Shown here one piece after another: positions 1 to 64,000 of a DNA stretch of 64,000 nucleotides. A model generated the notes under the pieces. It made no database searches. It was not told where the DNA came from and saw nothing but the letters and a program-made list of their open reading frames with translations. The first letter of the stretch is position 1, and each line of letters opens with the position of its first letter. Made by a program: the position numbers and the translations under genes. The stretch is from Candidatus Aenigmatarchaeota archaeon. Lineage in GTDB: Archaea > Aenigmatarchaeota > Aenigmatarchaeia > QMZP01 > QMZT01. The DNA is taken from positions 1 through 64,000 of the forward strand of contig JAPLVC010000002.1 of assembly GCA_026397315.1 (NCBI GenBank). The letters run 5' to 3'.

Positions 1-137
1 GGATGTTCGGCGACACGGTCTATTCGAGGTCAACAATGCAGCAGAAAAAAGAACTGAAAGTCGTGTGCATAACATACAACCTGTACAGATATGCGATGAC
101 CCTTTTTATGTTGGAGGTTTTCTACAGCCGTGTTTAA
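1..137 (+). mobile_element. 3' end of IS5-like DDE transposase and right end of the IS (truncated by window edge)
   Basis: Frame from nt 3 reads MFGDTVYSRSTMQQKKELKVVCITYNLYR...LEVFYSRV*, resembling the C-terminal KRxFG...QxKE...YNL segment of archaeal IS5-type transposases; GAGGTTTTCTACAG near nt 114-127 resembles their terminal repeat. Confidence 0.65.
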
Positions 138-196
138 ACATTTTTTCATAAGCGCCTATACATACCGGTTCACATTTCTTAACGGTATGCGTCGCC

Positions 197-2314
197 TCAT
201 GCGGATACGGGCGTTTTACTGCCAAAAAACCGCCTAAAGCCGATGAAAACTCCGGCACCAACAACAATCACGCCAGCGAAAACAAGCAGCAAATATTGCA
301 AATTGCCGTAAAAATCATTCCCTTTTTTGCATTCTCCGTCAGCGCACCCGAACTCACATATCTGCTTTACAGTCCATTCACCAGAAGAAACGCATTCCAT
401 CAAATTGCCTCCTTCGCATTTAACGTCAAAAGGCACGCATGTTTTCACGCTTTGCCCGCTGCCGTTAACGTCCAAGCCAGTATTGGCGCCTGAGCTTTCA
501 TTCCCCGATGTGTTCGCGGTGTTCGTGCCGGACGAACCCGTGTTGTTCGTCGTATTAGTCGCGTTCTTAGGCGTGGCAGGAGGAACATACGTCCCGCCTC
601 CAGACGGCGGCGTGTAAGACGTGCAGCTCTGTGTCGTTGCGCTTTTATTCACAGTCGTCCCGCAATCGTTCAAATCTGTGGCAGTCCTCGTTTGTTGGTT
701 ATTAACGCAAGATGACCACGTACCATAACTCCAATTCTCCGTACACGCTTGGGTTATTTCGAATACCTGTTCAGTCGACCATGCGGATTTCGCCAGACCA
801 GTGTCGATGGTCTGGACTGCCCAGTAAACCGTTTTGTTCTCTAGGTCGGGCCGATTGAGAGTAATCGATTTGCGCTGCATCATGTTGCCGAAGTAGCCGG
901 CAGTCGGATTGGACGAGCCGCCGTAAACACCTGAAACGACGTCGTGACAACCAGAACACGTTCCGACACGAAGGTTGTAATATAAACCCAGAGTTGGAGT
1001 TTCAGTATCCGAGCCGTTGTTCCATTCCAAAGACAATTTGCCAGTTGAAAAATTGAAGGTATGGTTGAAGTTCGATGATGGTGAAAATGGTAATGTGTTC
1101 GTAGATGTTATATTATTTATATAAACTCTTTTTTGATACCAATCTCCTGGATTACCCCAACCAGTTAAAATTAAATCTAAATCCATATCATTATCCACGT
1201 CTCCAAAAACAACAGAACTATACTCAAGAGGCGATAATTGCTGTTCCGGTCTATTCCAATAATTCGTGAAACTACCGTTCCCAAGGTTGGCGTAAAGTGC
1301 TGTGTACGATTCTCTACCTGTAGTTATAAGATCTAAATATCCATCGTTGTTATAATCACCAAATACTTGTGAACCTGAAAAAAGACCCACAAAATCTGTT
1401 ATGTCTTTTTGAATTTCTTGAAAAGTTGTTCCCGTGTTGTTATACGTTCTATGCAGGTCACAACAGCCTATGATAGATAGATCCAAATCACCGTCATTAT
1501 CTATATCTCCAGGTATAATTGAGCTATCATCAACATTTATCAAATTCTGTTCCCATGTTAAATTTTCTATGAAACTTGTCCCATTGTTGATATATGTTTT
1601 AGTTATTTTTTGAAAATCTGAATTTTCGCCAGTTAAAATTAAATCTAAATAATTATCATTGTTTATATCAATGATAGCAATTGAACCGCTATCAACATTT
1701 GTTAAATTATTTTGCCAATTCAAATTTTCTATAAAACTCGTTTTATTATTTAAATAAATTTTGCTAACTCTACCTGTGTTGGTTTGACCAGTTAATAACA
1801 AATCCAAATTACCATCATTGTTTATATCAGCAAAAGTTATGGAACTTCTCCATACTTTCTCCAAATTCTGTTCCCATGTTAAATTTTCTAAGAAAGTGAT
1901 TCCATTATTTATATAAATAAAAGTTTCTTGTTTGTTATCATCGCAAGGACTCACATAGCCACCACCAGAACTACAACCACTCAAAGCTAAATCCAAATCA
2001 CCGTCGTTATCTATGTCACCTAATGCTATGGAACCATAATGAACGTTTGTCAAATTAACTTTCCATGTATTGTTTTCTTGAAAATTTGTCCCATTGTTCG
2101 TGTATATTTGTGTCAATATACCATTCTCACTTTTACCTATTGTTAAAAGATCTAAGTAGCCGTTATTGTCTATATCACCCAAAGCCAAAGAACTGTAATA
2201 AATAGCTGTTAAATTACTCTCCCAACTAACATTTTCATTTAAGTATTGTGCACTGACTGTAGTTGATGTTAACAAGAAAATTGTAAGGAAAAATATTAAC
2301 GGCGTAAATTTCAT
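197..2314 (-). CDS. Secreted FG-GAP/VCBS-repeat beta-propeller surface protein with Cys-rich module, T/N-rich linker and C-terminal TM anchor
   Basis: Signal peptide; about 7 GDxDNDGxLDL repeats; CTENWSYGTWSSC module; C-terminal hydrophobic helix plus basic tail. Confidence 0.85.
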   Translation of the reverse strand: MKFTPLIFFLTIFLLTSTTVSAQYLNENVSWESNLTAIYYSSLALGDIDNNGYLDLLTIGKSENGILTQIYTNNGTNFQENNTWKVNLTNVHYGSIALGDIDNDGDLDLALSGCSSGGGYVSPCDDNKQETFIYINNGITFLENLTWEQNLEKVWRSSITFADINNDGNLDLLLTGQTNTGRVSKIYLNNKTSFIENLNWQNNLTNVDSGSIAIIDINNDNYLDLILTGENSDFQKITKTYINNGTSFIENLTWEQNLINVDDSSIIPGDIDNDGDLDLSIIGCCDLHRTYNNTGTTFQEIQKDITDFVGLFSGSQVFGDYNNDGYLDLITTGRESYTALYANLGNGSFTNYWNRPEQQLSPLEYSSVVFGDVDNDMDLDLILTGWGNPGDWYQKRVYINNITSTNTLPFSPSSNFNHTFNFSTGKLSLEWNNGSDTETPTLGLYYNLRVGTCSGCHDVVSGVYGGSSNPTAGYFGNMMQRKSITLNRPDLENKTVYWAVQTIDTGLAKSAWSTEQVFEITQACTENWSYGTWSSCVNNQQTRTATDLNDCGTTVNKSATTQSCTSYTPPSGGGTYVPPATPKNATNTTNNTGSSGTNTANTSGNESSGANTGLDVNGSGQSVKTCVPFDVKCEGGNLMECVSSGEWTVKQICEFGCADGECKKGNDFYGNLQYLLLVFAGVIVVGAGVFIGFRRFFGSKTPVSA

Positions 2315-2368
2315 ATTAATTATTTATTTAGCTTAAACAAAAACCTATGTTTATACATTTTAGTTTTA

Positions 2369-5300
2369 TCATGGAGTTCGTTTTCTCATGTTTTTGTACA
2401 TCAATCCAACCAATACCAATGTTATGACGGAAACGATAACTGCCACGTAAGAGACGCTGTCAATCTGTTGTACGGTTATCATGCCGGTTGTTTTATCACC
2501 CGTGAATTGTTCAGTTTCCGTAGCTGATTGTGTGGCTGTCGTCTGCGTTTCATGTTTTATTGGGTTGCCGTTCATGGCCAACTGTATATCTGATGCATCA
2601 CTGTCTCCGGTCACTTCAAGTCTTCCTATGGTCTCGTGTCCATAGTTTATCCACACGTTCTCCGGGTCTATGTCTATCCTGCGCACGATTGTATAATTGC
2701 CTTCCGGCAGGTTTGGTCGCAGGTCGACGGTGAAGCTTATCTGTGTATCGACTTCGCCTATCGTCTGGGCAACCAAAGGGTTGCAGAACGGCGCTTCTGC
2801 GCTGTTCGTCTCTTTCGCCTGGTTGTAGCATGTCTCGTTGTTCTCGTCCATGAACCAGTAAAATATGCGTATCGGAAGGAACTGATAGTCTTCTTTCGTC
2901 GGCACGTCAATGACGTATTCTATCGTGAGATTAGATGTGTCATTGACCACGGAACTGGTCGTCTCTTCGGAAACGACGACCGATTCGTCGGTCTGTTTGA
3001 ACTGGTCCCAGATGTTGGAAGCGTACTCATAGGTCTGATTCCACAAGTCGTAGACATCGCAGTCTTTGTTTATGAGACAGTTGTAGATATCTTCTAGCCA
3101 GTTATGTTCTTCTATCGTTAGTGATTTTTCCACAGATAATGTTACGTTAACGGTTTTATCATTATCAGCAGTGAATATTACAGTTTTGTTGTAATAACTT
3201 TCCCTACTAAAAGTGCAACTCCACCATCCCGACGGGAACTCATACGGGCCGTAGGGGTTTGTCGTGTCACCGTCCTGGCCGAAACCGGTGTAGTTGCAGA
3301 CGATATTGACGTTGTCTAATGAGCTACCATCCTCGCCGCTCGTCACGTTGAACGTGATTTCATACGCATCAACTGTAAAATCTACACTCGTTGAATTTGA
3401 ATTGCCAACAGTGTCATTGCAGTAGAATATCGCCTCATAAACCCCATTGATCATAGAGGCATTATTGTAATTCCAATTACCAGATGAATTAGTGAGTGAG
3501 ATATTCCCGTAACCATAATCTAATAAACAACTATCAATATCTTCATTCGAGGTTAAATTGAACCAAATTGATAAATTATTGTAAGTGATATTCTGCGGTG
3601 AATCTATGATAACTAAAGGTGGCGTTGTATCAACAGTGAAATAAACTGTTGTGTAATTCATACCTGCAGTATTGTTAGCCCAAACAATTAAATTATTCTG
3701 ACCTTCTAAAGAAGTTATAGTTAAATTAGAAGTGTGGTCGATTGTTATGTTATCAATTTCAAGGATTCCACCTGTGTCTGAAGATATGTTGAAAGGAACA
3801 TTGCAATAGCCATTAAGATCTGGCGAGCATGTTGCAAGGTAATTGATAATTGCTGTGACATTCAAATCTATGGTCTCCGTTGAGTTGAATGAGGTTGTGT
3901 TAATATAATCTTTAATGTCGTCATTACCGGTATCTATAGTAATATTCTTAGGCCATAGCCATGTTAATTTTTCCTCGGCAAAACACCAAAAATCATCTGA
4001 ACTCAAAATGTATTTCATCTGAACCTTGTTGTCAGATAAGCATGAAAGTGGAATGTTTTCTTTTTCTGTATAATCATTTTCAGAGCTACAACCTTGACTT
4101 ACGCGATAAATATTGGATATTTGTTCCCAATTGTTTGTTGAATTCATGCAATATACAGAGATATTTCCGGAACTACTGCAACCTCCATATGTGCTACAAT
4201 CAGGATTCCATCTGAACGTTACATTAACTGCCGATACATTAGAGCCTTGGTTTGTGTAATTTACGTATAATGCCTTATTCGAAAGAGCCATTGAATGCGA
4301 AGTCCAAATCTCATCATATGCATATTCAGCTGCAACGGGGTCAGATATTCCGTCTGTGTAATTCCACGCTGCTTCAAGTTCTTCATCCATGTCATAGCCT
4401 CCAAAGCCTGTCATATTCCATTTAGCCTGGGAAATTTCTGACATTTTTGGAATTGAAATATAGACCAGCATTGAGCCACCAGAAAAATTACTATAAGTAA
4501 TATTTTCTGTTTTAGAAGAATCGTTAAGTTCATCTATTATCCCATCCAAGGTTACATTTGATTCATCGTTTAAGGAATATCCTGCCCAATCCAGCATTTC
4601 ACCCGCTGACCAATTTAAGTCAATATAAGAAATGTTGTAAGTTATGTTTTGTGGTGATACTACTGTTATTGAGGGAGGCATATTCCTTTTCTCATTTCCT
4701 ATCGACCATGACGGCGGGCTTGCGACGTAAATGCCGAGCATTATATCATCCCAAGCCATTTTAGTCCCGAACCATCCGGTTTCGAGCCTTACCCGCCCTA
4801 CCTGATTGCTCGCTTGCGAATTGACGAAGGAGAGCATTAACACGTCATCTTTATAAGAATATTCAGTAGTTCCCGTGAAGATGAGTTTATAGTTGTGCCA
4901 TGCATTATCAACTGTGCAACATGTAAAGCTTTCATTCTGGTTTGCGTTACCTCCGACTATCCTTCTGAATATATCCGTAGCGTCCGGAGTCCAGTCGGAG
5001 CCATCGTTATCGCTGAAGTCGTCAAAGAAGTGCCATGTGGTCAAGCCGTTCGATGCCGTTGAAACTCCTGAAGCGTTATAATAGACGAGGAAACTGGTCT
5101 GGTTCTCGGACGCGTTAATCCACACCTCGCACATGCTGGACGCGGCGGATGTATTGCACGTGCCTATGTAAAAATTCATCGGGCTTCCGGGGTCTGCGTT
5201 GCAGTCCGTTCCGTTGGTGTATCTCAAGTCAGCGCCGTTTGCCATTAAATCGGCGAACGGTATTGATGTGTTGTAAAACGACATATTGATTTCGGCGTGT

Positions 5301-6019
5301 ATAGGGAAATTGGCTGCTGTTATGTTCGTTATCTTTCTGCACTTTTTGAACGTGGTGTTCCACCACAGCCATTCGTTCAGCTCCAGGCCCTTTATCTTTG
5401 GAACCCAGTCTACGTTGTTTGTTCCGACCTTCGCGGACTTCTTTCCCACGAGCTTTATGGTATAGTCCTCCTCGGCTTCCAGCGTCTCGCCCCAGAAGGC
5501 GAACGGCTTGTAGTCTTCGCTGTATTTCGTTTCCTGATGCGAGCCTGTCTGGACGGTCTGCTCGACTTCGCATTCGTAGCTCGTGTTGGTTTTGGTTTCG
5601 TTGTCGAAATTATAGCAGGTCGTCTTGACATTGCTTGTTTCGTAATCAGGGACTTCTACTTGATATTCGGTCGTTTCGAGTATCTCGAAATGATACGAGA
5701 TGAGGCCGTCCATCCACGGCTTCTCCTTGACGAAGTTCCATGCGTATTCTGAGTCTGATTGTGCGGGAAGAACGATGTTTTGATAGGGATGAATTTTGAG
5801 GATTGCGTAGCATTCGGTGAAGCAGTGATCAGTATTCTCGATTAGCTGGACGTCTATCACGGGATTGCCGATATTTGTCTGGATTCTTATGGTGTCGCTA
5901 TCAAGGCTGATCTTTTCCAGCGACGCTTCCGCGCTTGTGCCCATGAAAAAGAGCGAGCACGACAAGAACAAAGAAACGAACACGACTAAAACTATCGAAT
6001 ACTTGGCTGAACTTTTCAT
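2369..6019 (-). CDS. Large membrane-anchored surface (glyco)protein with DUF2341-like and Ig-like modules
   Basis: Probable start MKSSAKY at 6019 followed by signal peptide; WWNTTFKKCRKI...GADLRYT...VYYNA (DUF2341-like); PPSITVVSPQNITY and VDTTPP Ig-like repeats; many NxS/T sites; C-terminal TM helix. Confidence 0.75.
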   Translation of the reverse strand: MKSSAKYSIVLVVFVSLFLSCSLFFMGTSAEASLEKISLDSDTIRIQTNIGNPVIDVQLIENTDHCFTECYAILKIHPYQNIVLPAQSDSEYAWNFVKEKPWMDGLISYHFEILETTEYQVEVPDYETSNVKTTCYNFDNETKTNTSYECEVEQTVQTGSHQETKYSEDYKPFAFWGETLEAEEDYTIKLVGKKSAKVGTNNVDWVPKIKGLELNEWLWWNTTFKKCRKITNITAANFPIHAEINMSFYNTSIPFADLMANGADLRYTNGTDCNADPGSPMNFYIGTCNTSAASSMCEVWINASENQTSFLVYYNASGVSTASNGLTTWHFFDDFSDNDGSDWTPDATDIFRRIVGGNANQNESFTCCTVDNAWHNYKLIFTGTTEYSYKDDVLMLSFVNSQASNQVGRVRLETGWFGTKMAWDDIMLGIYVASPPSWSIGNEKRNMPPSITVVSPQNITYNISYIDLNWSAGEMLDWAGYSLNDESNVTLDGIIDELNDSSKTENITYSNFSGGSMLVYISIPKMSEISQAKWNMTGFGGYDMDEELEAAWNYTDGISDPVAAEYAYDEIWTSHSMALSNKALYVNYTNQGSNVSAVNVTFRWNPDCSTYGGCSSSGNISVYCMNSTNNWEQISNIYRVSQGCSSENDYTEKENIPLSCLSDNKVQMKYILSSDDFWCFAEEKLTWLWPKNITIDTGNDDIKDYINTTSFNSTETIDLNVTAIINYLATCSPDLNGYCNVPFNISSDTGGILEIDNITIDHTSNLTITSLEGQNNLIVWANNTAGMNYTTVYFTVDTTPPLVIIDSPQNITYNNLSIWFNLTSNEDIDSCLLDYGYGNISLTNSSGNWNYNNASMINGVYEAIFYCNDTVGNSNSTSVDFTVDAYEITFNVTSGEDGSSLDNVNIVCNYTGFGQDGDTTNPYGPYEFPSGWWSCTFSRESYYNKTVIFTADNDKTVNVTLSVEKSLTIEEHNWLEDIYNCLINKDCDVYDLWNQTYEYASNIWDQFKQTDESVVVSEETTSSVVNDTSNLTIEYVIDVPTKEDYQFLPIRIFYWFMDENNETCYNQAKETNSAEAPFCNPLVAQTIGEVDTQISFTVDLRPNLPEGNYTIVRRIDIDPENVWINYGHETIGRLEVTGDSDASDIQLAMNGNPIKHETQTTATQSATETEQFTGDKTTGMITVQQIDSVSYVAVIVSVITLVLVGLMYKNMRKRTP

Positions 6020-6116
6020 GACTAGAGATTGGGAAAACGTTTTATCCCGCTTTGTTTTTAGGCACGCGAATTTGATACCAAAATGAATGTGTGGCCAAAA
6101 TATATTTTGCAGAATC

Positions 6117-6132
6117 GAAAAATATATAAATA
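6117..6132 (+). promoter_or_regulatory. Archaeal BRE-TATA promoter of the nrdR-nrdJ operon
   Basis: GAAAAA followed by TATATAAATA upstream of nrdR. Confidence 0.6.
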
Positions 6133-6140
6133 CCTCCCGA

Positions 6141-6187
6141 CCACAATATATTGGCGTTTTGGAAAAGCCGGGCACAATATGTTGTGT
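6141..6187 (+). promoter_or_regulatory. Tandem NrdR boxes (6141-6156 and 6172-6187)
   Basis: CCACAATATATTGGCG and GCACAATATGTTGTGT match the acaCwAtATaTwGtgt consensus; starts are 31 bp apart; directly upstream of nrdR-nrdJ. Confidence 0.85.
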
Positions 6188-6292
6188 TTTGCAAAGGTAG
6201 TGAAAACCGGCGAAAAAACGCAAATTTCGCTTAAAATTCGTCGAGACCCGGTGGTAAAAACCGGGCGAAAATGAGTCAGAAGAAGTGAAAAT

Positions 6293-6745
6293 ATGAAATG
6301 CCCATATTGCGCGAGCGAGGAAATGAAGGTCGTCGATAAAAGGGCGTCGGATGAAAAAGCGATCCGCAGGCGAAGGGAATGCCTGAAGTGTGCGAAGCGC
6401 TTCACCACTTACGAGCGCATCGAATCCGCGGACCTTATTGTCATGAAAAAAGACGGGCGAAGAGAGCGATTTGACAGGGACAAGGTGAGGAAGGGCATCG
6501 TCCGCTCTTTCGAGAAGCGGCCGATAACGAATGAGCAGATAGACAAGATGGTCGAGGAAATCGAGACGGAGCTGCGCGCGGGCGAGGAGATAGAGATACC
6601 GAGCAAGAAGATAGGCGAACTGGTCATGCGAAAGCTGAAGAAGGTCGACAAGGTCGCCTACATCCGCTTCGCATCGGTATACAGGGAGTTCGAGGACATC
6701 GAGAGCTTCCAGGAAGAGCTCAAGAAGCTCAGCGGCAAGAAGTGA
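6293..6745 (+). CDS. nrdR: Transcriptional repressor NrdR
   Basis: MKCPYC...IRRRRECLKCAKRFTTYE Zn ribbon, ATP cone, VAYIRFASVYREF. Confidence 0.97.
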   Translation: MKCPYCASEEMKVVDKRASDEKAIRRRRECLKCAKRFTTYERIESADLIVMKKDGRRERFDRDKVRKGIVRSFEKRPITNEQIDKMVEEIETELRAGEEIEIPSKKIGELVMRKLKKVDKVAYIRFASVYREFEDIESFQEELKKLSGKK

Positions 6746-6777
6746 CAGTTTCAGTCACGCATCTGAGGGGGGAAATC

Positions 6778-9159
6778 ATGGCGGTTACCAAGGTAAAGAA
6801 AAGGGACGCAAGGCTTGCGGATTTCGAGAAAGGCAAAATCGTGAATGCCATATTCAAGGCTGCCAAATCCGTCGGCGGCGAGAACATGGAGCTGGCGAAC
6901 AGCCTGGCCGACAAGGTCATCCAGCTGGTCGAGGAGAAATTCGCCAAAGAGGTTCCTACGGTCGAGCAGATACAGGACATCGTTGAGAAGGTGCTCATAG
7001 AGAACGGGCACGCTGCGACCGCGAAGGCTTATATTATCTACAGGAAGGAGCGCGAGGAGTCAAGGAAAGCGAAGGAGATGCTAGGCGTACGAGACGAGCT
7101 GAAGCTCACGCTAAACACGATAAAAGTCCTTAAAGCGCGCTACCTGCTGAAGGACGAGAACGGCAACGTCATCGAGTCGACCGGTGAAATGTTCAGGCGC
7201 GTCGCCAAACATCTCGCGCTGGTTGACATATTGTATCACGATCATGTTTTCGACAAGAACAAGGAGCAGACGGTCAAAGAGCTGGCGGAGCTGGACGGCT
7301 TGCCCAAAAAAGCGGCTGAACTGGGGCTGAACATAAACAACGTCAAGATGCTTCACAGGGCGTACCAGCGCCTGAACGTCAGGAAGCAGATGAAAGTCAG
7401 CTTTTCCGAGCTGGTCGAGATACTGAAGAACAAGCAGAACGAGATAATGGCGAAGGAGAACGAGTTCTACTCGCTTTTCACGGCATTCGAGTTCATGCCC
7501 AACTCGCCGACGCTCATGAATTCGGGCGCGCCCCTAGGCCAGCTGTCCGCATGCTTCGTCCTGCCCGTAGGCGACTCGCTGGACACGATATTCGACGCGC
7601 TCAAGTACACTGCAGTGATTCATCAAAGTGGCGGAGGGACTGGATTCTCGTTCTCGAAGCTCAGGCCCAACGGCGATGTAGTCAAGTCGACGAAAGGCAT
7701 CGCGTCCGGACCATTGTCGTTCATGCGCGTATTCGACGTCGCTACCGACGTCATCAAGCAGGGCGGCAAGCGCCGCGGGGCTAACATGGGCATAATGAGG
7801 ATCGACCATCCCGACATTCTCGACTTCATCACGTCTAAGGATAGCGAGAACCGCATCCTCACGAACTTCAACATCTCGGTCGGCGTGACGGACAAGTTCA
7901 TGAAGGCGCTCGAGAACGACGCGGAATACGACCTCTGCAACCCGAGGACAGGTGTCCCCTTCAAGCGCCTGTTCGCGCGCCAGGTCTGGGAGATGATAAC
8001 GTACCAGGCATGGAAGACCGGAGACCCGGGCGTGATATTCATAGACGAGGTAAACAAGTACAACCAAACGCCTCAGATAGGCACCATAGAGGCGACTAAT
8101 CCTTGTGGTGAACAACCATTGTTGCCATACGAGAGCTGCAACCTCGGCTCCATAAACCTTTCCAAGATGTTGAAGGAGACCAAAGGCGCTAGCGACGTGG
8201 ATTGGGACAAGCTGGCGAAAACGACGAAAGCGTCCGTCCAGTTCTTGGACAACGTCATAGATGCGAATTCGTATCCGATAAAGCAGATAGAGTTCATGAC
8301 GCACGCGAACAGGAAAATCGGGCTGGGCGTCATGGGATTCGCGGACATGCTGATAAAGATGGGCATACGCTACGATTCCGAAGAAGCGCTGAAGCTTGGC
8401 GAGAAGATCATGAAATTCGTCACCGACGCCGGCCACGAGATGTCAGTCGAGCTGGCTAGAAAGAGGGGCAACTTCCCCAATTTCCCCGGCAGCGTGTGGG
8501 ACAAGAAAGACAGCAAATACATGCGCAACGCGACTGTCACGACCATCGCGCCGACCGGAACGATAAGCATAATATCCGACTGCTCCAGCGGGATAGAGCC
8601 GTTATTCGCCGTTGCGTTCGTGAGGAAGAACGTCCTCAGCGGCGACGAGCTGGTCGACGTGAACAAGCTGTTCGAGAAATACGCGCGCGAAAAAGGCTTT
8701 TATTCGGACGACATCATGCGCGAGATTTCCATGTCCGGCTCAGTCGAACATATAGACGCAGTCCCCAAGGCGGCGAAAGAGCTTTTCAAGACGGCGCATG
8801 ACATCGAATACGAATGGCACATTCGCATGCAAGCGGCGTTCCAGAAATACACGGACAACGCGGTGAGCAAGACCATAAACATGCGCAACGACGCGGGCAT
8901 AAAGGACGTAGAGAATGCGTATAATCTGGCCTACAAACTGAAGTGCAAAGGCGTGACCATATACCGCGATATGAGCAAGGCCGTGCAGGTCATACACATC
9001 GGCGATGACAAGAGGAAGAAAGCGAAGCTGGTGAAGGGTGACGAAGAAAAGAAAGAGATGAACGAGTCGGAAGAGATGTGCCCCGTGTGCAAGTCGAAGC
9101 TCTTCTCAGCCGAGGGATGCTACACCTGCCTGAGCTGCGGCTATTCCAAGTGCGGCTAG
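6778..9159 (+). CDS. nrdJ: Adenosylcobalamin-dependent (class II) ribonucleotide reductase with N-terminal ATP cone and C-terminal Zn ribbon
   Basis: PNSPTLMN, LSACFV, GGGTG, RRGANM, TNPCGEQPL, ESCNLGS, TIAPTGT, C-terminal CPVC...CLSCGYSKC; GAGGGGG SD before ATG 6778. Confidence 0.95.
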   Translation: MAVTKVKKRDARLADFEKGKIVNAIFKAAKSVGGENMELANSLADKVIQLVEEKFAKEVPTVEQIQDIVEKVLIENGHAATAKAYIIYRKEREESRKAKEMLGVRDELKLTLNTIKVLKARYLLKDENGNVIESTGEMFRRVAKHLALVDILYHDHVFDKNKEQTVKELAELDGLPKKAAELGLNINNVKMLHRAYQRLNVRKQMKVSFSELVEILKNKQNEIMAKENEFYSLFTAFEFMPNSPTLMNSGAPLGQLSACFVLPVGDSLDTIFDALKYTAVIHQSGGGTGFSFSKLRPNGDVVKSTKGIASGPLSFMRVFDVATDVIKQGGKRRGANMGIMRIDHPDILDFITSKDSENRILTNFNISVGVTDKFMKALENDAEYDLCNPRTGVPFKRLFARQVWEMITYQAWKTGDPGVIFIDEVNKYNQTPQIGTIEATNPCGEQPLLPYESCNLGSINLSKMLKETKGASDVDWDKLAKTTKASVQFLDNVIDANSYPIKQIEFMTHANRKIGLGVMGFADMLIKMGIRYDSEEALKLGEKIMKFVTDAGHEMSVELARKRGNFPNFPGSVWDKKDSKYMRNATVTTIAPTGTISIISDCSSGIEPLFAVAFVRKNVLSGDELVDVNKLFEKYAREKGFYSDDIMREISMSGSVEHIDAVPKAAKELFKTAHDIEYEWHIRMQAAFQKYTDNAVSKTINMRNDAGIKDVENAYNLAYKLKCKGVTIYRDMSKAVQVIHIGDDKRKKAKLVKGDEEKKEMNESEEMCPVCKSKLFSAEGCYTCLSCGYSKCG

Positions 9160-9226
9160 AGCTAGCGATGCGCATATAATATCTGTATATATAATAGGCA
9201 CAGGAGTCGATGGTTGGGGTGATGGT

Positions 9227-9742
9227 ATGGGTGTCGTTTGCGTTTTCACGGGCAACGGGAAGGGAAAGACGTCCGCAGCGTTCGGCATGGCCATGCGCTT
9301 CCTGGGTCACAACAAGCGCGTCGTGGTCGTCCAGTTCCTCAAGGGCACAAAGACGGGCGAGCTGCTGCTGAAGAGGAACCTGCCCGGCCTGGACATCGTG
9401 CAGTTCGGCACCGAGTTCTTCGTCGACCTGAAAAACCCCTCCAGAGAGGACAAGCAACTGGCGATAGAGGCGATACTGTATGCAAAGAAGATAATGAAAG
9501 GCCCATACAGGCCCGACCTTATGATACTGGACGAAGCGAATGTGGCGGTCGCTTCGGGCTTGATAAACGAGGAAGACCTGATGGACCTGATAAGCGTGAT
9601 GCCGGAGGAGATGAACCTCGTCATAACCGGCCGCGAAGCCTCGCCTAAAGTCCTGGAGAGGGCGGACATGGTCACCGAGATGCGCGAAATAAAACACCCG
9701 TTCACGACGGGCAAGAAGGCGAAGGAAGGCATTGAATACTGA
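9227..9742 (+). CDS. cobA: Cob(I)alamin adenosyltransferase (CobA/BtuR/CobO)
   Basis: TGNGKGKTSAAFG, QFLKG, ILDE, ITGR, ADMVTEM...KHPF...GIEY. Confidence 0.93.
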   Translation: MGVVCVFTGNGKGKTSAAFGMAMRFLGHNKRVVVVQFLKGTKTGELLLKRNLPGLDIVQFGTEFFVDLKNPSREDKQLAIEAILYAKKIMKGPYRPDLMILDEANVAVASGLINEEDLMDLISVMPEEMNLVITGREASPKVLERADMVTEMREIKHPFTTGKKAKEGIEY

Positions 9743-9768
9743 CTTAATGGACTCTGGATTGTGATGTT

Positions 9769-10269
9769 ATGATTCTTTCTGACAAGGCCATAAAGGAGTT
9801 GCTGAATTCGAAGCGAATGATTATCGAGCCTATCGAAGAGAAGCAGATACAACCAGCGTCCGTAGATTTGAGAATATCCGGCGAGATGCTACGCATAAAG
9901 GGCAGGGAAATAGTCTTCGAGAAAGAGCAGGAATACGAGAGATGCGATGGTAACGAAGTGATCATTCCTCCCAGGACGCAGGTGCTCATCCGCTCGCTGG
10001 AATACATGGAGCTGCCTCACGACATAGCTGCGATGACGAAACTCCGCAGCTCGCTTTCGCGCGTAGGGCTCATGCTCAACAACGCCGGGTGGGTTGACCC
10101 GGGTTTCAAGGGAACGCTCACACTCAGCGTCTACAATGCGAACGACTGCGCGCTGAGGATAGCGAAGGGCACGAGATTCTGTCAGCTTATTTTCATGAGG
10201 CTCGACGGCGCTAGCGACGGATACGCAGGCAAATACTCCGGCCAGAAAGCCGTGACGGGCAAGCGCTAG
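9769..10269 (+). CDS. dcd: dCTP deaminase / dUTPase family protein
   Basis: MILSD, IQPASVDLR, RSSLSRVG, AGWVDPGFKG, QLIF, YAGKYSGQ. Confidence 0.88.
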   Translation: MILSDKAIKELLNSKRMIIEPIEEKQIQPASVDLRISGEMLRIKGREIVFEKEQEYERCDGNEVIIPPRTQVLIRSLEYMELPHDIAAMTKLRSSLSRVGLMLNNAGWVDPGFKGTLTLSVYNANDCALRIAKGTRFCQLIFMRLDGASDGYAGKYSGQKAVTGKR

Positions 10270-10276
10270 GTAGAAA

Positions 10277-11029
10277 ATGAAAAGCGAATCCAGACAGGAA
10301 ACCGAGCAGGAATCAGAGGAGAAAAGCGGACAAAAAGACGGACAAAGAACGCTGCTCATTTCTTTCCAGAAGCTGAAGCAGAAAAACCTGCTGGGCATCG
10401 CGCTGAAACTAGCGACACTCACGTTCATCGGCATTCTCGGGCGGGCGGCGTTTCAATGGCTGCCAAGCGTCGAGCCCATAGTACCGCTTGCGATAGCGAT
10501 TGGCTTCTTTTTCGGCTACAAGTATGCGCTGCCGGCAGGCATGGGCGCGTTCTACCTCTCGAACTTTTTTGTCTGGGGATGGCAGGGACCTTGGACGTTA
10601 TTCCAGGTCGCGGGCACAGGGGCCGCCGCTCTCACGGGCCATGCGCTCGGACGTCTTTCACAGTCGAAATACGCATTCTTCTCCGCAGCCGTGATAGGGA
10701 CGGTCTTCTACGAGATACTGGTCGATCTGAGCTGGCTGTGGCTGTTCGGCTTTTTCGGCCTCGCGTCGCTGCAACTAGCGTTCGTGGGCTCGCTGCCTTT
10801 CAGCGCAATCCACATCGCAAGCAGCTTAGGTTTCGCGATGGTTATATACGCATTTAAAGATAAAATCCTAGAACTAAACAGGGAGGACATCCTGTATGAA
10901 CTTAAGGTATTTGCTGGTAGGCGTTTTGGTTCTGGCGATAGTTCTTTTTGGAAGCTTCCGCGTCGTGCAGATAACAGGTTCCGCATCTTCGGCAGGCGGA
11001 AACCAGCTGGTAAAAGTCATAATAGATGA
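10277..11029 (+). CDS. ECF transporter S component, CbrT-like (probable cobalamin)
   Basis: About 6 TM helices; GRAAFQWLPSVEPI, SNFF...GPWTLFQ, LPFSAIHI pattern typical of S components; B12 gene context. Confidence 0.75.
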   Translation: MKSESRQETEQESEEKSGQKDGQRTLLISFQKLKQKNLLGIALKLATLTFIGILGRAAFQWLPSVEPIVPLAIAIGFFFGYKYALPAGMGAFYLSNFFVWGWQGPWTLFQVAGTGAAALTGHALGRLSQSKYAFFSAAVIGTVFYEILVDLSWLWLFGFFGLASLQLAFVGSLPFSAIHIASSLGFAMVIYAFKDKILELNREDILYELKVFAGRRFGSGDSSFWKLPRRADNRFRIFGRRKPAGKSHNR

Positions 11030-11312
11030 CGGGGTGAAAGTCTCCAGCTACGACATCGCGCTCATACAGATGGAGACTGCTTTCGACGCTCTCAAGCACG
11101 TGGCCGCGGTCGGATACGAGATGAAAGCTATTGGTATTTACATAACGGACATAAACGGCATAAAGCAGGACGACAGTCATTACTGGTTTTATTACGTCAA
11201 TGACAAAGCATCTGACGTGGGAAGCGACTTTTACTATCCTGTCAGCGGCGATGTAATAAAGTTTAAGTTCATGAGCATCTATTCCGAAGAAGCTGGAAAA
11301 TATTTCCAGTGA
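10896..11312 (+). CDS. Membrane-anchored DUF4430 / transcobalamin-like C-terminal domain protein (putative B12-binding)
   Basis: N-terminal TM; TAFDAL...GIYITDINGI...YWFYYVND...VGSD.Y...GDVIKF; GGAGG SD. Confidence 0.85.
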   Translation: MNLRYLLVGVLVLAIVLFGSFRVVQITGSASSAGGNQLVKVIIDDGVKVSSYDIALIQMETAFDALKHVAAVGYEMKAIGIYITDINGIKQDDSHYWFYYVNDKASDVGSDFYYPVSGDVIKFKFMSIYSEEAGKYFQ

Positions 11313-11402
11313 AATCAAGAATATTCCAACATATTTTCAAATTTTTAAATGAGGGAAAATACGAAGGAAATCGTAAGCTATTTAAATCCCTCGACCAACA
11401 TT

Positions 11403-12539
11403 ATGTCTATGTCTACAGAACATAAATCTGAGCACGAGCATGAATCGCATGAGCATCATGAACACCATGAGCATCCCGAGCACCACGAGCATGCCGAACA
11501 TCATGAGAAGGCGAAATCGAACCCGAACATGATGAAATACGTTGTTTTTATTGTTATAGCCGCTGTCTTTTTTGCGGTAGGTTTTATGGTCAATTCGTTC
11601 GCAGGCACTGCGGGCACGGCGAAGACCGGCGACCAGCTGGTATTCATATCGCCTCCCGGCTGCACCGATTGCGCCGCGGTTGAGCCAGTCGCAAGGGAAG
11701 TGGCCAACACGCTCAAGATACCTTTTGTCAAGACCAGCTACGGCCAGCAGATACAGACTGCAGGCATGGTCCTTGTATACGATAACATCTCAACAATAGC
11801 AGGAGTAGACAGCGAATACACACTCAAGACCCAGGTGTGCCTTCTGACCAAGAACACCGACATATGCAACCAGGCGCAGAAGCTTGCACCGCCGACCGAC
11901 ACGACACAGCCAACGACGCCGGAAGTGGTCAAGAGCGACAAGCCAGTGGCTCACGCTTTCGTCATGTCGTACTGCCCGTATGGACTGCAGTTCATGAAGG
12001 CATACGTTCCCGTAATCGAGCTTCTGGGCAACAAGGCTGACGTTCAGTTAAACTTCGTGGACTACGTAATGCACGGCGAGAAGGAAATGCTTGAGAACAC
12101 GAGGATGTATTGCATCCAGAAGGAGCAGAAAGACAAGTTCACCGCTTATCTCAGGTGCTTCGTGGAAGCCGGCAACAGCACGGGATGCATAACTAAAGCC
12201 GGCATCGACAGCGCCAAGCTTGACGCCTGTTCCAACGCGCTCGACGCGCAGTTCAACATAAAGAAGACCTTTAACGAGAGCACTGGCAATTATCCGGCTT
12301 ACCCGGTCGAAACGGTAATGGCCCAGCAGTATGGAGTCGGCGGCTCGCCAACGTTCATACTAAACGGCGCTGAAGTCAGCGTGAGCAGATCCGCGGAAGC
12401 CATAAAACAGGCAATCTGCGCGGCTTTCAACAGCCCGCCGGCAGAATGCAGCCAGACGCTCAGTTCTGCCGCAGAAGCTGCGGGACTGGGTCCAATGGGT
12501 GCCGGTGGCGGCAGCGCAACAGCGGCCAACTGCGGTTAA
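11403..12539 (+). CDS. Membrane-anchored thioredoxin/DsbA-like protein with His/Glu-rich N-terminus
   Basis: HEH repeats, TM helix, CTDC, FVMSYCPYG, YGVGGSPTFILNG. Confidence 0.75.
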   Translation: MSMSTEHKSEHEHESHEHHEHHEHPEHHEHAEHHEKAKSNPNMMKYVVFIVIAAVFFAVGFMVNSFAGTAGTAKTGDQLVFISPPGCTDCAAVEPVAREVANTLKIPFVKTSYGQQIQTAGMVLVYDNISTIAGVDSEYTLKTQVCLLTKNTDICNQAQKLAPPTDTTQPTTPEVVKSDKPVAHAFVMSYCPYGLQFMKAYVPVIELLGNKADVQLNFVDYVMHGEKEMLENTRMYCIQKEQKDKFTAYLRCFVEAGNSTGCITKAGIDSAKLDACSNALDAQFNIKKTFNESTGNYPAYPVETVMAQQYGVGGSPTFILNGAEVSVSRSAEAIKQAICAAFNSPPAECSQTLSSAAEAAGLGPMGAGGGSATAANCG

Positions 12540-12597
12540 AATTTAATTTTTTATTCTTCTTTTTCTTTTCATTTTATTGCTCAGAATAAGGACTATC

Positions 12598-12741
12598 TCA
12601 CTCGTCGTAAATCGGCGTGAACGGCGGGACAAGCTCGTTGAAAAGCTCGAATTCCACCTTGTGCGCGCAGTTGGGGCATATTCTGGGGCAATCATTGCCT
12701 ACGAAAATGTAATTGCACCTTTTGCATTTCCACTTTTCCAT
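12598..12741 (-). CDS. Rubredoxin-like small protein (47 aa, missing from ORF track)
   Basis: MEKWKCKRCNYIFVGNDCPRICPNCAHKVEFE...; GGTGG SD upstream. Confidence 0.8.
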   Translation of the reverse strand: MEKWKCKRCNYIFVGNDCPRICPNCAHKVEFELFNELVPPFTPIYDE

Positions 12742-12998
12742 ACTGCCACCTTAAAAAATACAGTTTTTAATTGGTTCCCAAACTTTATAAAATTAATAAG
12801 GCGCTACTCTTTAACGAGTAGCATTTTTGACGGCTCCTGTGCATAGATAAATAGTATATTCATATAAAATTTTAAGCGGCTTTTTTCTCGCCATAACAAA
12901 CGGTTAATGTTCAGGAACGGGGGGTGGGTCTGAAAGGGGTGACTGGAAATAGTATGCCAGTATAAACTTTCAGGCAGAAATTACGGCATGCGCCGCCT

Positions 12999-13271
12999 TC
13001 ATATTTTGTTAAGCTCTCTGGTTTCCCTGAAAACGTCCACTGCGAAAAGCAGGCTCAGAGCAACCCATATGAAGGAGAGCCACACGTAAAAAAGCTCGCT
13101 GGACGGCAGAAGTATCTCCGCAGGCATGGAAACGAGCGTTATGAGGTTCACGACAGCCACTAAAAGCAGGCCTGTGCCGAGGACCATCCTGTGGCGTATG
13201 TATATGTAGCCCGAGCCCCAAACGACGAAGTTCAGGAAAGCGGCTATCCATGGCGACTTTCCATAGCTCAT
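12999..13271 (-). CDS. Small membrane protein
   Basis: KSPWIAAFLNFVVWGSGYIY (TM2-like start), 3 TM helices. Confidence 0.6.
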   Translation of the reverse strand: MSYGKSPWIAAFLNFVVWGSGYIYIRHRMVLGTGLLLVAVVNLITLVSMPAEILLPSSELFYVWLSFIWVALSLLFAVDVFRETRELNKI

Positions 13272-13303
13272 TGTATTATATTATCGCCCGGATAAATATT
13301 TAC

Positions 13304-13810
13304 ATGGACCTGGCTTCTGTTATCATATCCTTCACGGAGTGGTCCCAGACCGTCGCTTCCACGTGGGGATACCCGGGCATATTCCTGATAAACCTCGTGG
13401 CCGCGGCGACGATACTTTTTCCTATACCGGCTTTCTTAGTCGTCTTCACTTTCGGCGCGGTGCTCAACCCCTGGCTCGTAGGCCTGGCCGCGGCGCTGGG
13501 AGCGACCTTGGGCGAATTCACAGGTTACGGTCTCGGACGAGCTGGAGAAAAAGTGATAGAAAAGAAGCACGAGAAATGGCTCAAAAAGGCGAACAAGTGG
13601 ATGGAGAAATACAAGGCTTTCACCGTCATAGTGTTCTTCGCGGCGACGCCGCTCCCCGACGACGTGGTGGGCGTATTCTGCGGGGCTATAAAATACGACA
13701 TAAGGAAATTCTTCATAGCGACTTTCATCGGCAAAATGATAATGAACCTCGCGCTCGCTCTCGGCGGATACTACGGGATGCAGTGGGTTCTGTCAATTTT
13801 CGGAGGATGA
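13304..13810 (+). CDS. DedA/VTT (SNARE-associated) membrane protein
   Basis: GYPGIFL, FPIP, LGATLGEFTGY.LG, ATPLPDD..G, FF.ATFIGK. Confidence 0.88.
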   Translation: MDLASVIISFTEWSQTVASTWGYPGIFLINLVAAATILFPIPAFLVVFTFGAVLNPWLVGLAAALGATLGEFTGYGLGRAGEKVIEKKHEKWLKKANKWMEKYKAFTVIVFFAATPLPDDVVGVFCGAIKYDIRKFFIATFIGKMIMNLALALGGYYGMQWVLSIFGG

Positions 13811-13819
13811 AGTGACCTC

Positions 13820-14560
13820 ATGCAAAAAATTTACGTAAGCACGTCTTACCTGAAGACCCTGCATTATCTCTTTTTTTCGTTCGCCGTCTTCTCCCTCACC
13901 GCCGGCATGATTTTCTTCAACTTCGCGGTGATCGAGTCGCTTACGCTGCTCGGCCTCAGCGTCTTTTACTGCGCTTCCAGTTTCTTCGTGGCCTATTACT
14001 TCTACAAGGACTACAGGGAGATAATAGAGCCTTACAGGGTAATACACCTTTACCTGCTGCCATACATGCTGCTGGCGTTCTGGTCCATAGGAACGACTGT
14101 TACACTAGTTCTTGTCTTCCCGTCGCTCTCCGCCCTGATCTACGCCTTCCTTTTCATAAACTACTACATGTTCTTCCTCATTGTCATAGGCATCATACTG
14201 AGCAGGTTCAGCATGGTCTCGAGGGTGTTCGAGATGTATAACAAATACGTGCTCAACAAGGCCAAGAAGCTAGCCAAAAGATACGCGCTTTTCCTTGAGA
14301 TCAGCGATTACGACCCCGGCAGCGACCCCACGATAGATGCGCTGCTGGATGAAGTGTGGGCCCACAGGTCTTATCCAACTCCGCACGTGCGAAAACTGGA
14401 GATAGGCCTCTGCGAGAGGCACATGGCGGACATAAGCAGGATGATTGACAAAATAAGGGACAACAAGGAAACGAAAGACAAAGTCGTCGTGGAAGCGCTG
14501 CAGAAGATGAAGGACGACTACATCAATAAAATCAAGGAGATTGAGCAGAAGGCTGATTAG
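13820..14560 (+). CDS. Hypothetical membrane protein
   Basis: 4 TM helices plus charged C-terminal domain; immediately downstream of the DedA gene. Confidence 0.6.
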   Translation: MQKIYVSTSYLKTLHYLFFSFAVFSLTAGMIFFNFAVIESLTLLGLSVFYCASSFFVAYYFYKDYREIIEPYRVIHLYLLPYMLLAFWSIGTTVTLVLVFPSLSALIYAFLFINYYMFFLIVIGIILSRFSMVSRVFEMYNKYVLNKAKKLAKRYALFLEISDYDPGSDPTIDALLDEVWAHRSYPTPHVRKLEIGLCERHMADISRMIDKIRDNKETKDKVVVEALQKMKDDYINKIKEIEQKAD

Positions 14561-14948
14561 ATTCTACGACGGTCACAGTCGCAGGCGGGGCGTTGCTGCC
14601 TTTCGCCTTCCACAGTTTTATCAGGTCCACGAAATCCTCGAAACGTATGACGACGAACGGGTTCGTTCTCGAGTAATTGAAAACCAGGAAGTTCACGTCG
14701 TTCTTCTCCAGCTCCAGTATCTCTTTTTCCGGGAAGGAAATGTATTTCTTCGCCTTCGTCGTCTTGGCTTTTCCCTTGAACTTCTCCTCGACGATTATGT
14801 CGCAGTTGGGGATATCAGAAATCGGTTGCTGGCCCCACGCGGGCTGGCGGCCGGAAAGAATTATGCGCCTGCTGTTTATGCCGTTCTTGGCGAGCTTGTC
14901 GACGACGTGATATTCAAACCTGCGTCCTCGCGCGTAGCTTTTTACCAT
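14532..14948 (-). CDS. Holliday junction resolvase Hjc-like PD-(D/E)xK protein
   Basis: SYARGRRFE, SG, CDIIV, (K)AKTT. Confidence 0.6.
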   Translation of the reverse strand: MVKSYARGRRFEYHVVDKLAKNGINSRRIILSGRQPAWGQQPISDIPNCDIIVEEKFKGKAKTTKAKKYISFPEKEILELEKNDVNFLVFNYSRTNPFVVIRFEDFVDLIKLWKAKGSNAPPATVTVVESNQPSAQSP

Positions 14949-15012
14949 GAAAATATTAGGCGCAGTAAATTAATAAATGGCTGAAAATCGGGAAAGATAA
15001 AACATGTTATCA

Positions 15013-15396
15013 TCAGAGCTTGCATCCGCTAAGCGCTGAGATTTGTTCAAGCGAAAACACTGATTCATACTTCTCCCCCTTTATTATCCACGTCGGAAAT
15101 TTCGTCACGTCGCTCCTCTCGCATGCGCCATTTTCGCAGAGCGTGGTCTTTATCATCTCGAAGCCGTCGCCGAAAACCGCTTTCTGTTCTTCGCATGCAG
15201 CGCAGTCGCCTGTTATGTACAGGTTCGTCCCGCCCTCGTATACGCAGTTGAGGAATGCTTCCGTCCTTTCTTCCTGTGCAGAAGCCGCGACAACATAGCT
15301 GGTCGGTTGCATGGAATTGAACAAGAACCAAACCATGGCTAACATGAGAACCCCGCTTCCTATCATCATGTCCATGCCGTTTTTCATGAAAATCAC
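15013..15396 (-). CDS. Membrane-anchored small thioredoxin-like protein
   Basis: CAAC..QK..FG...C...C....FPTWII.G...LSGC pattern. Confidence 0.75.
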   Translation of the reverse strand: MIFMKNGMDMMIGSGVLMLAMVWFLFNSMQPTSYVVAASAQEERTEAFLNCVYEGGTNLYITGDCAACEEQKAVFGDGFEMIKTTLCENGACERSDVTKFPTWIIKGEKYESVFSLEQISALSGCKL

Positions 15397-15472
15397 TTAG
15401 CAATTTATTACTACTAGTAAGTGTTAAATATTAGCTTTATAAACCTTTCTGGAAGGTTTCCTGAAGAAGAAA

Positions 15473-16648
15473 TCACTTGCTGAAAGGGCTTATCTCGCGC
15501 AGGCGCTTTACCACTTCTTTTGCCGACGTCACGACGTAGCTCATCTCCTGCATGTTGTTGTATCTGGAGAGCGTCAGCCTCAGCGAACCGTGCGCATCCT
15601 CGTGTGCCAGGCTCAGCGCGAGTATCACGTGGCTGGGCTGGAGATTGGTCGAGAAGCATGCGGATCCGGTCGTCGCGACGATGCCTTTGCTGTCCAGGTG
15701 CATGAGCAGGCTTTCGCCTTCAATGAACTTGAAAGAGACGTTGACGTTGCTGCAGAGTCGCTGGTTTTTTGGCCCGTTCAGCTGCGTGCCCGGGATTTTG
15801 AGCAGGTTCGCTATGAGATAATTGCGCATCTTCCTCATCTGGGCGTTCTGCTTCTCATTCGCAAGCTCGACTGCCTTCGCGAAGCCCATGATCGCCGGGA
15901 CGTTTGGAATGCCTGAAGGGCGAATGTCCTCTGGCGACTCTCCGCCTTCGAACAGGCGCTGGATGCGAACGCCGTTGCGCACGTATAGAGCGGCCACGCC
16001 TTTCGGGCCGTGGTTCTTGTCCGACGACAGCGACATCAAATCAACATTCATCTTCTTTACATCAATAGGAGCTTTCGTGAAAGACTGGCTGGCATCGACA
16101 TAAAATATCACCCCGCGCTTCCTGCACAGCTCTCCTATGCGTGCTATGTCCTGTATCGTCCCAATCTCATGGTTCGCGTGCTGCACTGCGACGAGCAGAG
16201 TTTTGTCGCTTATCGTTTTCTCCAGCTCGTCGAATTTTACAAAGCCTTCCCTGTCGACGTTGACGTAATCCGCCTTGTAGCATCCCATGCCCTCAAGCAT
16301 CCTGAAAATGTCGAGAACGGGCTTGCGCTCGATTTTAGTGGTGATTATCCGGTTCCTGCCGTCCTTGAGGTCGTGAGCGAAGCATGCGCCCTTTATGGCG
16401 AGGTTGTCGTTCTCTACCTCGCCTGAAGTAAAAATTATCTCCGCCTGGTCAGCGTTTATCTTCTTCGCAATGGCCAGTTTCGCCTGAATCAGCGCTTCCC
16501 TGGCCTTCATGCCGAAAGAGTGGCCGTATTCCGTCGACGACGGCGCAGCGTAATAGCGAAGGAAATATTTTTTCATCTCCGCCAGCACAACCGGGTCGAC
16601 CTTGGTCGTCTTGCCATTGTCCAGATAGACTATTCTAGAAGTTTTCAT
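15473..16648 (-). CDS. IscS/NifS-type cysteine desulfurase homologue with degenerate PLP site
   Basis: VYLDN, IFTSG, NHEIGT, DASQ, KNHGPKG, GSAC, GSLRLTL; several PLP-binding residues substituted. Confidence 0.85.
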   Translation of the reverse strand: MKTSRIVYLDNGKTTKVDPVVLAEMKKYFLRYYAAPSSTEYGHSFGMKAREALIQAKLAIAKKINADQAEIIFTSGEVENDNLAIKGACFAHDLKDGRNRIITTKIERKPVLDIFRMLEGMGCYKADYVNVDREGFVKFDELEKTISDKTLLVAVQHANHEIGTIQDIARIGELCRKRGVIFYVDASQSFTKAPIDVKKMNVDLMSLSSDKNHGPKGVAALYVRNGVRIQRLFEGGESPEDIRPSGIPNVPAIMGFAKAVELANEKQNAQMRKMRNYLIANLLKIPGTQLNGPKNQRLCSNVNVSFKFIEGESLLMHLDSKGIVATTGSACFSTNLQPSHVILALSLAHEDAHGSLRLTLSRYNNMQEMSYVVTSAKEVVKRLREISPFSK

Positions 16649-16796
16649 AGTCAATATATAACACTGTTATATAAATATCTTTTCCCGAAAACTTTCCGGT
16701 AAAAGCTTACAGTCTGATTTTGATGAAATTCGTAGGGGGCATTTTCATATAATGTTACCTGAATAAATTTTGTCCTAGCGGATTTAAAAATAAAGT

Positions 16797-18005
16797 TTAT
16801 TTCACGATTTTCAGCGCCATTTTCAGCGTTTCGGCGAATTTCTGGCACTCTTCCTGCGTGTTGTAGAGGTAGAAAGAGGCTCTAACGCTGCCGCGCAGGT
16901 TGTGGGCGTTGAACCAAGAGTGCACGCAGTGCGCGCCCGAGCGCAGGCATATGTTCTCCATCTGGTCGAGCATCATGGCAATCTCGTGCGGGTCGGTGCT
17001 GCCTGCGTTGAAGCTGAAGATGCCGGAGCGTTTGCCGGCGTCTTTCGGGCCAATAACGTCGACCATGCCAGCGAGGCTGTCGGTCACGAACTTGTTGAGC
17101 GTGGTCTCGTGCTTCTCTATGTTGTCCCTGCCAACTCTCATTATGTAATTAGCAGCTTCGCCGAGGCCGATTAAACCAGCATAATGCTGCAGCCCCGCCT
17201 CGAATTTATGTGGCGCCTCTTCGTATTTGGCCGTGGTGTGCGTCGAGTCGATTACAGTGCCGCCGCCCACGATGTAAGGGGAAAGCAGACCTAGCGAATG
17301 CTCCTTGCCGTAAAGTATCCCGGTCCCTGTCGGGCCCATCATCTTGTGACCCGAGAACGCGAGGAAATCGGCGTCCAGTTTCCTCACGTCGACTTCGTGA
17401 TGCGGCACCGCCTGCGCCGCGTCGAGCAGAACTAGCGAACCGTTGTCGTGCGCGATTTTCACGACCTCTTTCACCGGTATACTGGATCCGTCCATGTTCG
17501 ATGTCATGACCATCGCGACCAGCCTGACTTTCTTGTTGAGCTTCTGTTTGAAGTTCTCCAGCGAGAAACCATCGTCGCCGGATTCGACGTAATCGTAAAC
17601 CACTCCTTTCGGCGCGATCCGCTGCCATGGCAGAAGATTGGAGTTGTGCTCCTTGTCCGTGCCCAGCACCACGTCGCCCGGCTTGAACGGGAAGGCGTTA
17701 GCGACGAGATTGAGACCCTCGGTCGTGTTCTTGGTGAGTATAAGCTCGCTGGCGTTCTTTGCGTTGATGAATTTCTTCAGCGTTTCCTTCGCCTTGCCGA
17801 TTTCCTCGTCGACGCGCCTGCCCAGCTTGTGGAGCGAGCGCTCGCCGCACGCGGGATAATCGGTGTAGTATTCCCTGATCTTGTCGATGACCTGTATGGG
17901 GCGAAGGGTCATGCATGCGTTGTCAAAATAAATTATGGGCTTGTTGTTCACTTTCTTCTGGAGAATTGGAAAGTCCTGCCTTATCTTTTCGGTGTTCAAG
18001 CCCAT
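16797..18005 (-). CDS. sufS: SufS/CsdA-type cysteine desulfurase
   Basis: IRQDFPIL, YFDNA, EHNSN, DAAQ, FSGHKMMGPTG, LRSGAHC, RASFYLYN. Confidence 0.9.
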   Translation of the reverse strand: MGLNTEKIRQDFPILQKKVNNKPIIYFDNACMTLRPIQVIDKIREYYTDYPACGERSLHKLGRRVDEEIGKAKETLKKFINAKNASELILTKNTTEGLNLVANAFPFKPGDVVLGTDKEHNSNLLPWQRIAPKGVVYDYVESGDDGFSLENFKQKLNKKVRLVAMVMTSNMDGSSIPVKEVVKIAHDNGSLVLLDAAQAVPHHEVDVRKLDADFLAFSGHKMMGPTGTGILYGKEHSLGLLSPYIVGGGTVIDSTHTTAKYEEAPHKFEAGLQHYAGLIGLGEAANYIMRVGRDNIEKHETTLNKFVTDSLAGMVDVIGPKDAGKRSGIFSFNAGSTDPHEIAMMLDQMENICLRSGAHCVHSWFNAHNLRGSVRASFYLYNTQEECQKFAETLKMALKIVK

Positions 18006-18935
18006 TCAGCCACCTTTCGCCAGCTCGCTGTCTATTATCGCCCTGAATTCGTTGAATCCCTTAGGTCCGACCACGACGCGCTCGTTGATGAAGAACGTCG
18101 GAGTGCCGTAGATGCCTGTCTTGAATCCCTCTGCAAAGTCCGCATCGACTTTAGCCTTGTATTTGCTGGTGGTAAGACATTCCGTGAACTGGTTCTGGTC
18201 AATGCCTACCTGGTTCGCGAAGCCCACCAGTTCCTCCAGGGACGTTTTGCCCTGGTTCGCGAAAAGCAAGTCCCAATACTCCCAGTATTTGCCCTGCTCG
18301 CGCGCGCAGTGCGACGCTTCAGCAGTCTCCTGCGCTCCTGTATGCGAAGAGCTGATGGGGAAATCCTTGTAAACAAAGCGCACTTTATCGCCGTAATAAG
18401 ATAATATTTCTTTCACCACGGGAACGGCCTGTTTGGTGTACGGGCAGACGAAGCAGCCGGCTTCTATTATAGTGACTTTCGCGTCGGCTGGCCCGATGGT
18501 CGGGTCATTCGCAGTCACGCTAAGCACGCCAACTATCTCGCGCTTCGCGGTTTCTACAGTGCACTGGTCCTGCGTGCCGCCGTGCACGAGCGGGTCGAAA
18601 ACGCAGAACGCGTCCGGGATTGGGCCGTTGCAGTTGCCGTAAACAAAAAGATTGCCTATGCTGTATAACGAATAACCGAGGCTCAGAATCATCGCAACCG
18701 TGAATATCCAGGATATCGCTTCAAAGTGCTTGTAAACAGCCGCGCCCACTCTGGGATATCGCCTCATGACCTTGCCCGTAATTTGCGACTTCAGCCGCTT
18801 GTCGAGGCCTGTCGTGCATTTGCGCAGCGTCAGCCGTTTGAAGACACAGTCAAAAGCTTCTTTAGCGATGGTTCTGTACTTGGCGCTGAATATTCCAAGT
18901 ACGCTGAACACGACGAGCGCGATTATGCATATCAT
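18006..18935 (-). CDS. Membrane-anchored DsbA-family protein
   Basis: GPADAKVTIIE, CFVCPYT, FVYKDFP, AEASHCAREQGKYWEY, GIYGTPTFFIN. Confidence 0.85.
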   Translation of the reverse strand: MICIIALVVFSVLGIFSAKYRTIAKEAFDCVFKRLTLRKCTTGLDKRLKSQITGKVMRRYPRVGAAVYKHFEAISWIFTVAMILSLGYSLYSIGNLFVYGNCNGPIPDAFCVFDPLVHGGTQDQCTVETAKREIVGVLSVTANDPTIGPADAKVTIIEAGCFVCPYTKQAVPVVKEILSYYGDKVRFVYKDFPISSSHTGAQETAEASHCAREQGKYWEYWDLLFANQGKTSLEELVGFANQVGIDQNQFTECLTTSKYKAKVDADFAEGFKTGIYGTPTFFINERVVVGPKGFNEFRAIIDSELAKGG

Positions 18936-19019
18936 AATTATCAAAATATAATGTTTCTATCATCCAGACTTTTAAGCATTACTGAATATTTCGTTTCTTT
19001 CCTAATAACCGTTTTTCCT

Positions 19020-21182
19020 TTATTTATTGACATTGCCATACCTCTTCAGGAACAACGAATTCGAAATGACCGATACCGAGCTGAGCGCCATCGCAAATCC
19101 CGCGAATTCCGGTCTGAGCGTTATGCCGAATCCCGCTAGCGCGCCTGCGGCTATAGGGATTCCTGCGGAATTGTAGAACAGCGCCCAGAACATGTTCTGG
19201 CGTATCTTGGACATGGTCTTCCTGCTGAGCTCCATGGCCTTGTGGACGTCGCGCGGGTCGCTCTTCACCAGGACAATATCGCCAGTCTCGATAGCGATGT
19301 CCGTGCCTGAGCCGACGGCTATGCCCAGGTCCGACTGCGCGAGCGCGGGCGCATCGTTTATGCCGTCGCCAACCATCGCAACGACTCTCCCTCGTGCCTG
19401 CAGCTTCTTGACTTCGGCTGCCTTGCCACTTGGCAGGACCTCGGCGAGAACGTTCTCGATTCCCGCCTGCTTCGCAATCGCCGTGGCGGTCGTATTGTTA
19501 TCTCCGGTTATCATGAAAACTTCCGTGCCCGATGCTTCCAGCATCCTGACAGTTTCCTTCGCGTTCGCTTTAATCACGTCGGCGACCGCTATCAGGCCGG
19601 CGATTTTTTTGTTTACACACAGAATCATGACAGTCTTGCCCTGCTCTTCCAGTGCCTTTATGTCTTTTTCGATGCTTGCGATGTTCACGTCGGAACTTCG
19701 CATCAGCTTTCTTGTACCGAGCAGAATCGCCTTGCCAGCGTAGCTCGCGCGCACACCTTGGCCGGGCACGGCATGAAAGCTGGAAGCGTGCGGTATTTTC
19801 ATGTTTTTCGCTTTATCCAGTATCGCCCTCGCGAGCGGATGCTCCGAGCCTTTCTCGGCTATCGCGGCCAGCCTGAGAACCTCGCTCTGCTTGTGACCAT
19901 CGAAGGTGACGATGTCCGTGACTTTGGGCTTTCCTTCTGTAAGCGTGCCGGTCTTGTCGAACACGACCGTGTTCACAGTACCCGCCTTCTCGAGCGCGCC
20001 GCCGCTTTTTATGAGTATGCCCATCTCTGCCCCTTTGCCTGTCCCGACCATCACAGCCGTCGGGGTCGCCAGCCCGAGCGCGCAGGGGCATGCTATTACA
20101 AGCACGGCTATCGAGAACATGAGCGACGACGCGAAACCGGCGCCAATCACGAAATACCACGTCAGGAAAGTGGCCAGCGATATGAGAACGACCGCCGGAA
20201 CGAAATATGAAGAGACCCTGTCCGCGAAGCGCTGTATCGGCGCTTTAGAGCCCTGCGCTTCTTGCACGAGCTTCACGATCTGCGAGAGGACCGTGTCCTT
20301 GCCGATTTTAGTCGCCCTGAACCTGAGCATGCCGTTGCCGTTGATAGTTGCGCCTATCACCTGGTCGCCCTTGTTTTTCTCGACCGGGATGCTTTCGCCC
20401 GTTATCATCGATTCATCGACTGACGAACTACCTGATATGACGACGCCATCGACTGGGATTTTCTCTCCGGGACGGACAATAATCACGTCACCCACAACAA
20501 CCTGTTCAATGGGAATTGAAATCTCCTTACCATTTCTTACGACAGTCGCGTTTTTCGGAGCGAGACCCATGAGCTTCTTTATCGCCTCGCCTGCCTTGCC
20601 TTTCGCTCTTGCTTCAAGGAACTTGCCCAGGACGACGAATGTTATCAGCAAAGTCGATGTCTCGTAATAGAGGTCGCCCGGAAAAAAGAATGTGGAGCCG
20701 ACGCTGTAGAAATATGCAGCCGACGTTCCGATAGCTATGAGCATGTCCATGCCAGCCGAACGGTTGCGTATGTTGTTCCACGTACCTTTGTAGAACTGGT
20801 AACCGACTATGAACTGTACGGGCGTCGCGAGCGCGAACAAAATGAGTGGCCTGTAAGGCAGGTCCATCATGAGCATGCTTATGACAAACGCCGGGAGCGC
20901 GAGCGCGATGCTGAAAATAAGCAGCCGTTTCTGCCGCTCGGATTCGGCGATTCTTGCCTTTCCGCTCTCTTCGATGCTCTCGGAAGCCTTGAACCCTGCG
21001 CGCTCGACGGCCTCGATTATCTTTTCGCTGCTCACTTTTCCCGCATCGAAATCCACGTCAAGCGTCTCGGCCGCTAAGTTTATTCCGGCTTTTGAGACGC
21101 CGCGCATCTTGCCGACTTTCTTCTCTATCGACTGCGCGCAGTTCGCGCAGTGCATGCCCGTTATCTGGAATTTTTTCTTCAT
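19020..21182 (-). CDS. copA: Cu(I)-translocating P1B ATPase
   Basis: GMHCANC HMA domain, TGES, CPCALG, DKTGT, SEHP, GDGIND, YN, MALSS. Confidence 0.96.
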
Positions 21183-21233
21183 ATAGTTACCATTGATTTT
21201 TGATTTGACGCATTAAACTGCTTTTCATCCGCT

Positions 21234-22790
21234 TCATCTACCGCAGCCGCAGGTGCCTCCGGTTTTCATGCCGCAGCTTCCGCCACATGAGCCGCCACCG
21301 TCACAGCTGCTGCCACCGGTTTTCGCCGGCCCGGCGGCACTGAGCTCGCTCTGGACCTGCTGCTGGTTGCTGAGGTCGATGTCAGTCTTTACGATGAAAG
21401 TTCCCTGTATCATGCCCATCCAGCAGCTCCATGGTATGACCGTATCCTCGTTCGGTGGAGTGAATTCTATGACCTGTTCGCCCTGCTTTATGTCGAACTG
21501 CAGGCCCAGTTTCGGGACCTGTATGGCTTTGTTGCAGCTCGTTATCTGCACGCCATTGATTATCCATTTCACGGGCACGCCCGCTTTGAGCACGAACCTG
21601 TCCGGAACCCATCCGGCGCTGGTCACGTTCATCCGTATTTCCTGGAACTGGCCGGAGCCGGCGATAACTGCCCCGTTGCCTGCGCTGTTTGAATTTGCTC
21701 CCTGCGCCTGGACGACCGGGACGAATGATGCCGCCACGCTGTTGAGGTCGTAACCGGTTCCCATGAGAGTCAGGCCGCGGTTAAGCATGACCAGACCCAA
21801 CACTATGACTATCAGGCCCGACGCCTTCAGGATGTTGCGCGTCATGTTTTTCGAAACGTAAGAAGCGAACATGCCGAAGCCGAACATGACCGGCAGCGTG
21901 CCGAGGCCGAACGCGAACAGAGCCAGCGCCCCGCTCGCGATGCTTCCAGTCCCAGCCGCATAAATGTAAAGCGCCTGCAACGGGCCGCATGCTATCAGCA
22001 GGCCGTTGAGCAGGCCGGTGATCAGAGGACGCCTTTGTCTGTCGCTGTTCGCGAATACGAACCTTGATACAGATTTGGGCATCGGCAAGCGCGCTTTCCT
22101 GAGCTGGGGGAATATGTTCAGCATGTTTATGCCGAAGAGTATCAGGAACAAACCTGCGAATATCGATGCCGCTCCCTTGAGCAGCGGGGTGAAGACGAAA
22201 ATCGTTCCTATGAGGCCGAATACCGCTCCTATGACTGTGTAACTGATGAGCTTGCCCGTCCCGTATTGTATATGTGAATATACGTTGAGGCTTTTCATGC
22301 CATCGGCCGCGTTCTTGGCCGTATACGACATAACGAATCCTCCGCACATGCCGACGCAGTGGAACCCGGTCAGCAGCCCGATGCCGAACAGCAAAGCCAG
22401 CGACGCGGGTCCGCCTATGGTTGGCAGGTCGAAGACCGCGAATCCCTGGACCAGCTGGTAGCCTCCGAAAAGGATAGCGACCAGCGCAATGGTGAGGATT
22501 GCCGGCTTGAGGTACGCTCTCTTGCTGGCTCTTGCGCTGGCGCTTCCGCTGGGTTTGTGCTGGACATCATTATTGCAAGTCGAAGTGTCACATTCGTATT
22601 GTTTCTCCTCTATCTTTCCTTTTATTTCGCCGAGATTTGTTTTGCTCTCGTCAAAGGTTACGACGACGTTCTGCTTGGCGTAATCGGCCTTGCATGCCTT
22701 TACACCGTCGATTTTCAGCAACTGCTTCTCTATAGTCTCTTCGCAGCTCGTGCAGTGCATTCCCTTGACTTTTATATTTTTAGTTTTCAT
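21234..22790 (-). CDS. HMA + DsbD_2/TauE-like membrane domain + cupredoxin fusion with Cys/Gly-rich tail
   Basis: GMHCTSC; HCVGMCGG; ACGPLQ; cupredoxin SC...SCWMGM; GGAGTGA SD before ATG 22790. Confidence 0.85.
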   Translation of the reverse strand: MKTKNIKVKGMHCTSCEETIEKQLLKIDGVKACKADYAKQNVVVTFDESKTNLGEIKGKIEEKQYECDTSTCNNDVQHKPSGSASARASKRAYLKPAILTIALVAILFGGYQLVQGFAVFDLPTIGGPASLALLFGIGLLTGFHCVGMCGGFVMSYTAKNAADGMKSLNVYSHIQYGTGKLISYTVIGAVFGLIGTIFVFTPLLKGAASIFAGLFLILFGINMLNIFPQLRKARLPMPKSVSRFVFANSDRQRRPLITGLLNGLLIACGPLQALYIYAAGTGSIASGALALFAFGLGTLPVMFGFGMFASYVSKNMTRNILKASGLIVIVLGLVMLNRGLTLMGTGYDLNSVAASFVPVVQAQGANSNSAGNGAVIAGSGQFQEIRMNVTSAGWVPDRFVLKAGVPVKWIINGVQITSCNKAIQVPKLGLQFDIKQGEQVIEFTPPNEDTVIPWSCWMGMIQGTFIVKTDIDLSNQQQVQSELSAAGPAKTGGSSCDGGGSCGGSCGMKTGGTCGCGR

Positions 22791-22854
22791 ACTATCACTC
22801 CTTTGAACTCCTTGAACTTTGAAATCATCAGCTTCCGCAAGCCGTTCAGCCATC

Positions 22855-23040
22855 TCAGCTGCCATCGACTTTCTTCACCTTTATTTTCATGCTGCATCTG
22901 GCGCAGCGCAGGTCGCATGAGTCGCATGCCGTGCAGTCGGGTATGTGCTCGGTGCAGAACGCGACTTCCATGTCGTTCTTCTTGCCTATCAGGGCGTAAT
23001 CGACGAGAGCCTTCCCGCAGACCATGCATTTCATGCGCAT
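22855..23040 (-). CDS. Small Cys-rich metal-binding (metallothionein/TRASH-like) protein
   Basis: MRMKCMVCGK...FCTEHIPDCTACDSCDLRCARC; first gene of the copper cluster. Confidence 0.6.
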   Translation of the reverse strand: MRMKCMVCGKALVDYALIGKKNDMEVAFCTEHIPDCTACDSCDLRCARCSMKIKVKKVDGS

Positions 23041-23242
23041 TTCTTGTCTGGAACGCCATATAACCCCTTGTGCGAAACTGGTTTCAGACAAGGCTTTTTG
23101 AAAAAGCCTTGAGCCAAAAAGGAGCCAACGTCGCTCGCTTCGCTCGTTCCTGACTTCCATGTATTTTATGGGTAGTTGCAGACTGGTTTCACGAAAAAGA
23201 ACACAAAATAAAACTTATAATTCAATTTATTATCTTTTTTGT

Positions 23243-24178
23243 ATGGTAAATGATAGAGAAGCGATTCCTCGTAAAACAGAAGCAGAGATATTGTTCAATA
23301 ATGACCATACTTGTTGTATTTGCAGAGAAAAAGGTAAAGACGTTCAAATACATCATATTGATGAAAATAAAAATAATAACGATATTAAAAATTTAGCTGT
23401 TTTATGTTTAAATTGTCATAGCGTTGTAACAGGAAAAAGAGGACTAGGTAGAAAATATTCATATCTTGAAGTCAAAAAATACAAAGTAGATTGGGAATAT
23501 ACAATAAAGAAGAATAGAGGAAGAACGTATCAGCATGCTAAAACAACTACGAAATTAGAAAAAAAGCTCTTTAAGTTTGAGATTGCAAAAAAGATTTATG
23601 AACTTGGAGCTTTAAGAGACCAAGATGCTGTAAAAATAGACGAAATTCTTGAGTTTTTGAACCTATTATATCTTTTTGAAGAACATTATACGGATACCAT
23701 TTTTGATAATCTTGCAAATATTACAATTGTGAGTGGACTTGGAGATAATTTAAAAGCAGTAAAAATAGCTGAAAGTATACCAAAGTATTTTTATCATTTG
23801 GCGGGACCAGATAAAGTTAAGATAAATAAAAAAGATACCAAGAGACTTAAAAATGCTATTGATTTACTTGGGAATGTAGGCGAATTTGCTGCCGAGTTTA
23901 ATAAAAAATATAGACCAGTAGAAGAAACGATTGATAGTTTGTCCTCACTATTTGATTTGTGCATATGGTATAATCAGAAGAGTATTGCCATGAAAATAAT
24001 TAAAGAAATGAGTAAAATTAAAAAAAATTGTTTGATAACATTTGAAAAAAACGAGAAAAAATTATATATTGGGGTTAGAAAAGTAAATAAAACTCTAGAA
24101 AAGTTCCAGAAAGATATTGAGAAGGAAAAAAGAAAATGGCCTAAAGTAATTTTTGAAATAAATAAAAGTAAAAGATAA
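23243..24178 (+). CDS. HNH endonuclease domain protein (AT-rich, likely acquired)
   Basis: CCIC...QIHHID....NN...NLAVLCLNCH; helical C-terminal region; strongly AT-rich relative to flanks. Confidence 0.85.
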   Translation: MVNDREAIPRKTEAEILFNNDHTCCICREKGKDVQIHHIDENKNNNDIKNLAVLCLNCHSVVTGKRGLGRKYSYLEVKKYKVDWEYTIKKNRGRTYQHAKTTTKLEKKLFKFEIAKKIYELGALRDQDAVKIDEILEFLNLLYLFEEHYTDTIFDNLANITIVSGLGDNLKAVKIAESIPKYFYHLAGPDKVKINKKDTKRLKNAIDLLGNVGEFAAEFNKKYRPVEETIDSLSSLFDLCIWYNQKSIAMKIIKEMSKIKKNCLITFEKNEKKLYIGVRKVNKTLEKFQKDIEKEKRKWPKVIFEINKSKR

Positions 24179-24269
24179 AGATAATTACTTTAGCACAATC
24201 ACTTTTGCTATCAATTTTGATAAATAAAATGAGACAAGATTTATAGTTTAGTTTGCCCAATCTCTATAT

Positions 24270-25154
24270 ATGATATCAAGGGAAATCCTGCAGAAGAAGT
24301 TCAGGGTTTTCATTTTCCTTTCGTCACTCGTGCTGCTGCTCGAAGTCGCTGGCGGAGTCTTCACGAACAGCCTCGCGCTGCTGAGCGACGCGGGCCACGT
24401 GCTCATCGATTTGCTCGCGCTGCTGCTGGCGTATTTCGCGCTGCAGCTTTCCAGGAAAGCGTCGACCGGCAAATTCACGTTCGGCTACTACAGGGCCGAG
24501 ATACTGAGCGCCGTGGTGAACGGCCTGGTGCTCATTTTCATAACCATGTTCATCTTCTACCAGGCCTATCTGCGCTTCCTTTCTCCCGAACCAGTCAAGG
24601 GACCGGAGATGCTGATCATATCGGTCGCTGGCCTTATGGCGAACCTTTACGTTGTCATAAAGATGCAGGATTACGAAAGAGGCAATCTTAACATGCGCGG
24701 CGCATACCTGCACGTACTGACCGACACGCTTTCTTCTGTCGGAGTCGTCGTCGCAGGCGTCCTCATCTTCATCACGGGCAACTACATATTCGACCCGCTG
24801 ATAAGCGTGATTATAGGGATATTCATACTTTTCAGCAGCCTGCGGCTCATAAGGGAATCGGCTAACATACTAATGGAAGCCGTGCCGGCTGGCGTGGACC
24901 TGAACAAGCTGACAAAGGACATGGCTAAAATAAAGGGCGTTAAAGAGGTGCACGACCTGCACGTCTGGTGCATCTCGTCCGACGTGTACGCCCTCAACTC
25001 GCACGTGCTCATAGACGCGAACGACGTGAAATCGCTGAACAACATCGTTTCCAGAATAAACGAAATGCTGAAAACAAAATACAAAATAACGCACACCACA
25101 ATACAGTCGGAATGCGGCTGTTGCGTCGATGACAAGAACAAGCATTCCCATTAA
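24270..25154 (+). CDS. czcD: Cation diffusion facilitator (Zn/Co/Cd efflux)
   Basis: SLALLSDAGH..D, TFGYYRAE, N.RGAYLHV..D, VHDLHVW, HTTIQ. Confidence 0.92.
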   Translation: MISREILQKKFRVFIFLSSLVLLLEVAGGVFTNSLALLSDAGHVLIDLLALLLAYFALQLSRKASTGKFTFGYYRAEILSAVVNGLVLIFITMFIFYQAYLRFLSPEPVKGPEMLIISVAGLMANLYVVIKMQDYERGNLNMRGAYLHVLTDTLSSVGVVVAGVLIFITGNYIFDPLISVIIGIFILFSSLRLIRESANILMEAVPAGVDLNKLTKDMAKIKGVKEVHDLHVWCISSDVYALNSHVLIDANDVKSLNNIVSRINEMLKTKYKITHTTIQSECGCCVDDKNKHSH

Positions 25155-25170
25155 TCGTTTTCTGCAGGCG

Positions 25171-25680
25171 TCACTTCAGCACAATCGCGTTCGCCATGCC
25201 CCTGCGTTTGCGTTCGACCAGGCCGGACGCCTCCATCCTGTCAAGGATGCGCGAAACCTTCGCTTTGGGAAAGCCTGATTTATCGACGAGGTCGCTCTGG
25301 AATATCACGCCGTCGGAAGCCATGATTTTTTCGTAAACCAGCTTCTCGTCGCCCGTGAGGGTTTGAAGCGCTTCTTCCCACTTGCCTTTGTTCTGGCTGA
25401 CTTTTTCCTCTTTTGTCGGCTTCTCTTCCGGCCTGCAGCCGCCGAAAATCGTCATCAGAAGGCCTATAATCAGGATGCCTGCAGACAGGCCGTAGCCGAG
25501 ATAAGCCTGGTTAAGTATCGCTATGTGCGGGCAGGTCTCGAAATTCATGCACGAGCCGCTGTGCTCGCTGTCTATCAGCTGAAGCGTTTCATTTGAGAAG
25601 TTGTACATTATTATGAAATTTACGACACCTATAATGATGAGAATTATACCTATGTATCTCGTATAAGAAGCGAATGGCAT
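25171..25680 (-). CDS. Membrane protein with C-terminal winged HTH
   Basis: 2 TM helices flanking C....CPH; GVIFQSDLV...KAKVSRILDRME..GLVERKRRGM.N. Confidence 0.8.
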   Translation of the reverse strand: MPFASYTRYIGIILIIIGVVNFIIMYNFSNETLQLIDSEHSGSCMNFETCPHIAILNQAYLGYGLSAGILIIGLLMTIFGGCRPEEKPTKEEKVSQNKGKWEEALQTLTGDEKLVYEKIMASDGVIFQSDLVDKSGFPKAKVSRILDRMEASGLVERKRRGMANAIVLK

Positions 25681-25703
25681 GTTTTGATTATTGGTTTACG
25701 TTT

Positions 25704-26666
25704 TTAAATAAATAGGTGCTTGGCCAATTTCGGATTTGAAAGCAGCACTATCCGCGAATCCCTCTTTTCATCGACTATCTCGAATCCCGAGGCAGCGGCC
25801 AGATTCTCCGCGAACGAACGGATTTCGCCATGACGTGGCATATTTTCTATCTTCAGACGGCTCCTCGAGAAGCCGACGAACATGTAAGCCTTCACTTCGA
25901 CAAAATGCGGCTTTGCCTTACGTATAATAGTGACATAATCATTGAGGAACCTATCGTCCATGTTCATGCCCTTTATCATGGTCAATCGCAGCACACGCCG
26001 CGTTTTCATCTTGCTCATGACGTCCAGCGAACGAAGGAAGCGAGACCATCCGTCCTTGCGGGCCGGCCTGTTTATTTTCATGAAAAGTTCTTTGCTGGGC
26101 GCGTTCACCGATATGTATAGCTGTGTCGGAGGCGATCGCGCAAGTTTGACCAGCGCCGAAGGCTCCTGCCCGTTAGTGACTATGAAAATAGATTTGGTCT
26201 GTTTCAGTGACTTGAGAAACCTGACAAGCTGCGGCAGCTTTGGATAAAGTGTAGGCTCGCCTGACAGCGAGATGGCGAAATGCGACGGAGCCAGCGCTTC
26301 AGCGTGCTTGCGCTTGTCAGTCTTGCCGTCGCCCGGGTAACCTGAAAGCAGCTGCCTGCGCTCGGCCAGCAGCCTCTCGTATATCTCTTTCGGTTCGTTC
26401 GCTTCGCTTGCTTTCATCTGCCTGAAGCGCATGAACTCCATGGGCCTCCAGCAGAACACGCAGTTGTTTTCGCAGAGCGCGGCGGCTGGCGAGAACTCCA
26501 TGCAACGATGACTATCGACTCCGTAGAACTGCTGCTTATAACATACACCTTCGCTGTGCAGGCTCTTCTTTGTCCATGTACATATCTGGACAGCGGAATG
26601 GTTGAACACGCCATACTTAGCTTTTCTGAGATGCGCTTCCGTTGAGGCGTCCATTTTCATGGTCAT
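25704..26666 (-). CDS. taw1: 4-demethylwyosine synthase Taw1/TYW1 (radical SAM)
   Basis: HSAVQIC.WT, CYKQQFYG..SHRC, CENNCVFCWR, HFAISLSGEP.LYP, EVKAYM.VG.SR. Confidence 0.93.
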   Translation of the reverse strand: MTMKMDASTEAHLRKAKYGVFNHSAVQICTWTKKSLHSEGVCYKQQFYGVDSHRCMEFSPAAALCENNCVFCWRPMEFMRFRQMKASEANEPKEIYERLLAERRQLLSGYPGDGKTDKRKHAEALAPSHFAISLSGEPTLYPKLPQLVRFLKSLKQTKSIFIVTNGQEPSALVKLARSPPTQLYISVNAPSKELFMKINRPARKDGWSRFLRSLDVMSKMKTRRVLRLTMIKGMNMDDRFLNDYVTIIRKAKPHFVEVKAYMFVGFSRSRLKIENMPRHGEIRSFAENLAAASGFEIVDEKRDSRIVLLSNPKLAKHLFI

Positions 26667-26780
26667 GAAAAGCAATTTGACACTGGCATTTAAAACCATT
26701 CCAGACGGCACTTCCTTGCAATAAAACCCCTGAAATAATGCATCAAAACCTTTATAAATAACCACTTTATAGTAGTTAAT

Positions 26781-27077
26781 ATGAATAAAATAATTGCAAG
26801 CATTGGGGACGGATACGGTTACATTGACGGTATTACTAATAGTATAGACCTTGTAACATTGAGTCGTGGCAAAAACGTTGGAAATTATCTGGTGCGATTT
26901 ATTGATGACCCCTCTTTAGAGACATACAAACTATTACAGAAACTCAGTCCTACAATTAACGAAGTGCCGATCGCTCTCGTTGAAAATATGAGCAAATCTC
27001 TCAGTAAGGCTCTCGGAAGAAAAATAAAACAAACTTTATTAAATGCAGATTATATTGAACAGAACATCGACATTTAA
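26781..27077 (+). CDS. Hypothetical protein (AT-rich)
   Basis: 98 aa ORF fills the intergenic gap; TTTATAAATA about 25 nt upstream. Confidence 0.5.
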   Translation: MNKIIASIGDGYGYIDGITNSIDLVTLSRGKNVGNYLVRFIDDPSLETYKLLQKLSPTINEVPIALVENMSKSLSKALGRKIKQTLLNADYIEQNIDI

Positions 27078-27127
27078 AACTTAAATCCGAGATAAAAAGA
27101 TTTATTTAAGTCCTCCAAAATATAAAC

Positions 27128-28561
27128 ATGGCTTTCGACCTCACGCTGACCGTTACTTATTTCGCTTTCCTTCTCGGCTTCGGCGTCTTAATAGCGAATC
27201 TCATGAAAAAAAAGAAGATACCTGACGCTTTCTTCCTTCTCCTGCTTGGCCTCGTGCTTGGACCGACTGTTTTCATGAATCCCGCCGTAACGCAATATGT
27301 TCACCTCACGCTGGTCGACGTAAGTGCGATGGGCGCGATACCTGACTTCCTGAGAACGCTAGCCATCATCCTTACGGTTTTCGTCGCGATGTTCAACTTG
27401 CGATGGGACGTTTTCAAAAAATTCTCAAGCGTGTCCATAAACCTGGCGATAGTCGGCGTCGTGTTCAACACGGCTTTCGCCGGCCTTGTCGCGCATCTCA
27501 TGTTTGGCTTGAATCCGATTTATGCCCTGCTGCTCGGAGCCGTCATAAGCGGAACGGGGACCGGAGTCATACTTACCTTCAAGGATTCGCTCGCGAAATA
27601 CAAGAACTCGCTTACTGTGATAAACGTCGAATCAATATTCAACTCGCCGTTCGCTGCGATATTCCTGCTGCTTTTCCTTGGCATGGTAACCATGGAACCG
27701 GGGGCGCTTTTCGAGCCAATCAAATATGGCGGACAGCTGTGGCTCATGATAGTCGCGGGCCTTGGCACCGGCGTTCTTGTCGGCCTGGCGGTCTCGAAGC
27801 TTATGAAAACAATGCTCAGCCAGTATTCATCGCTCATATTGTTTTCGATAGCGCTGATAACTTACGCGCTCGCGGAGAATGTCGGCGGCTCCGGCATCCT
27901 GGCGGTCGCGGTATGCGGCCTGGTGGCAGGAAATTTCGGCTTTCCTGAAAAGGAAAGGAGTCAGGTTAACACGTTTGATGACCAGTTTTCCGAGATGCTC
28001 AGGATCTCGATATTCACGCTTCTCGGGGCGCAGGTCATGCTGATTTTCGACCCGAGCCAGCTGATCCTGAGTTTCGCATTCTTCCTGATACTATTCTTAA
28101 TAAGGCCAATTTTCGTCATCCCCCTGCTCGGTAAGGAAAGAAGCAAATACAGCAAGAAGGACATCATGGTAATGAGTTTCATAGCGCCTAAAGGCGATTC
28201 CGAGGCGGCTTTAGCGCCGCTTGTCGCTGCAACGCTCATCGGCGCAGGCGCGCTGGAAGCAGGCAACCAGATAATGAACATAATATTCCTGGTCATACTG
28301 TTCTCCATACTTTTCTCGACCATAGTTGCTGTTTTAATGGGCACCAAGAGAGTTCAGGAGATTTCATTTAATTTTCCGAAAAGGGAAGCGAAAGAAAGCG
28401 GAGACGCCGAAGAGAAAAAGAAAAAGCCGCACACTGATAAGGAGAAGTTTCACGACGCCAAGCTGGACGACTTCGAAGAGGAGAAAGAGCCGCCCAAAAA
28501 ACTGGAAGAAGAATACGCGGAAATAAAGGCGCCTAAAGAGAAAAGAGCCAAAAAGAAATAA
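27128..28561 (+). CDS. Cation:proton antiporter (CPA1/NhaP-like)
   Basis: About 12 TM helices; ES.FN, GGSGILAV, LIRP, APKG; charged C-terminal tail. Confidence 0.85.
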   Translation: MAFDLTLTVTYFAFLLGFGVLIANLMKKKKIPDAFFLLLLGLVLGPTVFMNPAVTQYVHLTLVDVSAMGAIPDFLRTLAIILTVFVAMFNLRWDVFKKFSSVSINLAIVGVVFNTAFAGLVAHLMFGLNPIYALLLGAVISGTGTGVILTFKDSLAKYKNSLTVINVESIFNSPFAAIFLLLFLGMVTMEPGALFEPIKYGGQLWLMIVAGLGTGVLVGLAVSKLMKTMLSQYSSLILFSIALITYALAENVGGSGILAVAVCGLVAGNFGFPEKERSQVNTFDDQFSEMLRISIFTLLGAQVMLIFDPSQLILSFAFFLILFLIRPIFVIPLLGKERSKYSKKDIMVMSFIAPKGDSEAALAPLVAATLIGAGALEAGNQIMNIIFLVILFSILFSTIVAVLMGTKRVQEISFNFPKREAKESGDAEEKKKKPHTDKEKFHDAKLDDFEEEKEPPKKLEEEYAEIKAPKEKRAKKK

Positions 28562-28566
28562 TTATT

Positions 28567-29907
28567 TTATTTCTTGAGCGACATCTCGAGCTTATCTATC
28601 GCTTCATCTATCTCTGCCTCGTTCACGGTCAGCGGCGGTCGGAAACGAATCGACCGAGGCCATGACGAGAGAACGGCGAGCCCGTTCTTCCAGCAGTGCA
28701 TGCGAAGCATGTCCCTGGATTTTTCATCCGGCATCTCGAAGGCCAGCATGCAGCCGAGGCCGCGGACGTTCGATATGTCGTCGCGCTTCTCGTCCAGTTC
28801 GTTCAGTCGCTGCAGGAAATACTTGCCCATCTTTTCCGCGTTTTTCAGCAGCTTGTCCTCGACCATGATTTCTATGTAGCGCTTGCCGCGCACCATGTCG
28901 ACAAGGTTGCCGCCCCACGTGGAATTGATTCTGCTTGAAACATGGAACACGTTGTCCTTCACCTCATCGACTCTCGCATTCGCCATTATGCCGCAGACCT
29001 GAGTTTTCTTGCCGAAAGCGACAATATCCGGTTCCACTCCGTGGTGTTCGTATGCCCACCACTTGCCTGTCGCTCCCAGGCCGGTCTGCACTTCGTCAAC
29101 GATGAACATGATGTCGTTCTTCCTGCACAGCGCTTCGAGGTCCTGGAAGAATTCGTGGCGGAAATGGTTCTCGCCTCCCTCGCCCTGTATCGGCTCTATT
29201 ATCAGTCCGCATATGTCCTTGCCGTGCCTCTTGAGCGCGGAGTTTATCTGGGCCAGTGCTTTCTCCTCTGTTTTTATCACGTCCGCCAGCACCTCGCGCG
29301 TCACAGGGAAGCTCAGTTTGGGATTGATGATGCGCGGCCACTTGAACTTCGGGAAGTATTTTATCTTGGTCTCGGCTGTATTGGTCAGCGATAGCGTATA
29401 TCCACTTCGCCCATGGAAAGCCTCCTTGAAGTGCATAACCTGCGAACCAAGCTCTTTTTTCGAGCCGGCGGCGAGGTTCTTGCGTATCTTCCAGTCCATC
29501 GCCGTTTTCAGGGCGTTCTCGACCGCGAGCGCTCCGCCCGCTATGAAAAACAGATGCTTCATGTGGCGCGGCTTTGCGTATTTGGTGAAAATCTCCACGA
29601 AGCTGGCGAACGAATCGGTATAAACGTCCGAGTTCGCCGGGTTCTCGATCGCGGCCGCCTGCAGCTCGCGCAGAAAGCGTTTGTCGAACATTTTCGGGTG
29701 GTTGTGGCCTATGGGCAGCGTCGCGAAATACGTGTACATGTCCAGGTACTTCTTCCCGTTCCGCGCGTCGACCATGTAACTGCCCTGCGAGCGCTTGAGG
29801 TCGACGACGACGTGGAAGCCGTCAACAAGAATATGGTTCGCTAGCGCATTCACGACTTTGCCGGGCTTCACGTCCTCTGCGAGAAACCTGCTTTTGAGCA
29901 ATGCCAT
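28567..29907 (-). CDS. lat: L-lysine 6-transaminase (class III aminotransferase)
   Basis: HILVDG, NPANSDVY, GALAVENALK.AMDWK, AFHGRSGYTLSLTNT, DEVQTG, FGKKTQVCG, SRINSTWGG. Confidence 0.9.
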   Translation of the reverse strand: MALLKSRFLAEDVKPGKVVNALANHILVDGFHVVVDLKRSQGSYMVDARNGKKYLDMYTYFATLPIGHNHPKMFDKRFLRELQAAAIENPANSDVYTDSFASFVEIFTKYAKPRHMKHLFFIAGGALAVENALKTAMDWKIRKNLAAGSKKELGSQVMHFKEAFHGRSGYTLSLTNTAETKIKYFPKFKWPRIINPKLSFPVTREVLADVIKTEEKALAQINSALKRHGKDICGLIIEPIQGEGGENHFRHEFFQDLEALCRKNDIMFIVDEVQTGLGATGKWWAYEHHGVEPDIVAFGKKTQVCGIMANARVDEVKDNVFHVSSRINSTWGGNLVDMVRGKRYIEIMVEDKLLKNAEKMGKYFLQRLNELDEKRDDISNVRGLGCMLAFEMPDEKSRDMLRMHCWKNGLAVLSSWPRSIRFRPPLTVNEAEIDEAIDKLEMSLKK

Positions 29908-29966
29908 GATTAATATTTGTCCGACCTAATAAAATTGATTTTCAAAAATCGGAATATCCGCGGGCT

Positions 29967-30227
29967 TTATTGGATGTATTTCTTCATGTTTTTTTCGGCT
30001 GCCATGTCATTGCGCCCAATGAACAGGCATGCCGTAAGGGCGCCTGCCAGAACGGCCGCCAGCATGTTGTACTCATGTGCATGGGGGCTGAATGCCATCA
30101 TATCTATGTAATTATCCATGGCAGTCTCCAAGCCGGGAATTTTATGGCACGCGGCACGAATACCGCTGTCCAACATGTCAATGGTTTTATACAAAGGTGT
30201 TCCAACTTCCAGAACCGGAATGGCCAT
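29967..30227 (-). CDS. Hypothetical small membrane protein
   Basis: ORF fills the intergenic gap; one hydrophobic helix. Confidence 0.45.
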   Translation of the reverse strand: MAIPVLEVGTPLYKTIDMLDSGIRAACHKIPGLETAMDNYIDMMAFSPHAHEYNMLAAVLAGALTACLFIGRNDMAAEKNMKKYIQ

Positions 30228-30309
30228 GAATATTATTTGACAGAAAAATTTTTAAGAAATATGTGCGCCAAGATTACTATTTTATTCAAAGATACCCTAA
30301 AATAATATT

Positions 30310-30852
30310 ATGGGGCTTTTCGGCAAGGACGCCAGGGAGATACTGGTTTCCCAGATGGTGCTCATATCCATAGGCATCGTCACCGGCACCATCCTGGCCA
30401 TATCCACGGACAAGATACTCTTGGTGCCTGGCATGCTGATATTGCTGCCCGGCTTTCTCGAAATGAGGGGCAATATAAGCGGCACCTTCGCTTCAAGGCT
30501 GAGCTCAGGGCTTTTCCTCGGGATAGTAAAGCCGGACAAATACGGGACAAGGATAGTCAAGGGTAACCTTATAGCGTCGTTTTTGCTGGTGCTCGCGGTC
30601 ACACTAATACTCGGCGTGATCGCATTCCTGATAACTCTTTTCATGTTCGGTATTTTTTCGTTAAGGATAATTGCAATACCGCTGGTCGCTGGTCTGATAG
30701 CGAATGCCATTGAAATCCCTCTTACGCTTTTCATGACATTTTATTTTTTCAGGAAGGGCCATGACCCCAACAACATAATAGGGCCGTTCGTCAGCACCAG
30801 CGGCGACATAACAAGCATAGTCTCGATGCTGATAGCCTTGGTGATAATATGA
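30310..30852 (+). CDS. MgtE-type Mg2+ transporter membrane domain
   Basis: P....MRGNI.G..ASRLSS; DPNN..GP.V....D. Confidence 0.85.
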   Translation: MGLFGKDAREILVSQMVLISIGIVTGTILAISTDKILLVPGMLILLPGFLEMRGNISGTFASRLSSGLFLGIVKPDKYGTRIVKGNLIASFLLVLAVTLILGVIAFLITLFMFGIFSLRIIAIPLVAGLIANAIEIPLTLFMTFYFFRKGHDPNNIIGPFVSTSGDITSIVSMLIALVII

Positions 30853-31559
30853 ATTTCGCCAAAAAACATCCGGCGCACAGGCACCTGCGCAGGCTTACCA
30901 AGGTGAAGAGGCAGCACTACCACCCGCTCATACACAAGATTCACAAGGAGCATAACATCTCGAAGAAGACGCTTTTCTACGTCAAGGAGTATGGTCCCCA
31001 TTCCAACGTGCCAAGGACCATCCTCAAGGAAAGCATACGCATCCTCATGTTCGCCTCGCTCATAAGCTCTTTCGGCGGCCTGGCAATCGAGAACATAAAA
31101 TCGCTTTTCATCGCCATAGTCCCCTTGGTCATAATGCTGCCGGTACTCAATGACATGATAGGAGATTACGGCACCATAATATCGTCCAGGTTCTCGACGC
31201 TGCTGCATGAAGGCAGGATCAAGAGGGACTGGTGGAAAAACATGGAGCTGAGAAGGCTTTTCATCCAGGTGGTTTCCATATCTTTACTGACGACCCTTCT
31301 AAGCTCTGCGCTTTCGCTTTCCATAGCGGCAATAACCGGCTACGCCGTCAACCCGGGCATTATTTTCAAGATCGTGGCGGTTGCCACGCTGGATGTCCTC
31401 CTGCTGGTATGCGTGCTTTTTATCGTAGCGGTCCTGGCAGGCATACATTTTTTCAGGAAAGGCGAGGACCCGAACAACTTCCTCATCCCGATAACCACAT
31501 CTATCGCCGATTTCGGCAACATGATAGTGCTGTCGCTGCTCGTGCTGTTGCTGTTCTAG
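30849..31559 (+). CDS. MgtE-type transporter membrane domain with His/Arg-rich N-terminus
   Basis: P.LNDM.GD.G.I.SSR.ST.LH.G; DPNNFLIPITTSIAD; ATGA overlap with the previous gene. Confidence 0.82.
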   Translation: MNFAKKHPAHRHLRRLTKVKRQHYHPLIHKIHKEHNISKKTLFYVKEYGPHSNVPRTILKESIRILMFASLISSFGGLAIENIKSLFIAIVPLVIMLPVLNDMIGDYGTIISSRFSTLLHEGRIKRDWWKNMELRRLFIQVVSISLLTTLLSSALSLSIAAITGYAVNPGIIFKIVAVATLDVLLLVCVLFIVAVLAGIHFFRKGEDPNNFLIPITTSIADFGNMIVLSLLVLLLF

Positions 31560-31570
31560 AATAAACGGCT

Positions 31571-32140
31571 TCACTTGGGTTTCATTGAGTATATCGGGAA
31601 ATAATCCGCGAAAACGCCTGTCTTCGCGAACTTCTTTTCGACTATGTTGAAATACTTTGTCAGGCGGCTCTCGAAAAGCTTTGCGGTCTTGCTGAATACG
31701 AGCGAGCGCATGACCACGGAGCCGTCATCCCTTAGAATCTCCTTCATCCGCTCGTAGAACTTTTCCGTGTTGAAAGGAGCGACGTTCGAAAGTATGTGAT
31801 CGCTGAAAATCATGTCGAAGCTCGCCTTTTTCAGGGGCAGTCTGATGATGTCGCCCTCCAGCCACTCCTCGGCCTTGTTCTTTTTCTTCATGAGCTTGCT
31901 CGTCCTTTCTATGACCTCGAGGTCGTTCGCGATGACGGTCGCCCGTATGTTCATCCTGGCGGCGAGCTCGCGCAGTTCGGGGCTGCAGCCCAGTATGAGG
32001 ATCCTGGCGTCGCTCTTCTGCCTGACCAGTTCCTTAAGGCAGTTCTCAAAAACAGACATCTCGCTATCGCATGGTTTTGTCATGGCCGTGTGGTGGTGTC
32101 CGTCGCTTTCGGACGTACCTTTAGTCAGTGGCAGTTTCAT
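31571..32140 (-). CDS. Class I SAM-dependent methyltransferase
   Basis: ILILGCSPE, GD...LPL...SFDMIFSD. Confidence 0.75.
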   Translation of the reverse strand: MKLPLTKGTSESDGHHHTAMTKPCDSEMSVFENCLKELVRQKSDARILILGCSPELRELAARMNIRATVIANDLEVIERTSKLMKKKNKAEEWLEGDIIRLPLKKASFDMIFSDHILSNVAPFNTEKFYERMKEILRDDGSVVMRSLVFSKTAKLFESRLTKYFNIVEKKFAKTGVFADYFPIYSMKPK

Positions 32141-32187
32141 GCTATTTATTTGGACGCTCGTTTTATATTCGTTTTATGGGCGTTTTC

Positions 32188-32862
32188 ATGGATGAACGTG
32201 AGGTAAATAAGGGCAGCATAATATTCGTGCCTACTTCGCATATCGCGGGGGAAAGCGTAAACCACGTGAAGGAAGCGATAGCGAAGGAAAGGCCGGATTG
32301 CGTTGCCGTCGAGTTGGACGCGGGCAGATATCACGCGCTTAGCGTGCAGCATACGAAAAATACCCTCGAAACCGTCCGGCTGCTTGGGGTATCGACGTTC
32401 GCTCTCTTCTGGATAATGAAGAAGCTGCAGGACTATCTGGGCAGCAGGACGGGCATACTGCCAGGCTCGGACATGCTCGCGGGAGTTGAAACGGCCAAAG
32501 CGAATGGCATCACAGTCGCTCTTATAGACCAGCCCATAGGCGCCACTTTCTACAAAATAAAAAAACTGCCGGTTGCGGAGAAGATGAAGCTGCTGAAATT
32601 GCTGTTTCTGGCCGTCATAGGCATAGCCGCACCACTGGGTAAGAAGGAGAAAATAGACCTTGACAGGCTGCCTCCGGGAAAACTGATAAAAGAGGCCATG
32701 ACGTTCCTCGAGAACGAGCTCCCGGGCTTCTACCGCATACTGGTCAGCGAGCGCAACGCCGTGATGGCGGCCAACCTGCAGGAGCTGGCTTGCAGGTTCC
32801 CGAAAACGGTCTGCGTGATAGGTGCAGCGCACGAAAGCGGCATAAAAAGTCTGCTGCGCTAG
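32188..32862 (+). CDS. TraB/PrgY/GumN family protein
   Basis: TSHI...S, PDCVAVELD..R, PGSDM, LIDQPI, L..ERN..MA, VIGAAH..GI. Confidence 0.88.
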   Translation: MDEREVNKGSIIFVPTSHIAGESVNHVKEAIAKERPDCVAVELDAGRYHALSVQHTKNTLETVRLLGVSTFALFWIMKKLQDYLGSRTGILPGSDMLAGVETAKANGITVALIDQPIGATFYKIKKLPVAEKMKLLKLLFLAVIGIAAPLGKKEKIDLDRLPPGKLIKEAMTFLENELPGFYRILVSERNAVMAANLQELACRFPKTVCVIGAAHESGIKSLLR

Positions 32863-32866
32863 CGCT

Positions 32867-33190
32867 TTAACTGGCCCTGTTTTTCATGGCCATAAAGTAA
32901 TCGACCGTCATTTCCTGCGGCGACTTCTCCTTGTAATATGTGGGATTCATGACCACCACGTTGTCGTGGAACTGCCTTGAGGTTGCGTGGGTCGTGTCTA
33001 TTATGTCCCACCTGTGGGCCCTTTTGACGGAGGGGATGTGCTCGTATTCTTCTCCCTGGTTCAGGACCTTATAGCTGTTGTATTTAGGCTTGAGAAGGGC
33101 GAATTCTATCGTCATGAATACCCTGCCGGCTATGAAGCCTATGCCAAGATAGCACAGATACACGATAGTTGTGATGTCGACTAGCGCCAT
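32867..33190 (-). CDS. Hypothetical single-TM protein
   Basis: ORF with N-terminal hydrophobic helix. Confidence 0.55.
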   Translation of the reverse strand: MALVDITTIVYLCYLGIGFIAGRVFMTIEFALLKPKYNSYKVLNQGEEYEHIPSVKRAHRWDIIDTTHATSRQFHDNVVVMNPTYYKEKSPQEMTVDYFMAMKNRAS

Positions 33191-33334
33191 TATATTACCA
33201 TTTAGTTATGATAAGAAAATGCAATATAATGCTATGTTAGTTGATTTTTCTATACCAAGTATTAACATTTATTTTAGGAAATATACTTAATACGAACAAT
33301 AAATGTTTATATATACTACTATGTATTTTAATGC

Positions 33335-34171
33335 ATGGACGTCAGAAATATCCAGAAATCAGGCAACGCCTACTACGTATATCTGCCCACAAGCTGGTGC
33401 AAGCAGAACAGCGTATCCCCGAAGTCCAAGATATCTTTCGACATGTCTTCCAAAGGCAGTCTTGTCGTCTCTCCTTACATATCCGAGAGGCAGGAAAAGA
33501 CGCTAAACCTGAAGATACCAGAAAACGACATGTTCATAATCAATATGTTCATAGCGGGCGCATACATCAATCCGGTCAAGTCGTTCACGATCCAGCTGGA
33601 CAAGGAAGTCAAGTCGCTCGACATAGTGGACCACAAGAAGATATTAAGCGGCGTGGAACTGGTCGAGTTCGACAACAAGAAAATTTCTTGCGAATCGGTC
33701 GTTTCAATCGAGGATCCGGATCTCGTCATAGGCATAATGACCCGCAAGCTCATAGCCATGATAAACTCCATCATAAGCAACGAGAGCAAGGAACTGATTG
33801 AAAAATACGAGGACGAGGTCGACAGGAGCAAGATCCTGGTCTACAAGTCCGTCGTCAGCTCCATGATGTTCAAGCGCGTCTGCAAGCTCCGCCACATAGA
33901 GCTGCTCTACATCATGAACATAGCGCGCGACTTGGAAGCGATAGGCGATCATCTCATGGAAACCACAGACAAAAACAAGGTGATGTTGAAAGAGCTTCTA
34001 CTGGGCATAAAAATCCTAGGTGAGACGATAAAGAACATCAATCAGCAGAACGTCCTCAACTTCCTGCGCGAGGTGAAGAGCTTCAGCGGCAAACACAACA
34101 CAAAATACAGCAGCCACATGAAGAGCATCGGCGAGTCCCTGGTCGACTGGCTCATCACCAACATGATTTAA
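33335..34171 (+). CDS. AbrB-domain / PhoU-family phosphate uptake regulator
   Basis: RNIQKSG..Y.VYLP..W (AbrB-like); GVELVE; EDEVDR; RDLE.IGDH. Confidence 0.85.
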   Translation: MDVRNIQKSGNAYYVYLPTSWCKQNSVSPKSKISFDMSSKGSLVVSPYISERQEKTLNLKIPENDMFIINMFIAGAYINPVKSFTIQLDKEVKSLDIVDHKKILSGVELVEFDNKKISCESVVSIEDPDLVIGIMTRKLIAMINSIISNESKELIEKYEDEVDRSKILVYKSVVSSMMFKRVCKLRHIELLYIMNIARDLEAIGDHLMETTDKNKVMLKELLLGIKILGETIKNINQQNVLNFLREVKSFSGKHNTKYSSHMKSIGESLVDWLITNMI

Positions 34172-34237
34172 TATTTTCTGATTTTAACAGCATTTAGGAC
34201 AGCATCAGTTTAAAAAATTTACCATGAAAATTATAAA

Positions 34238-34531
34238 ATGGCAACAGACAGAAAACTTTTTGAAGCCGTTGCGCATTCTGTTAAGAAGCATTACGGCTCG
34301 AACAGAACTATGGCAAGGGATGTGTACGAAGAAATAGGCGGCTATCCGACTAACGGTTCAATTGATTTGTTCTTATCCGTAATTGACCGCGAAGGGCAGG
34401 TTTTCGGCGACGCGGACGCTTTAATCGTGCATAAAACCAGGAGTCTAGGCGATGGCCTGGCGGCCGCAACCAGAGGGCTTGTTAATGGCTACAAAGAGTT
34501 CCTGACGGAAAAAAATAAAACCACACAGTAA
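34238..34531 (+). CDS. Hypothetical protein
   Basis: 97 aa ORF preceded by TTTAAAAA, followed by T-rich terminator. Confidence 0.5.
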   Translation: MATDRKLFEAVAHSVKKHYGSNRTMARDVYEEIGGYPTNGSIDLFLSVIDREGQVFGDADALIVHKTRSLGDGLAAATRGLVNGYKEFLTEKNKTTQ

Positions 34532-34558
34532 ATTTTTATTGATTTTATTATTTTTATT

Positions 34559-35746
34559 TCAAGGCTTGAACCACTCTATCTCGTAGTATTCATATTTTGA
34601 GCCGGGCAGGACTATCTTCTTCAGCTCGTAATAGGTTATGCTCGTCTCCCTGTCCGTGATCGAGAGTAACAGGTTCAGGCCCATGTCCTTGGCCATGTTG
34701 AGCAGCGAAGCGAGCTCTACGCCCCCGATGTGCTCGTCCTCCGATACCGCAATCAGCATATAGCGTGGCTTGTCCTTCGGCGTCTCGCGCACCCACGCCC
34801 CGTTGCCCATCTTCCTGCGGTAGGCGACGAAATCGACCGGCAGCTCCTTGTAGTCGCTTTTCTTCAGCTCCGGCACGCCGAGTATGAACGTCTTCTTCAC
34901 TCCATGCGCGACGCGCACCGCGCGCGACCATTCTGAAATGAGCAGCTTCTCCTCTTTCGGGAAGACGTGCAGCACGTGCTTCGAGTGTATCCACTCTTCG
35001 CCTTTTACTGGCGACGCGCCCGGGAAATAAATCCTGAAGTGAGAGCCGAACTTGAAGCCGGACTTGACCACGTATCCTTTCATCCTCCAGTCCTCATAGA
35101 CGTCGTAAAGCTGCTTGGCGTATTCGCGTTTTTTGGCGACCTCTTTAATCAGCTTCAACGGCGTGACCTTCCTGCCGTTCGCGACGTTCACTACGTCGAC
35201 TCCCAGGTGCTTGGCTAAGAATATGGTTTCGAAGAAGTCGAGCTTCGACTGTCTGCCGCGCTCCTGCTTGTAGACGCCGTATTGGCCGAGCCAGTATTTG
35301 TTGAATATCTCCAAGCCCGCTTCCTCATTGTCCAGCACCGAGAAAAGCGAGTCGGGATACCAGTACGCCTTAGCGCTTATCGCGGCGGGTTCGAATTTCT
35401 GGTCAGGGTATTTTTTGAAAGTCTTTTTTGAATGTTTGCCATGGATGCTCGGCCTGTATCTCCTCACGACGAGACCGCGGTCCCTCCAGTCGCGGTAGGC
35501 GTTGTAGCGGATGAACAGGCGCGGCTCGTCCCTGACGAAGTGTTTCGCCAGCGAGTTGAAGTCCATTTCCTTCCCTTCCGCGTCGCGCATGATGGCGTTC
35601 CTGAAAAGCATGAGATACATCGCTTCTTCCGGCATCAGGACTATGGTTTCCCCGTCCCTGTCGCCGAAGAAGTCGCTGGCCAGTTTTCCGACTGTCTCAG
35701 GTTCCGTGGCTGCAATCTTCCCGGTGTCGAATCTTAGCTCTAACAT
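34559..35746 (-). CDS. endA: tRNA-intron endonuclease, three-unit epsilon2-type
   Basis: Duplicated N-subdomain (EEAMYL...YRDWRDRG; FETIFL...YEDWRMKG), KSGFKFGSHFRIY, catalytic Y/H/K, WLGQYGVYK loop, additional betaC unit ending IEWFKP. Confidence 0.92.
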   Translation of the reverse strand: MLELRFDTGKIAATEPETVGKLASDFFGDRDGETIVLMPEEAMYLMLFRNAIMRDAEGKEMDFNSLAKHFVRDEPRLFIRYNAYRDWRDRGLVVRRYRPSIHGKHSKKTFKKYPDQKFEPAAISAKAYWYPDSLFSVLDNEEAGLEIFNKYWLGQYGVYKQERGRQSKLDFFETIFLAKHLGVDVVNVANGRKVTPLKLIKEVAKKREYAKQLYDVYEDWRMKGYVVKSGFKFGSHFRIYFPGASPVKGEEWIHSKHVLHVFPKEEKLLISEWSRAVRVAHGVKKTFILGVPELKKSDYKELPVDFVAYRRKMGNGAWVRETPKDKPRYMLIAVSEDEHIGGVELASLLNMAKDMGLNLLLSITDRETSITYYELKKIVLPGSKYEYYEIEWFKP

Positions 35747-35796
35747 AGTAACACATTATGGAATGCTTCCTATTAAATAAGTTGTGCGAGCCGAAA

Positions 35797-36381
35797 TTAA
35801 TAACCGGCCCTCTTGAAAGAGAACCTGCCGGTATAGCCGCCCAACGCGTTACTCAGGCCTGCGCGCTCGCCGTGGAAGTGGTTGAACATCTTGCCTCCGC
35901 ACGGGCGGCTGGCGGTTTCTTCGTAGTTCTGCGTCTTTTTGGTCGTGGTTTTCGCGGCAAGGATGTTTCCGAAATCGTCTTTATCGTTTCCCAGCCTGAT
36001 GCCGTAGAAGTTTCGATAGGCGCTGCATCCAGGACAGCCGCATCCAAGTTTGTGACCCCTGTCAAACGGGCTTACGATCTCCGTTTCTTTGGACGTCTCT
36101 TCCTTTTTTGGCGCCTCCGGCTTGGCGCTGCCATACGCTTCGCTAATGCCTTCCTTTATGATTTTCTCGTAAGCCTTGAGCTTTTCGTGATACCGTTTCA
36201 GCTCTTCCTTGAGGTCGCCGTAGCTCTCGGCATATTCCTCGTCTTCATCATCCTCTTTGTTGTCTTTGCTTTTCTCTGTCGTTTCGTCCAGCAGTTCCTT
36301 TATTTTAACCAGCTCTTCGATAAAGGAAATGCTAAGCAAGTCAAGCTCTTTCGCGCTTTCAGCCAAGTTTTTGTCAACCAT
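35797..36381 (-). CDS. Hypothetical protein (acidic N-terminus, HxxxCxCxxC)
   Basis: ORF co-oriented with neighbours; GHKLGCGCPGC. Confidence 0.55.
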   Translation of the reverse strand: MVDKNLAESAKELDLLSISFIEELVKIKELLDETTEKSKDNKEDDEDEEYAESYGDLKEELKRYHEKLKAYEKIIKEGISEAYGSAKPEAPKKEETSKETEIVSPFDRGHKLGCGCPGCSAYRNFYGIRLGNDKDDFGNILAAKTTTKKTQNYEETASRPCGGKMFNHFHGERAGLSNALGGYTGRFSFKRAGY

Positions 36382-36385
36382 GCAA

Positions 36386-36667
36386 TCACTGCGGGAAGAT
36401 GCTCACGACATAAACGTATTCGACGGGCGCGTCAGAAAGGTTTTTGACGTTGTGGCTGACGCCTTCCTTTATGTAATGCGCCTCTCCTTCAACGACTCTG
36501 TGATATTTGCCGTTTTTTACCACGGCCGCCTCGCCCCTGAGAACTATTATTACTTCTTCCCTGGCGGTTGTCACGTGCTCGCCCACTTCCTCGCCAGGCA
36601 TGAGCACGACCTTGCCGCTTTTCAAGGCCCTGCTTTCGGGAGGGCGGACTATTTGAGTGTTTTTCAT
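36386..36667 (-). CDS. Cupin domain protein
   Basis: PGEEVGEH.T..REE....L.G...HNVKN. Confidence 0.85.
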   Translation of the reverse strand: MKNTQIVRPPESRALKSGKVVLMPGEEVGEHVTTAREEVIIVLRGEAAVVKNGKYHRVVEGEAHYIKEGVSHNVKNLSDAPVEYVYVVSIFPQ

Positions 36668-36747
36668 CGTGATTATTTGATTTTCTTACTAATATTTTTC
36701 GCGGCTGTCGGGCAAGTTTTTATTAGAAAAGGCATGCACTATTAAAT

Positions 36748-37575
36748 ATGGACCTGAAAGAGCTGCTCGAGAAGCGCCTGCCGGAAAGGGAATTGCAGTT
36801 TCTCAAAGGCGCTTTCGACGTCATAGGTGAAGTGGCGATAATCGAGATACCTGAAGAGCTGAGCCACAGGGAGCGCGATATAGTCGACGCCCTCCTCGAC
36901 ATGCACCCCAGACTGAAGACCATATACAGCAAGGGCAGCGAGCGCAAGGGTGTTTACCGCCTGCGCGAACTGAAGCTCATTTACGGCGAGGAAAAAGAGA
37001 CTGAACACAAGGAGCACGGATACCGCATACGCCTGGACGTCAGCAAGGTCTTCTTCTCGCCGCGCGAGGCGAACGAGCGCCAGCGCATAGCCAGGCTGGT
37101 CAGACCTAGGGAGAATGTGATGGTCATGTTCGCCGGCGCGGGGCCGTATTCCATCGCCATCGCTAAGCACCAGCCGAAAGTCGGCAAGGTTTTTTCGGTC
37201 GAGATAAACCCCGACGCCTACAAATACATGATCGAGAACGTGCGCATAAACAAGGCGGGAGACAAGGTGGTGCCGGTCCTGGGCGACGTGGATGATGTCT
37301 GCACCCCATACTTCGGCAAGTGCGATCGCGTCGTCATGCCGCTGCCGAAAGGCGCTTACGAATACATCAAGCTGGCTGCCAAATGCCTCAAGAAAGGCGG
37401 AGGTGTTATCCATTATTATTTCCTGTCATCACCTGACGCGCTGGACGAAATAAAGGAGATAGTGAGCGTCGATATTCAATCGGTTGGCAGGAAAGTCAAG
37501 GCCGTTAAAACAGCGAAAGTCTCCGAATACGCCCCGAAGACGCTAAAGTTCTGCATGGACATAAGAGTAAAGTAG
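36748..37575 (+). CDS. trm5: Trm5/Taw22-family tRNA methyltransferase lacking D1 domain
   Basis: FDVIGEVAI, HKEHG, D.SKVFFSPR...ER.RI, MFAG.GPY, EINP.A, MPLPK. Confidence 0.85.
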   Translation: MDLKELLEKRLPERELQFLKGAFDVIGEVAIIEIPEELSHRERDIVDALLDMHPRLKTIYSKGSERKGVYRLRELKLIYGEEKETEHKEHGYRIRLDVSKVFFSPREANERQRIARLVRPRENVMVMFAGAGPYSIAIAKHQPKVGKVFSVEINPDAYKYMIENVRINKAGDKVVPVLGDVDDVCTPYFGKCDRVVMPLPKGAYEYIKLAAKCLKKGGGVIHYYFLSSPDALDEIKEIVSVDIQSVGRKVKAVKTAKVSEYAPKTLKFCMDIRVK

Positions 37576-37632
37576 CGCGCAGGATGGACGATTGGGTCAA
37601 AGCTGACTCTGGACGTTCGCAAATGGAAAGAA

Positions 37633-37950
37633 TCAGACGTCGTCAAGGAACCTGAGCTTGTCTCTTATCTTTTCATCGTTGGGTTTCGGGACTTCAGGCC
37701 CGGCGGCGAACTCGCTTCTCGGCATGCCTGGAGCGGGCTTCCATTCCTTGGACTTCGTCTCTCTGGCAGCGACTCTGGGCTTTGCCGCGGCTTCGACGTC
37801 GTCTATGTTCACTCGTGTGAACTTCTCGCTGCACGCCTTGCAGATGTAGGTGATTTTCATTATCACCTTTGGCGGCGACGCGTTTTCGAGGACGTTCACC
37901 ACTTCCTCTTCCGACACGTAAGCTCCGCCGTCGCACTTGGGACAGTTCAT
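37633..37950 (-). CDS. Zn-ribbon protein
   Basis: CPKC ... CKAC.EKF. Confidence 0.65.
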   Translation of the reverse strand: MNCPKCDGGAYVSEEEVVNVLENASPPKVIMKITYICKACSEKFTRVNIDDVEAAAKPRVAARETKSKEWKPAPGMPRSEFAAGPEVPKPNDEKIRDKLRFLDDV

Positions 37951-38010
37951 AAGAAATAATTGGCGTGCTGTGTATAAATTTATTCATATAGCGGCGATGG
38001 CAATGACCGT

Positions 38011-38463
38011 ATGACTTATAATGCTTTTTTTCAACCATTAAGCATGGCCATATTGCATGCGATGAAAAGAAATCGCAGCGTTGTCGGTGCTGGGGACGCT
38101 TACACCGCCGGGTCAAAAGTAAGATTCCTGGTATTTTATAACAATTCATCCGATGAAATGTCACAAATATACAGGGATGCCAGGGAAAATTTTTCGGATA
38201 TGCCGGACATGCGCTTTTTGCATTCAGAATTGTCTGATGTTTTGGGTATTGACAGGGAAGAAAAATTCCAGCCTGATTATCGTTCGGCTCAGACACTTTC
38301 AGTTTTTCAGGATAAAGGCGTGCCTGTATTGGAACGTTTTATACAAAAATACAGGAGCGTTCTTATTGAAAAAGGAATCCGCCACGACGAGATAAGATAT
38401 GAGTTTACAAAAAAAACTCTCGAGGCATTTGATGCTGCAATAAACAGACAAACGAATGAATAG
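38011..38463 (+). CDS. Hypothetical protein (AT-richer)
   Basis: ORF fills the gap between convergent genes; start uncertain. Confidence 0.45.
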   Translation: MTYNAFFQPLSMAILHAMKRNRSVVGAGDAYTAGSKVRFLVFYNNSSDEMSQIYRDARENFSDMPDMRFLHSELSDVLGIDREEKFQPDYRSAQTLSVFQDKGVPVLERFIQKYRSVLIEKGIRHDEIRYEFTKKTLEAFDAAINRQTNE

Positions 38464-38468
38464 AACTA

Positions 38469-40481
38469 TCACACTTTCTGCACGTAGTTGGGGCTGGGCT
38501 CGAAAAGCAGGCCCTCGCGCTTGAGCTTGTCTATTATCTCGTCGACCTCGTCATCATTTTCGATGCCCTCGTTCCTGGCGAGCCTGTGAATCTCGGCTAT
38601 GGGAACCTCTTTCGACTTCTCGGAAAGCTGCCTGATTATGTCAAGGACCGTGCGTATTCTGGAGCGGTCGCTCGACGTCGTCGAAGCGCCTTCGGCCTTG
38701 TCTATATCGATCTCGCCGGTCTTCGTGTCAAGGCCGAGCTGCTCCAGCGAGAAGCGCATCAGGCGTATCGCGCGCAACGAGTCTTCTCTGCGGACTATGT
38801 CGCTGAGCTGGACCTTGGCCGAAGCCTCGGCAATACGGATGAGCGCCTCGAACTGACGGAGCGTTATGGACACCGTCCCGCTGCCGCCACCACGTTCTTC
38901 AGCGCGCTTTCTCATACTTATGTAGAATTTCCTGAGCGTTTTCCCGGCTTCCTGCGTCAATGTCGGGCTGCAGTTCTTCTTGCAGTAAGCGACGTACTTC
39001 CTGACGAAATCCGGCGCTATGATGGGCTTCGACGCCTCGTAATCATCTTCCCTCGACCTCAGGACGTGGTCGACTATCTTTTTGTCCATCTCGTTGTCCG
39101 GGACGTCGCGCAGCGCGAACTTCAGGTCGAAACGTGTCAGCAGCGTGTCGGAAATCGTAATCTGTTTGGCTATGGGCATGTAAGGGTCGAACCTCGAGAA
39201 CTTCGGATTGCCGCCTGCAAGGACAGACGTCTGCGCCGGTAGCGTGGCGACTATCGACGCCTTCGCTATCGATATCGTGCCCTGCTCGAGCGCCTCGTGC
39301 ATGGCAACTTGGTCCTCCTGGGACATCTTCTCGAACTCGTCTATCGCGAGCAAGCCGCCGTTCGTCAGGACCAGCGCTCCGGCCTCGAGAACCCAGCCGC
39401 CCATGAACTGTTCGTCTTTGACGACGGTCGCCGTAAGACCTGCGCCGGTCACTCCCTTGCCCGAAACGTATTTGCCTCTCGGCACGATTTTTGGCGCCAG
39501 CTTCAGCAGCTGTGATTTACCTGAAGACGGGTCGCCTATCAGCAGGAGGTGTATGTCTCCCCTGAAATGCATGCCGTCTTTCATCGTGCGCGCCATGCCT
39601 CCGAACATCTGCAGAATTATCGATTCCTTTATTTCCCTGAGGCCGTAAAGCGACGGCGCCATCGAGTCGATGAGCTTTTCGTATATGAGCGGGTCCTTTG
39701 ACATTTCCTTTATTTTGTCCTCATCGGCTTTGCTTATCTCCAGGTGGCGCCAGCCCAGCTCTGTCGGCTCTATGTGGTTAGAGTCGAGATAGAAATCCAG
39801 CTTCACCGAAGACTTGCCTTTCGGCACCTCGCGAAGCACGCCTGTCATTCTAAGGCGGTTTCCGGGATCGGTTATGCGACGACCTTCCGGCGATACTAAG
39901 TCTTCTGTCAGGAATATGTTCAGCTGCGACGGGCGCTCGCCTTCCGTAAGCTCGAACGGCTCGTCGACCGTGACCCATCGCGTGTCAATCATCTTCTTGT
40001 CGGCTTCCTGGAAGCCCTGCTTGTTCCTGCACTTGGGGCAGGTGTAAGGTTCAGAAACGAAGTTCGCTTTTCTTGGCTGGGAAATGAGCGCGCCGCAGTC
40101 GGGGCACTTCCATATCGTTTCCGTGACTTCCGGGCGTATCTCACTGGCCCGCCTGACCAGGCCTTCTATGCATATGAACTTGCCTATGTGTCTCGAGCGC
40201 AGGTCGCGTATGTTGACGAGCTCCATGCCACGGAAGCGGATCTTGACTTTGTTGGGCAGGTCTTTCTGCTCTATCGCCTCCTGGCATATCTCCAGGAAGT
40301 CGTCCGGTTTCTTGGAAAGCATGTCAGTAAGGTCGGGACTGAACTTGTCGAGCTTCTCCATTTCCAGTACCAGCGGCAGTCCTTCATTCGCAGCCTTGGC
40401 CAGCTCTTTGCTGTATACCTTCTCCAGAAATTCGCTGAACTTCCCCACCATCTCTTCTTTAGGCATCCTTGTCTTCGTCAT
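38469..40481 (-). CDS. mcm: Replicative helicase MCM
   Basis: CPDC/CPKC Zn finger, RGDIHLLLIGDPSSGKSQLL, IDEFEKM, HEALEQ, SIAKA, RFDL, C-terminal WH; no intein. Confidence 0.97.
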   Translation of the reverse strand: MTKTRMPKEEMVGKFSEFLEKVYSKELAKAANEGLPLVLEMEKLDKFSPDLTDMLSKKPDDFLEICQEAIEQKDLPNKVKIRFRGMELVNIRDLRSRHIGKFICIEGLVRRASEIRPEVTETIWKCPDCGALISQPRKANFVSEPYTCPKCRNKQGFQEADKKMIDTRWVTVDEPFELTEGERPSQLNIFLTEDLVSPEGRRITDPGNRLRMTGVLREVPKGKSSVKLDFYLDSNHIEPTELGWRHLEISKADEDKIKEMSKDPLIYEKLIDSMAPSLYGLREIKESIILQMFGGMARTMKDGMHFRGDIHLLLIGDPSSGKSQLLKLAPKIVPRGKYVSGKGVTGAGLTATVVKDEQFMGGWVLEAGALVLTNGGLLAIDEFEKMSQEDQVAMHEALEQGTISIAKASIVATLPAQTSVLAGGNPKFSRFDPYMPIAKQITISDTLLTRFDLKFALRDVPDNEMDKKIVDHVLRSREDDYEASKPIIAPDFVRKYVAYCKKNCSPTLTQEAGKTLRKFYISMRKRAEERGGGSGTVSITLRQFEALIRIAEASAKVQLSDIVRREDSLRAIRLMRFSLEQLGLDTKTGEIDIDKAEGASTTSSDRSRIRTVLDIIRQLSEKSKEVPIAEIHRLARNEGIENDDEVDEIIDKLKREGLLFEPSPNYVQKV

Positions 40482-40564
40482 GGCATCCCCTGAACCCTGC
40501 GCGGTAAATAAAAAAATCATTTCTAGGCTTAAAAAAGGTTATTGCGCCGGGATTCTGCATGTTC

Positions 40565-41524
40565 TCAGTATTTGAGGCCGAGCCTCGCGCTCAGCTTCTC
40601 GAGCATGTCCTGGGTCATTTTCTTCAGGTCATATGTGTGTTTCCAACCCCAGTCCTTCCTGGCACGCGAGTCGTCTATCGATCTTGGCCAGGAATCCGCA
40701 ATCGCCTGCCTGAAGTCGGGCTCGTAAGTGCACTCGAACGCGTGGATGTGTTTCTTTATCTCGGCCGCTACCTCTTTCGGAGAGAAGCTGACCGCGGCCA
40801 GGTTGTAGCTGGTGCGGATTTTTATCGACGCCGGATCGGATTCCATCAGGTCGACGGTCGCCTTTATCGCGTCGGACATGTACATCATGGGAAGAGTCGA
40901 ATCGTCGCGCAGGTAGCACTTGTATTTCTGGTGCTTCAGCGCCTCGTAGAATATCTCGACCGCGTAGTCGGTCGTCCCGCCGCCCGGCAGCGCGTTGTTG
41001 CTTATGATGCCGGGATAGCGGAGGCTTCGCACGTCGACGCCGTATTTCTTGTGATAATAATTGCACATCAGCTCGCCGGCGACTTTCGTGACGCCGTACA
41101 TCGTGTTCGGCTCAAGCACGGTGTCCTGGGGCGTGTTGTCTCTGGGAGTGGTCGGGCCGAACGCCGCTATCGAGCTGGGCCAGAATATCCTTTTTATGCC
41201 GTGCTCTCTCGCCAGGTCCAGCATTATCTTCAGGCCGCCCATGTTGACGTTCCACGCGAGGTCGGGGTTCTTTTCCCCGGTCGCGGAAAGCAGAGAAACG
41301 AGATGGTAGACCGTGTCAATCCCGTATTTGTTAATTATCTCGGCCATCGCCTCTTTGTTGGTCGCGTCGGCTATCTCGAAAGGCCCGGCGTTTATGAACG
41401 CCTCGTCGGGCATCTTTCTGTGGCCGATGGCTATGACATTCGAGTTGCCGTGCTTTCTCCTCAGCTCAGGCACTAGGCTCATGCCTATTTGGCCCGTCGC
41501 CCCAGTCACAAGAATTCTGGTCAT
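40565..41524 (-). CDS. tdh: L-threonine 3-dehydrogenase (SDR/epimerase type)
   Basis: GATGQIG, LLSATGEKNP, PSSIA.FG, YGVTK, RYPG, PGGGTTDYAV, LPMMYM, RQAIADSWP; next to kbl. Confidence 0.9.
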   Translation of the reverse strand: MTRILVTGATGQIGMSLVPELRRKHGNSNVIAIGHRKMPDEAFINAGPFEIADATNKEAMAEIINKYGIDTVYHLVSLLSATGEKNPDLAWNVNMGGLKIMLDLAREHGIKRIFWPSSIAAFGPTTPRDNTPQDTVLEPNTMYGVTKVAGELMCNYYHKKYGVDVRSLRYPGIISNNALPGGGTTDYAVEIFYEALKHQKYKCYLRDDSTLPMMYMSDAIKATVDLMESDPASIKIRTSYNLAAVSFSPKEVAAEIKKHIHAFECTYEPDFRQAIADSWPRSIDDSRARKDWGWKHTYDLKKMTQDMLEKLSARLGLKY

Positions 41525-41571
41525 AGCATCCACCCCTCGAAATTTCGTTCATTGTAATGTTAAAGGTATTA

Positions 41572-41691
41572 TGGGCCGGGCAGGAATCGAACCTGCGGCC
41601 TTCGCGTTGTAAGCGCGACGTCATCTGCGGAACTTTTCCGTAAACGCTTTTGCGCGCACGCAAAAGGGTTTAACCGCTAGACTACCGGCCC
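41572..41691 (-). tRNA. tRNA-Val(TAC) with 47-nt D-loop intron (41625-41671)
   Basis: Acceptor GGGCCGG/CCGGCCC-A, anticodon arm TCGCG CT TAC AA CGCGA, T loop TTCGATT; BHB helix GCGG/CCGC with TTA and AGA bulges; 73 nt after splicing. Confidence 0.93.
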
Positions 41692-41715
41692 GATAAAACC
41701 AATATTATATTCAAT

Positions 41716-42903
41716 TTATATAAGTTTCATCTCTTTGCCTACTTTTTTGTAGACGTCGAGAGCGAACTGCAGGTCCTCCGTCGTGTGTTCAGCGGTCACG
41801 ATGTTCCTTATGCGCGCGGCGTCTTTAGCGACCAGCGGGAAGACTATCGGCTTGGCGAAAATGCCGTGCTCGAAAAGCGTCCTGCTCAGTTTCTGCGCGG
41901 TCGCGCTTTCGCCTACGATAACCGGTGTTATGGGAGTCTGGCTGTGGCCGATGTTGAAACCGAGATCGCGCAATCCCTCCTTGAAGAACTTCGTGTTCTC
42001 CCATAAGCGTTTGAGATGCTGCGGCTCGTCCTGCACAATCTTCAGCGCTTCCATTATCGCTCCCGTGACGCATGGCGGGTGCGCCGTGGTGAAGATGAAT
42101 GAGCGCGATCTGTTAATCAGGTAGTCTCTCAGCTCTTGACGACCAGCGATATAGCCTCCTAAACAACCGAACGCCTTGGAAAGCGTGCCCATGTCGATGT
42201 CGACTCTGCCGTGAAGATTGAAGTGATCCACGATGCCGCGGCCGTCCTTGCCGAGCACACCATCGCCGTGCGCGTCGTCGACCATGGTTATGGCGTCGTA
42301 TTTCTCCGCAAGCTCGACTATCTGGTCCAGCGGAGCGATATCTCCATCCATGCTGAAGACGCCGTCAGTCACGACAAGCCGGCGTTTCGCGGACTGTGTC
42401 TCTTTCAGCGCCTTCTCAAGACCTTCCATATTCATGTGCGGGTAAATCTTCTTCTCCGACTTCGTCAGTCGCACGCCATCGATTATGCTGCCGTGGTTCA
42501 GTTCATCGCTTATTATCGCGTCGCCCTCGCCCATGAGGACCTGTATCGTCCCGCGGTTCGCCGCGATGCCGGCGACGAAGATAAGCGACGCTTCAGTATG
42601 TTTGTATTTGGCGAGCATCTCTTCGGCCTCGTTGTGTATCTCCATGGTCCCGGCTATCTGGCGGACCGCTCCTGTTCCGAAGCCCCACTTGTCCATCGCT
42701 TTCTTCGCAGCCGCGGCGAGCCTCGGGTGGTTGGCGAAGCCGAGGTAGTTGTTCGTCGAAAGCGTAATCACTTTCTTGCCGTTGAGAGTGACGTGCGCGC
42801 CCTGCGGGCTGGTAAGCACCGGCAGCGTGGTGAAAAGATTCTCGCTTTTCAGTTTCTCCACTTCCTCCTTTAGAAAATGCAACCTGTTCTTATGGTCTGT
42901 CAT
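41716..42903 (-). CDS. kbl: Glycine C-acetyltransferase (2-amino-3-ketobutyrate CoA ligase)
   Basis: NNYLG.A, AVR.I.GT, SDELNH.SIIDG.RL, TDGVFSMDGD, DDAHG, GTLSKA, ARIR; GGAGGTG SD. Confidence 0.92.
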   Translation of the reverse strand: MTDHKNRLHFLKEEVEKLKSENLFTTLPVLTSPQGAHVTLNGKKVITLSTNNYLGFANHPRLAAAAKKAMDKWGFGTGAVRQIAGTMEIHNEAEEMLAKYKHTEASLIFVAGIAANRGTIQVLMGEGDAIISDELNHGSIIDGVRLTKSEKKIYPHMNMEGLEKALKETQSAKRRLVVTDGVFSMDGDIAPLDQIVELAEKYDAITMVDDAHGDGVLGKDGRGIVDHFNLHGRVDIDMGTLSKAFGCLGGYIAGRQELRDYLINRSRSFIFTTAHPPCVTGAIMEALKIVQDEPQHLKRLWENTKFFKEGLRDLGFNIGHSQTPITPVIVGESATAQKLSRTLFEHGIFAKPIVFPLVAKDAARIRNIVTAEHTTEDLQFALDVYKKVGKEMKLI

Positions 42904-43096
42904 CAAAACACCTCCGTAAACCTGAGAATAATAATTTCATTCATGGTATTAAAAAGGTGACGCTCCATTCGCTAGCGCCGCAAAAAATGTCAGCATCGAT
43001 AAATTTGCATATATTTTACGGTTGTAAAACGTCTGATTATTTAAACGTGCTTCAACATAAATATAATTATAAGAAAAATTTTAAAATCGCGGTAAC

Positions 43097-44386
43097 ATGG
43101 AAAGGAAAAAATTTCTTTTTGTCTCGATAGACGCGCTCATAGGCGACATAGCTTGGCAGGTTGTCAAGGAAGGCCACGAGGCTAAATATTTCATCGAAAC
43201 GCCCAGCGAAAAAGAGATTGCGGACGGCTTCGTGCCGAAATGCAACGACTGGAAAAAAGAGGTGGACTGGGCGGACGTCATAGTTTTCGACGACGTGCTC
43301 GGCCAGGGGACGCACGCCCAGAAGCTCAGGCAGGAAGGCAAGCTCGTCGTCGGAGGAACGCCTTACACAGACATGCTCGAGGACGACCGCGGCTTCGGCC
43401 AGGAAGAACTCAAGAAGGCGGGCGTCACTACGATTCCCAGCTGGAACTTCACTTCTTTCGACGATGCCATAGCCTTCGTCCAGGAGCATCCCGGTAAATA
43501 CGTCATCAAGCCGAGCGGCGAGGCGCAGAACATCAAGCAGCTGCTGTTCGTCGGCGAAGAGGACGATGGCAGGGACGTCATCCAGGTCCTTGAGCACTAC
43601 AAGAAAGCGTGGTCCGACCGCATCAAGGTCTTCCAGCTCCAGCGCAAGATCTCGGGCGTCGAAGTCGCAGTAGGCGCTTTCTTCAACGGCAGGGAATTCA
43701 TCTACCCGATAAACGTCAATTTCGAGCACAAGAAGCTTTTTCCGGGTAACATCGGACCGAGCACGGGCGAGATGGGCACGACCATGTTCTGGTCCATGCC
43801 CAACAAGATTTTCAACGCCACCCTCAAGAAGATGGAGCCGAAGCTCAAGGAGGAAGGGTATGTCGGCTACATAGACATCAACTGCATAGTCAACAGCTAC
43901 GGCATATATCCACTCGAGTTCACTTCGAGATTCGGCTACCCGACCATAAGCATACAACAGGAGTCGATGATAACACCCATAGGTCAGTTCCTGCACGAGA
44001 TAGCCAAGGGCAACGGCACCAAGTTCAAGGTGAGGAGCGGCTTCCAGGCCGGCGTGCGCGTCGTGACCTCGCCGTTCCCGTTCACGGACACGGAGACTTT
44101 CGAGACGAATTCCAAGGACGCGGTCGTGGTCCTGAAGAAGCCCAACATGGAAGGCATACACATCGAGGACGTCAAGCTGGTGAACGGCGAGTGGCTAATC
44201 TCCGGACATTCCGGAGTCGTGCTGATAGTCGTGGGCATGGGCTCTACCATGAGGCAGGCCCAGAACCAGGTCTACAACAGGATAAGCAACATACTCATAC
44301 CCAACATGTATTACAGGACGGACATCGGCGACCGATGGGTCGAGGACAGCGACAAGCTGCACGCATGGAGCTACCTCAGGGAGTAA
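43097..44386 (+). CDS. PurD-like ATP-grasp ligase (phosphoribosylamine-glycine ligase homologue)
   Basis: LE.DR.FG, YVIKP.G, G.EVAV, EHKK...G..GP.TGEMG, LEFT.RFGYP, YYR.DIG. Confidence 0.8.
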   Translation: MERKKFLFVSIDALIGDIAWQVVKEGHEAKYFIETPSEKEIADGFVPKCNDWKKEVDWADVIVFDDVLGQGTHAQKLRQEGKLVVGGTPYTDMLEDDRGFGQEELKKAGVTTIPSWNFTSFDDAIAFVQEHPGKYVIKPSGEAQNIKQLLFVGEEDDGRDVIQVLEHYKKAWSDRIKVFQLQRKISGVEVAVGAFFNGREFIYPINVNFEHKKLFPGNIGPSTGEMGTTMFWSMPNKIFNATLKKMEPKLKEEGYVGYIDINCIVNSYGIYPLEFTSRFGYPTISIQQESMITPIGQFLHEIAKGNGTKFKVRSGFQAGVRVVTSPFPFTDTETFETNSKDAVVVLKKPNMEGIHIEDVKLVNGEWLISGHSGVVLIVVGMGSTMRQAQNQVYNRISNILIPNMYYRTDIGDRWVEDSDKLHAWSYLRE

Positions 44387-44412
44387 CCAGAGCAGCTTTT
44401 CGAAAAATATTT

Positions 44413-45003
44413 TTATTCTTTGTATTCCAGCCCGAACCTGAAAGCCTTTATGTCTTTTTCAGGGTCTTTGGGCACGGTTCTCTTTATGGCCTCGATTATA
44501 GATTCCTTCTTCAGCGGCAGCATGCCGCTAGCGACGGCGAGCCCGAGCATCATCGTGTTGCCGTCGAGCGGGTCGCCGAGCTTCTGGTCGCATATGTGCG
44601 ACGCGTCGATGAAGACGAAGTTCTTGGCGAAAGGCGAAATCATCTGTTTTATTTTTTCGTAGGTCGGGTATTCCTTGTCGAAGAGATTCGCGTAGACGGG
44701 CTTGACCGGGTAGGTGTCGACGATGAAGTTCGTCCTGTCCTTGTGCGCGAAGTAGCAGAATCTCGCCGCCTCGAGCGGCTCCAGGGCGAATATCAGGTCG
44801 GCCTGCGCCCTCGGGATGAGCGGCGAATCGACGGCCTTGCCGAACCTCACGTGAGTCGGAATCGCTCCTCCGCGCTGCGCCAGGCCGTGCAGCTGCGTGC
44901 CACGAACATCGAAGCCCTCGAAGTTAGCGGCCCTGGCCACGATTACCGAAGTGAACAATACTCCTTCGCCTCCGACGCCTGCTATGAGAACATTATACGT
45001 CAT
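44413..45003 (-). CDS. iorB: Indolepyruvate:ferredoxin oxidoreductase beta subunit
   Basis: AGVGGEG, HGLAQRGG...HVRFG, LEPLEA.R, N.MMLG. Confidence 0.9.
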   Translation of the reverse strand: MTYNVLIAGVGGEGVLFTSVIVARAANFEGFDVRGTQLHGLAQRGGAIPTHVRFGKAVDSPLIPRAQADLIFALEPLEAARFCYFAHKDRTNFIVDTYPVKPVYANLFDKEYPTYEKIKQMISPFAKNFVFIDASHICDQKLGDPLDGNTMMLGLAVASGMLPLKKESIIEAIKRTVPKDPEKDIKAFRFGLEYKE

Positions 45004-46864
45004 TCTTTTTCCTCCTGGCAGCCGGGATTATCGCCCCGACCGGACAGACCTGCGCGCAGACGCCGCAGCCCCAGCAAAGGTCCTCGCGTATGTATACTTT
45101 ATCGCCCTCGTGCATGATGGCAGGGCACGCGAACTGCTTGACGCACGTCAGGCATTTCTTACACTTGCCCGGCGCGACCTGGAACTTCGAGAACTCGCCG
45201 CCCTGCTTCCTTAACAGGCGGCGCATGTAAAGCCTGCAGAGCCCGCGGGATATTATGACGCCCAGCTTGTCGGATGCAGACATCTCCTTTATCGCGGCCT
45301 GCAATTCCTTCTGGCTGAACGCGTTGACGATCTTGATGTTGGCGATGCCGAATGACCTGACGACGTCCTCGATTTTTATCGGCTCCTTTTTGTCGCCCAT
45401 GCCGGTGAAATCGCTTCCCGGATGGGGCTGGTGGCCGGTCATCGCAGTCACGCCGTTGTCGAGGATGACTATGATGGGCTTGGTGCCGTGGGCGACCGAG
45501 TTCACTAGCGGCGGCATGCCTGCGTGGAAGAATGTCGAGTCGCCGATGAAGACGACGACTTTCTGGTCGCTCACCTTCTGGATGCCGTGCGCCAGGCCGA
45601 TGCTCGAGCCCATTGAAACTATGAAGTCCTCCATCTTGTACGGCTCCTGTATGCCTAGGACGTAACATCCGATGTCGCCAGACCATACGGTCTGGTCACC
45701 CATCACTTTCTTTACTGCGTAGAAGGTCGACCTGTGCGGGCAGCCGGGGCAAAGCACCGCTTTCCTCGCTGGCAGGTCTATTTTCTTAAGATAAGCTTCG
45801 TGCATCGAGAAGTCGGGCTTCTTCGCCTTGAGGAACGGAGCTAGTGCCGATTGTATCGTCTCGGGATTGTATTCGCCGATGCGGGACAGAATGTCTTTGC
45901 CGTGTATCTCCGTGCGCGGGTTCACGTCCTTCGCGAGCGCGCGCACGAACTGCTCGACTACTGGTTCGAGTTCTTCGAGAACGAACACCCTATCGAGACC
46001 TTTCAGAAACTTGGTGACGAAGCTTCTGGAAATCGGGTACGTCATGACGAGCTTCGCTATCTTCACCCCTTTCAGGCCGTTGAGGTCTTTCTTTACTTCT
46101 TTCAGATACTGGTAGGAAACTCCGCTAGTTATTATGCCAATCTTCCCTTCGCCTTCAATCCTGTTGAGATAATCATAAGCCAGTTCTATCGTGTCTATCT
46201 TCTTGTTGAGGCGTTCGTGGAGTTGCTGCAGCGCCGGCGGCAAACAGTAGAAGCTTTCAGGGTCCTTGACGAAATTACCTTTGGTTTTCGGCTGCGGAAT
46301 TTTGCCGAGCTTGACCGTTCCAATAGAATGCGAGACCATCGTAGTCGTCCTCAGCATGACGGGAATCCTGTGCTTCTCGGAAATCTCGAAAGCAAGTTTC
46401 GTTAAATCCTTGCATTCCTGCGCGTTCGTTGGCTCGAGCGTCGGGATGAGGCCCATCCTTGCATAGAAGCGCGTGTCCTGCTCGGACTGCGCGGAACTGT
46501 GACCCAGCGGGTCGTCGGAGACCATTATGACCAGACCGCCTTTAACGCCCGTGTAAATAGTCGGCATCACAGAATCAATCGCGACATTGAGACCGAAGTG
46601 CTTCATCGCCGTGAGCGCGCGCACGCCGGAAAACGCGGCTCCGGCCGCGACTTCGTAAGCGACTTTCTCGTTCGTGCTCCACTCGAAATAGAATCCTGCT
46701 TGTTTGGCAATGGCAGAAAGCGCGATGCCGACTTCGGAGCTGGGCGTTCCCGGGTAGCATGCGGACAATCCCATGCCCGCCTCTATAGCGCCACGGGCGA
46801 TTGCTTCATTCCCCAGAAGAACGACCTTCTTCCCTTCCTTTTCCATCAAGTCCGGGTTCGCCAT
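44993..46864 (-). CDS. iorA: Indolepyruvate:ferredoxin oxidoreductase alpha subunit
   Basis: LLGNEAIARGA.EAG, YPGTPSSE, EWSTNEKVA, SAQSEQD.R, LCPGCPHR, DIGCY, GDSTFFH, C-terminal ferredoxin. Confidence 0.95.
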   Translation of the reverse strand: MANPDLMEKEGKKVVLLGNEAIARGAIEAGMGLSACYPGTPSSEVGIALSAIAKQAGFYFEWSTNEKVAYEVAAGAAFSGVRALTAMKHFGLNVAIDSVMPTIYTGVKGGLVIMVSDDPLGHSSAQSEQDTRFYARMGLIPTLEPTNAQECKDLTKLAFEISEKHRIPVMLRTTTMVSHSIGTVKLGKIPQPKTKGNFVKDPESFYCLPPALQQLHERLNKKIDTIELAYDYLNRIEGEGKIGIITSGVSYQYLKEVKKDLNGLKGVKIAKLVMTYPISRSFVTKFLKGLDRVFVLEELEPVVEQFVRALAKDVNPRTEIHGKDILSRIGEYNPETIQSALAPFLKAKKPDFSMHEAYLKKIDLPARKAVLCPGCPHRSTFYAVKKVMGDQTVWSGDIGCYVLGIQEPYKMEDFIVSMGSSIGLAHGIQKVSDQKVVVFIGDSTFFHAGMPPLVNSVAHGTKPIIVILDNGVTAMTGHQPHPGSDFTGMGDKKEPIKIEDVVRSFGIANIKIVNAFSQKELQAAIKEMSASDKLGVIISRGLCRLYMRRLLRKQGGEFSKFQVAPGKCKKCLTCVKQFACPAIMHEGDKVYIREDLCWGCGVCAQVCPVGAIIPAARRKKNDV

Positions 46865-47046
46865 ACAAACCGCCTAACCCCAAAACCAAAAGCCAGGAGC
46901 CACCCCAAGGCCCCAAACCCTCAGCAAGATTTCGATTATTATTGCTTTATGACTTTCGTGTCGAATCCTCGATAATCTCCGATATAATATATTGAACAGA
47001 ACCAGTTAAATATATTGTAAGTCTCGAATGTTCAAGAGGTGGTGTC

Positions 47047-47640
47047 ATGAAAAATCAAATCAAACATCAGGACAAACGGCAAAACAATGATTCCGATGAT
47101 TTTCTGAAAGTCATTCACGGCAGGAAAAGCGTGCGTAACTACACGGGCGCGCCTGTCAGCAATGACGACATCGAAGACCTTTTGCGCGCAGGCATGGCCG
47201 CGCCGAGCGCGGTCGACAGGCGGCCATGGTCTTTCATCGCCGTGACCGAGCGGGAGACGCTGGACAGACTATCGAAAGCGACGCCGTTCAGCGGCATGCT
47301 GAAGAAGGCCGGCGCTGCTGTAATCGTGTGCGGCATTCCCATGAAATCGCTGGTGAAGATGAAGCTCATCAACCTCGTCGCTGGCGTTTCGAACGATTAC
47401 TGGGTGCAGGACTGCTCGGCTGCCACAGAAAATATACTATTAGCAGCCGAGGCAAAGGGGCTTGGCGCGGTATGGATAGGCATACATCCCGTAGAAGCTA
47501 AAGTAGAAACTGTCAGGAAAATTCTCAACATCCCGGACAACGTCACGCCGCTGAACATCATATCAATCGGCCATCCGCTAGGGACGGAAAAACCGAAGAA
47601 CAAGTTCGACGAGAACAATATCCACTGGGAGCATTGGTAG
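47047..47640 (+). CDS. Nitroreductase family protein
   Basis: RKSVRNY, APSA..RRPW.F, QDCSAATENILLAA...GLG.VW.G. Confidence 0.92.
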   Translation: MKNQIKHQDKRQNNDSDDFLKVIHGRKSVRNYTGAPVSNDDIEDLLRAGMAAPSAVDRRPWSFIAVTERETLDRLSKATPFSGMLKKAGAAVIVCGIPMKSLVKMKLINLVAGVSNDYWVQDCSAATENILLAAEAKGLGAVWIGIHPVEAKVETVRKILNIPDNVTPLNIISIGHPLGTEKPKNKFDENNIHWEHW

Positions 47641-47644
47641 TGAT

Positions 47645-47778
47645 TCACGGTATTATCTCGCAGCCGTTGTATATGACGTGCTCGAAACGTGCGTTTCCTC
47701 CATGTCGTCCAGCGGCTTATGGTAACAGTATTCACACTTCCCGTTGCACGCGGTCGTAAGTATCACGTGATAGAACAT
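47645..47778 (-). pseudogene. Internally deleted radical SAM/SPASM gene remnant
   Basis: MFYHVILTTACNGKCEYCY (CxxxCxxC) followed after about 10 codons, in another frame, by RFEHVIYNGCEIIP*. Confidence 0.7.
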
Positions 47779-47814
47779 ATTCTGTGGGTGTTTCAATGAA
47801 ATAAAAATATATAT

Positions 47815-48282
47815 TCAGGCCGTTTCGGGTTGCTGTGAAAGTCGCCTTAATTCTTTCCTCGTTTTCCTCGCGTTCTTTACCACACGATCGGCTATCGGGC
47901 ACGGTGTCTCTCGCTGGTTGTTCTTCCATTCCAGCCTGTTGTATATCTCTTCTCCCGCTTCGTCCCGGATAATAAGAACAAAATCCCTGTTGTTTTCACT
48001 TTTGTCTTGCTGTGTATAGTCCCAGTGAACTATGTGGTAATGTGCCGCTCTTCCGCTCTCGTCGAGTTCCCCGATGTAGAAAAAATCCCTGGAAGGCTCG
48101 AACATCAGCGTGGCGGTTTCCGTCTTTAGTTTTCCGAGGTTGTTCCTGCTGACGGTTATTTTTTTGCCCACATACTTTTCCAGCATGTCTGAAGGATATA
48201 TTTTTCCAGCTTGTGACGCGGGCTCTTCTATATATCCATTCTTTCCGAAGATGCCTCTGAAAATCTTTAGTGGTTTATACAT
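47815..48282 (-). CDS. Hypothetical protein
   Basis: 155 aa ORF with TATA-like TTTAAATA upstream. Confidence 0.5.
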   Translation of the reverse strand: MYKPLKIFRGIFGKNGYIEEPASQAGKIYPSDMLEKYVGKKITVSRNNLGKLKTETATLMFEPSRDFFYIGELDESGRAAHYHIVHWDYTQQDKSENNRDFVLIIRDEAGEEIYNRLEWKNNQRETPCPIADRVVKNARKTRKELRRLSQQPETA

Positions 48283-48413
48283 CAATTAAAAGTTTTTTTC
48301 TATATTTAAATACCAAGCCTTTCCACAAATTGCACCAAATTTTATAGTGATTTTACGGATTTTTCAGAAAAATAACTAAATATTTATATATTTAAATAAA
48401 CAAATATGTTTAC

Positions 48414-48671
48414 ATGGATAATGTTGTGGTTTTCAGGGCGCTTGCCGACCCCACGCGGCTGAAGATACTCGAATTGCTCAGGAGCGGTGAGAGATGCGCA
48501 TGCGAACTCCCTTCGAAAGTGGGAAAGTCACAGCCCAACGTTTCGCTGCACCTCAAGATACTGAAAGACGCCGGCATAATTTCCAGCAGGAAAGACGGCA
48601 AGAAAATAATATATTCGGCCACTAAATCTGAAATTTACAAGATAATAGAAAGAGCGAAAAACATAAAGTGA
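48414..48671 (+). CDS. arsR: ArsR/SmtB family regulator
   Basis: FRALADPTRLKIL, CACEL, SQPNVSLHLKIL. Confidence 0.9.
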   Translation: MDNVVVFRALADPTRLKILELLRSGERCACELPSKVGKSQPNVSLHLKILKDAGIISSRKDGKKIIYSATKSEIYKIIERAKNIK

Positions 48672-48680
48672 AGTGATTGC

Positions 48681-49790
48681 ATGGAAAACCGGAATGTTTT
48701 CATTATTTTGGTTGTCGTATTTCTGGCGCTATATTTCATGCCTGTCGGCTCGCAGCTTTTCGACGGCGCCATACTCAGCGCTTTCTCGCTGCTCCACGAA
48801 TACGCGACGCAGCACGTGATAACGTGCCTCATTCCTGCGATGTTCATAGCGGGCGCGATTTCAGTTTTCATCAAAAAAGACGCCGTCATCAAATACATGG
48901 GGCCGTCCGCGAAAAAATACGTCTCATATACCATCGCCTCGGTGTCGGGAGCGATACTCGCGGTCTGCTCGTGCACCGTCCTTCCGCTATTCGCCAGCAT
49001 ACGCAAGCGCGGAGCGGGCCTGGGGCCTGCCATAGCATTTCTCTATTCCGGTCCGGCGATAAACATAACGGCAATGTTTCTCACCATAAGCGTGCTCGGG
49101 GTGCAGATAGGGATTGCCAGAATCGTAGCATCCATTTCGCTGTCAATACTGGTGGGTCTGACCATGGCCTTCATTTTCAAGGAAAAGTCCGGCACCGGCA
49201 AGTGGAAGCTCAAAAAGACCAAGGCGAAACCTGATTCGAAGCTTTTCGTCTCGCTTCTTTTCGTGTCGCTCGTAGGCGTGCTCCTGGTGAACGGGCTGCA
49301 AATCAATTTGCCGGTTAAGTATTCCATGATGGCCGCGCTTTCCGTGGCCGCGGCGCTAGTTGGTATTTTTGGCATGCAGAGGCGGTCGTCAGAGGAATGG
49401 CTGGGGCACACGTGGTTCTACGCCAGGAAGCTCATACCGCTGCTTTTCATAGGCGTCTTCATAGCAGGCGTGGTCATGTTCCTCGTACCCGACGAATTCA
49501 TCAGGTCGGTCGCTGGCGAGAACACCATCATGAGCAACGTCGCCGTCTCGATATTCGGCGCTTTCATGTATTTTTCGACGCTCACGGAAATACCGATACT
49601 GCAGGCGCTCATAGCGAAAGGGATGCATCCCGGTCCCGCCCTAACGCTACTGCTTTCCGGCCCGGCCCTTAGCCTGCCGAGCATGCTCGCGATAAGGGAG
49701 TTCCTCGGCAACAGGAAAACGATAGCCTATGTCTTATTGGTAATATTATATTCTGCCGCGGCGGGCCTTGTTTTCGGAATGCTTGTATAG
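48681..49790 (+). CDS. ArsP/DUF318-family permease
   Basis: HVITCLIPA.FIAGAI, VCSCTVLP.F, FLYSGPAIN, MYF.TLTE.PI, GPALSLPSML. Confidence 0.88.
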   Translation: MENRNVFIILVVVFLALYFMPVGSQLFDGAILSAFSLLHEYATQHVITCLIPAMFIAGAISVFIKKDAVIKYMGPSAKKYVSYTIASVSGAILAVCSCTVLPLFASIRKRGAGLGPAIAFLYSGPAINITAMFLTISVLGVQIGIARIVASISLSILVGLTMAFIFKEKSGTGKWKLKKTKAKPDSKLFVSLLFVSLVGVLLVNGLQINLPVKYSMMAALSVAAALVGIFGMQRRSSEEWLGHTWFYARKLIPLLFIGVFIAGVVMFLVPDEFIRSVAGENTIMSNVAVSIFGAFMYFSTLTEIPILQALIAKGMHPGPALTLLLSGPALSLPSMLAIREFLGNRKTIAYVLLVILYSAAAGLVFGMLV

Positions 49791-49844
49791 CGCTTTGGCT
49801 AAAGCCTTTTGAAAATTAAAAATAAGAAAACGTGAGGCAAAAAA

Positions 49845-50285
49845 TCAAGCCTTCACAACGATCGTCCTGGCTGCCATGTCGCCGATCCTCTGCTTCTTCT
49901 GCGATACCAGGATCACTATCAGGCCGAGCACGTAAGCTCCGAGGCCGTCGATTATCCTGAGAACCGTCCTTATTATCGCGTCTGGCATGGTAAGCTTCTT
50001 GCCGTCTTCCTTGACGACCTTTATGCCCATGAATTTCTTGCCTAATGTCTGGCCGGTCGTACTTTCGAAATACGGGAAATAGACGAGCCAGATTATGGCT
50101 GAAATCACTATAAAGGTCACCCAAGAGGCAGCTGCGGCCATCGCGGCCATGGGGTTAGCTCCCATAGTCATGAAAGCACCCGAAACGCCGAAAGGCAGCG
50201 CTATTACAAAAGTTATGATTGCCAATATCACGTGGTCTATTACCGCTGCCAGTATCCTGTGCAAAACACCCGCATATTCTGCCAT
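49845..50285 (-). CDS. RDD family membrane protein
   Basis: R..A.VID, GQTLGK, QRIGDMAARTIVV. Confidence 0.9.
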   Translation of the reverse strand: MAEYAGVLHRILAAVIDHVILAIITFVIALPFGVSGAFMTMGANPMAAMAAAASWVTFIVISAIIWLVYFPYFESTTGQTLGKKFMGIKVVKEDGKKLTMPDAIIRTVLRIIDGLGAYVLGLIVILVSQKKQRIGDMAARTIVVKA

Positions 50286-50364
50286 AGTTTACCTCCTGCA
50301 TAAAAATTGGAAGGCGGGCTAATATATCTACCTATTTATACGGACGGGAACAATTTTTATATGA

Positions 50365-51024
50365 ATGGTGGAACAGAGAGTCGTCGATTACATATTTTTT
50401 CAGATAAGGGCAGGCATGCCGTCCGAACGCATAATACAGTCGCTACTCGACTCCGGCTGGAGCAAGGAGCAGATAAAAGAAATATTCGACTTCATCCAGA
50501 ACCCTGAAAAAAAAGAGGAAACCGCTTTTCATGACCAGCCGTCATTCATAATGGATTCGCAGCCGCAGGAGCCGTTCCGTGAGGGGCAGGAGCCGGTCCA
50601 GCCGGAACCAGCGAAGCTGCAGACCTCCCAGTCGCCTCCCGAACAGCCGAAGAAAACGGGAAAAATCGGGTTCGCCCTCAGCATGATTGCGGCGCTTGCC
50701 GTGCTTTGCAGGATTCTTTTTGTAGTCGTTTTATACCTTTTCCCGATTTCCGGCATGCTTGATTTCATCGTCCCCTACATTTATTCGGTCAAGGTGGAGC
50801 AGGACATGATGTCCGTCATCATTTTCCTGTTCTTGACGTCCATGATGCTTTACGCCGCTGCAAGCACTAGGAGCCAGAAGAGGCACGGCCTGATGGGCAA
50901 GCTCGTCATAGTTTTTTCGGTTGCCATATTCCTGATAGAAGCTGTGACCAGCATCAATCCCATCGGAATCTCGCTGATGGCCTTAGGTGTGGCAGGCGGC
51001 CTGCTCGCGTGGAAAGGCAAATAG
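50365..51024 (+). CDS. Hypothetical membrane protein
   Basis: N-terminal DYI...G...I...LL.SGW motif, P/Q linker, 4 TM helices. Confidence 0.6.
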   Translation: MVEQRVVDYIFFQIRAGMPSERIIQSLLDSGWSKEQIKEIFDFIQNPEKKEETAFHDQPSFIMDSQPQEPFREGQEPVQPEPAKLQTSQSPPEQPKKTGKIGFALSMIAALAVLCRILFVVVLYLFPISGMLDFIVPYIYSVKVEQDMMSVIIFLFLTSMMLYAAASTRSQKRHGLMGKLVIVFSVAIFLIEAVTSINPIGISLMALGVAGGLLAWKGK

Positions 51025-51066
51025 CTTTAAAATTAAAAAATTATTTTTCGGTTTTAGTTTATCTTT

Positions 51067-52314
51067 TTACATCCACAGCAGTTGCAGCGCTATGTGCGCG
51101 GCCATCACGGCTAAAATCGAGAACGGCAGGCTTATCTTCAGGTATTCTTTCAGCTTTACCTTGTAGCCATGTTTCTCCAGCATGCCGCACGCGTAGACGT
51201 TCGCCGTCGCTCCGATAGGCGTTATGTTGCCTCCGATGCCGGTGCCTATGAGCATGCCGAAAAGGAACGGGAACGGGCTTATGCCCATCGTTGCCGCGAG
51301 CTGGTTGCAGACGGGTATCATGAGTATCGTGTAGGGAACGTTGTCGATGAACGACGAGGCTGCGACAGAGACCCATATTATGATTGCCAGCATCACAGAG
51401 GCGTTGCTAATGCCCATGCCGCCTATCAGGCCGACGAAATCCGACAGGAGCCCGACGGATACAATAGAGCCGACTACTATGAATATGCCACCTATGAACA
51501 GGAAAGAGTCCCAGTCGAATTCTTTCATCATTCCCTTCAGGTTTTTCCTGCCGACGATAAGCGATACGATTCCAGCTCCGACGCCTATCAGGCCGGGACT
51601 GATGTCAAAGTAAGGGCCAATGACCAGCGCCAGCGTGCCGAAGACAAAAACGAGCGTCGGTATGTAATCGAGTTTACCCCTCTCCACCACGTGCGTGATT
51701 TTCTTGTTCATCTTCCTGAATATGAAAAGCAGGCTGAGCATCGCCGCCGCGACGCCGAAGATAGTTATGACGCCTAGGCCGACCTTTCCCTGGAACCAGT
51801 AGAAGTCGAAGAACTTCATGCCCGTTTCCATTGCTAAGACGAGAGCCGGCGGGTCGGCAATCATGGTCACGGTCGTGACGACGTTGGAGCTTATCGCGAT
51901 CGCGACCATGTATGGAAACAGGCTAGATTTTAACTTCTTCGCCATCTCTATGGCGATGGGCGCGACCATGAGGACCGTGCCGACGTTCGCCATGAACGAC
52001 GATATCACGGCGGTCAGGATGCACAATGAAATCAGCGCGTATTTTTCCTTCCTTACCCGGTTTATCAGGCCGCCTGCTATGTGCGCCGGCATCCCGCTCT
52101 GCATGAAAATTATGGAGATCATCATGAAACCCCAGTAGATGCCCATGACGTTCCATTCTATCATGTCAAAAAAAGCGGCCTGGGGCGTTACTATGCCGAG
52201 CAGAATCAACGCGCCGGCCGCGGCCAGAGCCGTGTAGGCGATTTTTACCTTTCTCGTCATCGCCAGAGAATAGCACGCGATGAAAATGACAAGCGTGAGC
52301 AGTTTCTCTATCAT
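51067..52314 (-). CDS. ArsB/NhaD/CitMHS-family permease
   Basis: T.IADPP, SSFIDNVP, GGN.TPIGA.AN; about 11 TM helices. Confidence 0.85.
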   Translation of the reverse strand: MIEKLLTLVIFIACYSLAMTRKVKIAYTALAAAGALILLGIVTPQAAFFDMIEWNVMGIYWGFMMISIIFMQSGMPAHIAGGLINRVRKEKYALISLCILTAVISSFMANVGTVLMVAPIAIEMAKKLKSSLFPYMVAIAISSNVVTTVTMIADPPALVLAMETGMKFFDFYWFQGKVGLGVITIFGVAAAMLSLLFIFRKMNKKITHVVERGKLDYIPTLVFVFGTLALVIGPYFDISPGLIGVGAGIVSLIVGRKNLKGMMKEFDWDSFLFIGGIFIVVGSIVSVGLLSDFVGLIGGMGISNASVMLAIIIWVSVAASSFIDNVPYTILMIPVCNQLAATMGISPFPFLFGMLIGTGIGGNITPIGATANVYACGMLEKHGYKVKLKEYLKISLPFSILAVMAAHIALQLLWM

Positions 52315-52377
52315 AAGTATATTTTATGCGGCAACCCAATAAAAGCTATTGCGGCCAAGGATTTATCGTGAGCTTTT

Positions 52378-53370
52378 ATGGAAACGGCAGTCGAGATTAA
52401 CGGTATAAAGAAATTTTACAACGGCAAGGTAAAGGCGCTGGACGGCATAGACCTTAGAGTCGGCGCCGGAAAGGTCTTCGCAGTCCTGGGGCCGAACGGG
52501 GCTGGTAAAACAACGCTCATGCGAATACTCACGACGCAGATAAAGCCAACCTCCGGGGATGCCAGCATTTTCGGCCTCGACGTCATGAAAGACGACTCAG
52601 AAACGAGAAAGCTTATCAGCTATGTGCCGCAGGAGATGAGCGTCTGGACGGACATAAGCGGCTACGAGAACCTGCTCATTTACGCGAAGATTTACGGCAT
52701 ACCGGCAGGCGAAAGGAAAAAGCTGATAAACGGCATGCTTCGTACCATGGGCATCGAGAGTTTCGCCGGCTCGCTTGTCAGGAACTATTCGGGCGGCATG
52801 ATAAGGAGGCTTGAGATAGCCTGCGCCCTGATCATAAAGCCGAAAATACTTTTCCTCGACGAGCCGACCATAGGGCTCGACCCGTCGGCAAGAAAGACGG
52901 TCTGGGAAAAGCTCATGTCCTTCAAAGACGAGAATGGCGTTACCATTTTTTTCAACACGCATTACATGGACGAGGCCGACATATATTCCGACCAGATAGC
53001 CATAATGAACGCGGGAAAAATAGTCAAACTGGGAACCGCCCAGGAACTGAAGCACTCGCTCGGAGGGGAGATTATTTCCTTCGGCATTGAAGGGAAAATT
53101 TCAGCGGGCGCCGTGAAAAAAATCAGGGGAATCAAAATAGTCACCGGTGCTACTGCGGATGAGAACGGCCTAAGGGTTTTCGCATCCGACGCAGGCGTTG
53201 CGCTCCCAAGGATAACGGACATATTGGAAAAAGGCGGCGTTTACATAAAGGAAGTCTCGATAAAAAAGCCCACGCTCGATGACGTTTTCCTGAAATACGC
53301 CGGCACAAAAATCGAAACTGCTGAAAGGGTCACGGACATCCGTTATACGAGGGACCGGATAAAAAGATGA
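52378..53370 (+). CDS. ABC-2 exporter ATP-binding subunit (DrrA-like)
   Basis: GPNGAGKTT, YSGGM.RRLEIA, LDEPT.GLD, THYMDEAD, PTLDDVF. Confidence 0.93.
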   Translation: METAVEINGIKKFYNGKVKALDGIDLRVGAGKVFAVLGPNGAGKTTLMRILTTQIKPTSGDASIFGLDVMKDDSETRKLISYVPQEMSVWTDISGYENLLIYAKIYGIPAGERKKLINGMLRTMGIESFAGSLVRNYSGGMIRRLEIACALIIKPKILFLDEPTIGLDPSARKTVWEKLMSFKDENGVTIFFNTHYMDEADIYSDQIAIMNAGKIVKLGTAQELKHSLGGEIISFGIEGKISAGAVKKIRGIKIVTGATADENGLRVFASDAGVALPRITDILEKGGVYIKEVSIKKPTLDDVFLKYAGTKIETAERVTDIRYTRDRIKR

Positions 53371-54140
53371 TAGCCATGATGGACTCGCTTAGAAACATAC
53401 TTGTCATGATTGAACTGGAGGCCAGGAGAATCAGGCACGACAGGACGGAGCTTTATGTCAGGGCGGTCCAGCCGGTGCTCTGGCTTGTCATTTACGGGTC
53501 CGTCATGAGCTCGGTGAAACTGATTCCGACGGGCGGCATGTCTTACATCGCTTACATAACGCCCGGCGTGCTGCTGCAATCGACGGCGTTCGTCTCCATA
53601 TTCTTCGGGCTCACGATAGTCTGGGAGAAGGAATCCGGCATACTGAAGAAGCTGCTGGTAACCCCGGCGTCCAGATATTCGATTGTCATAGGCAGGTCAA
53701 TGGCCGCTGGCGTGAGATCGATACTTCAGGCCGTCATAATCATACCAATAGCCATGCTCATCGGGGTCGCGTTCATTCCTAATCCCGCATATTTCATCCT
53801 TGCATTCGCCCTTATTTTCCTCATATCCGCCGGCTTCGCAGCCATATCGATTTTCATAGCATCTTTTCTCAAGACGAGGGAAAGGTTCATGGGCATAGGC
53901 CAGGCCATAACATTCCCTCTGTTCTTCGCGAGCAACGCCCTCTACCCCATCGAGCTGATGCCACCGCTGCTTAAAGAATTCGCTCTTGTCAATCCGATGA
54001 GCTACGCCGTCGACGCTATAAGAGGCCTGCTCATAAGCGGTAACATATCGAACCTGGCTTTTGACATTTCGGCCATAACAATTTTCGTAGTTGTCATGCT
54101 CGCCATAGCATCGGTGAGCTTCAAGCGCATAATAGAATAA
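53367..54140 (+). CDS. ABC-2 exporter permease
   Basis: QP.LWL, E.E.GILKKLLVTP, PLFF.S.ALYP, NPMSY.VDA.R. Confidence 0.92.
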   Translation: MIAMMDSLRNILVMIELEARRIRHDRTELYVRAVQPVLWLVIYGSVMSSVKLIPTGGMSYIAYITPGVLLQSTAFVSIFFGLTIVWEKESGILKKLLVTPASRYSIVIGRSMAAGVRSILQAVIIIPIAMLIGVAFIPNPAYFILAFALIFLISAGFAAISIFIASFLKTRERFMGIGQAITFPLFFASNALYPIELMPPLLKEFALVNPMSYAVDAIRGLLISGNISNLAFDISAITIFVVVMLAIASVSFKRIIE

Positions 54141-54276
54141 ATGATGCGCCGGCCGCGTCCCCGGTAAAAACCGCTATAAATTAGTTTAAAAATCCATGAT
54201 TTCTACATGGCCGTCTAAAATATATTTAGAGCTAAACGGTTCTCATTTCATCAATATTTGCACTCTTTACAATCTC

Positions 54277-54549
54277 TTATCTGAGCTCTTTTCTGAAGCT
54301 CCCGAATTCCTTCGAGATTCTTTTTTCTTCTCTGTTCAATTCGCTCAGAACCCTGTCGCGGATATCCGAAGCCCTTATCTCGTCCCTGCTCTTGAAATGT
54401 TCCTCGACGTTCCTCGCTATCCTGTCAGCAATGTCCCTCGACCTGCTGCTGTCGAGCTTGACTCTTTTCGCGGCATTTTCTACGCTTCTCCTGATCTTGT
54501 CGCGGCTGAAGTCCTCTTTTCTATTGTCTCTTTTTATCACGACTGTCAT
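54277..54549 (-). CDS. Stand-alone ATP-cone protein
   Basis: MTVVIKRDNRKEDFSRDKIRRSV...IRD.VL.EL. Confidence 0.85.
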   Translation of the reverse strand: MTVVIKRDNRKEDFSRDKIRRSVENAAKRVKLDSSRSRDIADRIARNVEEHFKSRDEIRASDIRDRVLSELNREEKRISKEFGSFRKELR

Positions 54550-54661
54550 AACCCAACACCCCATAGGAAATTTGTGATTTGAGATTATAAAGTTAAGTTT
54601 AAACACGACTGTAGAAATTATATGTAAGCGGGAGTTGACCAGGTCGGGGATTGCGGCAGGA

Positions 54662-55543
54662 TCAGGCGTTCCTGTGCCACCAACCCCATTCAATTTTCTC
54701 TTTTTCCGCAAAATCTATCAGTTTTTTAACGCCATCAGCGACATCTTTGTAATTCTTCAGAGGAACGTATAAACAGACGCTTTTGCGGTGCTCCCATGAT
54801 TTGATGCCGTATTTATGGGATTTTTCCTTGATATCCTTCCAGTTGTCCGTTACTTCCCCTACCATACTCACGTTGGGCTCGACCGCCCTTACGACGTTAA
54901 CGTATATATTGACCTTCGGCTTCTCGAAAAAGGCTACAAGGTCATGGTATTCCTTGCTGCTGAACTTCTGGGAGGCAAGGACCACACCATCGAAGTTTTC
55001 TTCCAGAATTCTGGCAGCCTCCCCAAGTTTCGCATGCCCAGCCTTCAAGTTTGTTATTTTCGAGAATTTGGTATTGAACCTTTCGCCATCCACATGCGAA
55101 ATCATTTCCTTCTCCGGCTTCGGATGCGCATCGAAGCTGGAAAAATCCCGGCCGTAGTTATTGACCAGGGACTCTATTATCGAGGAAATGGGTATCTTGT
55201 AATCGTGGCTCATTCGTATCAGTTCGTCCTTGGTGTTGGAAGGAAGTCGAATCGTAAGTATGTCCGTTTTGTCCACCGCCTTCGAATACTTCATGTAAGC
55301 GTTCCTGACCTTGTCAATCGCGTCCTTCAGGCTTTCGAAGGTAAATTTCCTATCCGGTATCTTCACTGAGAAGCAGCTCACGGAGTCGACGCCGAACTCC
55401 TTCCCTATGTGATTTATCATGGCACGCTTGTGAAAATTGGTCCTGCCGAACTCGGAACTCTTTACGATTATGTCCTTTCCTTCCGTCATTATATTAATCT
55501 CGTGGAAGGAATCCACTCCGGGCAAATCCATCTTGATGTCCAT
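54662..55543 (-). CDS. Hypothetical protein with internal ribbon-helix-helix-like segment
   Basis: LTIRLPSNTKDELIRMS...ISSIIESLV; GGTGA SD. Confidence 0.55.
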   Translation of the reverse strand: MDIKMDLPGVDSFHEINIMTEGKDIIVKSSEFGRTNFHKRAMINHIGKEFGVDSVSCFSVKIPDRKFTFESLKDAIDKVRNAYMKYSKAVDKTDILTIRLPSNTKDELIRMSHDYKIPISSIIESLVNNYGRDFSSFDAHPKPEKEMISHVDGERFNTKFSKITNLKAGHAKLGEAARILEENFDGVVLASQKFSSKEYHDLVAFFEKPKVNIYVNVVRAVEPNVSMVGEVTDNWKDIKEKSHKYGIKSWEHRKSVCLYVPLKNYKDVADGVKKLIDFAEKEKIEWGWWHRNA

Positions 55544-55651
55544 ACCGAATCACCATTTCTTTACCGTTAAAACTTGCAGGATTTTTATCTTATTTTTCCT
55601 GAAGATACTTTGCAGAAACAGACTAGTAAAGTAAATCTTTTCCAAGATTAA

Positions 55652-55774
55652 TGCGCCGACCGGGATTTGAACCCGGGTTAGAGGCTTTTTCCATCAGTGG
55701 TTGCCGGATGCATCGAAACCCGCTGGGGTTTTGATTTGGGAAGCCCCTGTCCTACCAGGCTAGACTATCGGCGC
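55652..55774 (-). tRNA. tRNA-Gly(CCC) with 50-nt canonical 37/38 intron (55687-55736)
   Basis: Acceptor GCGCCGA/TCGGCGC-A; GGGGC TT CCC A^A GCCTC; BHB helix TTCC/GGAA. Confidence 0.94.
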
Positions 55775-55932
55775 AAACAGCGAATGACGCAGACAAGCCT
55801 GCGTCGAACTGTCGGGTGTTCTATAATATATTAGAATATAATAAAAGACTTTCAGTGCATGGAGCTGAAGCCGTGGCTATAGGGAGAAATAAAAAGAAAA
55901 AGCACTGTTTTTGTCCCAACCCTATTAAGCCT

Positions 55933-56307
55933 TTATTTTTTTCTTTTCAGTTCAGGGCTTATCAGGAGAAGGACTGCTCCTATGAGCTCCGGTGCGCCGA
56001 TGGGCGGAAGGAATGCTGATATGAGTGCGTATATGGCCACTCCCTGGTAATCCTTTGCCTTGAATTTGCCAAGGCCTTTCCAAAGGACTATCATGCCCGC
56101 TATTGCTAGCAGGCCGAAAGCGGTCAAAGCTCCTGCCAGGACCCATGTGAAAGGTGCTATTCCGAGAGTCATGCTGACATTCGTCACCGGCACAAGGCCG
56201 CCGAATATCACTATTATGCCGACTAATTTCAGCAGCAGACCCACGAGAATAAGGACCTTCGCTATCGTCGCTTCGGTACTCAACCCTTTGAAGTTGATGT
56301 CTATCAT
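55933..56307 (-). CDS. Hypothetical membrane protein
   Basis: 3-4 hydrophobic helices. Confidence 0.6.
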   Translation of the reverse strand: MIDINFKGLSTEATIAKVLILVGLLLKLVGIIVIFGGLVPVTNVSMTLGIAPFTWVLAGALTAFGLLAIAGMIVLWKGLGKFKAKDYQGVAIYALISAFLPPIGAPELIGAVLLLISPELKRKK

Positions 56308-56391
56308 ATTATATAATTCCCCCGATTCCCCTAATAAATCAAAAACAGTCGCTTGCTGACGTTTATTAGCGGTTTTGGCAAAATAATCATT

Positions 56392-57435
56392 ATGAAAAAA
56401 ATAAGTTTCGTTTTCGGCATATCCCTTGTTTTTGTTGTTTTTTTGTCAGGTTGCATCAACGTCAGCCCAGAAGCGCTAGCGATGGCGAACCCTCTGGTGA
56501 AACAGTTCATGGAACAATATCCAAATGCGAAAATAACCGTGAACCATTTCACCAAGGACCAGAGCGCCCAGATACTTGAGAACATAAGCGCTGAATGCGG
56601 CAACCCATACATAACCGCGAAAGAGTTTTACAGGATAAGCATCGACGACCCGGACAGCGGGCTAAAAGCGTTAGCTTGGATTGACTGGGAAACCAGGGGA
56701 ATAGAATGTGCCGTGAAATATGGCGGCGGCCTGAACAAGACGATATCCAAGCCCGGCGAAGAAAACCAGGACTGCAAGTCTCACGCTGAGATGAAATGCT
56801 ACGGCGAGCATGTATATTGGTTCGATTCGTGTGGCCACAAGGAAGAGAAGAAAGAATACTGCACATCCGGTTGCGAGAACGGCTTCTGCAAAACCAAGGA
56901 AGGCTGCACTGAGCATGCTGAGGCGAAATGTGCCGACGGGCACGTGTACTGGTATGACAGCTGCAACGGCAAGGAAGACAAAAAAGAGTACTGCCAGAAC
57001 GGCTGCGAGAACGGCGCATGCAAAGGCGGCACGGAAAAGACCTGCTTAAACGAAGGGGAAAGCAAACCCGTCATCGCGAACCCGCTGCCATGCTGCGAAG
57101 GCCTGACACTAATCCCTCCGAAGGCGGAAAACCTGGTAGGCATATACGGATACTGCACCGCGAAATGCGGCAACGGCATTTGCAATGAAATCGAGACCGC
57201 ATACAACTGCCCGTCAGACTGCGGCAATATCAATTGCACAGACTCCGACGGCGGCAGGAACTATTCCGTGAAAGGGACGGCGACAGTTGCCGGCCAGTCG
57301 CTCACGGACCATTGCAACGAAGACGGTTCGCTTACCGAGAAATACTGCGAGAACAACGAGATAAAAGCCGAGTCAGTCTCCTGCCCGACAGGCTTCAAGT
57401 GCGACGACGCGAAGTGCGTGGAAGAAACAGTATAA
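56392..57435 (+). CDS. Secreted/lipoprotein Cys-rich repeat surface protein
   Basis: LSGC lipobox-like signal; two tandem C..HAE.KC...HVYW.DSC..KE.KKEYC..GCENG.CK repeats; CGNGIC and CTDSDGG modules. Confidence 0.8.
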   Translation: MKKISFVFGISLVFVVFLSGCINVSPEALAMANPLVKQFMEQYPNAKITVNHFTKDQSAQILENISAECGNPYITAKEFYRISIDDPDSGLKALAWIDWETRGIECAVKYGGGLNKTISKPGEENQDCKSHAEMKCYGEHVYWFDSCGHKEEKKEYCTSGCENGFCKTKEGCTEHAEAKCADGHVYWYDSCNGKEDKKEYCQNGCENGACKGGTEKTCLNEGESKPVIANPLPCCEGLTLIPPKAENLVGIYGYCTAKCGNGICNEIETAYNCPSDCGNINCTDSDGGRNYSVKGTATVAGQSLTDHCNEDGSLTEKYCENNEIKAESVSCPTGFKCDDAKCVEETV

Positions 57436-57445
57436 AAAAGAGAAA

Positions 57446-57529
57446 CGCTGAGAGCAAGACTCGAACTTGCGCGGGCTATTCACCCACAGGGTTAGCAACC
57501 CTGCGCCTTGACCGCTCGGCCATCTCAGC
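57446..57529 (-). tRNA. tRNA-Ser(GCT), intronless
   Basis: GCTGAGA/TCTCAGC-G, CAGGG TT GCT AA CCCTG, long variable arm. Confidence 0.95.
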
Positions 57530-58169
57530 AGATTAATATTTCGTCCGCACTTATTTCAGCGAACTTTTTTTGTTTTGCATTATTATGTGGGTTTATCTCT
57601 TTAAAAAATCTTTCCATGTTCTTTCTGCCGGCCATGCGTATTTTCAGGTTGCTTTTTTCGAGCCAGAAATGAAAATCAAGGTCGCGCAGGATCTCCTTGA
57701 GCTGCATAAGGTGCGCGAGCGACGGGCTGGAGATTTCTAATATGGGATTCCTGTATTCCCCGGACGTGCGGCGTAGGTAGAGCGAGCCGCTCGAGTCGAA
57801 CATACCCCTCACATACGCCTTCCAGTATTCGTGGTTGTTGAAAATCAGCTTCGGCATGCGGAGCGCGTGCGCCTTCCTGCCTATAGGGAACTGGAGATAC
57901 GTATGGAAAGTCTTCACCGCCCGCCCGCCGCACGCGCGGATGCAGATCACGTATCCGTCCTGATATTTCCTTTTGACGAGCTTTAGCTCCCTGCCGAAAA
58001 TCTTTTCAAAGAGCGGTTTTACGTGGCTTCGATAATATTGCATTTCATCCTTCGTGCTCCTGATTTCCAGGATGTAGCTTCTAGCGGTTGCATAGATGCT
58101 GCCGTCGCCCGCGAATATGCCGCACGCCTCGCCCAGCGTGTCCTTGTTGAGCGAAAGTAATTCAAACAT
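57525..58169 (-). CDS. Stand-alone two-motif LAGLIDADG endonuclease-like protein
   Basis: ACGIFAGDGSI and YVRGMFDSSGSL motifs; G.K....MP; FF.EI.PHN. Confidence 0.85.
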   Translation of the reverse strand: MFELLSLNKDTLGEACGIFAGDGSIYATARSYILEIRSTKDEMQYYRSHVKPLFEKIFGRELKLVKRKYQDGYVICIRACGGRAVKTFHTYLQFPIGRKAHALRMPKLIFNNHEYWKAYVRGMFDSSGSLYLRRTSGEYRNPILEISSPSLAHLMQLKEILRDLDFHFWLEKSNLKIRMAGRKNMERFFKEINPHNNAKQKKFAEISADEILIC

Positions 58170-58289
58170 AATTGTTATTTGCGGGTCATGGTTTAAATAT
58201 CCGCGCCTTAAAGTCACAAACTTTATAAAGCCACCGGATGAATTAAATAACAGATAAATTTTTCAGAAAATCGATTGAGAGGTGGGTAT

Positions 58290-58592
58290 ATGGCAATAAA
58301 AGTTTCGAGCATTTCCGAGACGTACGGCAAGGACGTTTTCACGAACAGGGGTATGTTCTGCGGAAAAGTCGAGGATATCGAGTGCGACCTCAAGCGCTTC
58401 AAGGTTCGCTCACTGGTCGTGCGTGCTGCAAAGGAGTCTTACATATCCAAGATGCTCGGCAGCAAGAAGGGCGTTATCATCCCGTTCCCAATGGTAGAAT
58501 CCATAGGCGACGTGATACTGATAAAGCACATCTCGCTTCCGGTCGCGGATGAAGAGCCCGCAAAAGAGGGCGCTGCGTCAGAATCTGAATAA
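58290..58592 (+). CDS. PRC-barrel domain protein (CdpB-like)
   Basis: YGKDVFT..G...GKVEDI; IIPF.MV.SIGDVILIK. Confidence 0.85.
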   Translation: MAIKVSSISETYGKDVFTNRGMFCGKVEDIECDLKRFKVRSLVVRAAKESYISKMLGSKKGVIIPFPMVESIGDVILIKHISLPVADEEPAKEGAASESE

Positions 58593-58621
58593 ATCCCGAT
58601 AAAAAAGAAAAATTTCGCAGT

Positions 58622-59671
58622 TTAGAATATAGGGATATCCTTGGACAGGACTTCTGTCCTCTTCTTCTTTATTAAAATCACGTCTTCAAGCCTTACGCCT
58701 CCGATACCTTTTATGTAAACGCCCGGCTCTATGGTCATTACAGTGTTTTCCGCGAGCGTCTCGCCCTGCGGCTCGTGGACGGAAAGTCCCAGCCCGTGGC
58801 CGAGGCCGTGCAATACCGTGTAGCTTTTTTTCGCGTAAAGTTTTTTCTGGAGATCTTCCAGCTCGCTGTAAGTCACGCCCGCGCGTGCGGCGTATATGAG
58901 TTCGTCGTGTATCTGCTTGACGTCTTCGTATATCTTCTTCTGGACTGGGCCGAGTCTCGTGAAAAACATGCGCGTTATGTCTGAGCAATAGCAGTCGACG
59001 ATACATCCCGTGTCTATGAGGACCGGGGCTTTCGCTTTCGCGAGCGTCTCGCCTGGCTTGTGGTGGACGAACGCAGCCTGTTTGCCTGCGCAGACGATGG
59101 ACTCAAACGACTCGCTAGCACCGCGCTTCCTGTATTCTATCTCTATCGCGTCCGCGATCTGCTTTTCGCTGTTGCCCCATAGAAAGCCGCCGACGTTTTG
59201 TAAGACGTCTCCCGTCAGCCTTATCGCCTCTTTAATCTGCGCTATTTCAAACTCGTCCTTCTGGATGCGCGGGATTTCCATTATCTTGCCGGCGGGCTCC
59301 AGCCTGGCCTTCAGTTTTTTCTTCATGGCCCTGAAAAGCAGGAGGCTTAGCGTCCGCTCGTCGTAGCCCATGCGCTTGAATCCGCCGAGCTGGCGGATGA
59401 AGTCGTCCTTGTCCCGGATGTATGTTATGTCAGGATATTTTGAGGCGGCATCGTTCTCAAGCGGCGAAACGAAAAGCTTCGGCCTGCCGCTGTCCTGGAA
59501 AAGCATGAAGATCCTGTCGTCCTTCAGGCCGGCATACCCAGTGTAATAGAACACGTCGTGCGGGTCGGAGGTTATTACCGCGTTCAGGCCGCTTTTCTGG
59601 ACTAACGCTTTCAGTCGCCTTTGCCTCGCCGCGAAGTCTGGCTTCATATAATATTCTTGGTCCAAGCCCAC
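58622..59671 (-). CDS. Xaa-Pro dipeptidase (M24B)
   Basis: R.QKD..EI, ID.G....YCSDITR, HGLGHGLGL.VHE, TIEPGVY, GVRLED. Confidence 0.92.
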   Translation of the reverse strand: MGLDQEYYMKPDFAARQRRLKALVQKSGLNAVITSDPHDVFYYTGYAGLKDDRIFMLFQDSGRPKLFVSPLENDAASKYPDITYIRDKDDFIRQLGGFKRMGYDERTLSLLLFRAMKKKLKARLEPAGKIMEIPRIQKDEFEIAQIKEAIRLTGDVLQNVGGFLWGNSEKQIADAIEIEYRKRGASESFESIVCAGKQAAFVHHKPGETLAKAKAPVLIDTGCIVDCYCSDITRMFFTRLGPVQKKIYEDVKQIHDELIYAARAGVTYSELEDLQKKLYAKKSYTVLHGLGHGLGLSVHEPQGETLAENTVMTIEPGVYIKGIGGVRLEDVILIKKKRTEVLSKDIPIF

Positions 59672-59745
59672 TAAAAAAGCATAGCGGATGCATAAAGCTT
59701 AAATTACATTAATTGAAGATATTATAATCCTTAACGTGGTGCCTC

Positions 59746-60570
59746 ATGAATTACAGCGTTCCTGATATGAAAAAGCTCGCTACCGAGATAAGAAAGGACA
59801 TAATCAGGATGACGTGCGAAGCCGGTAGCGGACACCCTGGCGGCTCTCTTTCTTCCGTGGAAATAATGGTTTCCCTTTACTTCAATGTCATGAAGCACGA
59901 CCCGAAAAACCAGGCTTGGGACGACCGTGACCGCTTCGTGCTTTCGAAAGGGCATGTCTGCCCTGTTCTTTACGCTTCTCTCGCCAGACGAGGATACTTC
60001 CCGCCGGAAGAGTTGATGACTCTCAGGAAGTTCGGCTCGCGGCTGCAAGGGCATCCGCACAGGCTCAAGCTTAGCTGCCTCGAGACTTCTTCAGGTTCGC
60101 TGGGCCAGGGCCTTTCCATCGCAAGCGGGATGGCAATCGGCCTGCGCATGGACAAGAAAAGCCCGCGCGTCTACTGCCTGATGGGCGACGGCGAGTTGCA
60201 GGAAGGCCAGGTGTGGGAAGCCGCGATGACCGGCGCTCACTACAAGCTGGACAACCTCTGCGGCATCGTCGATGTCAATGGCCTGCAGATAGACGGCAGG
60301 ACCAGCGACGTGAAGAACCTGGAGCCGCTCGCGGACAAGTGGAAGGCGTTCGGCTGGCATACTATCGAAGTGGATGGTCACAACGTCGAGGCGCTTATCA
60401 GCGCGTTCCGCGAGGCTGAGCGGACGAAGGGAAAGCCCACGGTCATACTTGCAAAGACAGTCAAAGGCAAGGGCGTCTCCTTCATGGAAAACAAAGCCGA
60501 ATGGCACGGCAAGCCGCCCAGCAAAGAAGAAGCCGCGAAAGCACTGAAAGAACTTGGAGAGACATGCTGA
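59746..60570 (+). CDS. Transketolase N-terminal subunit
   Basis: SGHPGGSLS, RDRFVLSKGH, LQGHP, GSLGQG, GDGE..EGQ.WEA. Confidence 0.95.
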   Translation: MNYSVPDMKKLATEIRKDIIRMTCEAGSGHPGGSLSSVEIMVSLYFNVMKHDPKNQAWDDRDRFVLSKGHVCPVLYASLARRGYFPPEELMTLRKFGSRLQGHPHRLKLSCLETSSGSLGQGLSIASGMAIGLRMDKKSPRVYCLMGDGELQEGQVWEAAMTGAHYKLDNLCGIVDVNGLQIDGRTSDVKNLEPLADKWKAFGWHTIEVDGHNVEALISAFREAERTKGKPTVILAKTVKGKGVSFMENKAEWHGKPPSKEEAAKALKELGETC

Positions 60571-60581
60571 AGTGATGTTTT

Positions 60582-61586
60582 ATGACAGAAAAAAAATCCG
60601 GATTGAACGAGACGCTGCACCTAGCTCCTAATATTTACGATAAGGTCGAGAAGATACCCACGAGGAACGGCTTCGGCCACGGACTAGTCGAACTGGGCCA
60701 CGCGAACAAGAACGTCGTCGCCCTTTGCGCCGACCTTTCCGATTCGACGCGCGCGCTCTGGTTTGCCGAGAAATTTCCCGACAGGTTCATAGAAGTCGGC
60801 ATTTCGGAGCAGGACATGATGGGCATCGCTGCGGGTCTCGCCGCCGTAGGCAAAATACCATTCCTAAGCACATACGGCGTCTTTTCGACAGGACGCGCGT
60901 GGGACCAGATGAGGACGACGGTCGCATACGGCGATTTCAATGTAAAAATCGCGAGTGCGCACGGCGGCATCTCGGTAGGCGCGGACGGCGCGACGCACCA
61001 GTCTCTGGAGGAGATCGCTTTGTCCCGCGTGCTGCCCAACATGAAAGTCATAGTGCCCGCGGACTACTGGGAGTCGAAGAAGGCGACTATCGCTTCCGCC
61101 TCGATTCATGGCCCCATAGTCATACGCTTCGGCCGCGAAAAAGTGCCGGTCATAACTACGGAGAAGACGCCGTTCGTTTTCGGGAAAGCCGAAACGTTCA
61201 GGTTCGGGAACGACGTCACAGTCTTCGCGTGCGGCCCGATGGTTTACGAGGCGCTCATTGCCGCGAAGGAACTTGAAAAGAAAGGCATTGACGTGCGCGT
61301 GGTCAACATGCACACGGTCAAGCCGCTCGACGAGAAGGCGATAATAGACGCGGCGAAAGAGACGGGCGCGATAGTCACGGCCGAAGAGCACCAGGTCAAC
61401 GCGGGCTTCGGCTCTGCAATCGCGGAAGTCGTGGTCGAGCACTATCCGGTGCCCATGAAACGCGTAGGTGTGATAGACCGCTTCGGCGAGTCGGGCGAGC
61501 CGGACCAGCTCATGGTGGAATTCAATCTCAAGAGCACGGACATAATAAAGGCGATAGAGGACGTGCTCAGCCGCAAGAAAAAATAA
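60582..61586 (+). CDS. Transketolase C-terminal subunit
   Basis: ADLS.ST, GISEQ, G.DGATHQ, VKPLD, EEH....G.GS. Confidence 0.95.
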   Translation: MTEKKSGLNETLHLAPNIYDKVEKIPTRNGFGHGLVELGHANKNVVALCADLSDSTRALWFAEKFPDRFIEVGISEQDMMGIAAGLAAVGKIPFLSTYGVFSTGRAWDQMRTTVAYGDFNVKIASAHGGISVGADGATHQSLEEIALSRVLPNMKVIVPADYWESKKATIASASIHGPIVIRFGREKVPVITTEKTPFVFGKAETFRFGNDVTVFACGPMVYEALIAAKELEKKGIDVRVVNMHTVKPLDEKAIIDAAKETGAIVTAEEHQVNAGFGSAIAEVVVEHYPVPMKRVGVIDRFGESGEPDQLMVEFNLKSTDIIKAIEDVLSRKKK

Positions 61587-61623
61587 TCTTTTCGTGGATG
61601 CAACATGATTAAAAGGGATTCTT

Positions 61624-62874
61624 ATGGGCACTAATGCGAGAATAGCTGAAAGGATGTCGAGGCTTGGAACCGAAACGGCGTTTTCCGTTTCTCTCGAAGC
61701 ACGGGAGTTTGCGTGCAAGGGCAAAAAAATCTATCCTTTTCATCTCGGCGACATGAACATCAGGACACCCAAGAAGATTATTGATGCGGCTAGGAAAGCT
61801 ATGGAAGACGGCAAAACAGGCTACTGCCCCAGTGCAGGCATCCCAGAACTCAGGGAGGCGCTGGCCAAAGACATGAGCAGCTCGCGCGGCATAAAGCTCA
61901 CGGCGAAAAACGTATCGATACAGATGGGCGGCAAGCCAGTAATAATGAAGTTCGTCATGGCTTTCATGAATCCGGGGGACGAGGTGCTGTACCCGAATCC
62001 CGGATACCCGATTTACGAGTCGCAGATCCGCTTCCACGGAGGTATAGTGAAACCTTACGGTTTCAAGATGATTGACAAGGGCTTCAGCTTGGACATGGAA
62101 CAGCTCGAGACGCTTGTCACACCGAAGACCAAACTGTTCATATTCAACAACTATCACAACCCTATGGGCGCGGAATCCGACCCGTTGGAGATGAAGAGAA
62201 TCGCCGATTTCTGCAAAAGGCACGACCTGCTCGTGCTGAGCGACGAGGCGTATTTCGACATCACATACGACGGCAAGCCCAAGAGCATAGTTTCCTACCC
62301 AGGCATGGCCGAGCGCACGCTGATACTTTACACGTTCTCCAAGAAGTTCGCCATGACGGGCTGGCGGCTTGGGGCGGCTGTAGGGCCGGAATGGATGATA
62401 GAGCAGATTAACCGCCTGAACGTGAATGACGAGTCGTGTTCGAACCACTTCATCCAGTGGGCCGCTGTCGAGGCGCTCAAAAACACGCAGAAGGAAACGC
62501 AACAGATACTCGACACACTGAAAAAACGCAGGGACCTTGCGTGCAAGATGCTCAGCACCATAAAGGGCATCAGAGTTTTCAAGCCCAACTCGACTTTCTA
62601 CATCTTCCCGGACGTGACCGAGGCGATGCGCAACCTGGGTTTCAACGACGTCGAAAAGTTCAGGAGGTTCATACTGGAGACGACGGGCGTATCCTTCTGC
62701 ACGCGACGCCATTTCGGGACGCCGCTGGATGACGAGAAGCACGAGTTCATCCGCCTCGCTTATTCCGGCATCGACCTGAAGGACATCAGGGAAGGCCTGG
62801 CGAAGATGAAAAGCGCGATTGAGAACCCGGAAATTTCAAAAAGATGGGTTTCCGAAAAAAGCACAAAGCCTTGA
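61624..62874 (+). CDS. Class I/II PLP aminotransferase (aspartate aminotransferase-like)
   Basis: GIPELREA, NPGDEV, HNP.G, SDEAY, FSKKFAMTGWRLG. Confidence 0.92.
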   Translation: MGTNARIAERMSRLGTETAFSVSLEAREFACKGKKIYPFHLGDMNIRTPKKIIDAARKAMEDGKTGYCPSAGIPELREALAKDMSSSRGIKLTAKNVSIQMGGKPVIMKFVMAFMNPGDEVLYPNPGYPIYESQIRFHGGIVKPYGFKMIDKGFSLDMEQLETLVTPKTKLFIFNNYHNPMGAESDPLEMKRIADFCKRHDLLVLSDEAYFDITYDGKPKSIVSYPGMAERTLILYTFSKKFAMTGWRLGAAVGPEWMIEQINRLNVNDESCSNHFIQWAAVEALKNTQKETQQILDTLKKRRDLACKMLSTIKGIRVFKPNSTFYIFPDVTEAMRNLGFNDVEKFRRFILETTGVSFCTRRHFGTPLDDEKHEFIRLAYSGIDLKDIREGLAKMKSAIENPEISKRWVSEKSTKP

Positions 62875-63062
62875 ACTGGGCATGAAAGCAATGGAGAACA
62901 ACAAGATCCCTTAAATCCGATTTTTAATTCATGATCGAAGAATCAATTATTACCCCATTTTTTTTGTAAAATCTAAAATAAATACAAATAGATAGCGTAG
63001 ATGTTTTACTTGGTCCATTTTTTTATAGGCGGTTATGCCAGTATCAACATTCCCAAGAAGTA

Positions 63063-63299
63063 ATGAAATTCGATATAAATAAATATGGTGAAAATATCGT
63101 AAAGAAAAAATTCGAGATGGAAATAGAAATCCCTAACAATTCGGAAGCCGAGTTCAACCAGATAATGGAATGGGTCAGGGACAAGAGCCACAACGACAGG
63201 TGGAAGTTCGTGAAGAGAGCCTCGGCCAACAACGATTTCCTGATGTGGAAGCTGAAGAAGAAGATGGCTGCGATCAAACCCGGCTTGGCAAAAATCTGA
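63063..63299 (+). CDS. Hypothetical protein
   Basis: 78 aa ORF with host-like codon usage in its 3' half. Confidence 0.45.
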   Translation: MKFDINKYGENIVKKKFEMEIEIPNNSEAEFNQIMEWVRDKSHNDRWKFVKRASANNDFLMWKLKKKMAAIKPGLAKI

Positions 63300-63389
63300 A
63301 CCCGGCCCATGCTTTTTATTTTACTATTATCTCTAGCGTAGCCTTTTGACCAAAGCTTCGCCAATCATTTTAGCGTGCAAAAAAACCAA

Positions 63390-63549
63390 TGGGGCCGCTG
63401 GGATTCTCAAAGCCATTTTCCGCAAACGCTTTTGCGCGAGGCGGAAAAGGGTTTATTTGAACCCAGGTCGCCAGCACCCCAAGCTGGAATGATCATGGCG
63501 TCAAGCTCAAAAGCTCGAGGATGACTAGACCAAGCTACACTACGGCCCC
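63390..63549 (-). tRNA. tRNA-Pro(GGG) with two non-canonical introns: D-loop 33 nt (63494-63526) and T-loop 59/60 52 nt (63404-63455)
   Basis: GGGGCCG/CGGCCCC-A; CCAGC TT GGG GT GCTGG; BHB helices TGGT/GCCA and TTCA/TGAG; 75 nt after splicing. Confidence 0.9.
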
Positions 63550-63667
63550 ACGGATTGTATCTTATTATAGGGCATGAATATATTAATTATAGAGGCCGGG
63601 CAACCGGAAAAGAAAGAAGCCCCGCTGGAAAGCGGTAAAAAGTATTTAAGCGGTTCGTGGCAATACA

Positions 63668-63832
63668 ATGTCTCATATAAAAATCGCACTTAAACCGAGT
63701 GATATGATGAAAAACCTGGACATGATAGATATCAGGAAAACGGAAAATACGGGCAGAATAATAAGGATGCCCGAAAGCACGAGAAAGAAAGTCAAGGCCT
63801 TCCTCAACGAGGGCCACCAGTTAAGCTTTTAA
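63668..63832 (+). CDS. Possible small protein (54 aa)
   Basis: MSHIKIALKPSDMMKNL...; TATTTAAG about 25 nt upstream (leaderless arrangement). Confidence 0.35.
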   Translation: MSHIKIALKPSDMMKNLDMIDIRKTENTGRIIRMPESTRKKVKAFLNEGHQLSF

Positions 63833-63881
63833 AGCAATTACGCGATAAATAAAGACAAACCAGCGTTTAGGGGTTTTTGAT

Positions 63882-64000
63882 ATGATAATACCGATAAGAT
63901 GCATGACTTGCGGCAAGCCAGTCGGGCACCTCTGGGAGAAATACCAGAAGGCCGTCGAGGGCGGCGCTTCGCCGAAGAGTGTTCTGGATTCGCTTGGGCT
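63882..64000 (+). CDS. rpoN: DNA-directed RNA polymerase subunit N (Rpo10), truncated by window end
   Basis: MIIPIRCMTCGKPVGHLWEKY...VLDSLG. Confidence 0.95.
   Translation, partial: MIIPIRCMTCGKPVGHLWEKYQKAVEGGASPKSVLDSLG

Follow-up and report, generated by a model that had tools for sequence, protein, structure and literature searches.

To our knowledge, the repressor NrdR has been studied almost only in bacteria. Most archaeal regulators are of bacterial type and act by promoter occlusion. The closest known system to the locus reported here is the nrdRJ operon of Streptomyces coelicolor (PDB 7P37, 7P3F, 7P3Q; PMC9110341), in which nrdR precedes nrdJ, the gene of a class II ribonucleotide reductase (RNR), and two partly palindromic boxes of 16 bp lie about three helical turns apart in the operon promoter. 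In the cycle described for bacterial NrdR, oligomers with only ATP bound are off the DNA, and the dATP/ATP tetramer binds and kinks both boxes (PMC9110341). The NrdR box is defined as 16 bp with highly conserved C4, A6, A8, T9, T11 and G13, and the canonical spacer between two boxes is 15-16 bp (PMC13584703); spacers of 14-17 bp, or of 24-27 bp, are tolerated (PMC12051234). Escherichia coli NrdR (PDB 9FZF, 9FVR, 9FXK; PMC12176259, PMC13584703) uses the same box consensus with a spacer of 15-16 bp and serves three operons (nrdAB, nrdHIEF, nrdDG). At nrdAB the functional pair is located 3' of a non-functional box 0, which covers the -10 region and the start (PMC13584703), so that there is a bacterial precedent for an operator at or after the start.

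Among archaeal regulators, similar operator positions are known for Pyrococcus furiosus LrpA and Archaeoglobus fulgidus MDR1, which bind just 3' of the TATA box and over the start, occupy the promoter together with TBP/TFB, and block the recruitment of RNA polymerase (RNAP); LrpA is also self-regulating (PMC2995911). NrdR has been reported in 22% of archaeal genomes (PMC13584703), with a few archaeal RNRs under NrdR control (PMC12051234). The large surveys of NrdR boxes were carried out on bacterial genomes only (PMC13584703, methods), and according to a recent preprint (10.1101/2025.03.28.645925) an NrdR orthologue is absent from archaea. In the literature we found neither a description of an archaeal NrdR operator nor a paper combining NrdR with DPANN. 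This is in agreement with a preceding sequence-only reading of the DNA analyzed here, which knew of no characterised archaeal operator.

The window, meaning the whole stretch of 64,000 nucleotides under analysis, belongs to a reduced DPANN metagenome-assembled genome (MAG) of the Aenigmatarchaeota with seven contigs and 1,049,876 bp (91% complete). DNA of the window is contained in freshwater-sediment metagenomes, and among the runs listed for positions 5800-7300 none was of RNA. Genomes of the same genus have entries as Candidatus Aenigmatarchaeota MAGs. The host genome encodes two genes for TBP (contigs C4 and C6) and one for TFB, and no Sigma70_r2 match was found in it at 91% completeness. 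For these reasons we regard the host as a DPANN archaeon with archaeal basal transcription, and the archaeal promoter context (TBP/TFB/RNAP) claimed from the letters alone is borne out by its gene content.

The intergenic region 6020-6292 separates the divergent gene of a giant surface protein (2369-6019, minus strand) from nrdR (6293-6745, plus strand), which codes for 150 aa with a Zn-ribbon and an ATP-cone (Pfam PF22811, PF03477). The nrdJ gene (6778-9159, plus strand) starts 32 nt past nrdR and encodes a class II, B12-dependent RNR with an N-terminal ATP-cone (Pfam; TIGR02504, 733 bits). Both genes are probably co-transcribed. The order is the same as in S. coelicolor, and with nrdR as first gene of an operon with nrdJ the repressor would regulate itself here as it does there. 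The genes after nrdJ are, in order, those of a corrinoid adenosyltransferase, a dCTP deaminase, a membrane protein and a DUF4430 protein. As the only Ribonuc_red_lgC locus, nrdJ is the sole RNR detected in the host genome, and NrdD was not found (genome 91% complete for both statements). In the gap of 67 nt between nrdJ and cobO (9160-9226) we also observed TATATATAAT about 40 nt 5' of the cobO ATG, together with GGTGATGG, a site resembling a ribosome-binding site. Judged from these motifs the gap may be an internal promoter, and cobO, dcd and the later genes would then perhaps be outside NrdR control.

By its sequence the NrdR protein of the window is canonical. It obtains 194.6 bits with TIGR00244 (equivalog cut-off 124.65), covering 1-146 of 147 model positions (TIGR00244 / COG1327), and both Pfam domains, Zn_ribbon_NrdR and ATP-cone, match. 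The best structural match is E. coli NrdR 9FZF (E = 4e-43, residues 1-149), and S. coelicolor NrdR 7P37 is matched with E = 9e-30. Two CxxC motifs (C3/C6 and C30/C33) are present in the Zn-ribbon. In S. coelicolor NrdR the DNA is contacted by D15, R17, the RRRR motif and R37, and the inner (ATP) and outer (ATP/dATP) nucleotide sites involve V48, K50, R51, E56, F58, K62, F124, V127 and Y128 (PMC9110341). Aligned to 7P37, the window protein keeps D15, R17, RRRR at 25-28 and R36 for DNA contact, and V50, K52, E58, F60, K64, F126, V129 and Y130 in the nucleotide sites. Conservative Arg/Lys swaps occur at K12, K53 and R71, of which K12 and R71 are as in E. coli NrdR; with regard to the S. coelicolor list the swaps are R12 to K12 and R51 to K53. 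The archaeal protein is therefore like its S. coelicolor counterpart in combining a Zn-ribbon and an ATP-cone and in sharing the residues of DNA specificity (D15, R17, RRRR) and of the nucleotide sites. The presence of an intact NrdR-type repressor downstream of the boxes, as had been proposed, is thereby supported both by the score above cut-off and by the kept residues.

Box 1 (CCACAATATATTGGCG) is located at 6141-6156 and box 2 (GCACAATATGTTGTGT) at 6172-6187, both on the plus strand, with a spacer of 15 bp (6157-6171) between them. The two 16-bp boxes with starts 31 bp apart that the sequence-only reading had described were found exactly at its coordinates, and each of them carries all six of the key positions C4, A6, A8, T9, T11 and G13. 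The spacer is inside the published tolerated range, and so are the spacers of 15-17 bp in the 29 related loci considered below. As in S. coelicolor and E. coli, the pair belongs to a promoter region, 105-152 nt 5' of nrdR-nrdJ, and NrdR is encoded in the same genome.

The core common to both boxes, CACAATATRTTG, occurs genome-wide (1,049,876 bp) only in these two copies. The pattern of six positions has 158 sites in the genome, and box 1 and box 2 are the sole pair with starts 30-33 bp apart; from 158 sites we calculate that approximately 0.1 pairs at 30-33 bp would be expected by chance. The weighted pair score is 38 at the operator compared to 31 at the next best locus over about 1.05 million positions. 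Box 1 and box 2 are also the two top matches to the consensus in the genome. Compared with ACACWATATWTWGTGT, box 2 has two mismatches, a value reached at no other site and making it the best consensus match of the genome, and box 1 has four, all in its outer flanks. Because the core is unique, the pair is the only one that is correctly spaced and its score of 38 stands against 31, a chance origin of the box pair is excluded.

No second box pair, and with it no second operator or wider NrdR regulon, was found in the 1.05-Mb genome. A wider regulon was also considered on the basis of single boxes and rejected, as the best other single sites are in coding-looking DNA and are without a partner box. 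The host thus differs from E. coli, where three operons are served, in having one operator found in its genome, and it further differs in domain and basal machinery. The host very probably switches off its only RNR operon by means of this bacterial-type repressor.

The type of promoter and the register of the boxes relative to it make up the difference from S. coelicolor, where the operator is part of a sigma-70 promoter; the window operator, which is predicted from sequence, is associated with a predicted archaeal BRE/TATA promoter for TBP, TFB and archaeal RNAP. The TATA box TATATAAATA is at 6123-6132 (plus strand), and its 8-mer 6123-6130 is aligned to the relatives' TTTATATA. It is adjoined by a purine-rich, BRE-like element, CGAAAAA, at 6116-6122 (plus strand), which aligns with aGAAAAG of the relatives and is similar to the regions 5' of TATA in leaderless genes of the host. 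Many host genes look leaderless, and this was used for a calibration of the distance from TATA to start. Among about 935 crude gene calls of the host genome, 31 leaderless genes possess TTTAWAWA at -30 to -27, and the first T of this motif peaks 27 and 29 nt 5' of the ATG.

Adding 27-29 nt to the first base of the TATA 8-mer (6123), and taking the possible TATA registers together, gives a predicted transcription start at 6150-6154 (plus strand). With the aligned 8-mer (6123-6130) the start would be at 6150-6152, that is at box 1 positions 10-12, and with other TATA registers at 6152-6154. The best guess is A6150, preceded by T6149. Relative to this predicted start, box 1 extends from approximately -9 to +7 and box 2 from approximately +23 to +38, and the gap between TATA and box 1 is 8-10 bp. 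The earlier claim that a BRE-TATA lies just 5' of box 1, and that box 1 covers the expected start, agrees with the calibration by leaderless genes, which puts the predicted start inside box 1. A sigma-70-type promoter was also tried and rejected; the scanned promoter region had no more matches than shuffled sequence, and its one weak match (9/12, 6072-6101) is 5' of the boxes. In the leader, TATA-like TTAAAATT at 6230-6238 might provide the genus with an additional, unregulated promoter.

A search for paired boxes upstream of nrdR in other archaea, which had been suggested as a check, was run, and such pairs were found. A lack of conserved pairs in archaeal orthologues, which would have spoken against the sequence-only reading, was not observed. 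They are present in 29 of 30 related nrdR loci (pair score 33-41, starts 31-33 bp apart) and follow a TTTAWAWA box in 29 of 30; the loci are kin, and the counts over 29-30 loci are not independent. NrdR identity over the related loci ranges from about 40% to 94%, and an RNR gene comes after nrdR in all 30. The exception without a pair (L029) is a fused gene located 41 nt past a preceding ORF. Among the 29 related loci with a pair, box 2 retains the six key positions in 28-29 and box 1 in 23-29. The spacer has a length of 15, 16 or 17 bp in 14, 10 and 5 of these 29 loci, its sequence holds almost no information across them, and the flanks drift too. A TTTAWAWA-type box is located 14-20 nt 5' of box 1 in 25 of the 29, and the predicted start coincides with box 1 positions 4-16 in 27; in the two remaining loci it is at box 1 or slightly 5' of it. 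The arrangement is family-wide and sharply defined: a BRE/TATA is followed after 10 nt by box 1, which covers the predicted start, and box 2 comes after a spacer of 15-17 bp. In other DPANN phyla, box pairs were also detected at Woese-, Pace-, Nano- and Micrarchaeota loci, 0-26 nt 3' of a TTTAAATA-type box.

NrdR matches were obtained in 34 of 41 close relatives (E <= 0.001), 7 of these being weak and partial, and at E <= 1e-25 in 92 of the 201 genomes that were sampled from the phylum. In two genomes of the same order, G025 (84% complete) and G028 (91% complete), nrdR was not found. Before their RNR genes there is no box pair, and the best scores of 24-26 are at background level; the co-occurrence test consists of these two genomes. 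The genomes of family f1 without an nrdR match are uninformative in this respect because their nrdJ locus is either absent or cut at a contig end. We further report that the nrdJ genes of G025 (C24) and G028 (C7) have open frames of 1474 and 1115 aa in which the RNR match comes in pieces (L114-L122). By this pattern they probably contain inteins. In G028, two nrdJ-like genes are arranged in tandem.

Of the bacterial NrdRs at the loci that were fetched, the closest have 54-66% identity to the window protein. In a quick tree of 148 alignment columns, with weak support values of 81-92 and a sample biased to the best matches of the query, the DPANN sequences (Aenigmat-, Woese-, Pace-, Nano- and Micrarchaeota) form one side along with four sequences that carry a bacterial label, namely three Patescibacteria and one unclassified (L038, L040, L045, L099). 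The other 39 bacterial sequences are on the opposite side. From the sequences a horizontal transfer of nrdR is likely; because of the 148 columns and the weak support we claim neither a direction nor a number of transfers. The Patescibacteria loci that were fetched have the bacterial layout TTGACA, box 1, TATAAT, box 2. Their box 1 is thus between TTGACA and TATAAT, in contrast to the archaeal family with box 1 over the predicted start and box 2 in the leader.

Such a transfer, with the bacterial identities of 54-66% and a few Patescibacteria clustering with DPANN, could be taken as an argument that the boxes are inert relics carried in with a bacterial nrdR or are bound by another archaeal factor, and the TATA-like box core AATATATT could likewise suggest that the AT-rich cores are themselves TATA boxes. 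We consider this very improbable. Relics would not stay nearly invariant across families while their spacers diverge, nor would they be expected in a fixed register to an archaeal TATA box, which bacterial DNA would not supply. Moreover, the genomes in which nrdR was not found did not yield boxes either, a canonical BRE/TATA is already present 5' of the pair, and NrdR is matched exactly in spacing and at C4/G13. The locus shows, in a clear natural example, a bacterial repressor that has likely spread horizontally and has been brought into a new register with the TBP/TFB/RNAP machinery. The site is genuine and conserved; it adds a further instance of a known switch and in principle comes as no surprise.

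A related arrangement exists in the sister family f5, where one protein of 853-858 aa comprises Zn_ribbon_NrdR, two ATP-cones and class III NRDD (Pfam). Examples of NrdR-NrdD fusions are L144:317-2875 and L145:216-2789, both on the minus strand, as well as L019, L124, L125 and L134. The f5 fusions are mostly located behind a box pair, with box consensus and spacing as in the window and with the boxes 3' of TATA. They differ in that the window NrdR is free-standing, has a class II NrdJ as target, and has exactly two boxes. As a side observation, fusions of NrdR-NrdD type also occur in some families of the phylum besides f5, with frames of 832-894 aa in at least ten genomes; the box pair 3' of TATA is present at L019, L124, L125 and L134 and was not found in L029.

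With regard to function, we consider it highly likely that the two boxes form a functional NrdR operator on an archaeal BRE/TATA promoter and mediate dATP/ATP-dependent autorepression, most likely through a block of RNAP recruitment or promoter opening. The autoregulated repression proposed by the sequence-only reading is thereby supported, and its checkable parts all hold. TBP and TFB would bind at 6116-6132 and transcription of nrdR-nrdJ would begin at about 6150, inside box 1. If dATP accumulates, NrdR with ATP in the inner and dATP in the outer site would form a tetramer, whose two Zn-ribbon pairs may grip box 1 and box 2 at a distance of three helical turns. The DNA would be sharply kinked at the central AT of each box. 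As box 1 extends from about -9 to +7 and box 2 from about +23 to +38, the complex would cover the start and the initially transcribed DNA, where RNAP must load and melt the promoter. TBP/TFB might still be on TATA while recruitment of RNAP or promoter opening is prevented, and the only RNR of the cell and its own repressor would be shut off. Upon a fall of dATP, oligomers with ATP only would release the DNA. By analogy, the site most likely works like the operators of LrpA and MDR1, and recruitment of RNAP or promoter opening is the step most likely blocked. The proteins themselves are different: LrpA and MDR1 are an Lrp-type HTH protein and a DtxR-type protein, unrelated to the Zn-ribbon and ATP-cone family and with other effectors, and NrdR acts as a tetramer on two separated boxes with a strong DNA bend.

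The preference for a block of RNAP recruitment over an exclusion of TBP is purely geometric, coming from the putative operator with box 1 beginning 8-10 bp past TATA. The same short distance could also be read the other way, namely that NrdR represses by excluding or destabilising TBP/TFB through steric overlap or the sharp bend. In several loci the gap is 0-10 bp, in family f13 the TATA box overlaps the left half of box 1, and the kink by NrdR is about 90 degrees at each box (PMC9110341). It must be considered that in most loci TATA and BRE are wholly outside the boxes, and that the distance varies from 14 to 32 nt, which fits a need to cover the start region and not TATA. LrpA and MDR1 show in addition that TBP/TFB can co-occupy a promoter with a repressor bordering TATA (PMC2995911). 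We therefore regard an exclusion of TBP/TFB as unlikely, with some weight left to it by the mere 8-10 bp from TATA to box 1 and by the strong DNA bend of NrdR.

The position of box 2 gives rise to a further alternative, in which NrdR would act mainly after initiation, either with box 2 (approximately +23 to +38) as a roadblock or with the box 2 palindrome and a T-run as an attenuator or pause site. Conservation is higher in box 2 than in box 1, TTT(T) comes after box 2 in most loci, and at E. coli nrdAB the functional boxes are likewise 3' of box 0 with its -10 region and start (PMC13584703). In folding, the predicted leader surpasses each of 200 shuffles (z = -3.1); this value is expected since any palindrome folds as RNA. 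The T-runs are short (3-5 nt), and conservation also extends to box 1 over the predicted start. We consider an action after initiation improbable. At the gathering threshold of Rfam, the only matches in the window were its tRNAs, and there was none in the nrdR leader.

With the preferred block of RNAP recruitment or opening, the operator would control the sole RNR of a reduced DPANN genome and could serve as a simple template for studying in vitro the effect of a DNA-kinking tetramer on archaeal initiation. A further implication is that NrdR-box searches should include the approximately one-fifth of archaeal genomes reported to have NrdR.

Two further elements accompany the promoter. The first is an upstream element, AAAATATATTTT-GCAG, at 6097-6112 (plus strand), about 14 nt 5' of BRE/TATA. 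It is an AT palindrome (6097-6108) resembling the box core, and without the C4 and G13 that NrdR binding requires; a repeat search lists it with the two boxes as a third repeat copy. The centres of the palindrome and of box 1 are separated by 46 bp. In family f1 its distance from BRE/TATA is fixed, irrespective of the direction in which the upstream gene is read. Upstream of both RNR genes of G028 (L120, L122), where nrdR was not found, there are similar elements, TATATTGCAGAATAGAA and TATATTTTACAAAATA, and one of these genes appears leaderless. In 23 family genomes ATATATTTTNCAGNAT is approximately 3-fold enriched over the reversed control. The palindrome as a motif of a wider regulon was rejected because the non-nrdR matches that were fetched are in coding DNA and have no TATA.

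The second element is the leader motif GTAGTGAAAA at 6197-6206 (plus strand), 9-10 nt past box 2 and conserved at that distance in family f1. Exact matches to GGTAGTGAAAA were in nrdR leaders in 6 of 18 cases, with no overall enrichment over the control in the 23 family genomes. Two more copies of the leader motif were observed in the host genome 6-8 nt 5' of a BRE/TATA (C3:194884, minus strand; C6:39566, plus strand). In family f6, a hairpin or palindrome GTCAC-N6-GTGAC is found at the position of the leader motif. The leader of the window is unusually long, with 105 nt from box 2 to the ATG compared to 28-52 nt in most of the family. This is due to a direct repeat of 22 nt (D2; 6196-6217 and 6250-6271), in the second unit of which the copy of GTAGTGAAAA has diverged.

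Both elements could be accommodated if the promoter had two layers, a doubtful reading which we give tentatively from the motifs. The older layer would be an RNR module that is independent of NrdR, with the palindrome AAAATATATTTT and GCAG 5' of the BRE as an element specific to RNR promoters, and the second layer would be a horizontally acquired NrdR operator between TATA and the start codon. By this insertion the gene would now have a leader and repress itself. The palindrome and GTAGTGAAAA might then be sites for a second archaeal regulator of dNTP supply, or alternatively extra contacts of higher NrdR oligomers.

We finally report several minor observations. A uORF of five codons (6271-6288; ATG AGT CAG AAG AAG TGA) ends 4 nt 5' of the nrdR ATG; the closest relative (L004) has a comparable uORF, and more distant relatives have none. 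Three stand-alone ATP-cone ORFs of about 90 aa each, with neither a Zn-ribbon nor an RNR body, occur in addition to the cones of NrdR and NrdJ (window 54277-54548, minus strand; G000:C6:16378-16602; G000:C4:33241-33486). No NrdR boxes were seen ahead of the one in the window (54277-54548, minus strand). A tRNA match of 123 nt at 55652-55774 (minus strand; 49.7 bits, Rfam), which ARAGORN in default mode did not report, is far longer than a plain tRNA and by this length is probably an intron-containing archaeal tRNA.

Follow-up and report, generated by a model that had tools for sequence, protein, structure and literature searches.

The closest described counterparts of the introns analysed here are the transposed BHB introns of Thermoproteales (Fujishima et al. 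2010, Mol Biol Evol 27:2233), whose arrival, as summarised in PMC4090602, has no established mechanism. Several routes of arrival were put to the test in a 2026 census of Asgard introns, and no route proved to account generally for the pattern (bioRxiv 10.64898/2026.10.13.758758). On the side of the processing enzyme, the ε2 endonuclease of ARMAN-2 is described as able, in vitro, to cut relaxed as well as strict BHB motifs, one of them at 59/60 (PMC3239211), and the 2018 listing in PMC5829648 gives ε2 EndA for Micrarchaeum and Mancarchaeum only. A further parallel is offered by the bacterial PIT, BoxC and TMECO repeats, which are linked to genomic instability according to PMC4666352.

Our analysis of a 64,000-nt stretch of DNA (hereafter, the window) reveals a tRNA-Val(TAC) gene and a tRNA-Pro(GGG) gene whose introns have a conserved element in common (Table 1). 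The host had been called DPANN-like, in agreement with its best protein matches, which are to named Ca. Aenigmatarchaeota MAGs at 70–85% identity. The reading that we favour, with a probability of roughly 0.7, is that a dispersed cassette together with a locus-specific tail makes up a BHB intron, and that the window introns were gained within the genus and kept because they can be cleaved by the splicing endonuclease. The two outer positions given in the preliminary description, 41625 and 63455, are exact: the first is the 3′-terminal base of the Val intron, and the second is the base with which, at its 5′ end, the cassette-bearing Pro intron begins. The Pro(GGG) intron that it placed at 59/60 is likewise real; the picture was incomplete, in that the same gene contains a second intron, located in the D-loop and unrelated in sequence (Pro intron 1).

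Table 1. Positions of the tRNA genes, introns, cassette copies and endonuclease gene in the window.
Feature	Position	Strand	Details
ε2-type tRNA-splicing endonuclease gene	34559-35746	minus	395 aa; PF01974 (E=9.5e-28) and PF02778
tRNA-Val(TAC) gene	41572-41691	minus	120 nt including one intron
Val exon 1	41691-41672	minus	
Val exon 2	41624-41572	minus	
Val D-loop intron	41625-41671	minus	47 nt; directly 5′ of A21
Cassette copy 1 (Val)	41634-41671	minus	38 nt, A at R; nhmmer E=6e-11; covariance model R1 E=2.7e-9; alignment A2
Val tail	41625-41633	minus	9 nt; 3 nt pair with the intron start, and the rest gives the central helix (3′ half) and two bases of the bulge
tRNA-Pro(GGG) gene	63390-63549	minus	160 nt including two introns
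Pro intron 1	63494-63526	minus	33 nt; D-loop, 5′ of A21; sequence unrelated to the cassette
Pro intron 2	63404-63455	minus	52 nt; T-loop, 59/60
Cassette copy 2 (Pro)	63416-63454	minus	39 nt; nhmmer E=8e-12; covariance model R1 E=1.7e-9
Pro tail	63404-63415	minus	12 nt; pairs with the cassette 5′ end, followed by TGAG and two bulge bases

A BHB scan reveals BHB geometry at all five junctions, those of the Val intron, both Pro introns, and both Arg introns. Specifically, the Val intron has a GCGG/CCGC central helix, bulges TTA and AGA, and an h′ of 3 bp; Pro intron 1 has a TGGT/GCCA central helix, bulges CTA and TGA, and an h′ of 4 bp; and Pro intron 2 is a strict hBHBh′, with the T stem serving as h (5 bp), a TTCA/TGAG central helix, and AAT as both bulges. 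The central helices proposed earlier for Val and for Pro intron 2 are both present, with 3-nt bulges on each side. The unconstrained minimum-energy fold of Val already contains the central helix, and forcing the full BHB changes the energy by +0.9 kcal/mol. Because the permissive scan by itself returns many chance matches, junctions were retained only where ARAGORN and intron-less orthologs concurred. Removal of the Val intron yields a 73-nt tRNA-Val(tac) cloverleaf in ARAGORN, removal of both Pro introns yields a 75-nt tRNA-Pro(ggg), and in-silico splicing of Arg yields a 74-nt Arg(tcg) cloverleaf. On this sequence evidence, the Val and Pro sequences are genuine protein-spliced (BHB) introns.

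Standard finders, applied to the genes with their introns, perform poorly. In particular, ARAGORN in intron mode misnames Val as Ala(tgc) and Arg(TCG) as Lys(ctt), default Rfam returns only a partial tRNA match at the Val locus, and the Pro gene is detected neither by ARAGORN nor by Rfam at the gathering score, so that the tRNA complements of DPANN MAGs are under-counted. The enzyme expected to excise the window introns is the ε2 EndA encoded in the window itself (Table 1), which matches PDB entry 4fz2_A over its full length (E=3.3e-104). We take PDB 4fz2 to be the three-unit EndA of ARMAN-2.

Pairwise alignment of the Val intron with Pro intron 2 upholds the sharing of blocks noted earlier: there are identical blocks of 11 nt (T+AAACCCTTTT; first counted as 10 nt), 15 nt, and 7 nt, and the cores are 87% identical. 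The apical stems of the two copies are unlike, and the Val tail differs from the Pro and Arg tails. The shared 15-mer occurs at exactly two sites in the 1.05-Mb assembly, both of them in these introns; an exact 15-mer match would be expected about 0.002 times by chance. Chance similarity, low complexity, or an assembly chimera might be suspected from the richness of the blocks in A/T tracts and from the failure of default ARAGORN and Rfam to give clean tRNA calls here, but this explanation is refuted, and we give it practically no credence: the 15-mer is restricted to these two sites, the E-values from the model are near 1e-9, splicing in silico leaves perfect tRNAs, and the same loci recur in independent assemblies, the intron-bearing Val locus in two same-genus genomes (G002 and G003) and the Pro locus in one (G003).

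The shared core is itself a cassette of about 38 nt with the form N3-CCC-T4-[stem-loop]-A4-GCG-N′3-R-CGG-A4, which, in introns, always starts 0–1 nt from the 5′ splice site. N3 and N′3 form Watson–Crick or GU pairs in 155 of 162 copies (outer pair: AU 35, CG 26, GC 21, UA 18), and N3/N′3 cells are paired at 89.5%, compared with 76.2% in shuffles, none of 500 shuffles reaching the observed value. The family alignment shows anchor bases that are near-invariant across phyla while the stems covary. The division into a conserved core and an exon-adapted tail, suggested in the preliminary description, is borne out, with the last six tail bases comprising the exon-pairing helix and the 3′ bulge. Complementarity of the tail to N3 plus CC is true of some individual introns; as a general terminal inverted repeat it is not significant (23 of 148, compared with 17.6 ± 3.5 for shuffled N3). 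Rfam searches of three cassette-rich loci at E≤1 returned tRNA matches only and no family for the cassette.

A genome-wide search finds three cassette copies in the genome of the window (G000), all within tRNA introns, the third belonging to a D-loop intron of the tRNA-Arg(TCG) gene, which lies on a different contig. Among 61 order-level relatives, 50 contain the cassette and 11 gave no match, with 0–49 copies per genome. The cassette is also present in Micrarchaeota, Woesearchaeota, Altiarchaeota, Methanocellales, Methanophagales, and others, and an exact-pattern scan recovers at least 120 matching stretches, spread over named MAGs from 10 or more archaeal lineages, where about 3 are expected by chance. 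Validated tRNA introns account for 43 of 169 cassette copies, at D-arm, anticodon-loop, variable-loop, and T-loop sites; further copies head introns in 16S and 23S rRNA, some lie outside genes, and tandem arrays exist. Judged by its distribution, the cassette is a dispersed repeat of variable copy number that is not private to Val and Pro.

Because the core is a widely conserved dispersed cassette, the identity among Val, Pro, and Arg reflects common family membership. An alternative is direct recent transposition within the genome, in which one window intron would have been copied into the other tRNA gene and its 3′ tail then adapted. Such an event would be in keeping with cores that are 87% identical, with three identical blocks, in different isoacceptor hosts and at different positions, and with a feature of the Arg(TCG) D-loop intron: after its A tract comes the hexamer that in Val makes up the helix-plus-bulge end, a further 9 nt then provide the helix of the Arg intron itself, and the hexamer could be a fossil of a Val-type donor. 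However, the copies within the genome are not mutual closest relatives. Specifically, a copy in G033, a genome from another family of the same order, matches the Pro core at 95% identity, and copies in G033 and in a Micrarchaeota MAG match the Val core at 89%. Since each window copy is equalled or bettered by copies in other families or phyla, identity alone is no proof of recent Val-to-Pro copying, and the recent mobility between these two genes that had been read from it does not follow. The unlike apical stems, and an ortholog of the Arg intron in G004 that lacks the hexamer, also count against direct transposition, as does the age of both introns, which predate the split of G000 from G003 and, for Val, extend to G002; we consider it quite improbable.

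Comparison of orthologous tRNA genes within the genus reveals alleles with and without each intron; introns at these sites do turn over, a point in favour of the earlier reading. The Val intron is present in G002 and G003 and is absent from same-genus G004 and from G014, the one outgroup on which the apparent polarity of gain versus loss rests. The intron-less Val gene of G004 is identical in sequence to the spliced Val product. The Pro T-loop is uninterrupted in G002 and G004, matching the predicted ligated junction; G003 has the same Pro intron 2 as the window; and in G001 the site is occupied by an intron of unrelated sequence. Pro intron 1 is kept in G002, G003, and G004, and its 3′ part is also present in G001, whose contig ends there. 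Flank identity is 87–91% at the DNA level for the Pro locus compared with G003 and about 75% for the Val locus compared with G002; within the genus, the pairing of G000 with G003 is the only one set, G001, G002, and G004 all being at about 75% flank identity. Presence and absence within the genus shows intron turnover, and the gains of both introns are not very recent, the Pro intron being common to G003 and the Val intron to G002. At the filled and empty Val and Pro sites, there is no target-site duplication beyond a 1-nt ambiguity.

The conservation of the cassette raises a second alternative, namely that it is mainly a selected, functional nucleic-acid fold, and that its occurrence in so many introns comes from recruitment and vertical inheritance with losses. 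The near-invariant CCC, GCG, and CGG anchors and the A/T tracts exceed the obvious needs of a purely selfish repeat, and the cassette may have a function as an RNA or DNA fold. One candidate role is that of a surrogate h′ helix plus A tract, offering the 5′ bulge to the endonuclease or serving as the binding site of a processing protein; the other is that of a triple-stranded fold of the three T4/A4/A4 tracts. A selected fold would fit the near-invariance of the anchors amid covarying stems, the fixed place next to the 5′ splice site, and the strong sense orientation of the cassette inside tRNA genes (36 copies sense and 1 antisense within tRNA predictions). It would fit, in addition, the full conservation of the Val core between G000 and G002 despite flanks that are only about 75% identical, and the composition of the tract after CGG, which, family-wide, mirrors the purine arm of the hairpin at pyrimidine–purine pairs: A accompanies T-A pairs in 129 of 150 cases, and G accompanies C-G pairs in 75 of 146 (9–25% G elsewhere), with no preference at G-C pairs. 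Against this, the range of 0–49 copies among close relatives, with 11 of 61 lacking a match, marks the cassette as dispensable; the same tRNAs have intron-less alleles in same-genus genomes; the tandem arrays and the copies outside genes resemble repeat dynamics; and the mirror tract is no longer than A4 in the window copies, whose best RNA folds form conventional antiparallel pairs between the T tract and one or the other A tract. We regard a mainly functional cassette as unlikely.

Candidate mobilisers were also considered. The Y1 transposase (PF01797) is present in 9 of the 61 genomes and was not found in G000–G004 or in the highest-copy genomes (G033, G050, and G060); the reverse transcriptase (PF00078) is present in 10 of the 61 relatives and was not found in G000, G002, G003, or the highest-copy genomes. 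Neither is co-distributed with copy number, and both were rejected. Kinship with IS200/IS605-type hairpin elements (PATE/REP-like), for which co-occurrence with a Y1 (TnpA/RAYT) transposase would be expected, finds no support in this distribution.

In the reading that we favour, that of a dispersed cassette joined to a locus-specific tail, each window intron would comprise two parts: the conserved cassette of about 38 nt, predicted to form a hairpin closed by the covarying N3/N′3 pairs and followed by the conserved CGG-A4 tract; and a short tail, of whose last six bases four would pair with the upstream exon as the 3′ strand of the 4-bp central helix and two would belong to the 3′ bulge. Both introns would have arrived within the genus by copying at the DNA level. 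We propose that their survival is owed to the structure that each insertion creates together with its tail, one that can be cut by a relaxed-specificity endonuclease; the ε2 endonuclease would cut both bulges and a ligase would join the exons. More tentatively, and with considerable doubt, the cassette could be a pan-archaeal "intron seed", a gene-less structured element, possibly triplex-forming, that copies into loops of stable RNAs and gene ends and survives in tRNA and rRNA because, joined to a short tail, it makes an endonuclease-cleavable site. If so, it would represent a general, still active route of archaeal BHB intron gain.

The shared cassette offers a definite starting point for explaining how archaeal tRNA genes come by their introns. 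Filled and empty sites in close relatives, together with a 5′ boundary that is fixed at the splice site, make intron gain testable by experiment and by comparison, as do the simple rule separating conserved from exon-adapted sequence, the spread of copy number among genomes of about 1 Mb, and the presence of the cognate EndA gene in the window.

Like the intrastrand triplex repeats PIT, BoxC, and TMECO (Holder et al. 2015, PMC4666352), the cassette is short, dispersed, and very uneven in copy number. Family-wide, and judged from sequence, its third tract tends to mirror the purine arm at pyrimidine–purine pairs, an arrangement that an intrastrand triplex of the purine-motif (PIT/TMECO) type would need. 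A literature search found nothing relevant linking archaeal tRNA introns with a triple helix. The bacterial repeats, as presented in PMC4666352, are G/C-rich and were characterised as bacterial DNA, whereas the cassette is archaeal, A/T-rich, strand-biased to RNA genes, and predicted to be spliced out within introns; in the window copies, moreover, the third tract is only 4 nt long. ARMAN-2 (Ca. Micrarchaeum) is likewise a member of DPANN and likewise has a tRNA-Pro(GGG) intron at 59/60 (PMC3239211). It has non-canonical and multiple introns and a three-unit ε2 endonuclease; the host phylum differs from that of the window, and the portions of the ARMAN-2 and ε2 papers drawn on here (PMC3239211, PMC5829648) describe no shared intron cassette.

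The transposed introns of Thermoproteales, as summarised in PMC4090602, are likewise interpreted as late gains constrained by the need for a BHB. The pattern used there to recognise transposition, similar introns at different isoacceptors and positions in one genome, recurs here in the Val D-loop, the Pro T-loop, and the Arg D-loop. The differences concern the host and enzyme, an (αβ)2 EndA in Thermoproteales and an ε2 EndA in a DPANN, Aenigmatarchaeota-like host here, and the unit that is conserved, which here is only the 5′ two-thirds of the intron, as a defined structured cassette. The cassette further differs, by features absent from the summary in PMC4090602, in that it is shared across phyla, also begins introns of rRNA, and has copies in tandem arrays and outside genes.

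The minus-strand tRNA-Val(TAC) and tRNA-Pro(GGG) genes align in blocks of 11, 15, and 7 nt having identical order and spacing, upholding the sharing of intron blocks reported in the preliminary description. The shared 15-mer occurs exactly twice in the seven-contig, 1.05-Mb assembly: once in the Val intron and once in the Pro intron. Junctions were placed by a bulge-helix-bulge (BHB) rule (4-bp helix between 3-nt bulges, with a cut after the second bulge base), and each junction was checked in two independent ways: by in-silico splicing followed by ARAGORN, and by comparison with intron-less same-genus alleles. The predicted BHB motifs are present at the Val and Pro junctions, the spliced products are cloverleafs of 73 nt (Val) and 75 nt (Pro), and the intron-less Val(TAC) gene of the same-genus genome G004 is identical to the predicted spliced product, confirming the reading of both segments as BHB introns. 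The positions originally given for the pair, 41625 and 63455, mark where the Val intron ends (3′) and where Pro intron 2 begins (5′), respectively, and the proposed architecture, a conserved core followed by an exon-adapted tail, is structurally right. In particular, Pro intron 2 forms a strict hBHBh′ motif with its outer helix supplied by the T stem, while the Val central helix is already present in the unconstrained minimum-energy structure calculated by RNAfold. Constraining the fold to contain all BHB motifs raises its energy by 0.9 kcal/mol for Val, 4.1 kcal/mol for Pro, and 2.6 kcal/mol for a third gene, tRNA-Arg(TCG).

Coordinates of tRNA genes, cassette-headed insertions, cassette arrays, and associated features
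Feature	Location	Strand	Basis or remark
tRNA-Val(TAC) exon 1	window 41691-41672	-	BHB rule
tRNA-Val(TAC) intron	window 41671-41625	-	47 nt, directly 5′ of A21, D-loop
tRNA-Val(TAC) exon 2	window 41624-41572	-	BHB rule
tRNA-Pro(GGG) exon 1	window 63549-63527	-	BHB rule
tRNA-Pro(GGG) intron 1	window 63526-63494	-	33 nt, D-loop, 5′ of A21, sequence unrelated to cassette
tRNA-Pro(GGG) exon 2	window 63493-63456	-	BHB rule
tRNA-Pro(GGG) intron 2	window 63455-63404	-	52 nt, T-loop position 59/60
tRNA-Pro(GGG) exon 3	window 63403-63390	-	BHB rule
tRNA-Arg(TCG), third cassette copy, outside the window	G000:C6:135656-135516	-	nhmmer, covariance model
epsilon2-type (three-unit) tRNA-splicing endonuclease gene, 395 aa	window 34559-35746	-	catalytic and N-terminal endonuclease domains
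Cassette-headed 16S rRNA insertions in relatives	L040:4606-4652; L017:175-217; L011:208-249, 369-416
Cassette-headed 23S rRNA insertion in a relative	L021:198-234
Tandem array, four units	L009:234-400 (G033:C4)		40-nt period
Tandem array, three units	L043:4886-5070		71-nt period
tRNA-Gly(CCC)	window 55651-55775	-	intron of ~50 nt, canonical position
Intergenic hairpin module	window 23083-23160	+	6-bp arms around T5/A5

The window encodes a splicing endonuclease (EndA) with a full-length match to PDB 4fz2_A (E = 3.3e-104), an entry that we take to be the three-unit epsilon2 EndA of ARMAN-2. The host is a DPANN archaeon, as initially proposed: the best tblastn matches of the assembly's ORFs are Candidatus Aenigmatarchaeota contigs, at 70–85% amino-acid identity. 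A full-length epsilon2-type EndA occurs here in an Aenigmatarchaeota-like genome; a 2018 list of such enzymes names only Micrarchaeum and Mancarchaeum (PMC5829648). In vitro, the ARMAN-2 enzyme cleaves strict and relaxed BHB motifs, a 59/60 intron included, and ARMAN-2 tRNA-Pro(GGG) likewise bears a 59/60 intron (PMC3239211). From the match to the ARMAN-2 enzyme and the known cutting range of that enzyme, we infer, on good grounds, that the Val and Pro introns are spliced in this organism.

The Val/Pro sharing is common membership in a widespread family of structured cassettes, variable in copy number, which stand at the head of BHB introns at many sites. When the Val locus was queried by BLAST against 40 relatives, matches from other genera and families covered the intron core as well as exon sequence, and the extracted copies follow one plan of ~38 nt, N3-CCC-T4-[variable stem-loop]-A4-GCG-N′3-R-CGG-A4. 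Searching one genome per prokaryote species for the exact pattern gave at least 120 stretches, compared with ~3 estimated by chance. Among the matches listed, nearly all are archaeal, including Aenigmatarchaeota, Micrarchaeota, Woesearchaeota, Iainarchaeota, Nanoarchaeia, Nanohaloarchaea, Altiarchaeota, Hadesarchaea, Methanocellales, Methanosarcinales, and Methanophagales/ANME-1. Across 106 distinct copies, 89.5% of hairpin cells are paired, compared with 76.2% in shuffles (observed pairing reached by 0 of 500); the hairpin covariation score is 0.332, compared with ≤0.103 for slid registers; and the outer N3/N′3 pair, with N3/N′3 left free in the search pattern, is AU in 35, CG in 26, GC in 21, and UA in 18. 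A model built from the 106-copy alignment detects the cassette in 50 of the 61 order-level genomes, at 0–49 copies per genome (3 in G000, the assembly holding the window; 40 in G033, from a different family; 49 in G050; 46 in G060). At E ≤ 1, Rfam matched three cassette-rich loci to tRNA alone and to no family corresponding to the cassette, and a literature search yielded no report describing such a cassette.

Within G000, nhmmer and a covariance model identify exactly three copies. The core is shared by Val and Pro, as first described, but is not confined to them: the third copy heads a 52-nt D-loop intron of tRNA-Arg(TCG), at the site also used in Val. The Arg gene contains a second, canonical intron of 15 nt, and the ARAGORN label for the locus, Lys(ctt), was rejected in favor of tRNA-Arg(TCG) with two introns. 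The tail of the Arg cassette intron contains the terminal hexamer of the Val intron followed by 9 more bases giving its own helix.

To define cassette positions, we performed a SPLITS-like test, cutting candidate introns that start at a cassette and have a 4-bp central helix and then running ARAGORN. The test validated 43 of 169 copies as tRNA introns, a minimum, since it misses multi-intron genes. Validated introns occupy the D-arm, sites at or close to 37/38, the variable arm of class II tRNAs, and 59/60, and span at least 15 amino-acid specificities. The cassette starts 0–2 nt past the 5′ splice site, the T-loop motif GTTCRA directly precedes 28 of the 169 copies, and orientation within ARAGORN tRNA predictions is sense for 36 and antisense for 1. 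Cassette-headed insertions also interrupt conserved regions of 16S and 23S rRNA, those in 16S occupying two different sites, one of them common to two genera. One copy (L013) comes after the 3′ end of a tRNA, and tandem arrays are located within one tRNA intron of G033 (four units) and adjoining an ORF end in an Altiarchaeum MAG (L043, three units). Methanophagales/ANME-1 MAGs (L046, L050, L066, L083, L102, L114) contain a polypurine/polypyrimidine variant outside tRNA genes, often 2–10 nt behind a co-oriented ORF end and between convergent genes.

Recent mobility between Val and Pro, as previously proposed, is not borne out. Core identity is 87% between Val and Pro, 95% between Pro and a copy in G033, and 89% between Val and both the same G033 copy and a Micrarchaeota MAG copy; with closer or equally close copies in other families and phyla, the Val-Pro identity dates no copying event between them. 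Comparison of orthologs does reveal intron turnover among congeners. Specifically, G000, G002, and G003 carry the Val D-loop intron; G004 and the outgroup G014 lack it, and G014 has a different intron in the T-loop. Within a few bases of the cassette site, G001 (L005) carries an unrelated intron of 17 nt, and G003 (L003) has an additional 43-nt intron at or next to canonical 37/38. Val(TAC) exhibits four intron states across five congeners. Among same-genus genomes, only G000 and G003 carry the cassette intron in the Pro T-loop; the T-loop is uninterrupted in G002 and G004, G004 has a cassette intron in the D-loop instead, and an unrelated intron occupies this T-loop site in G001. Flank identity to G000 is 87–91% for G003 and ~75% for each of G001, G002, and G004, indicating that the gains common to G000 and G003 pre-date their split. 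As read from these sequence comparisons, with G014 alone as the Val outgroup, introns at both sites are gains within the genus. Outside its loop, the Val cassette does not differ between G000 and G002 though their flanks are only ~75% identical, a pattern that points to constraint or gene conversion. Pro intron 1 is conserved in G002, G003, and G004, with its 3′ part also present in G001, where the contig is truncated; this intron looks older than the T-loop intron.

Comparison of filled and empty Val and Pro sites revealed no target-site duplication beyond a 1-nt ambiguity. In some introns the tail is complementary to the start of the cassette; overall, tail and N3 show no covariation. Genes for Y1 transposase and reverse transcriptase each occur in only ~10 of the 61 genomes, and neither was found in the draft genomes G000, G002, G003, G033, G050, and G060. 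Intron transposition in Thermoproteales is reported to have no known mechanism and probably to occur at the DNA level (PMC4090602); the ARMAN-2 studies describe non-canonical introns and an epsilon2 endonuclease (PMC3239211, PMC5829648); and a 2026 Asgard intron census gives no general arrival route (10.64898/2026.10.13.758758).

The window also contains what appear to be other intron modules. The intron of tRNA-Gly(CCC) is built on a different module, present twice in a multi-intron tRNA of the relative G009 (L023), and appears to represent a second intron family. Downstream of an intergenic perfect hairpin between divergent ORFs lie an A-tract and a GC-rich segment, the latter also present within a T-loop intron of the relative G017 (L022); this element resembles a solo copy of a further intron-type module.

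For the window copies of the cassette, RNAfold yields two competing ordinary folds: one in which the T tract and first A tract form the family-wide hairpin, backed by N3/N′3 covariation, and one, preferred for Pro, that pairs the T tract with the second A tract and leaves the first as a tetraloop. Family-wide, beyond the invariant A4, the third tract (after CGG) mirrors the purine arm at pyrimidine-purine stem pairs, being A at 129 of 150 T-A pairs and G at 75 of 146 C-G pairs, compared with 9–25% G at other pair types, and shows no preference at G-C pairs. Such mirroring is the signature that would be expected of a purine-motif intrastrand triplex; a pyrimidine-motif plan would fall on the complementary strand. 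Because the third tract is merely A4 in both window copies, this locus is neutral on the triplex. The nearest published analogue is the bacterial intrastrand triplex repeats described by Holder et al. (PMC4666352).
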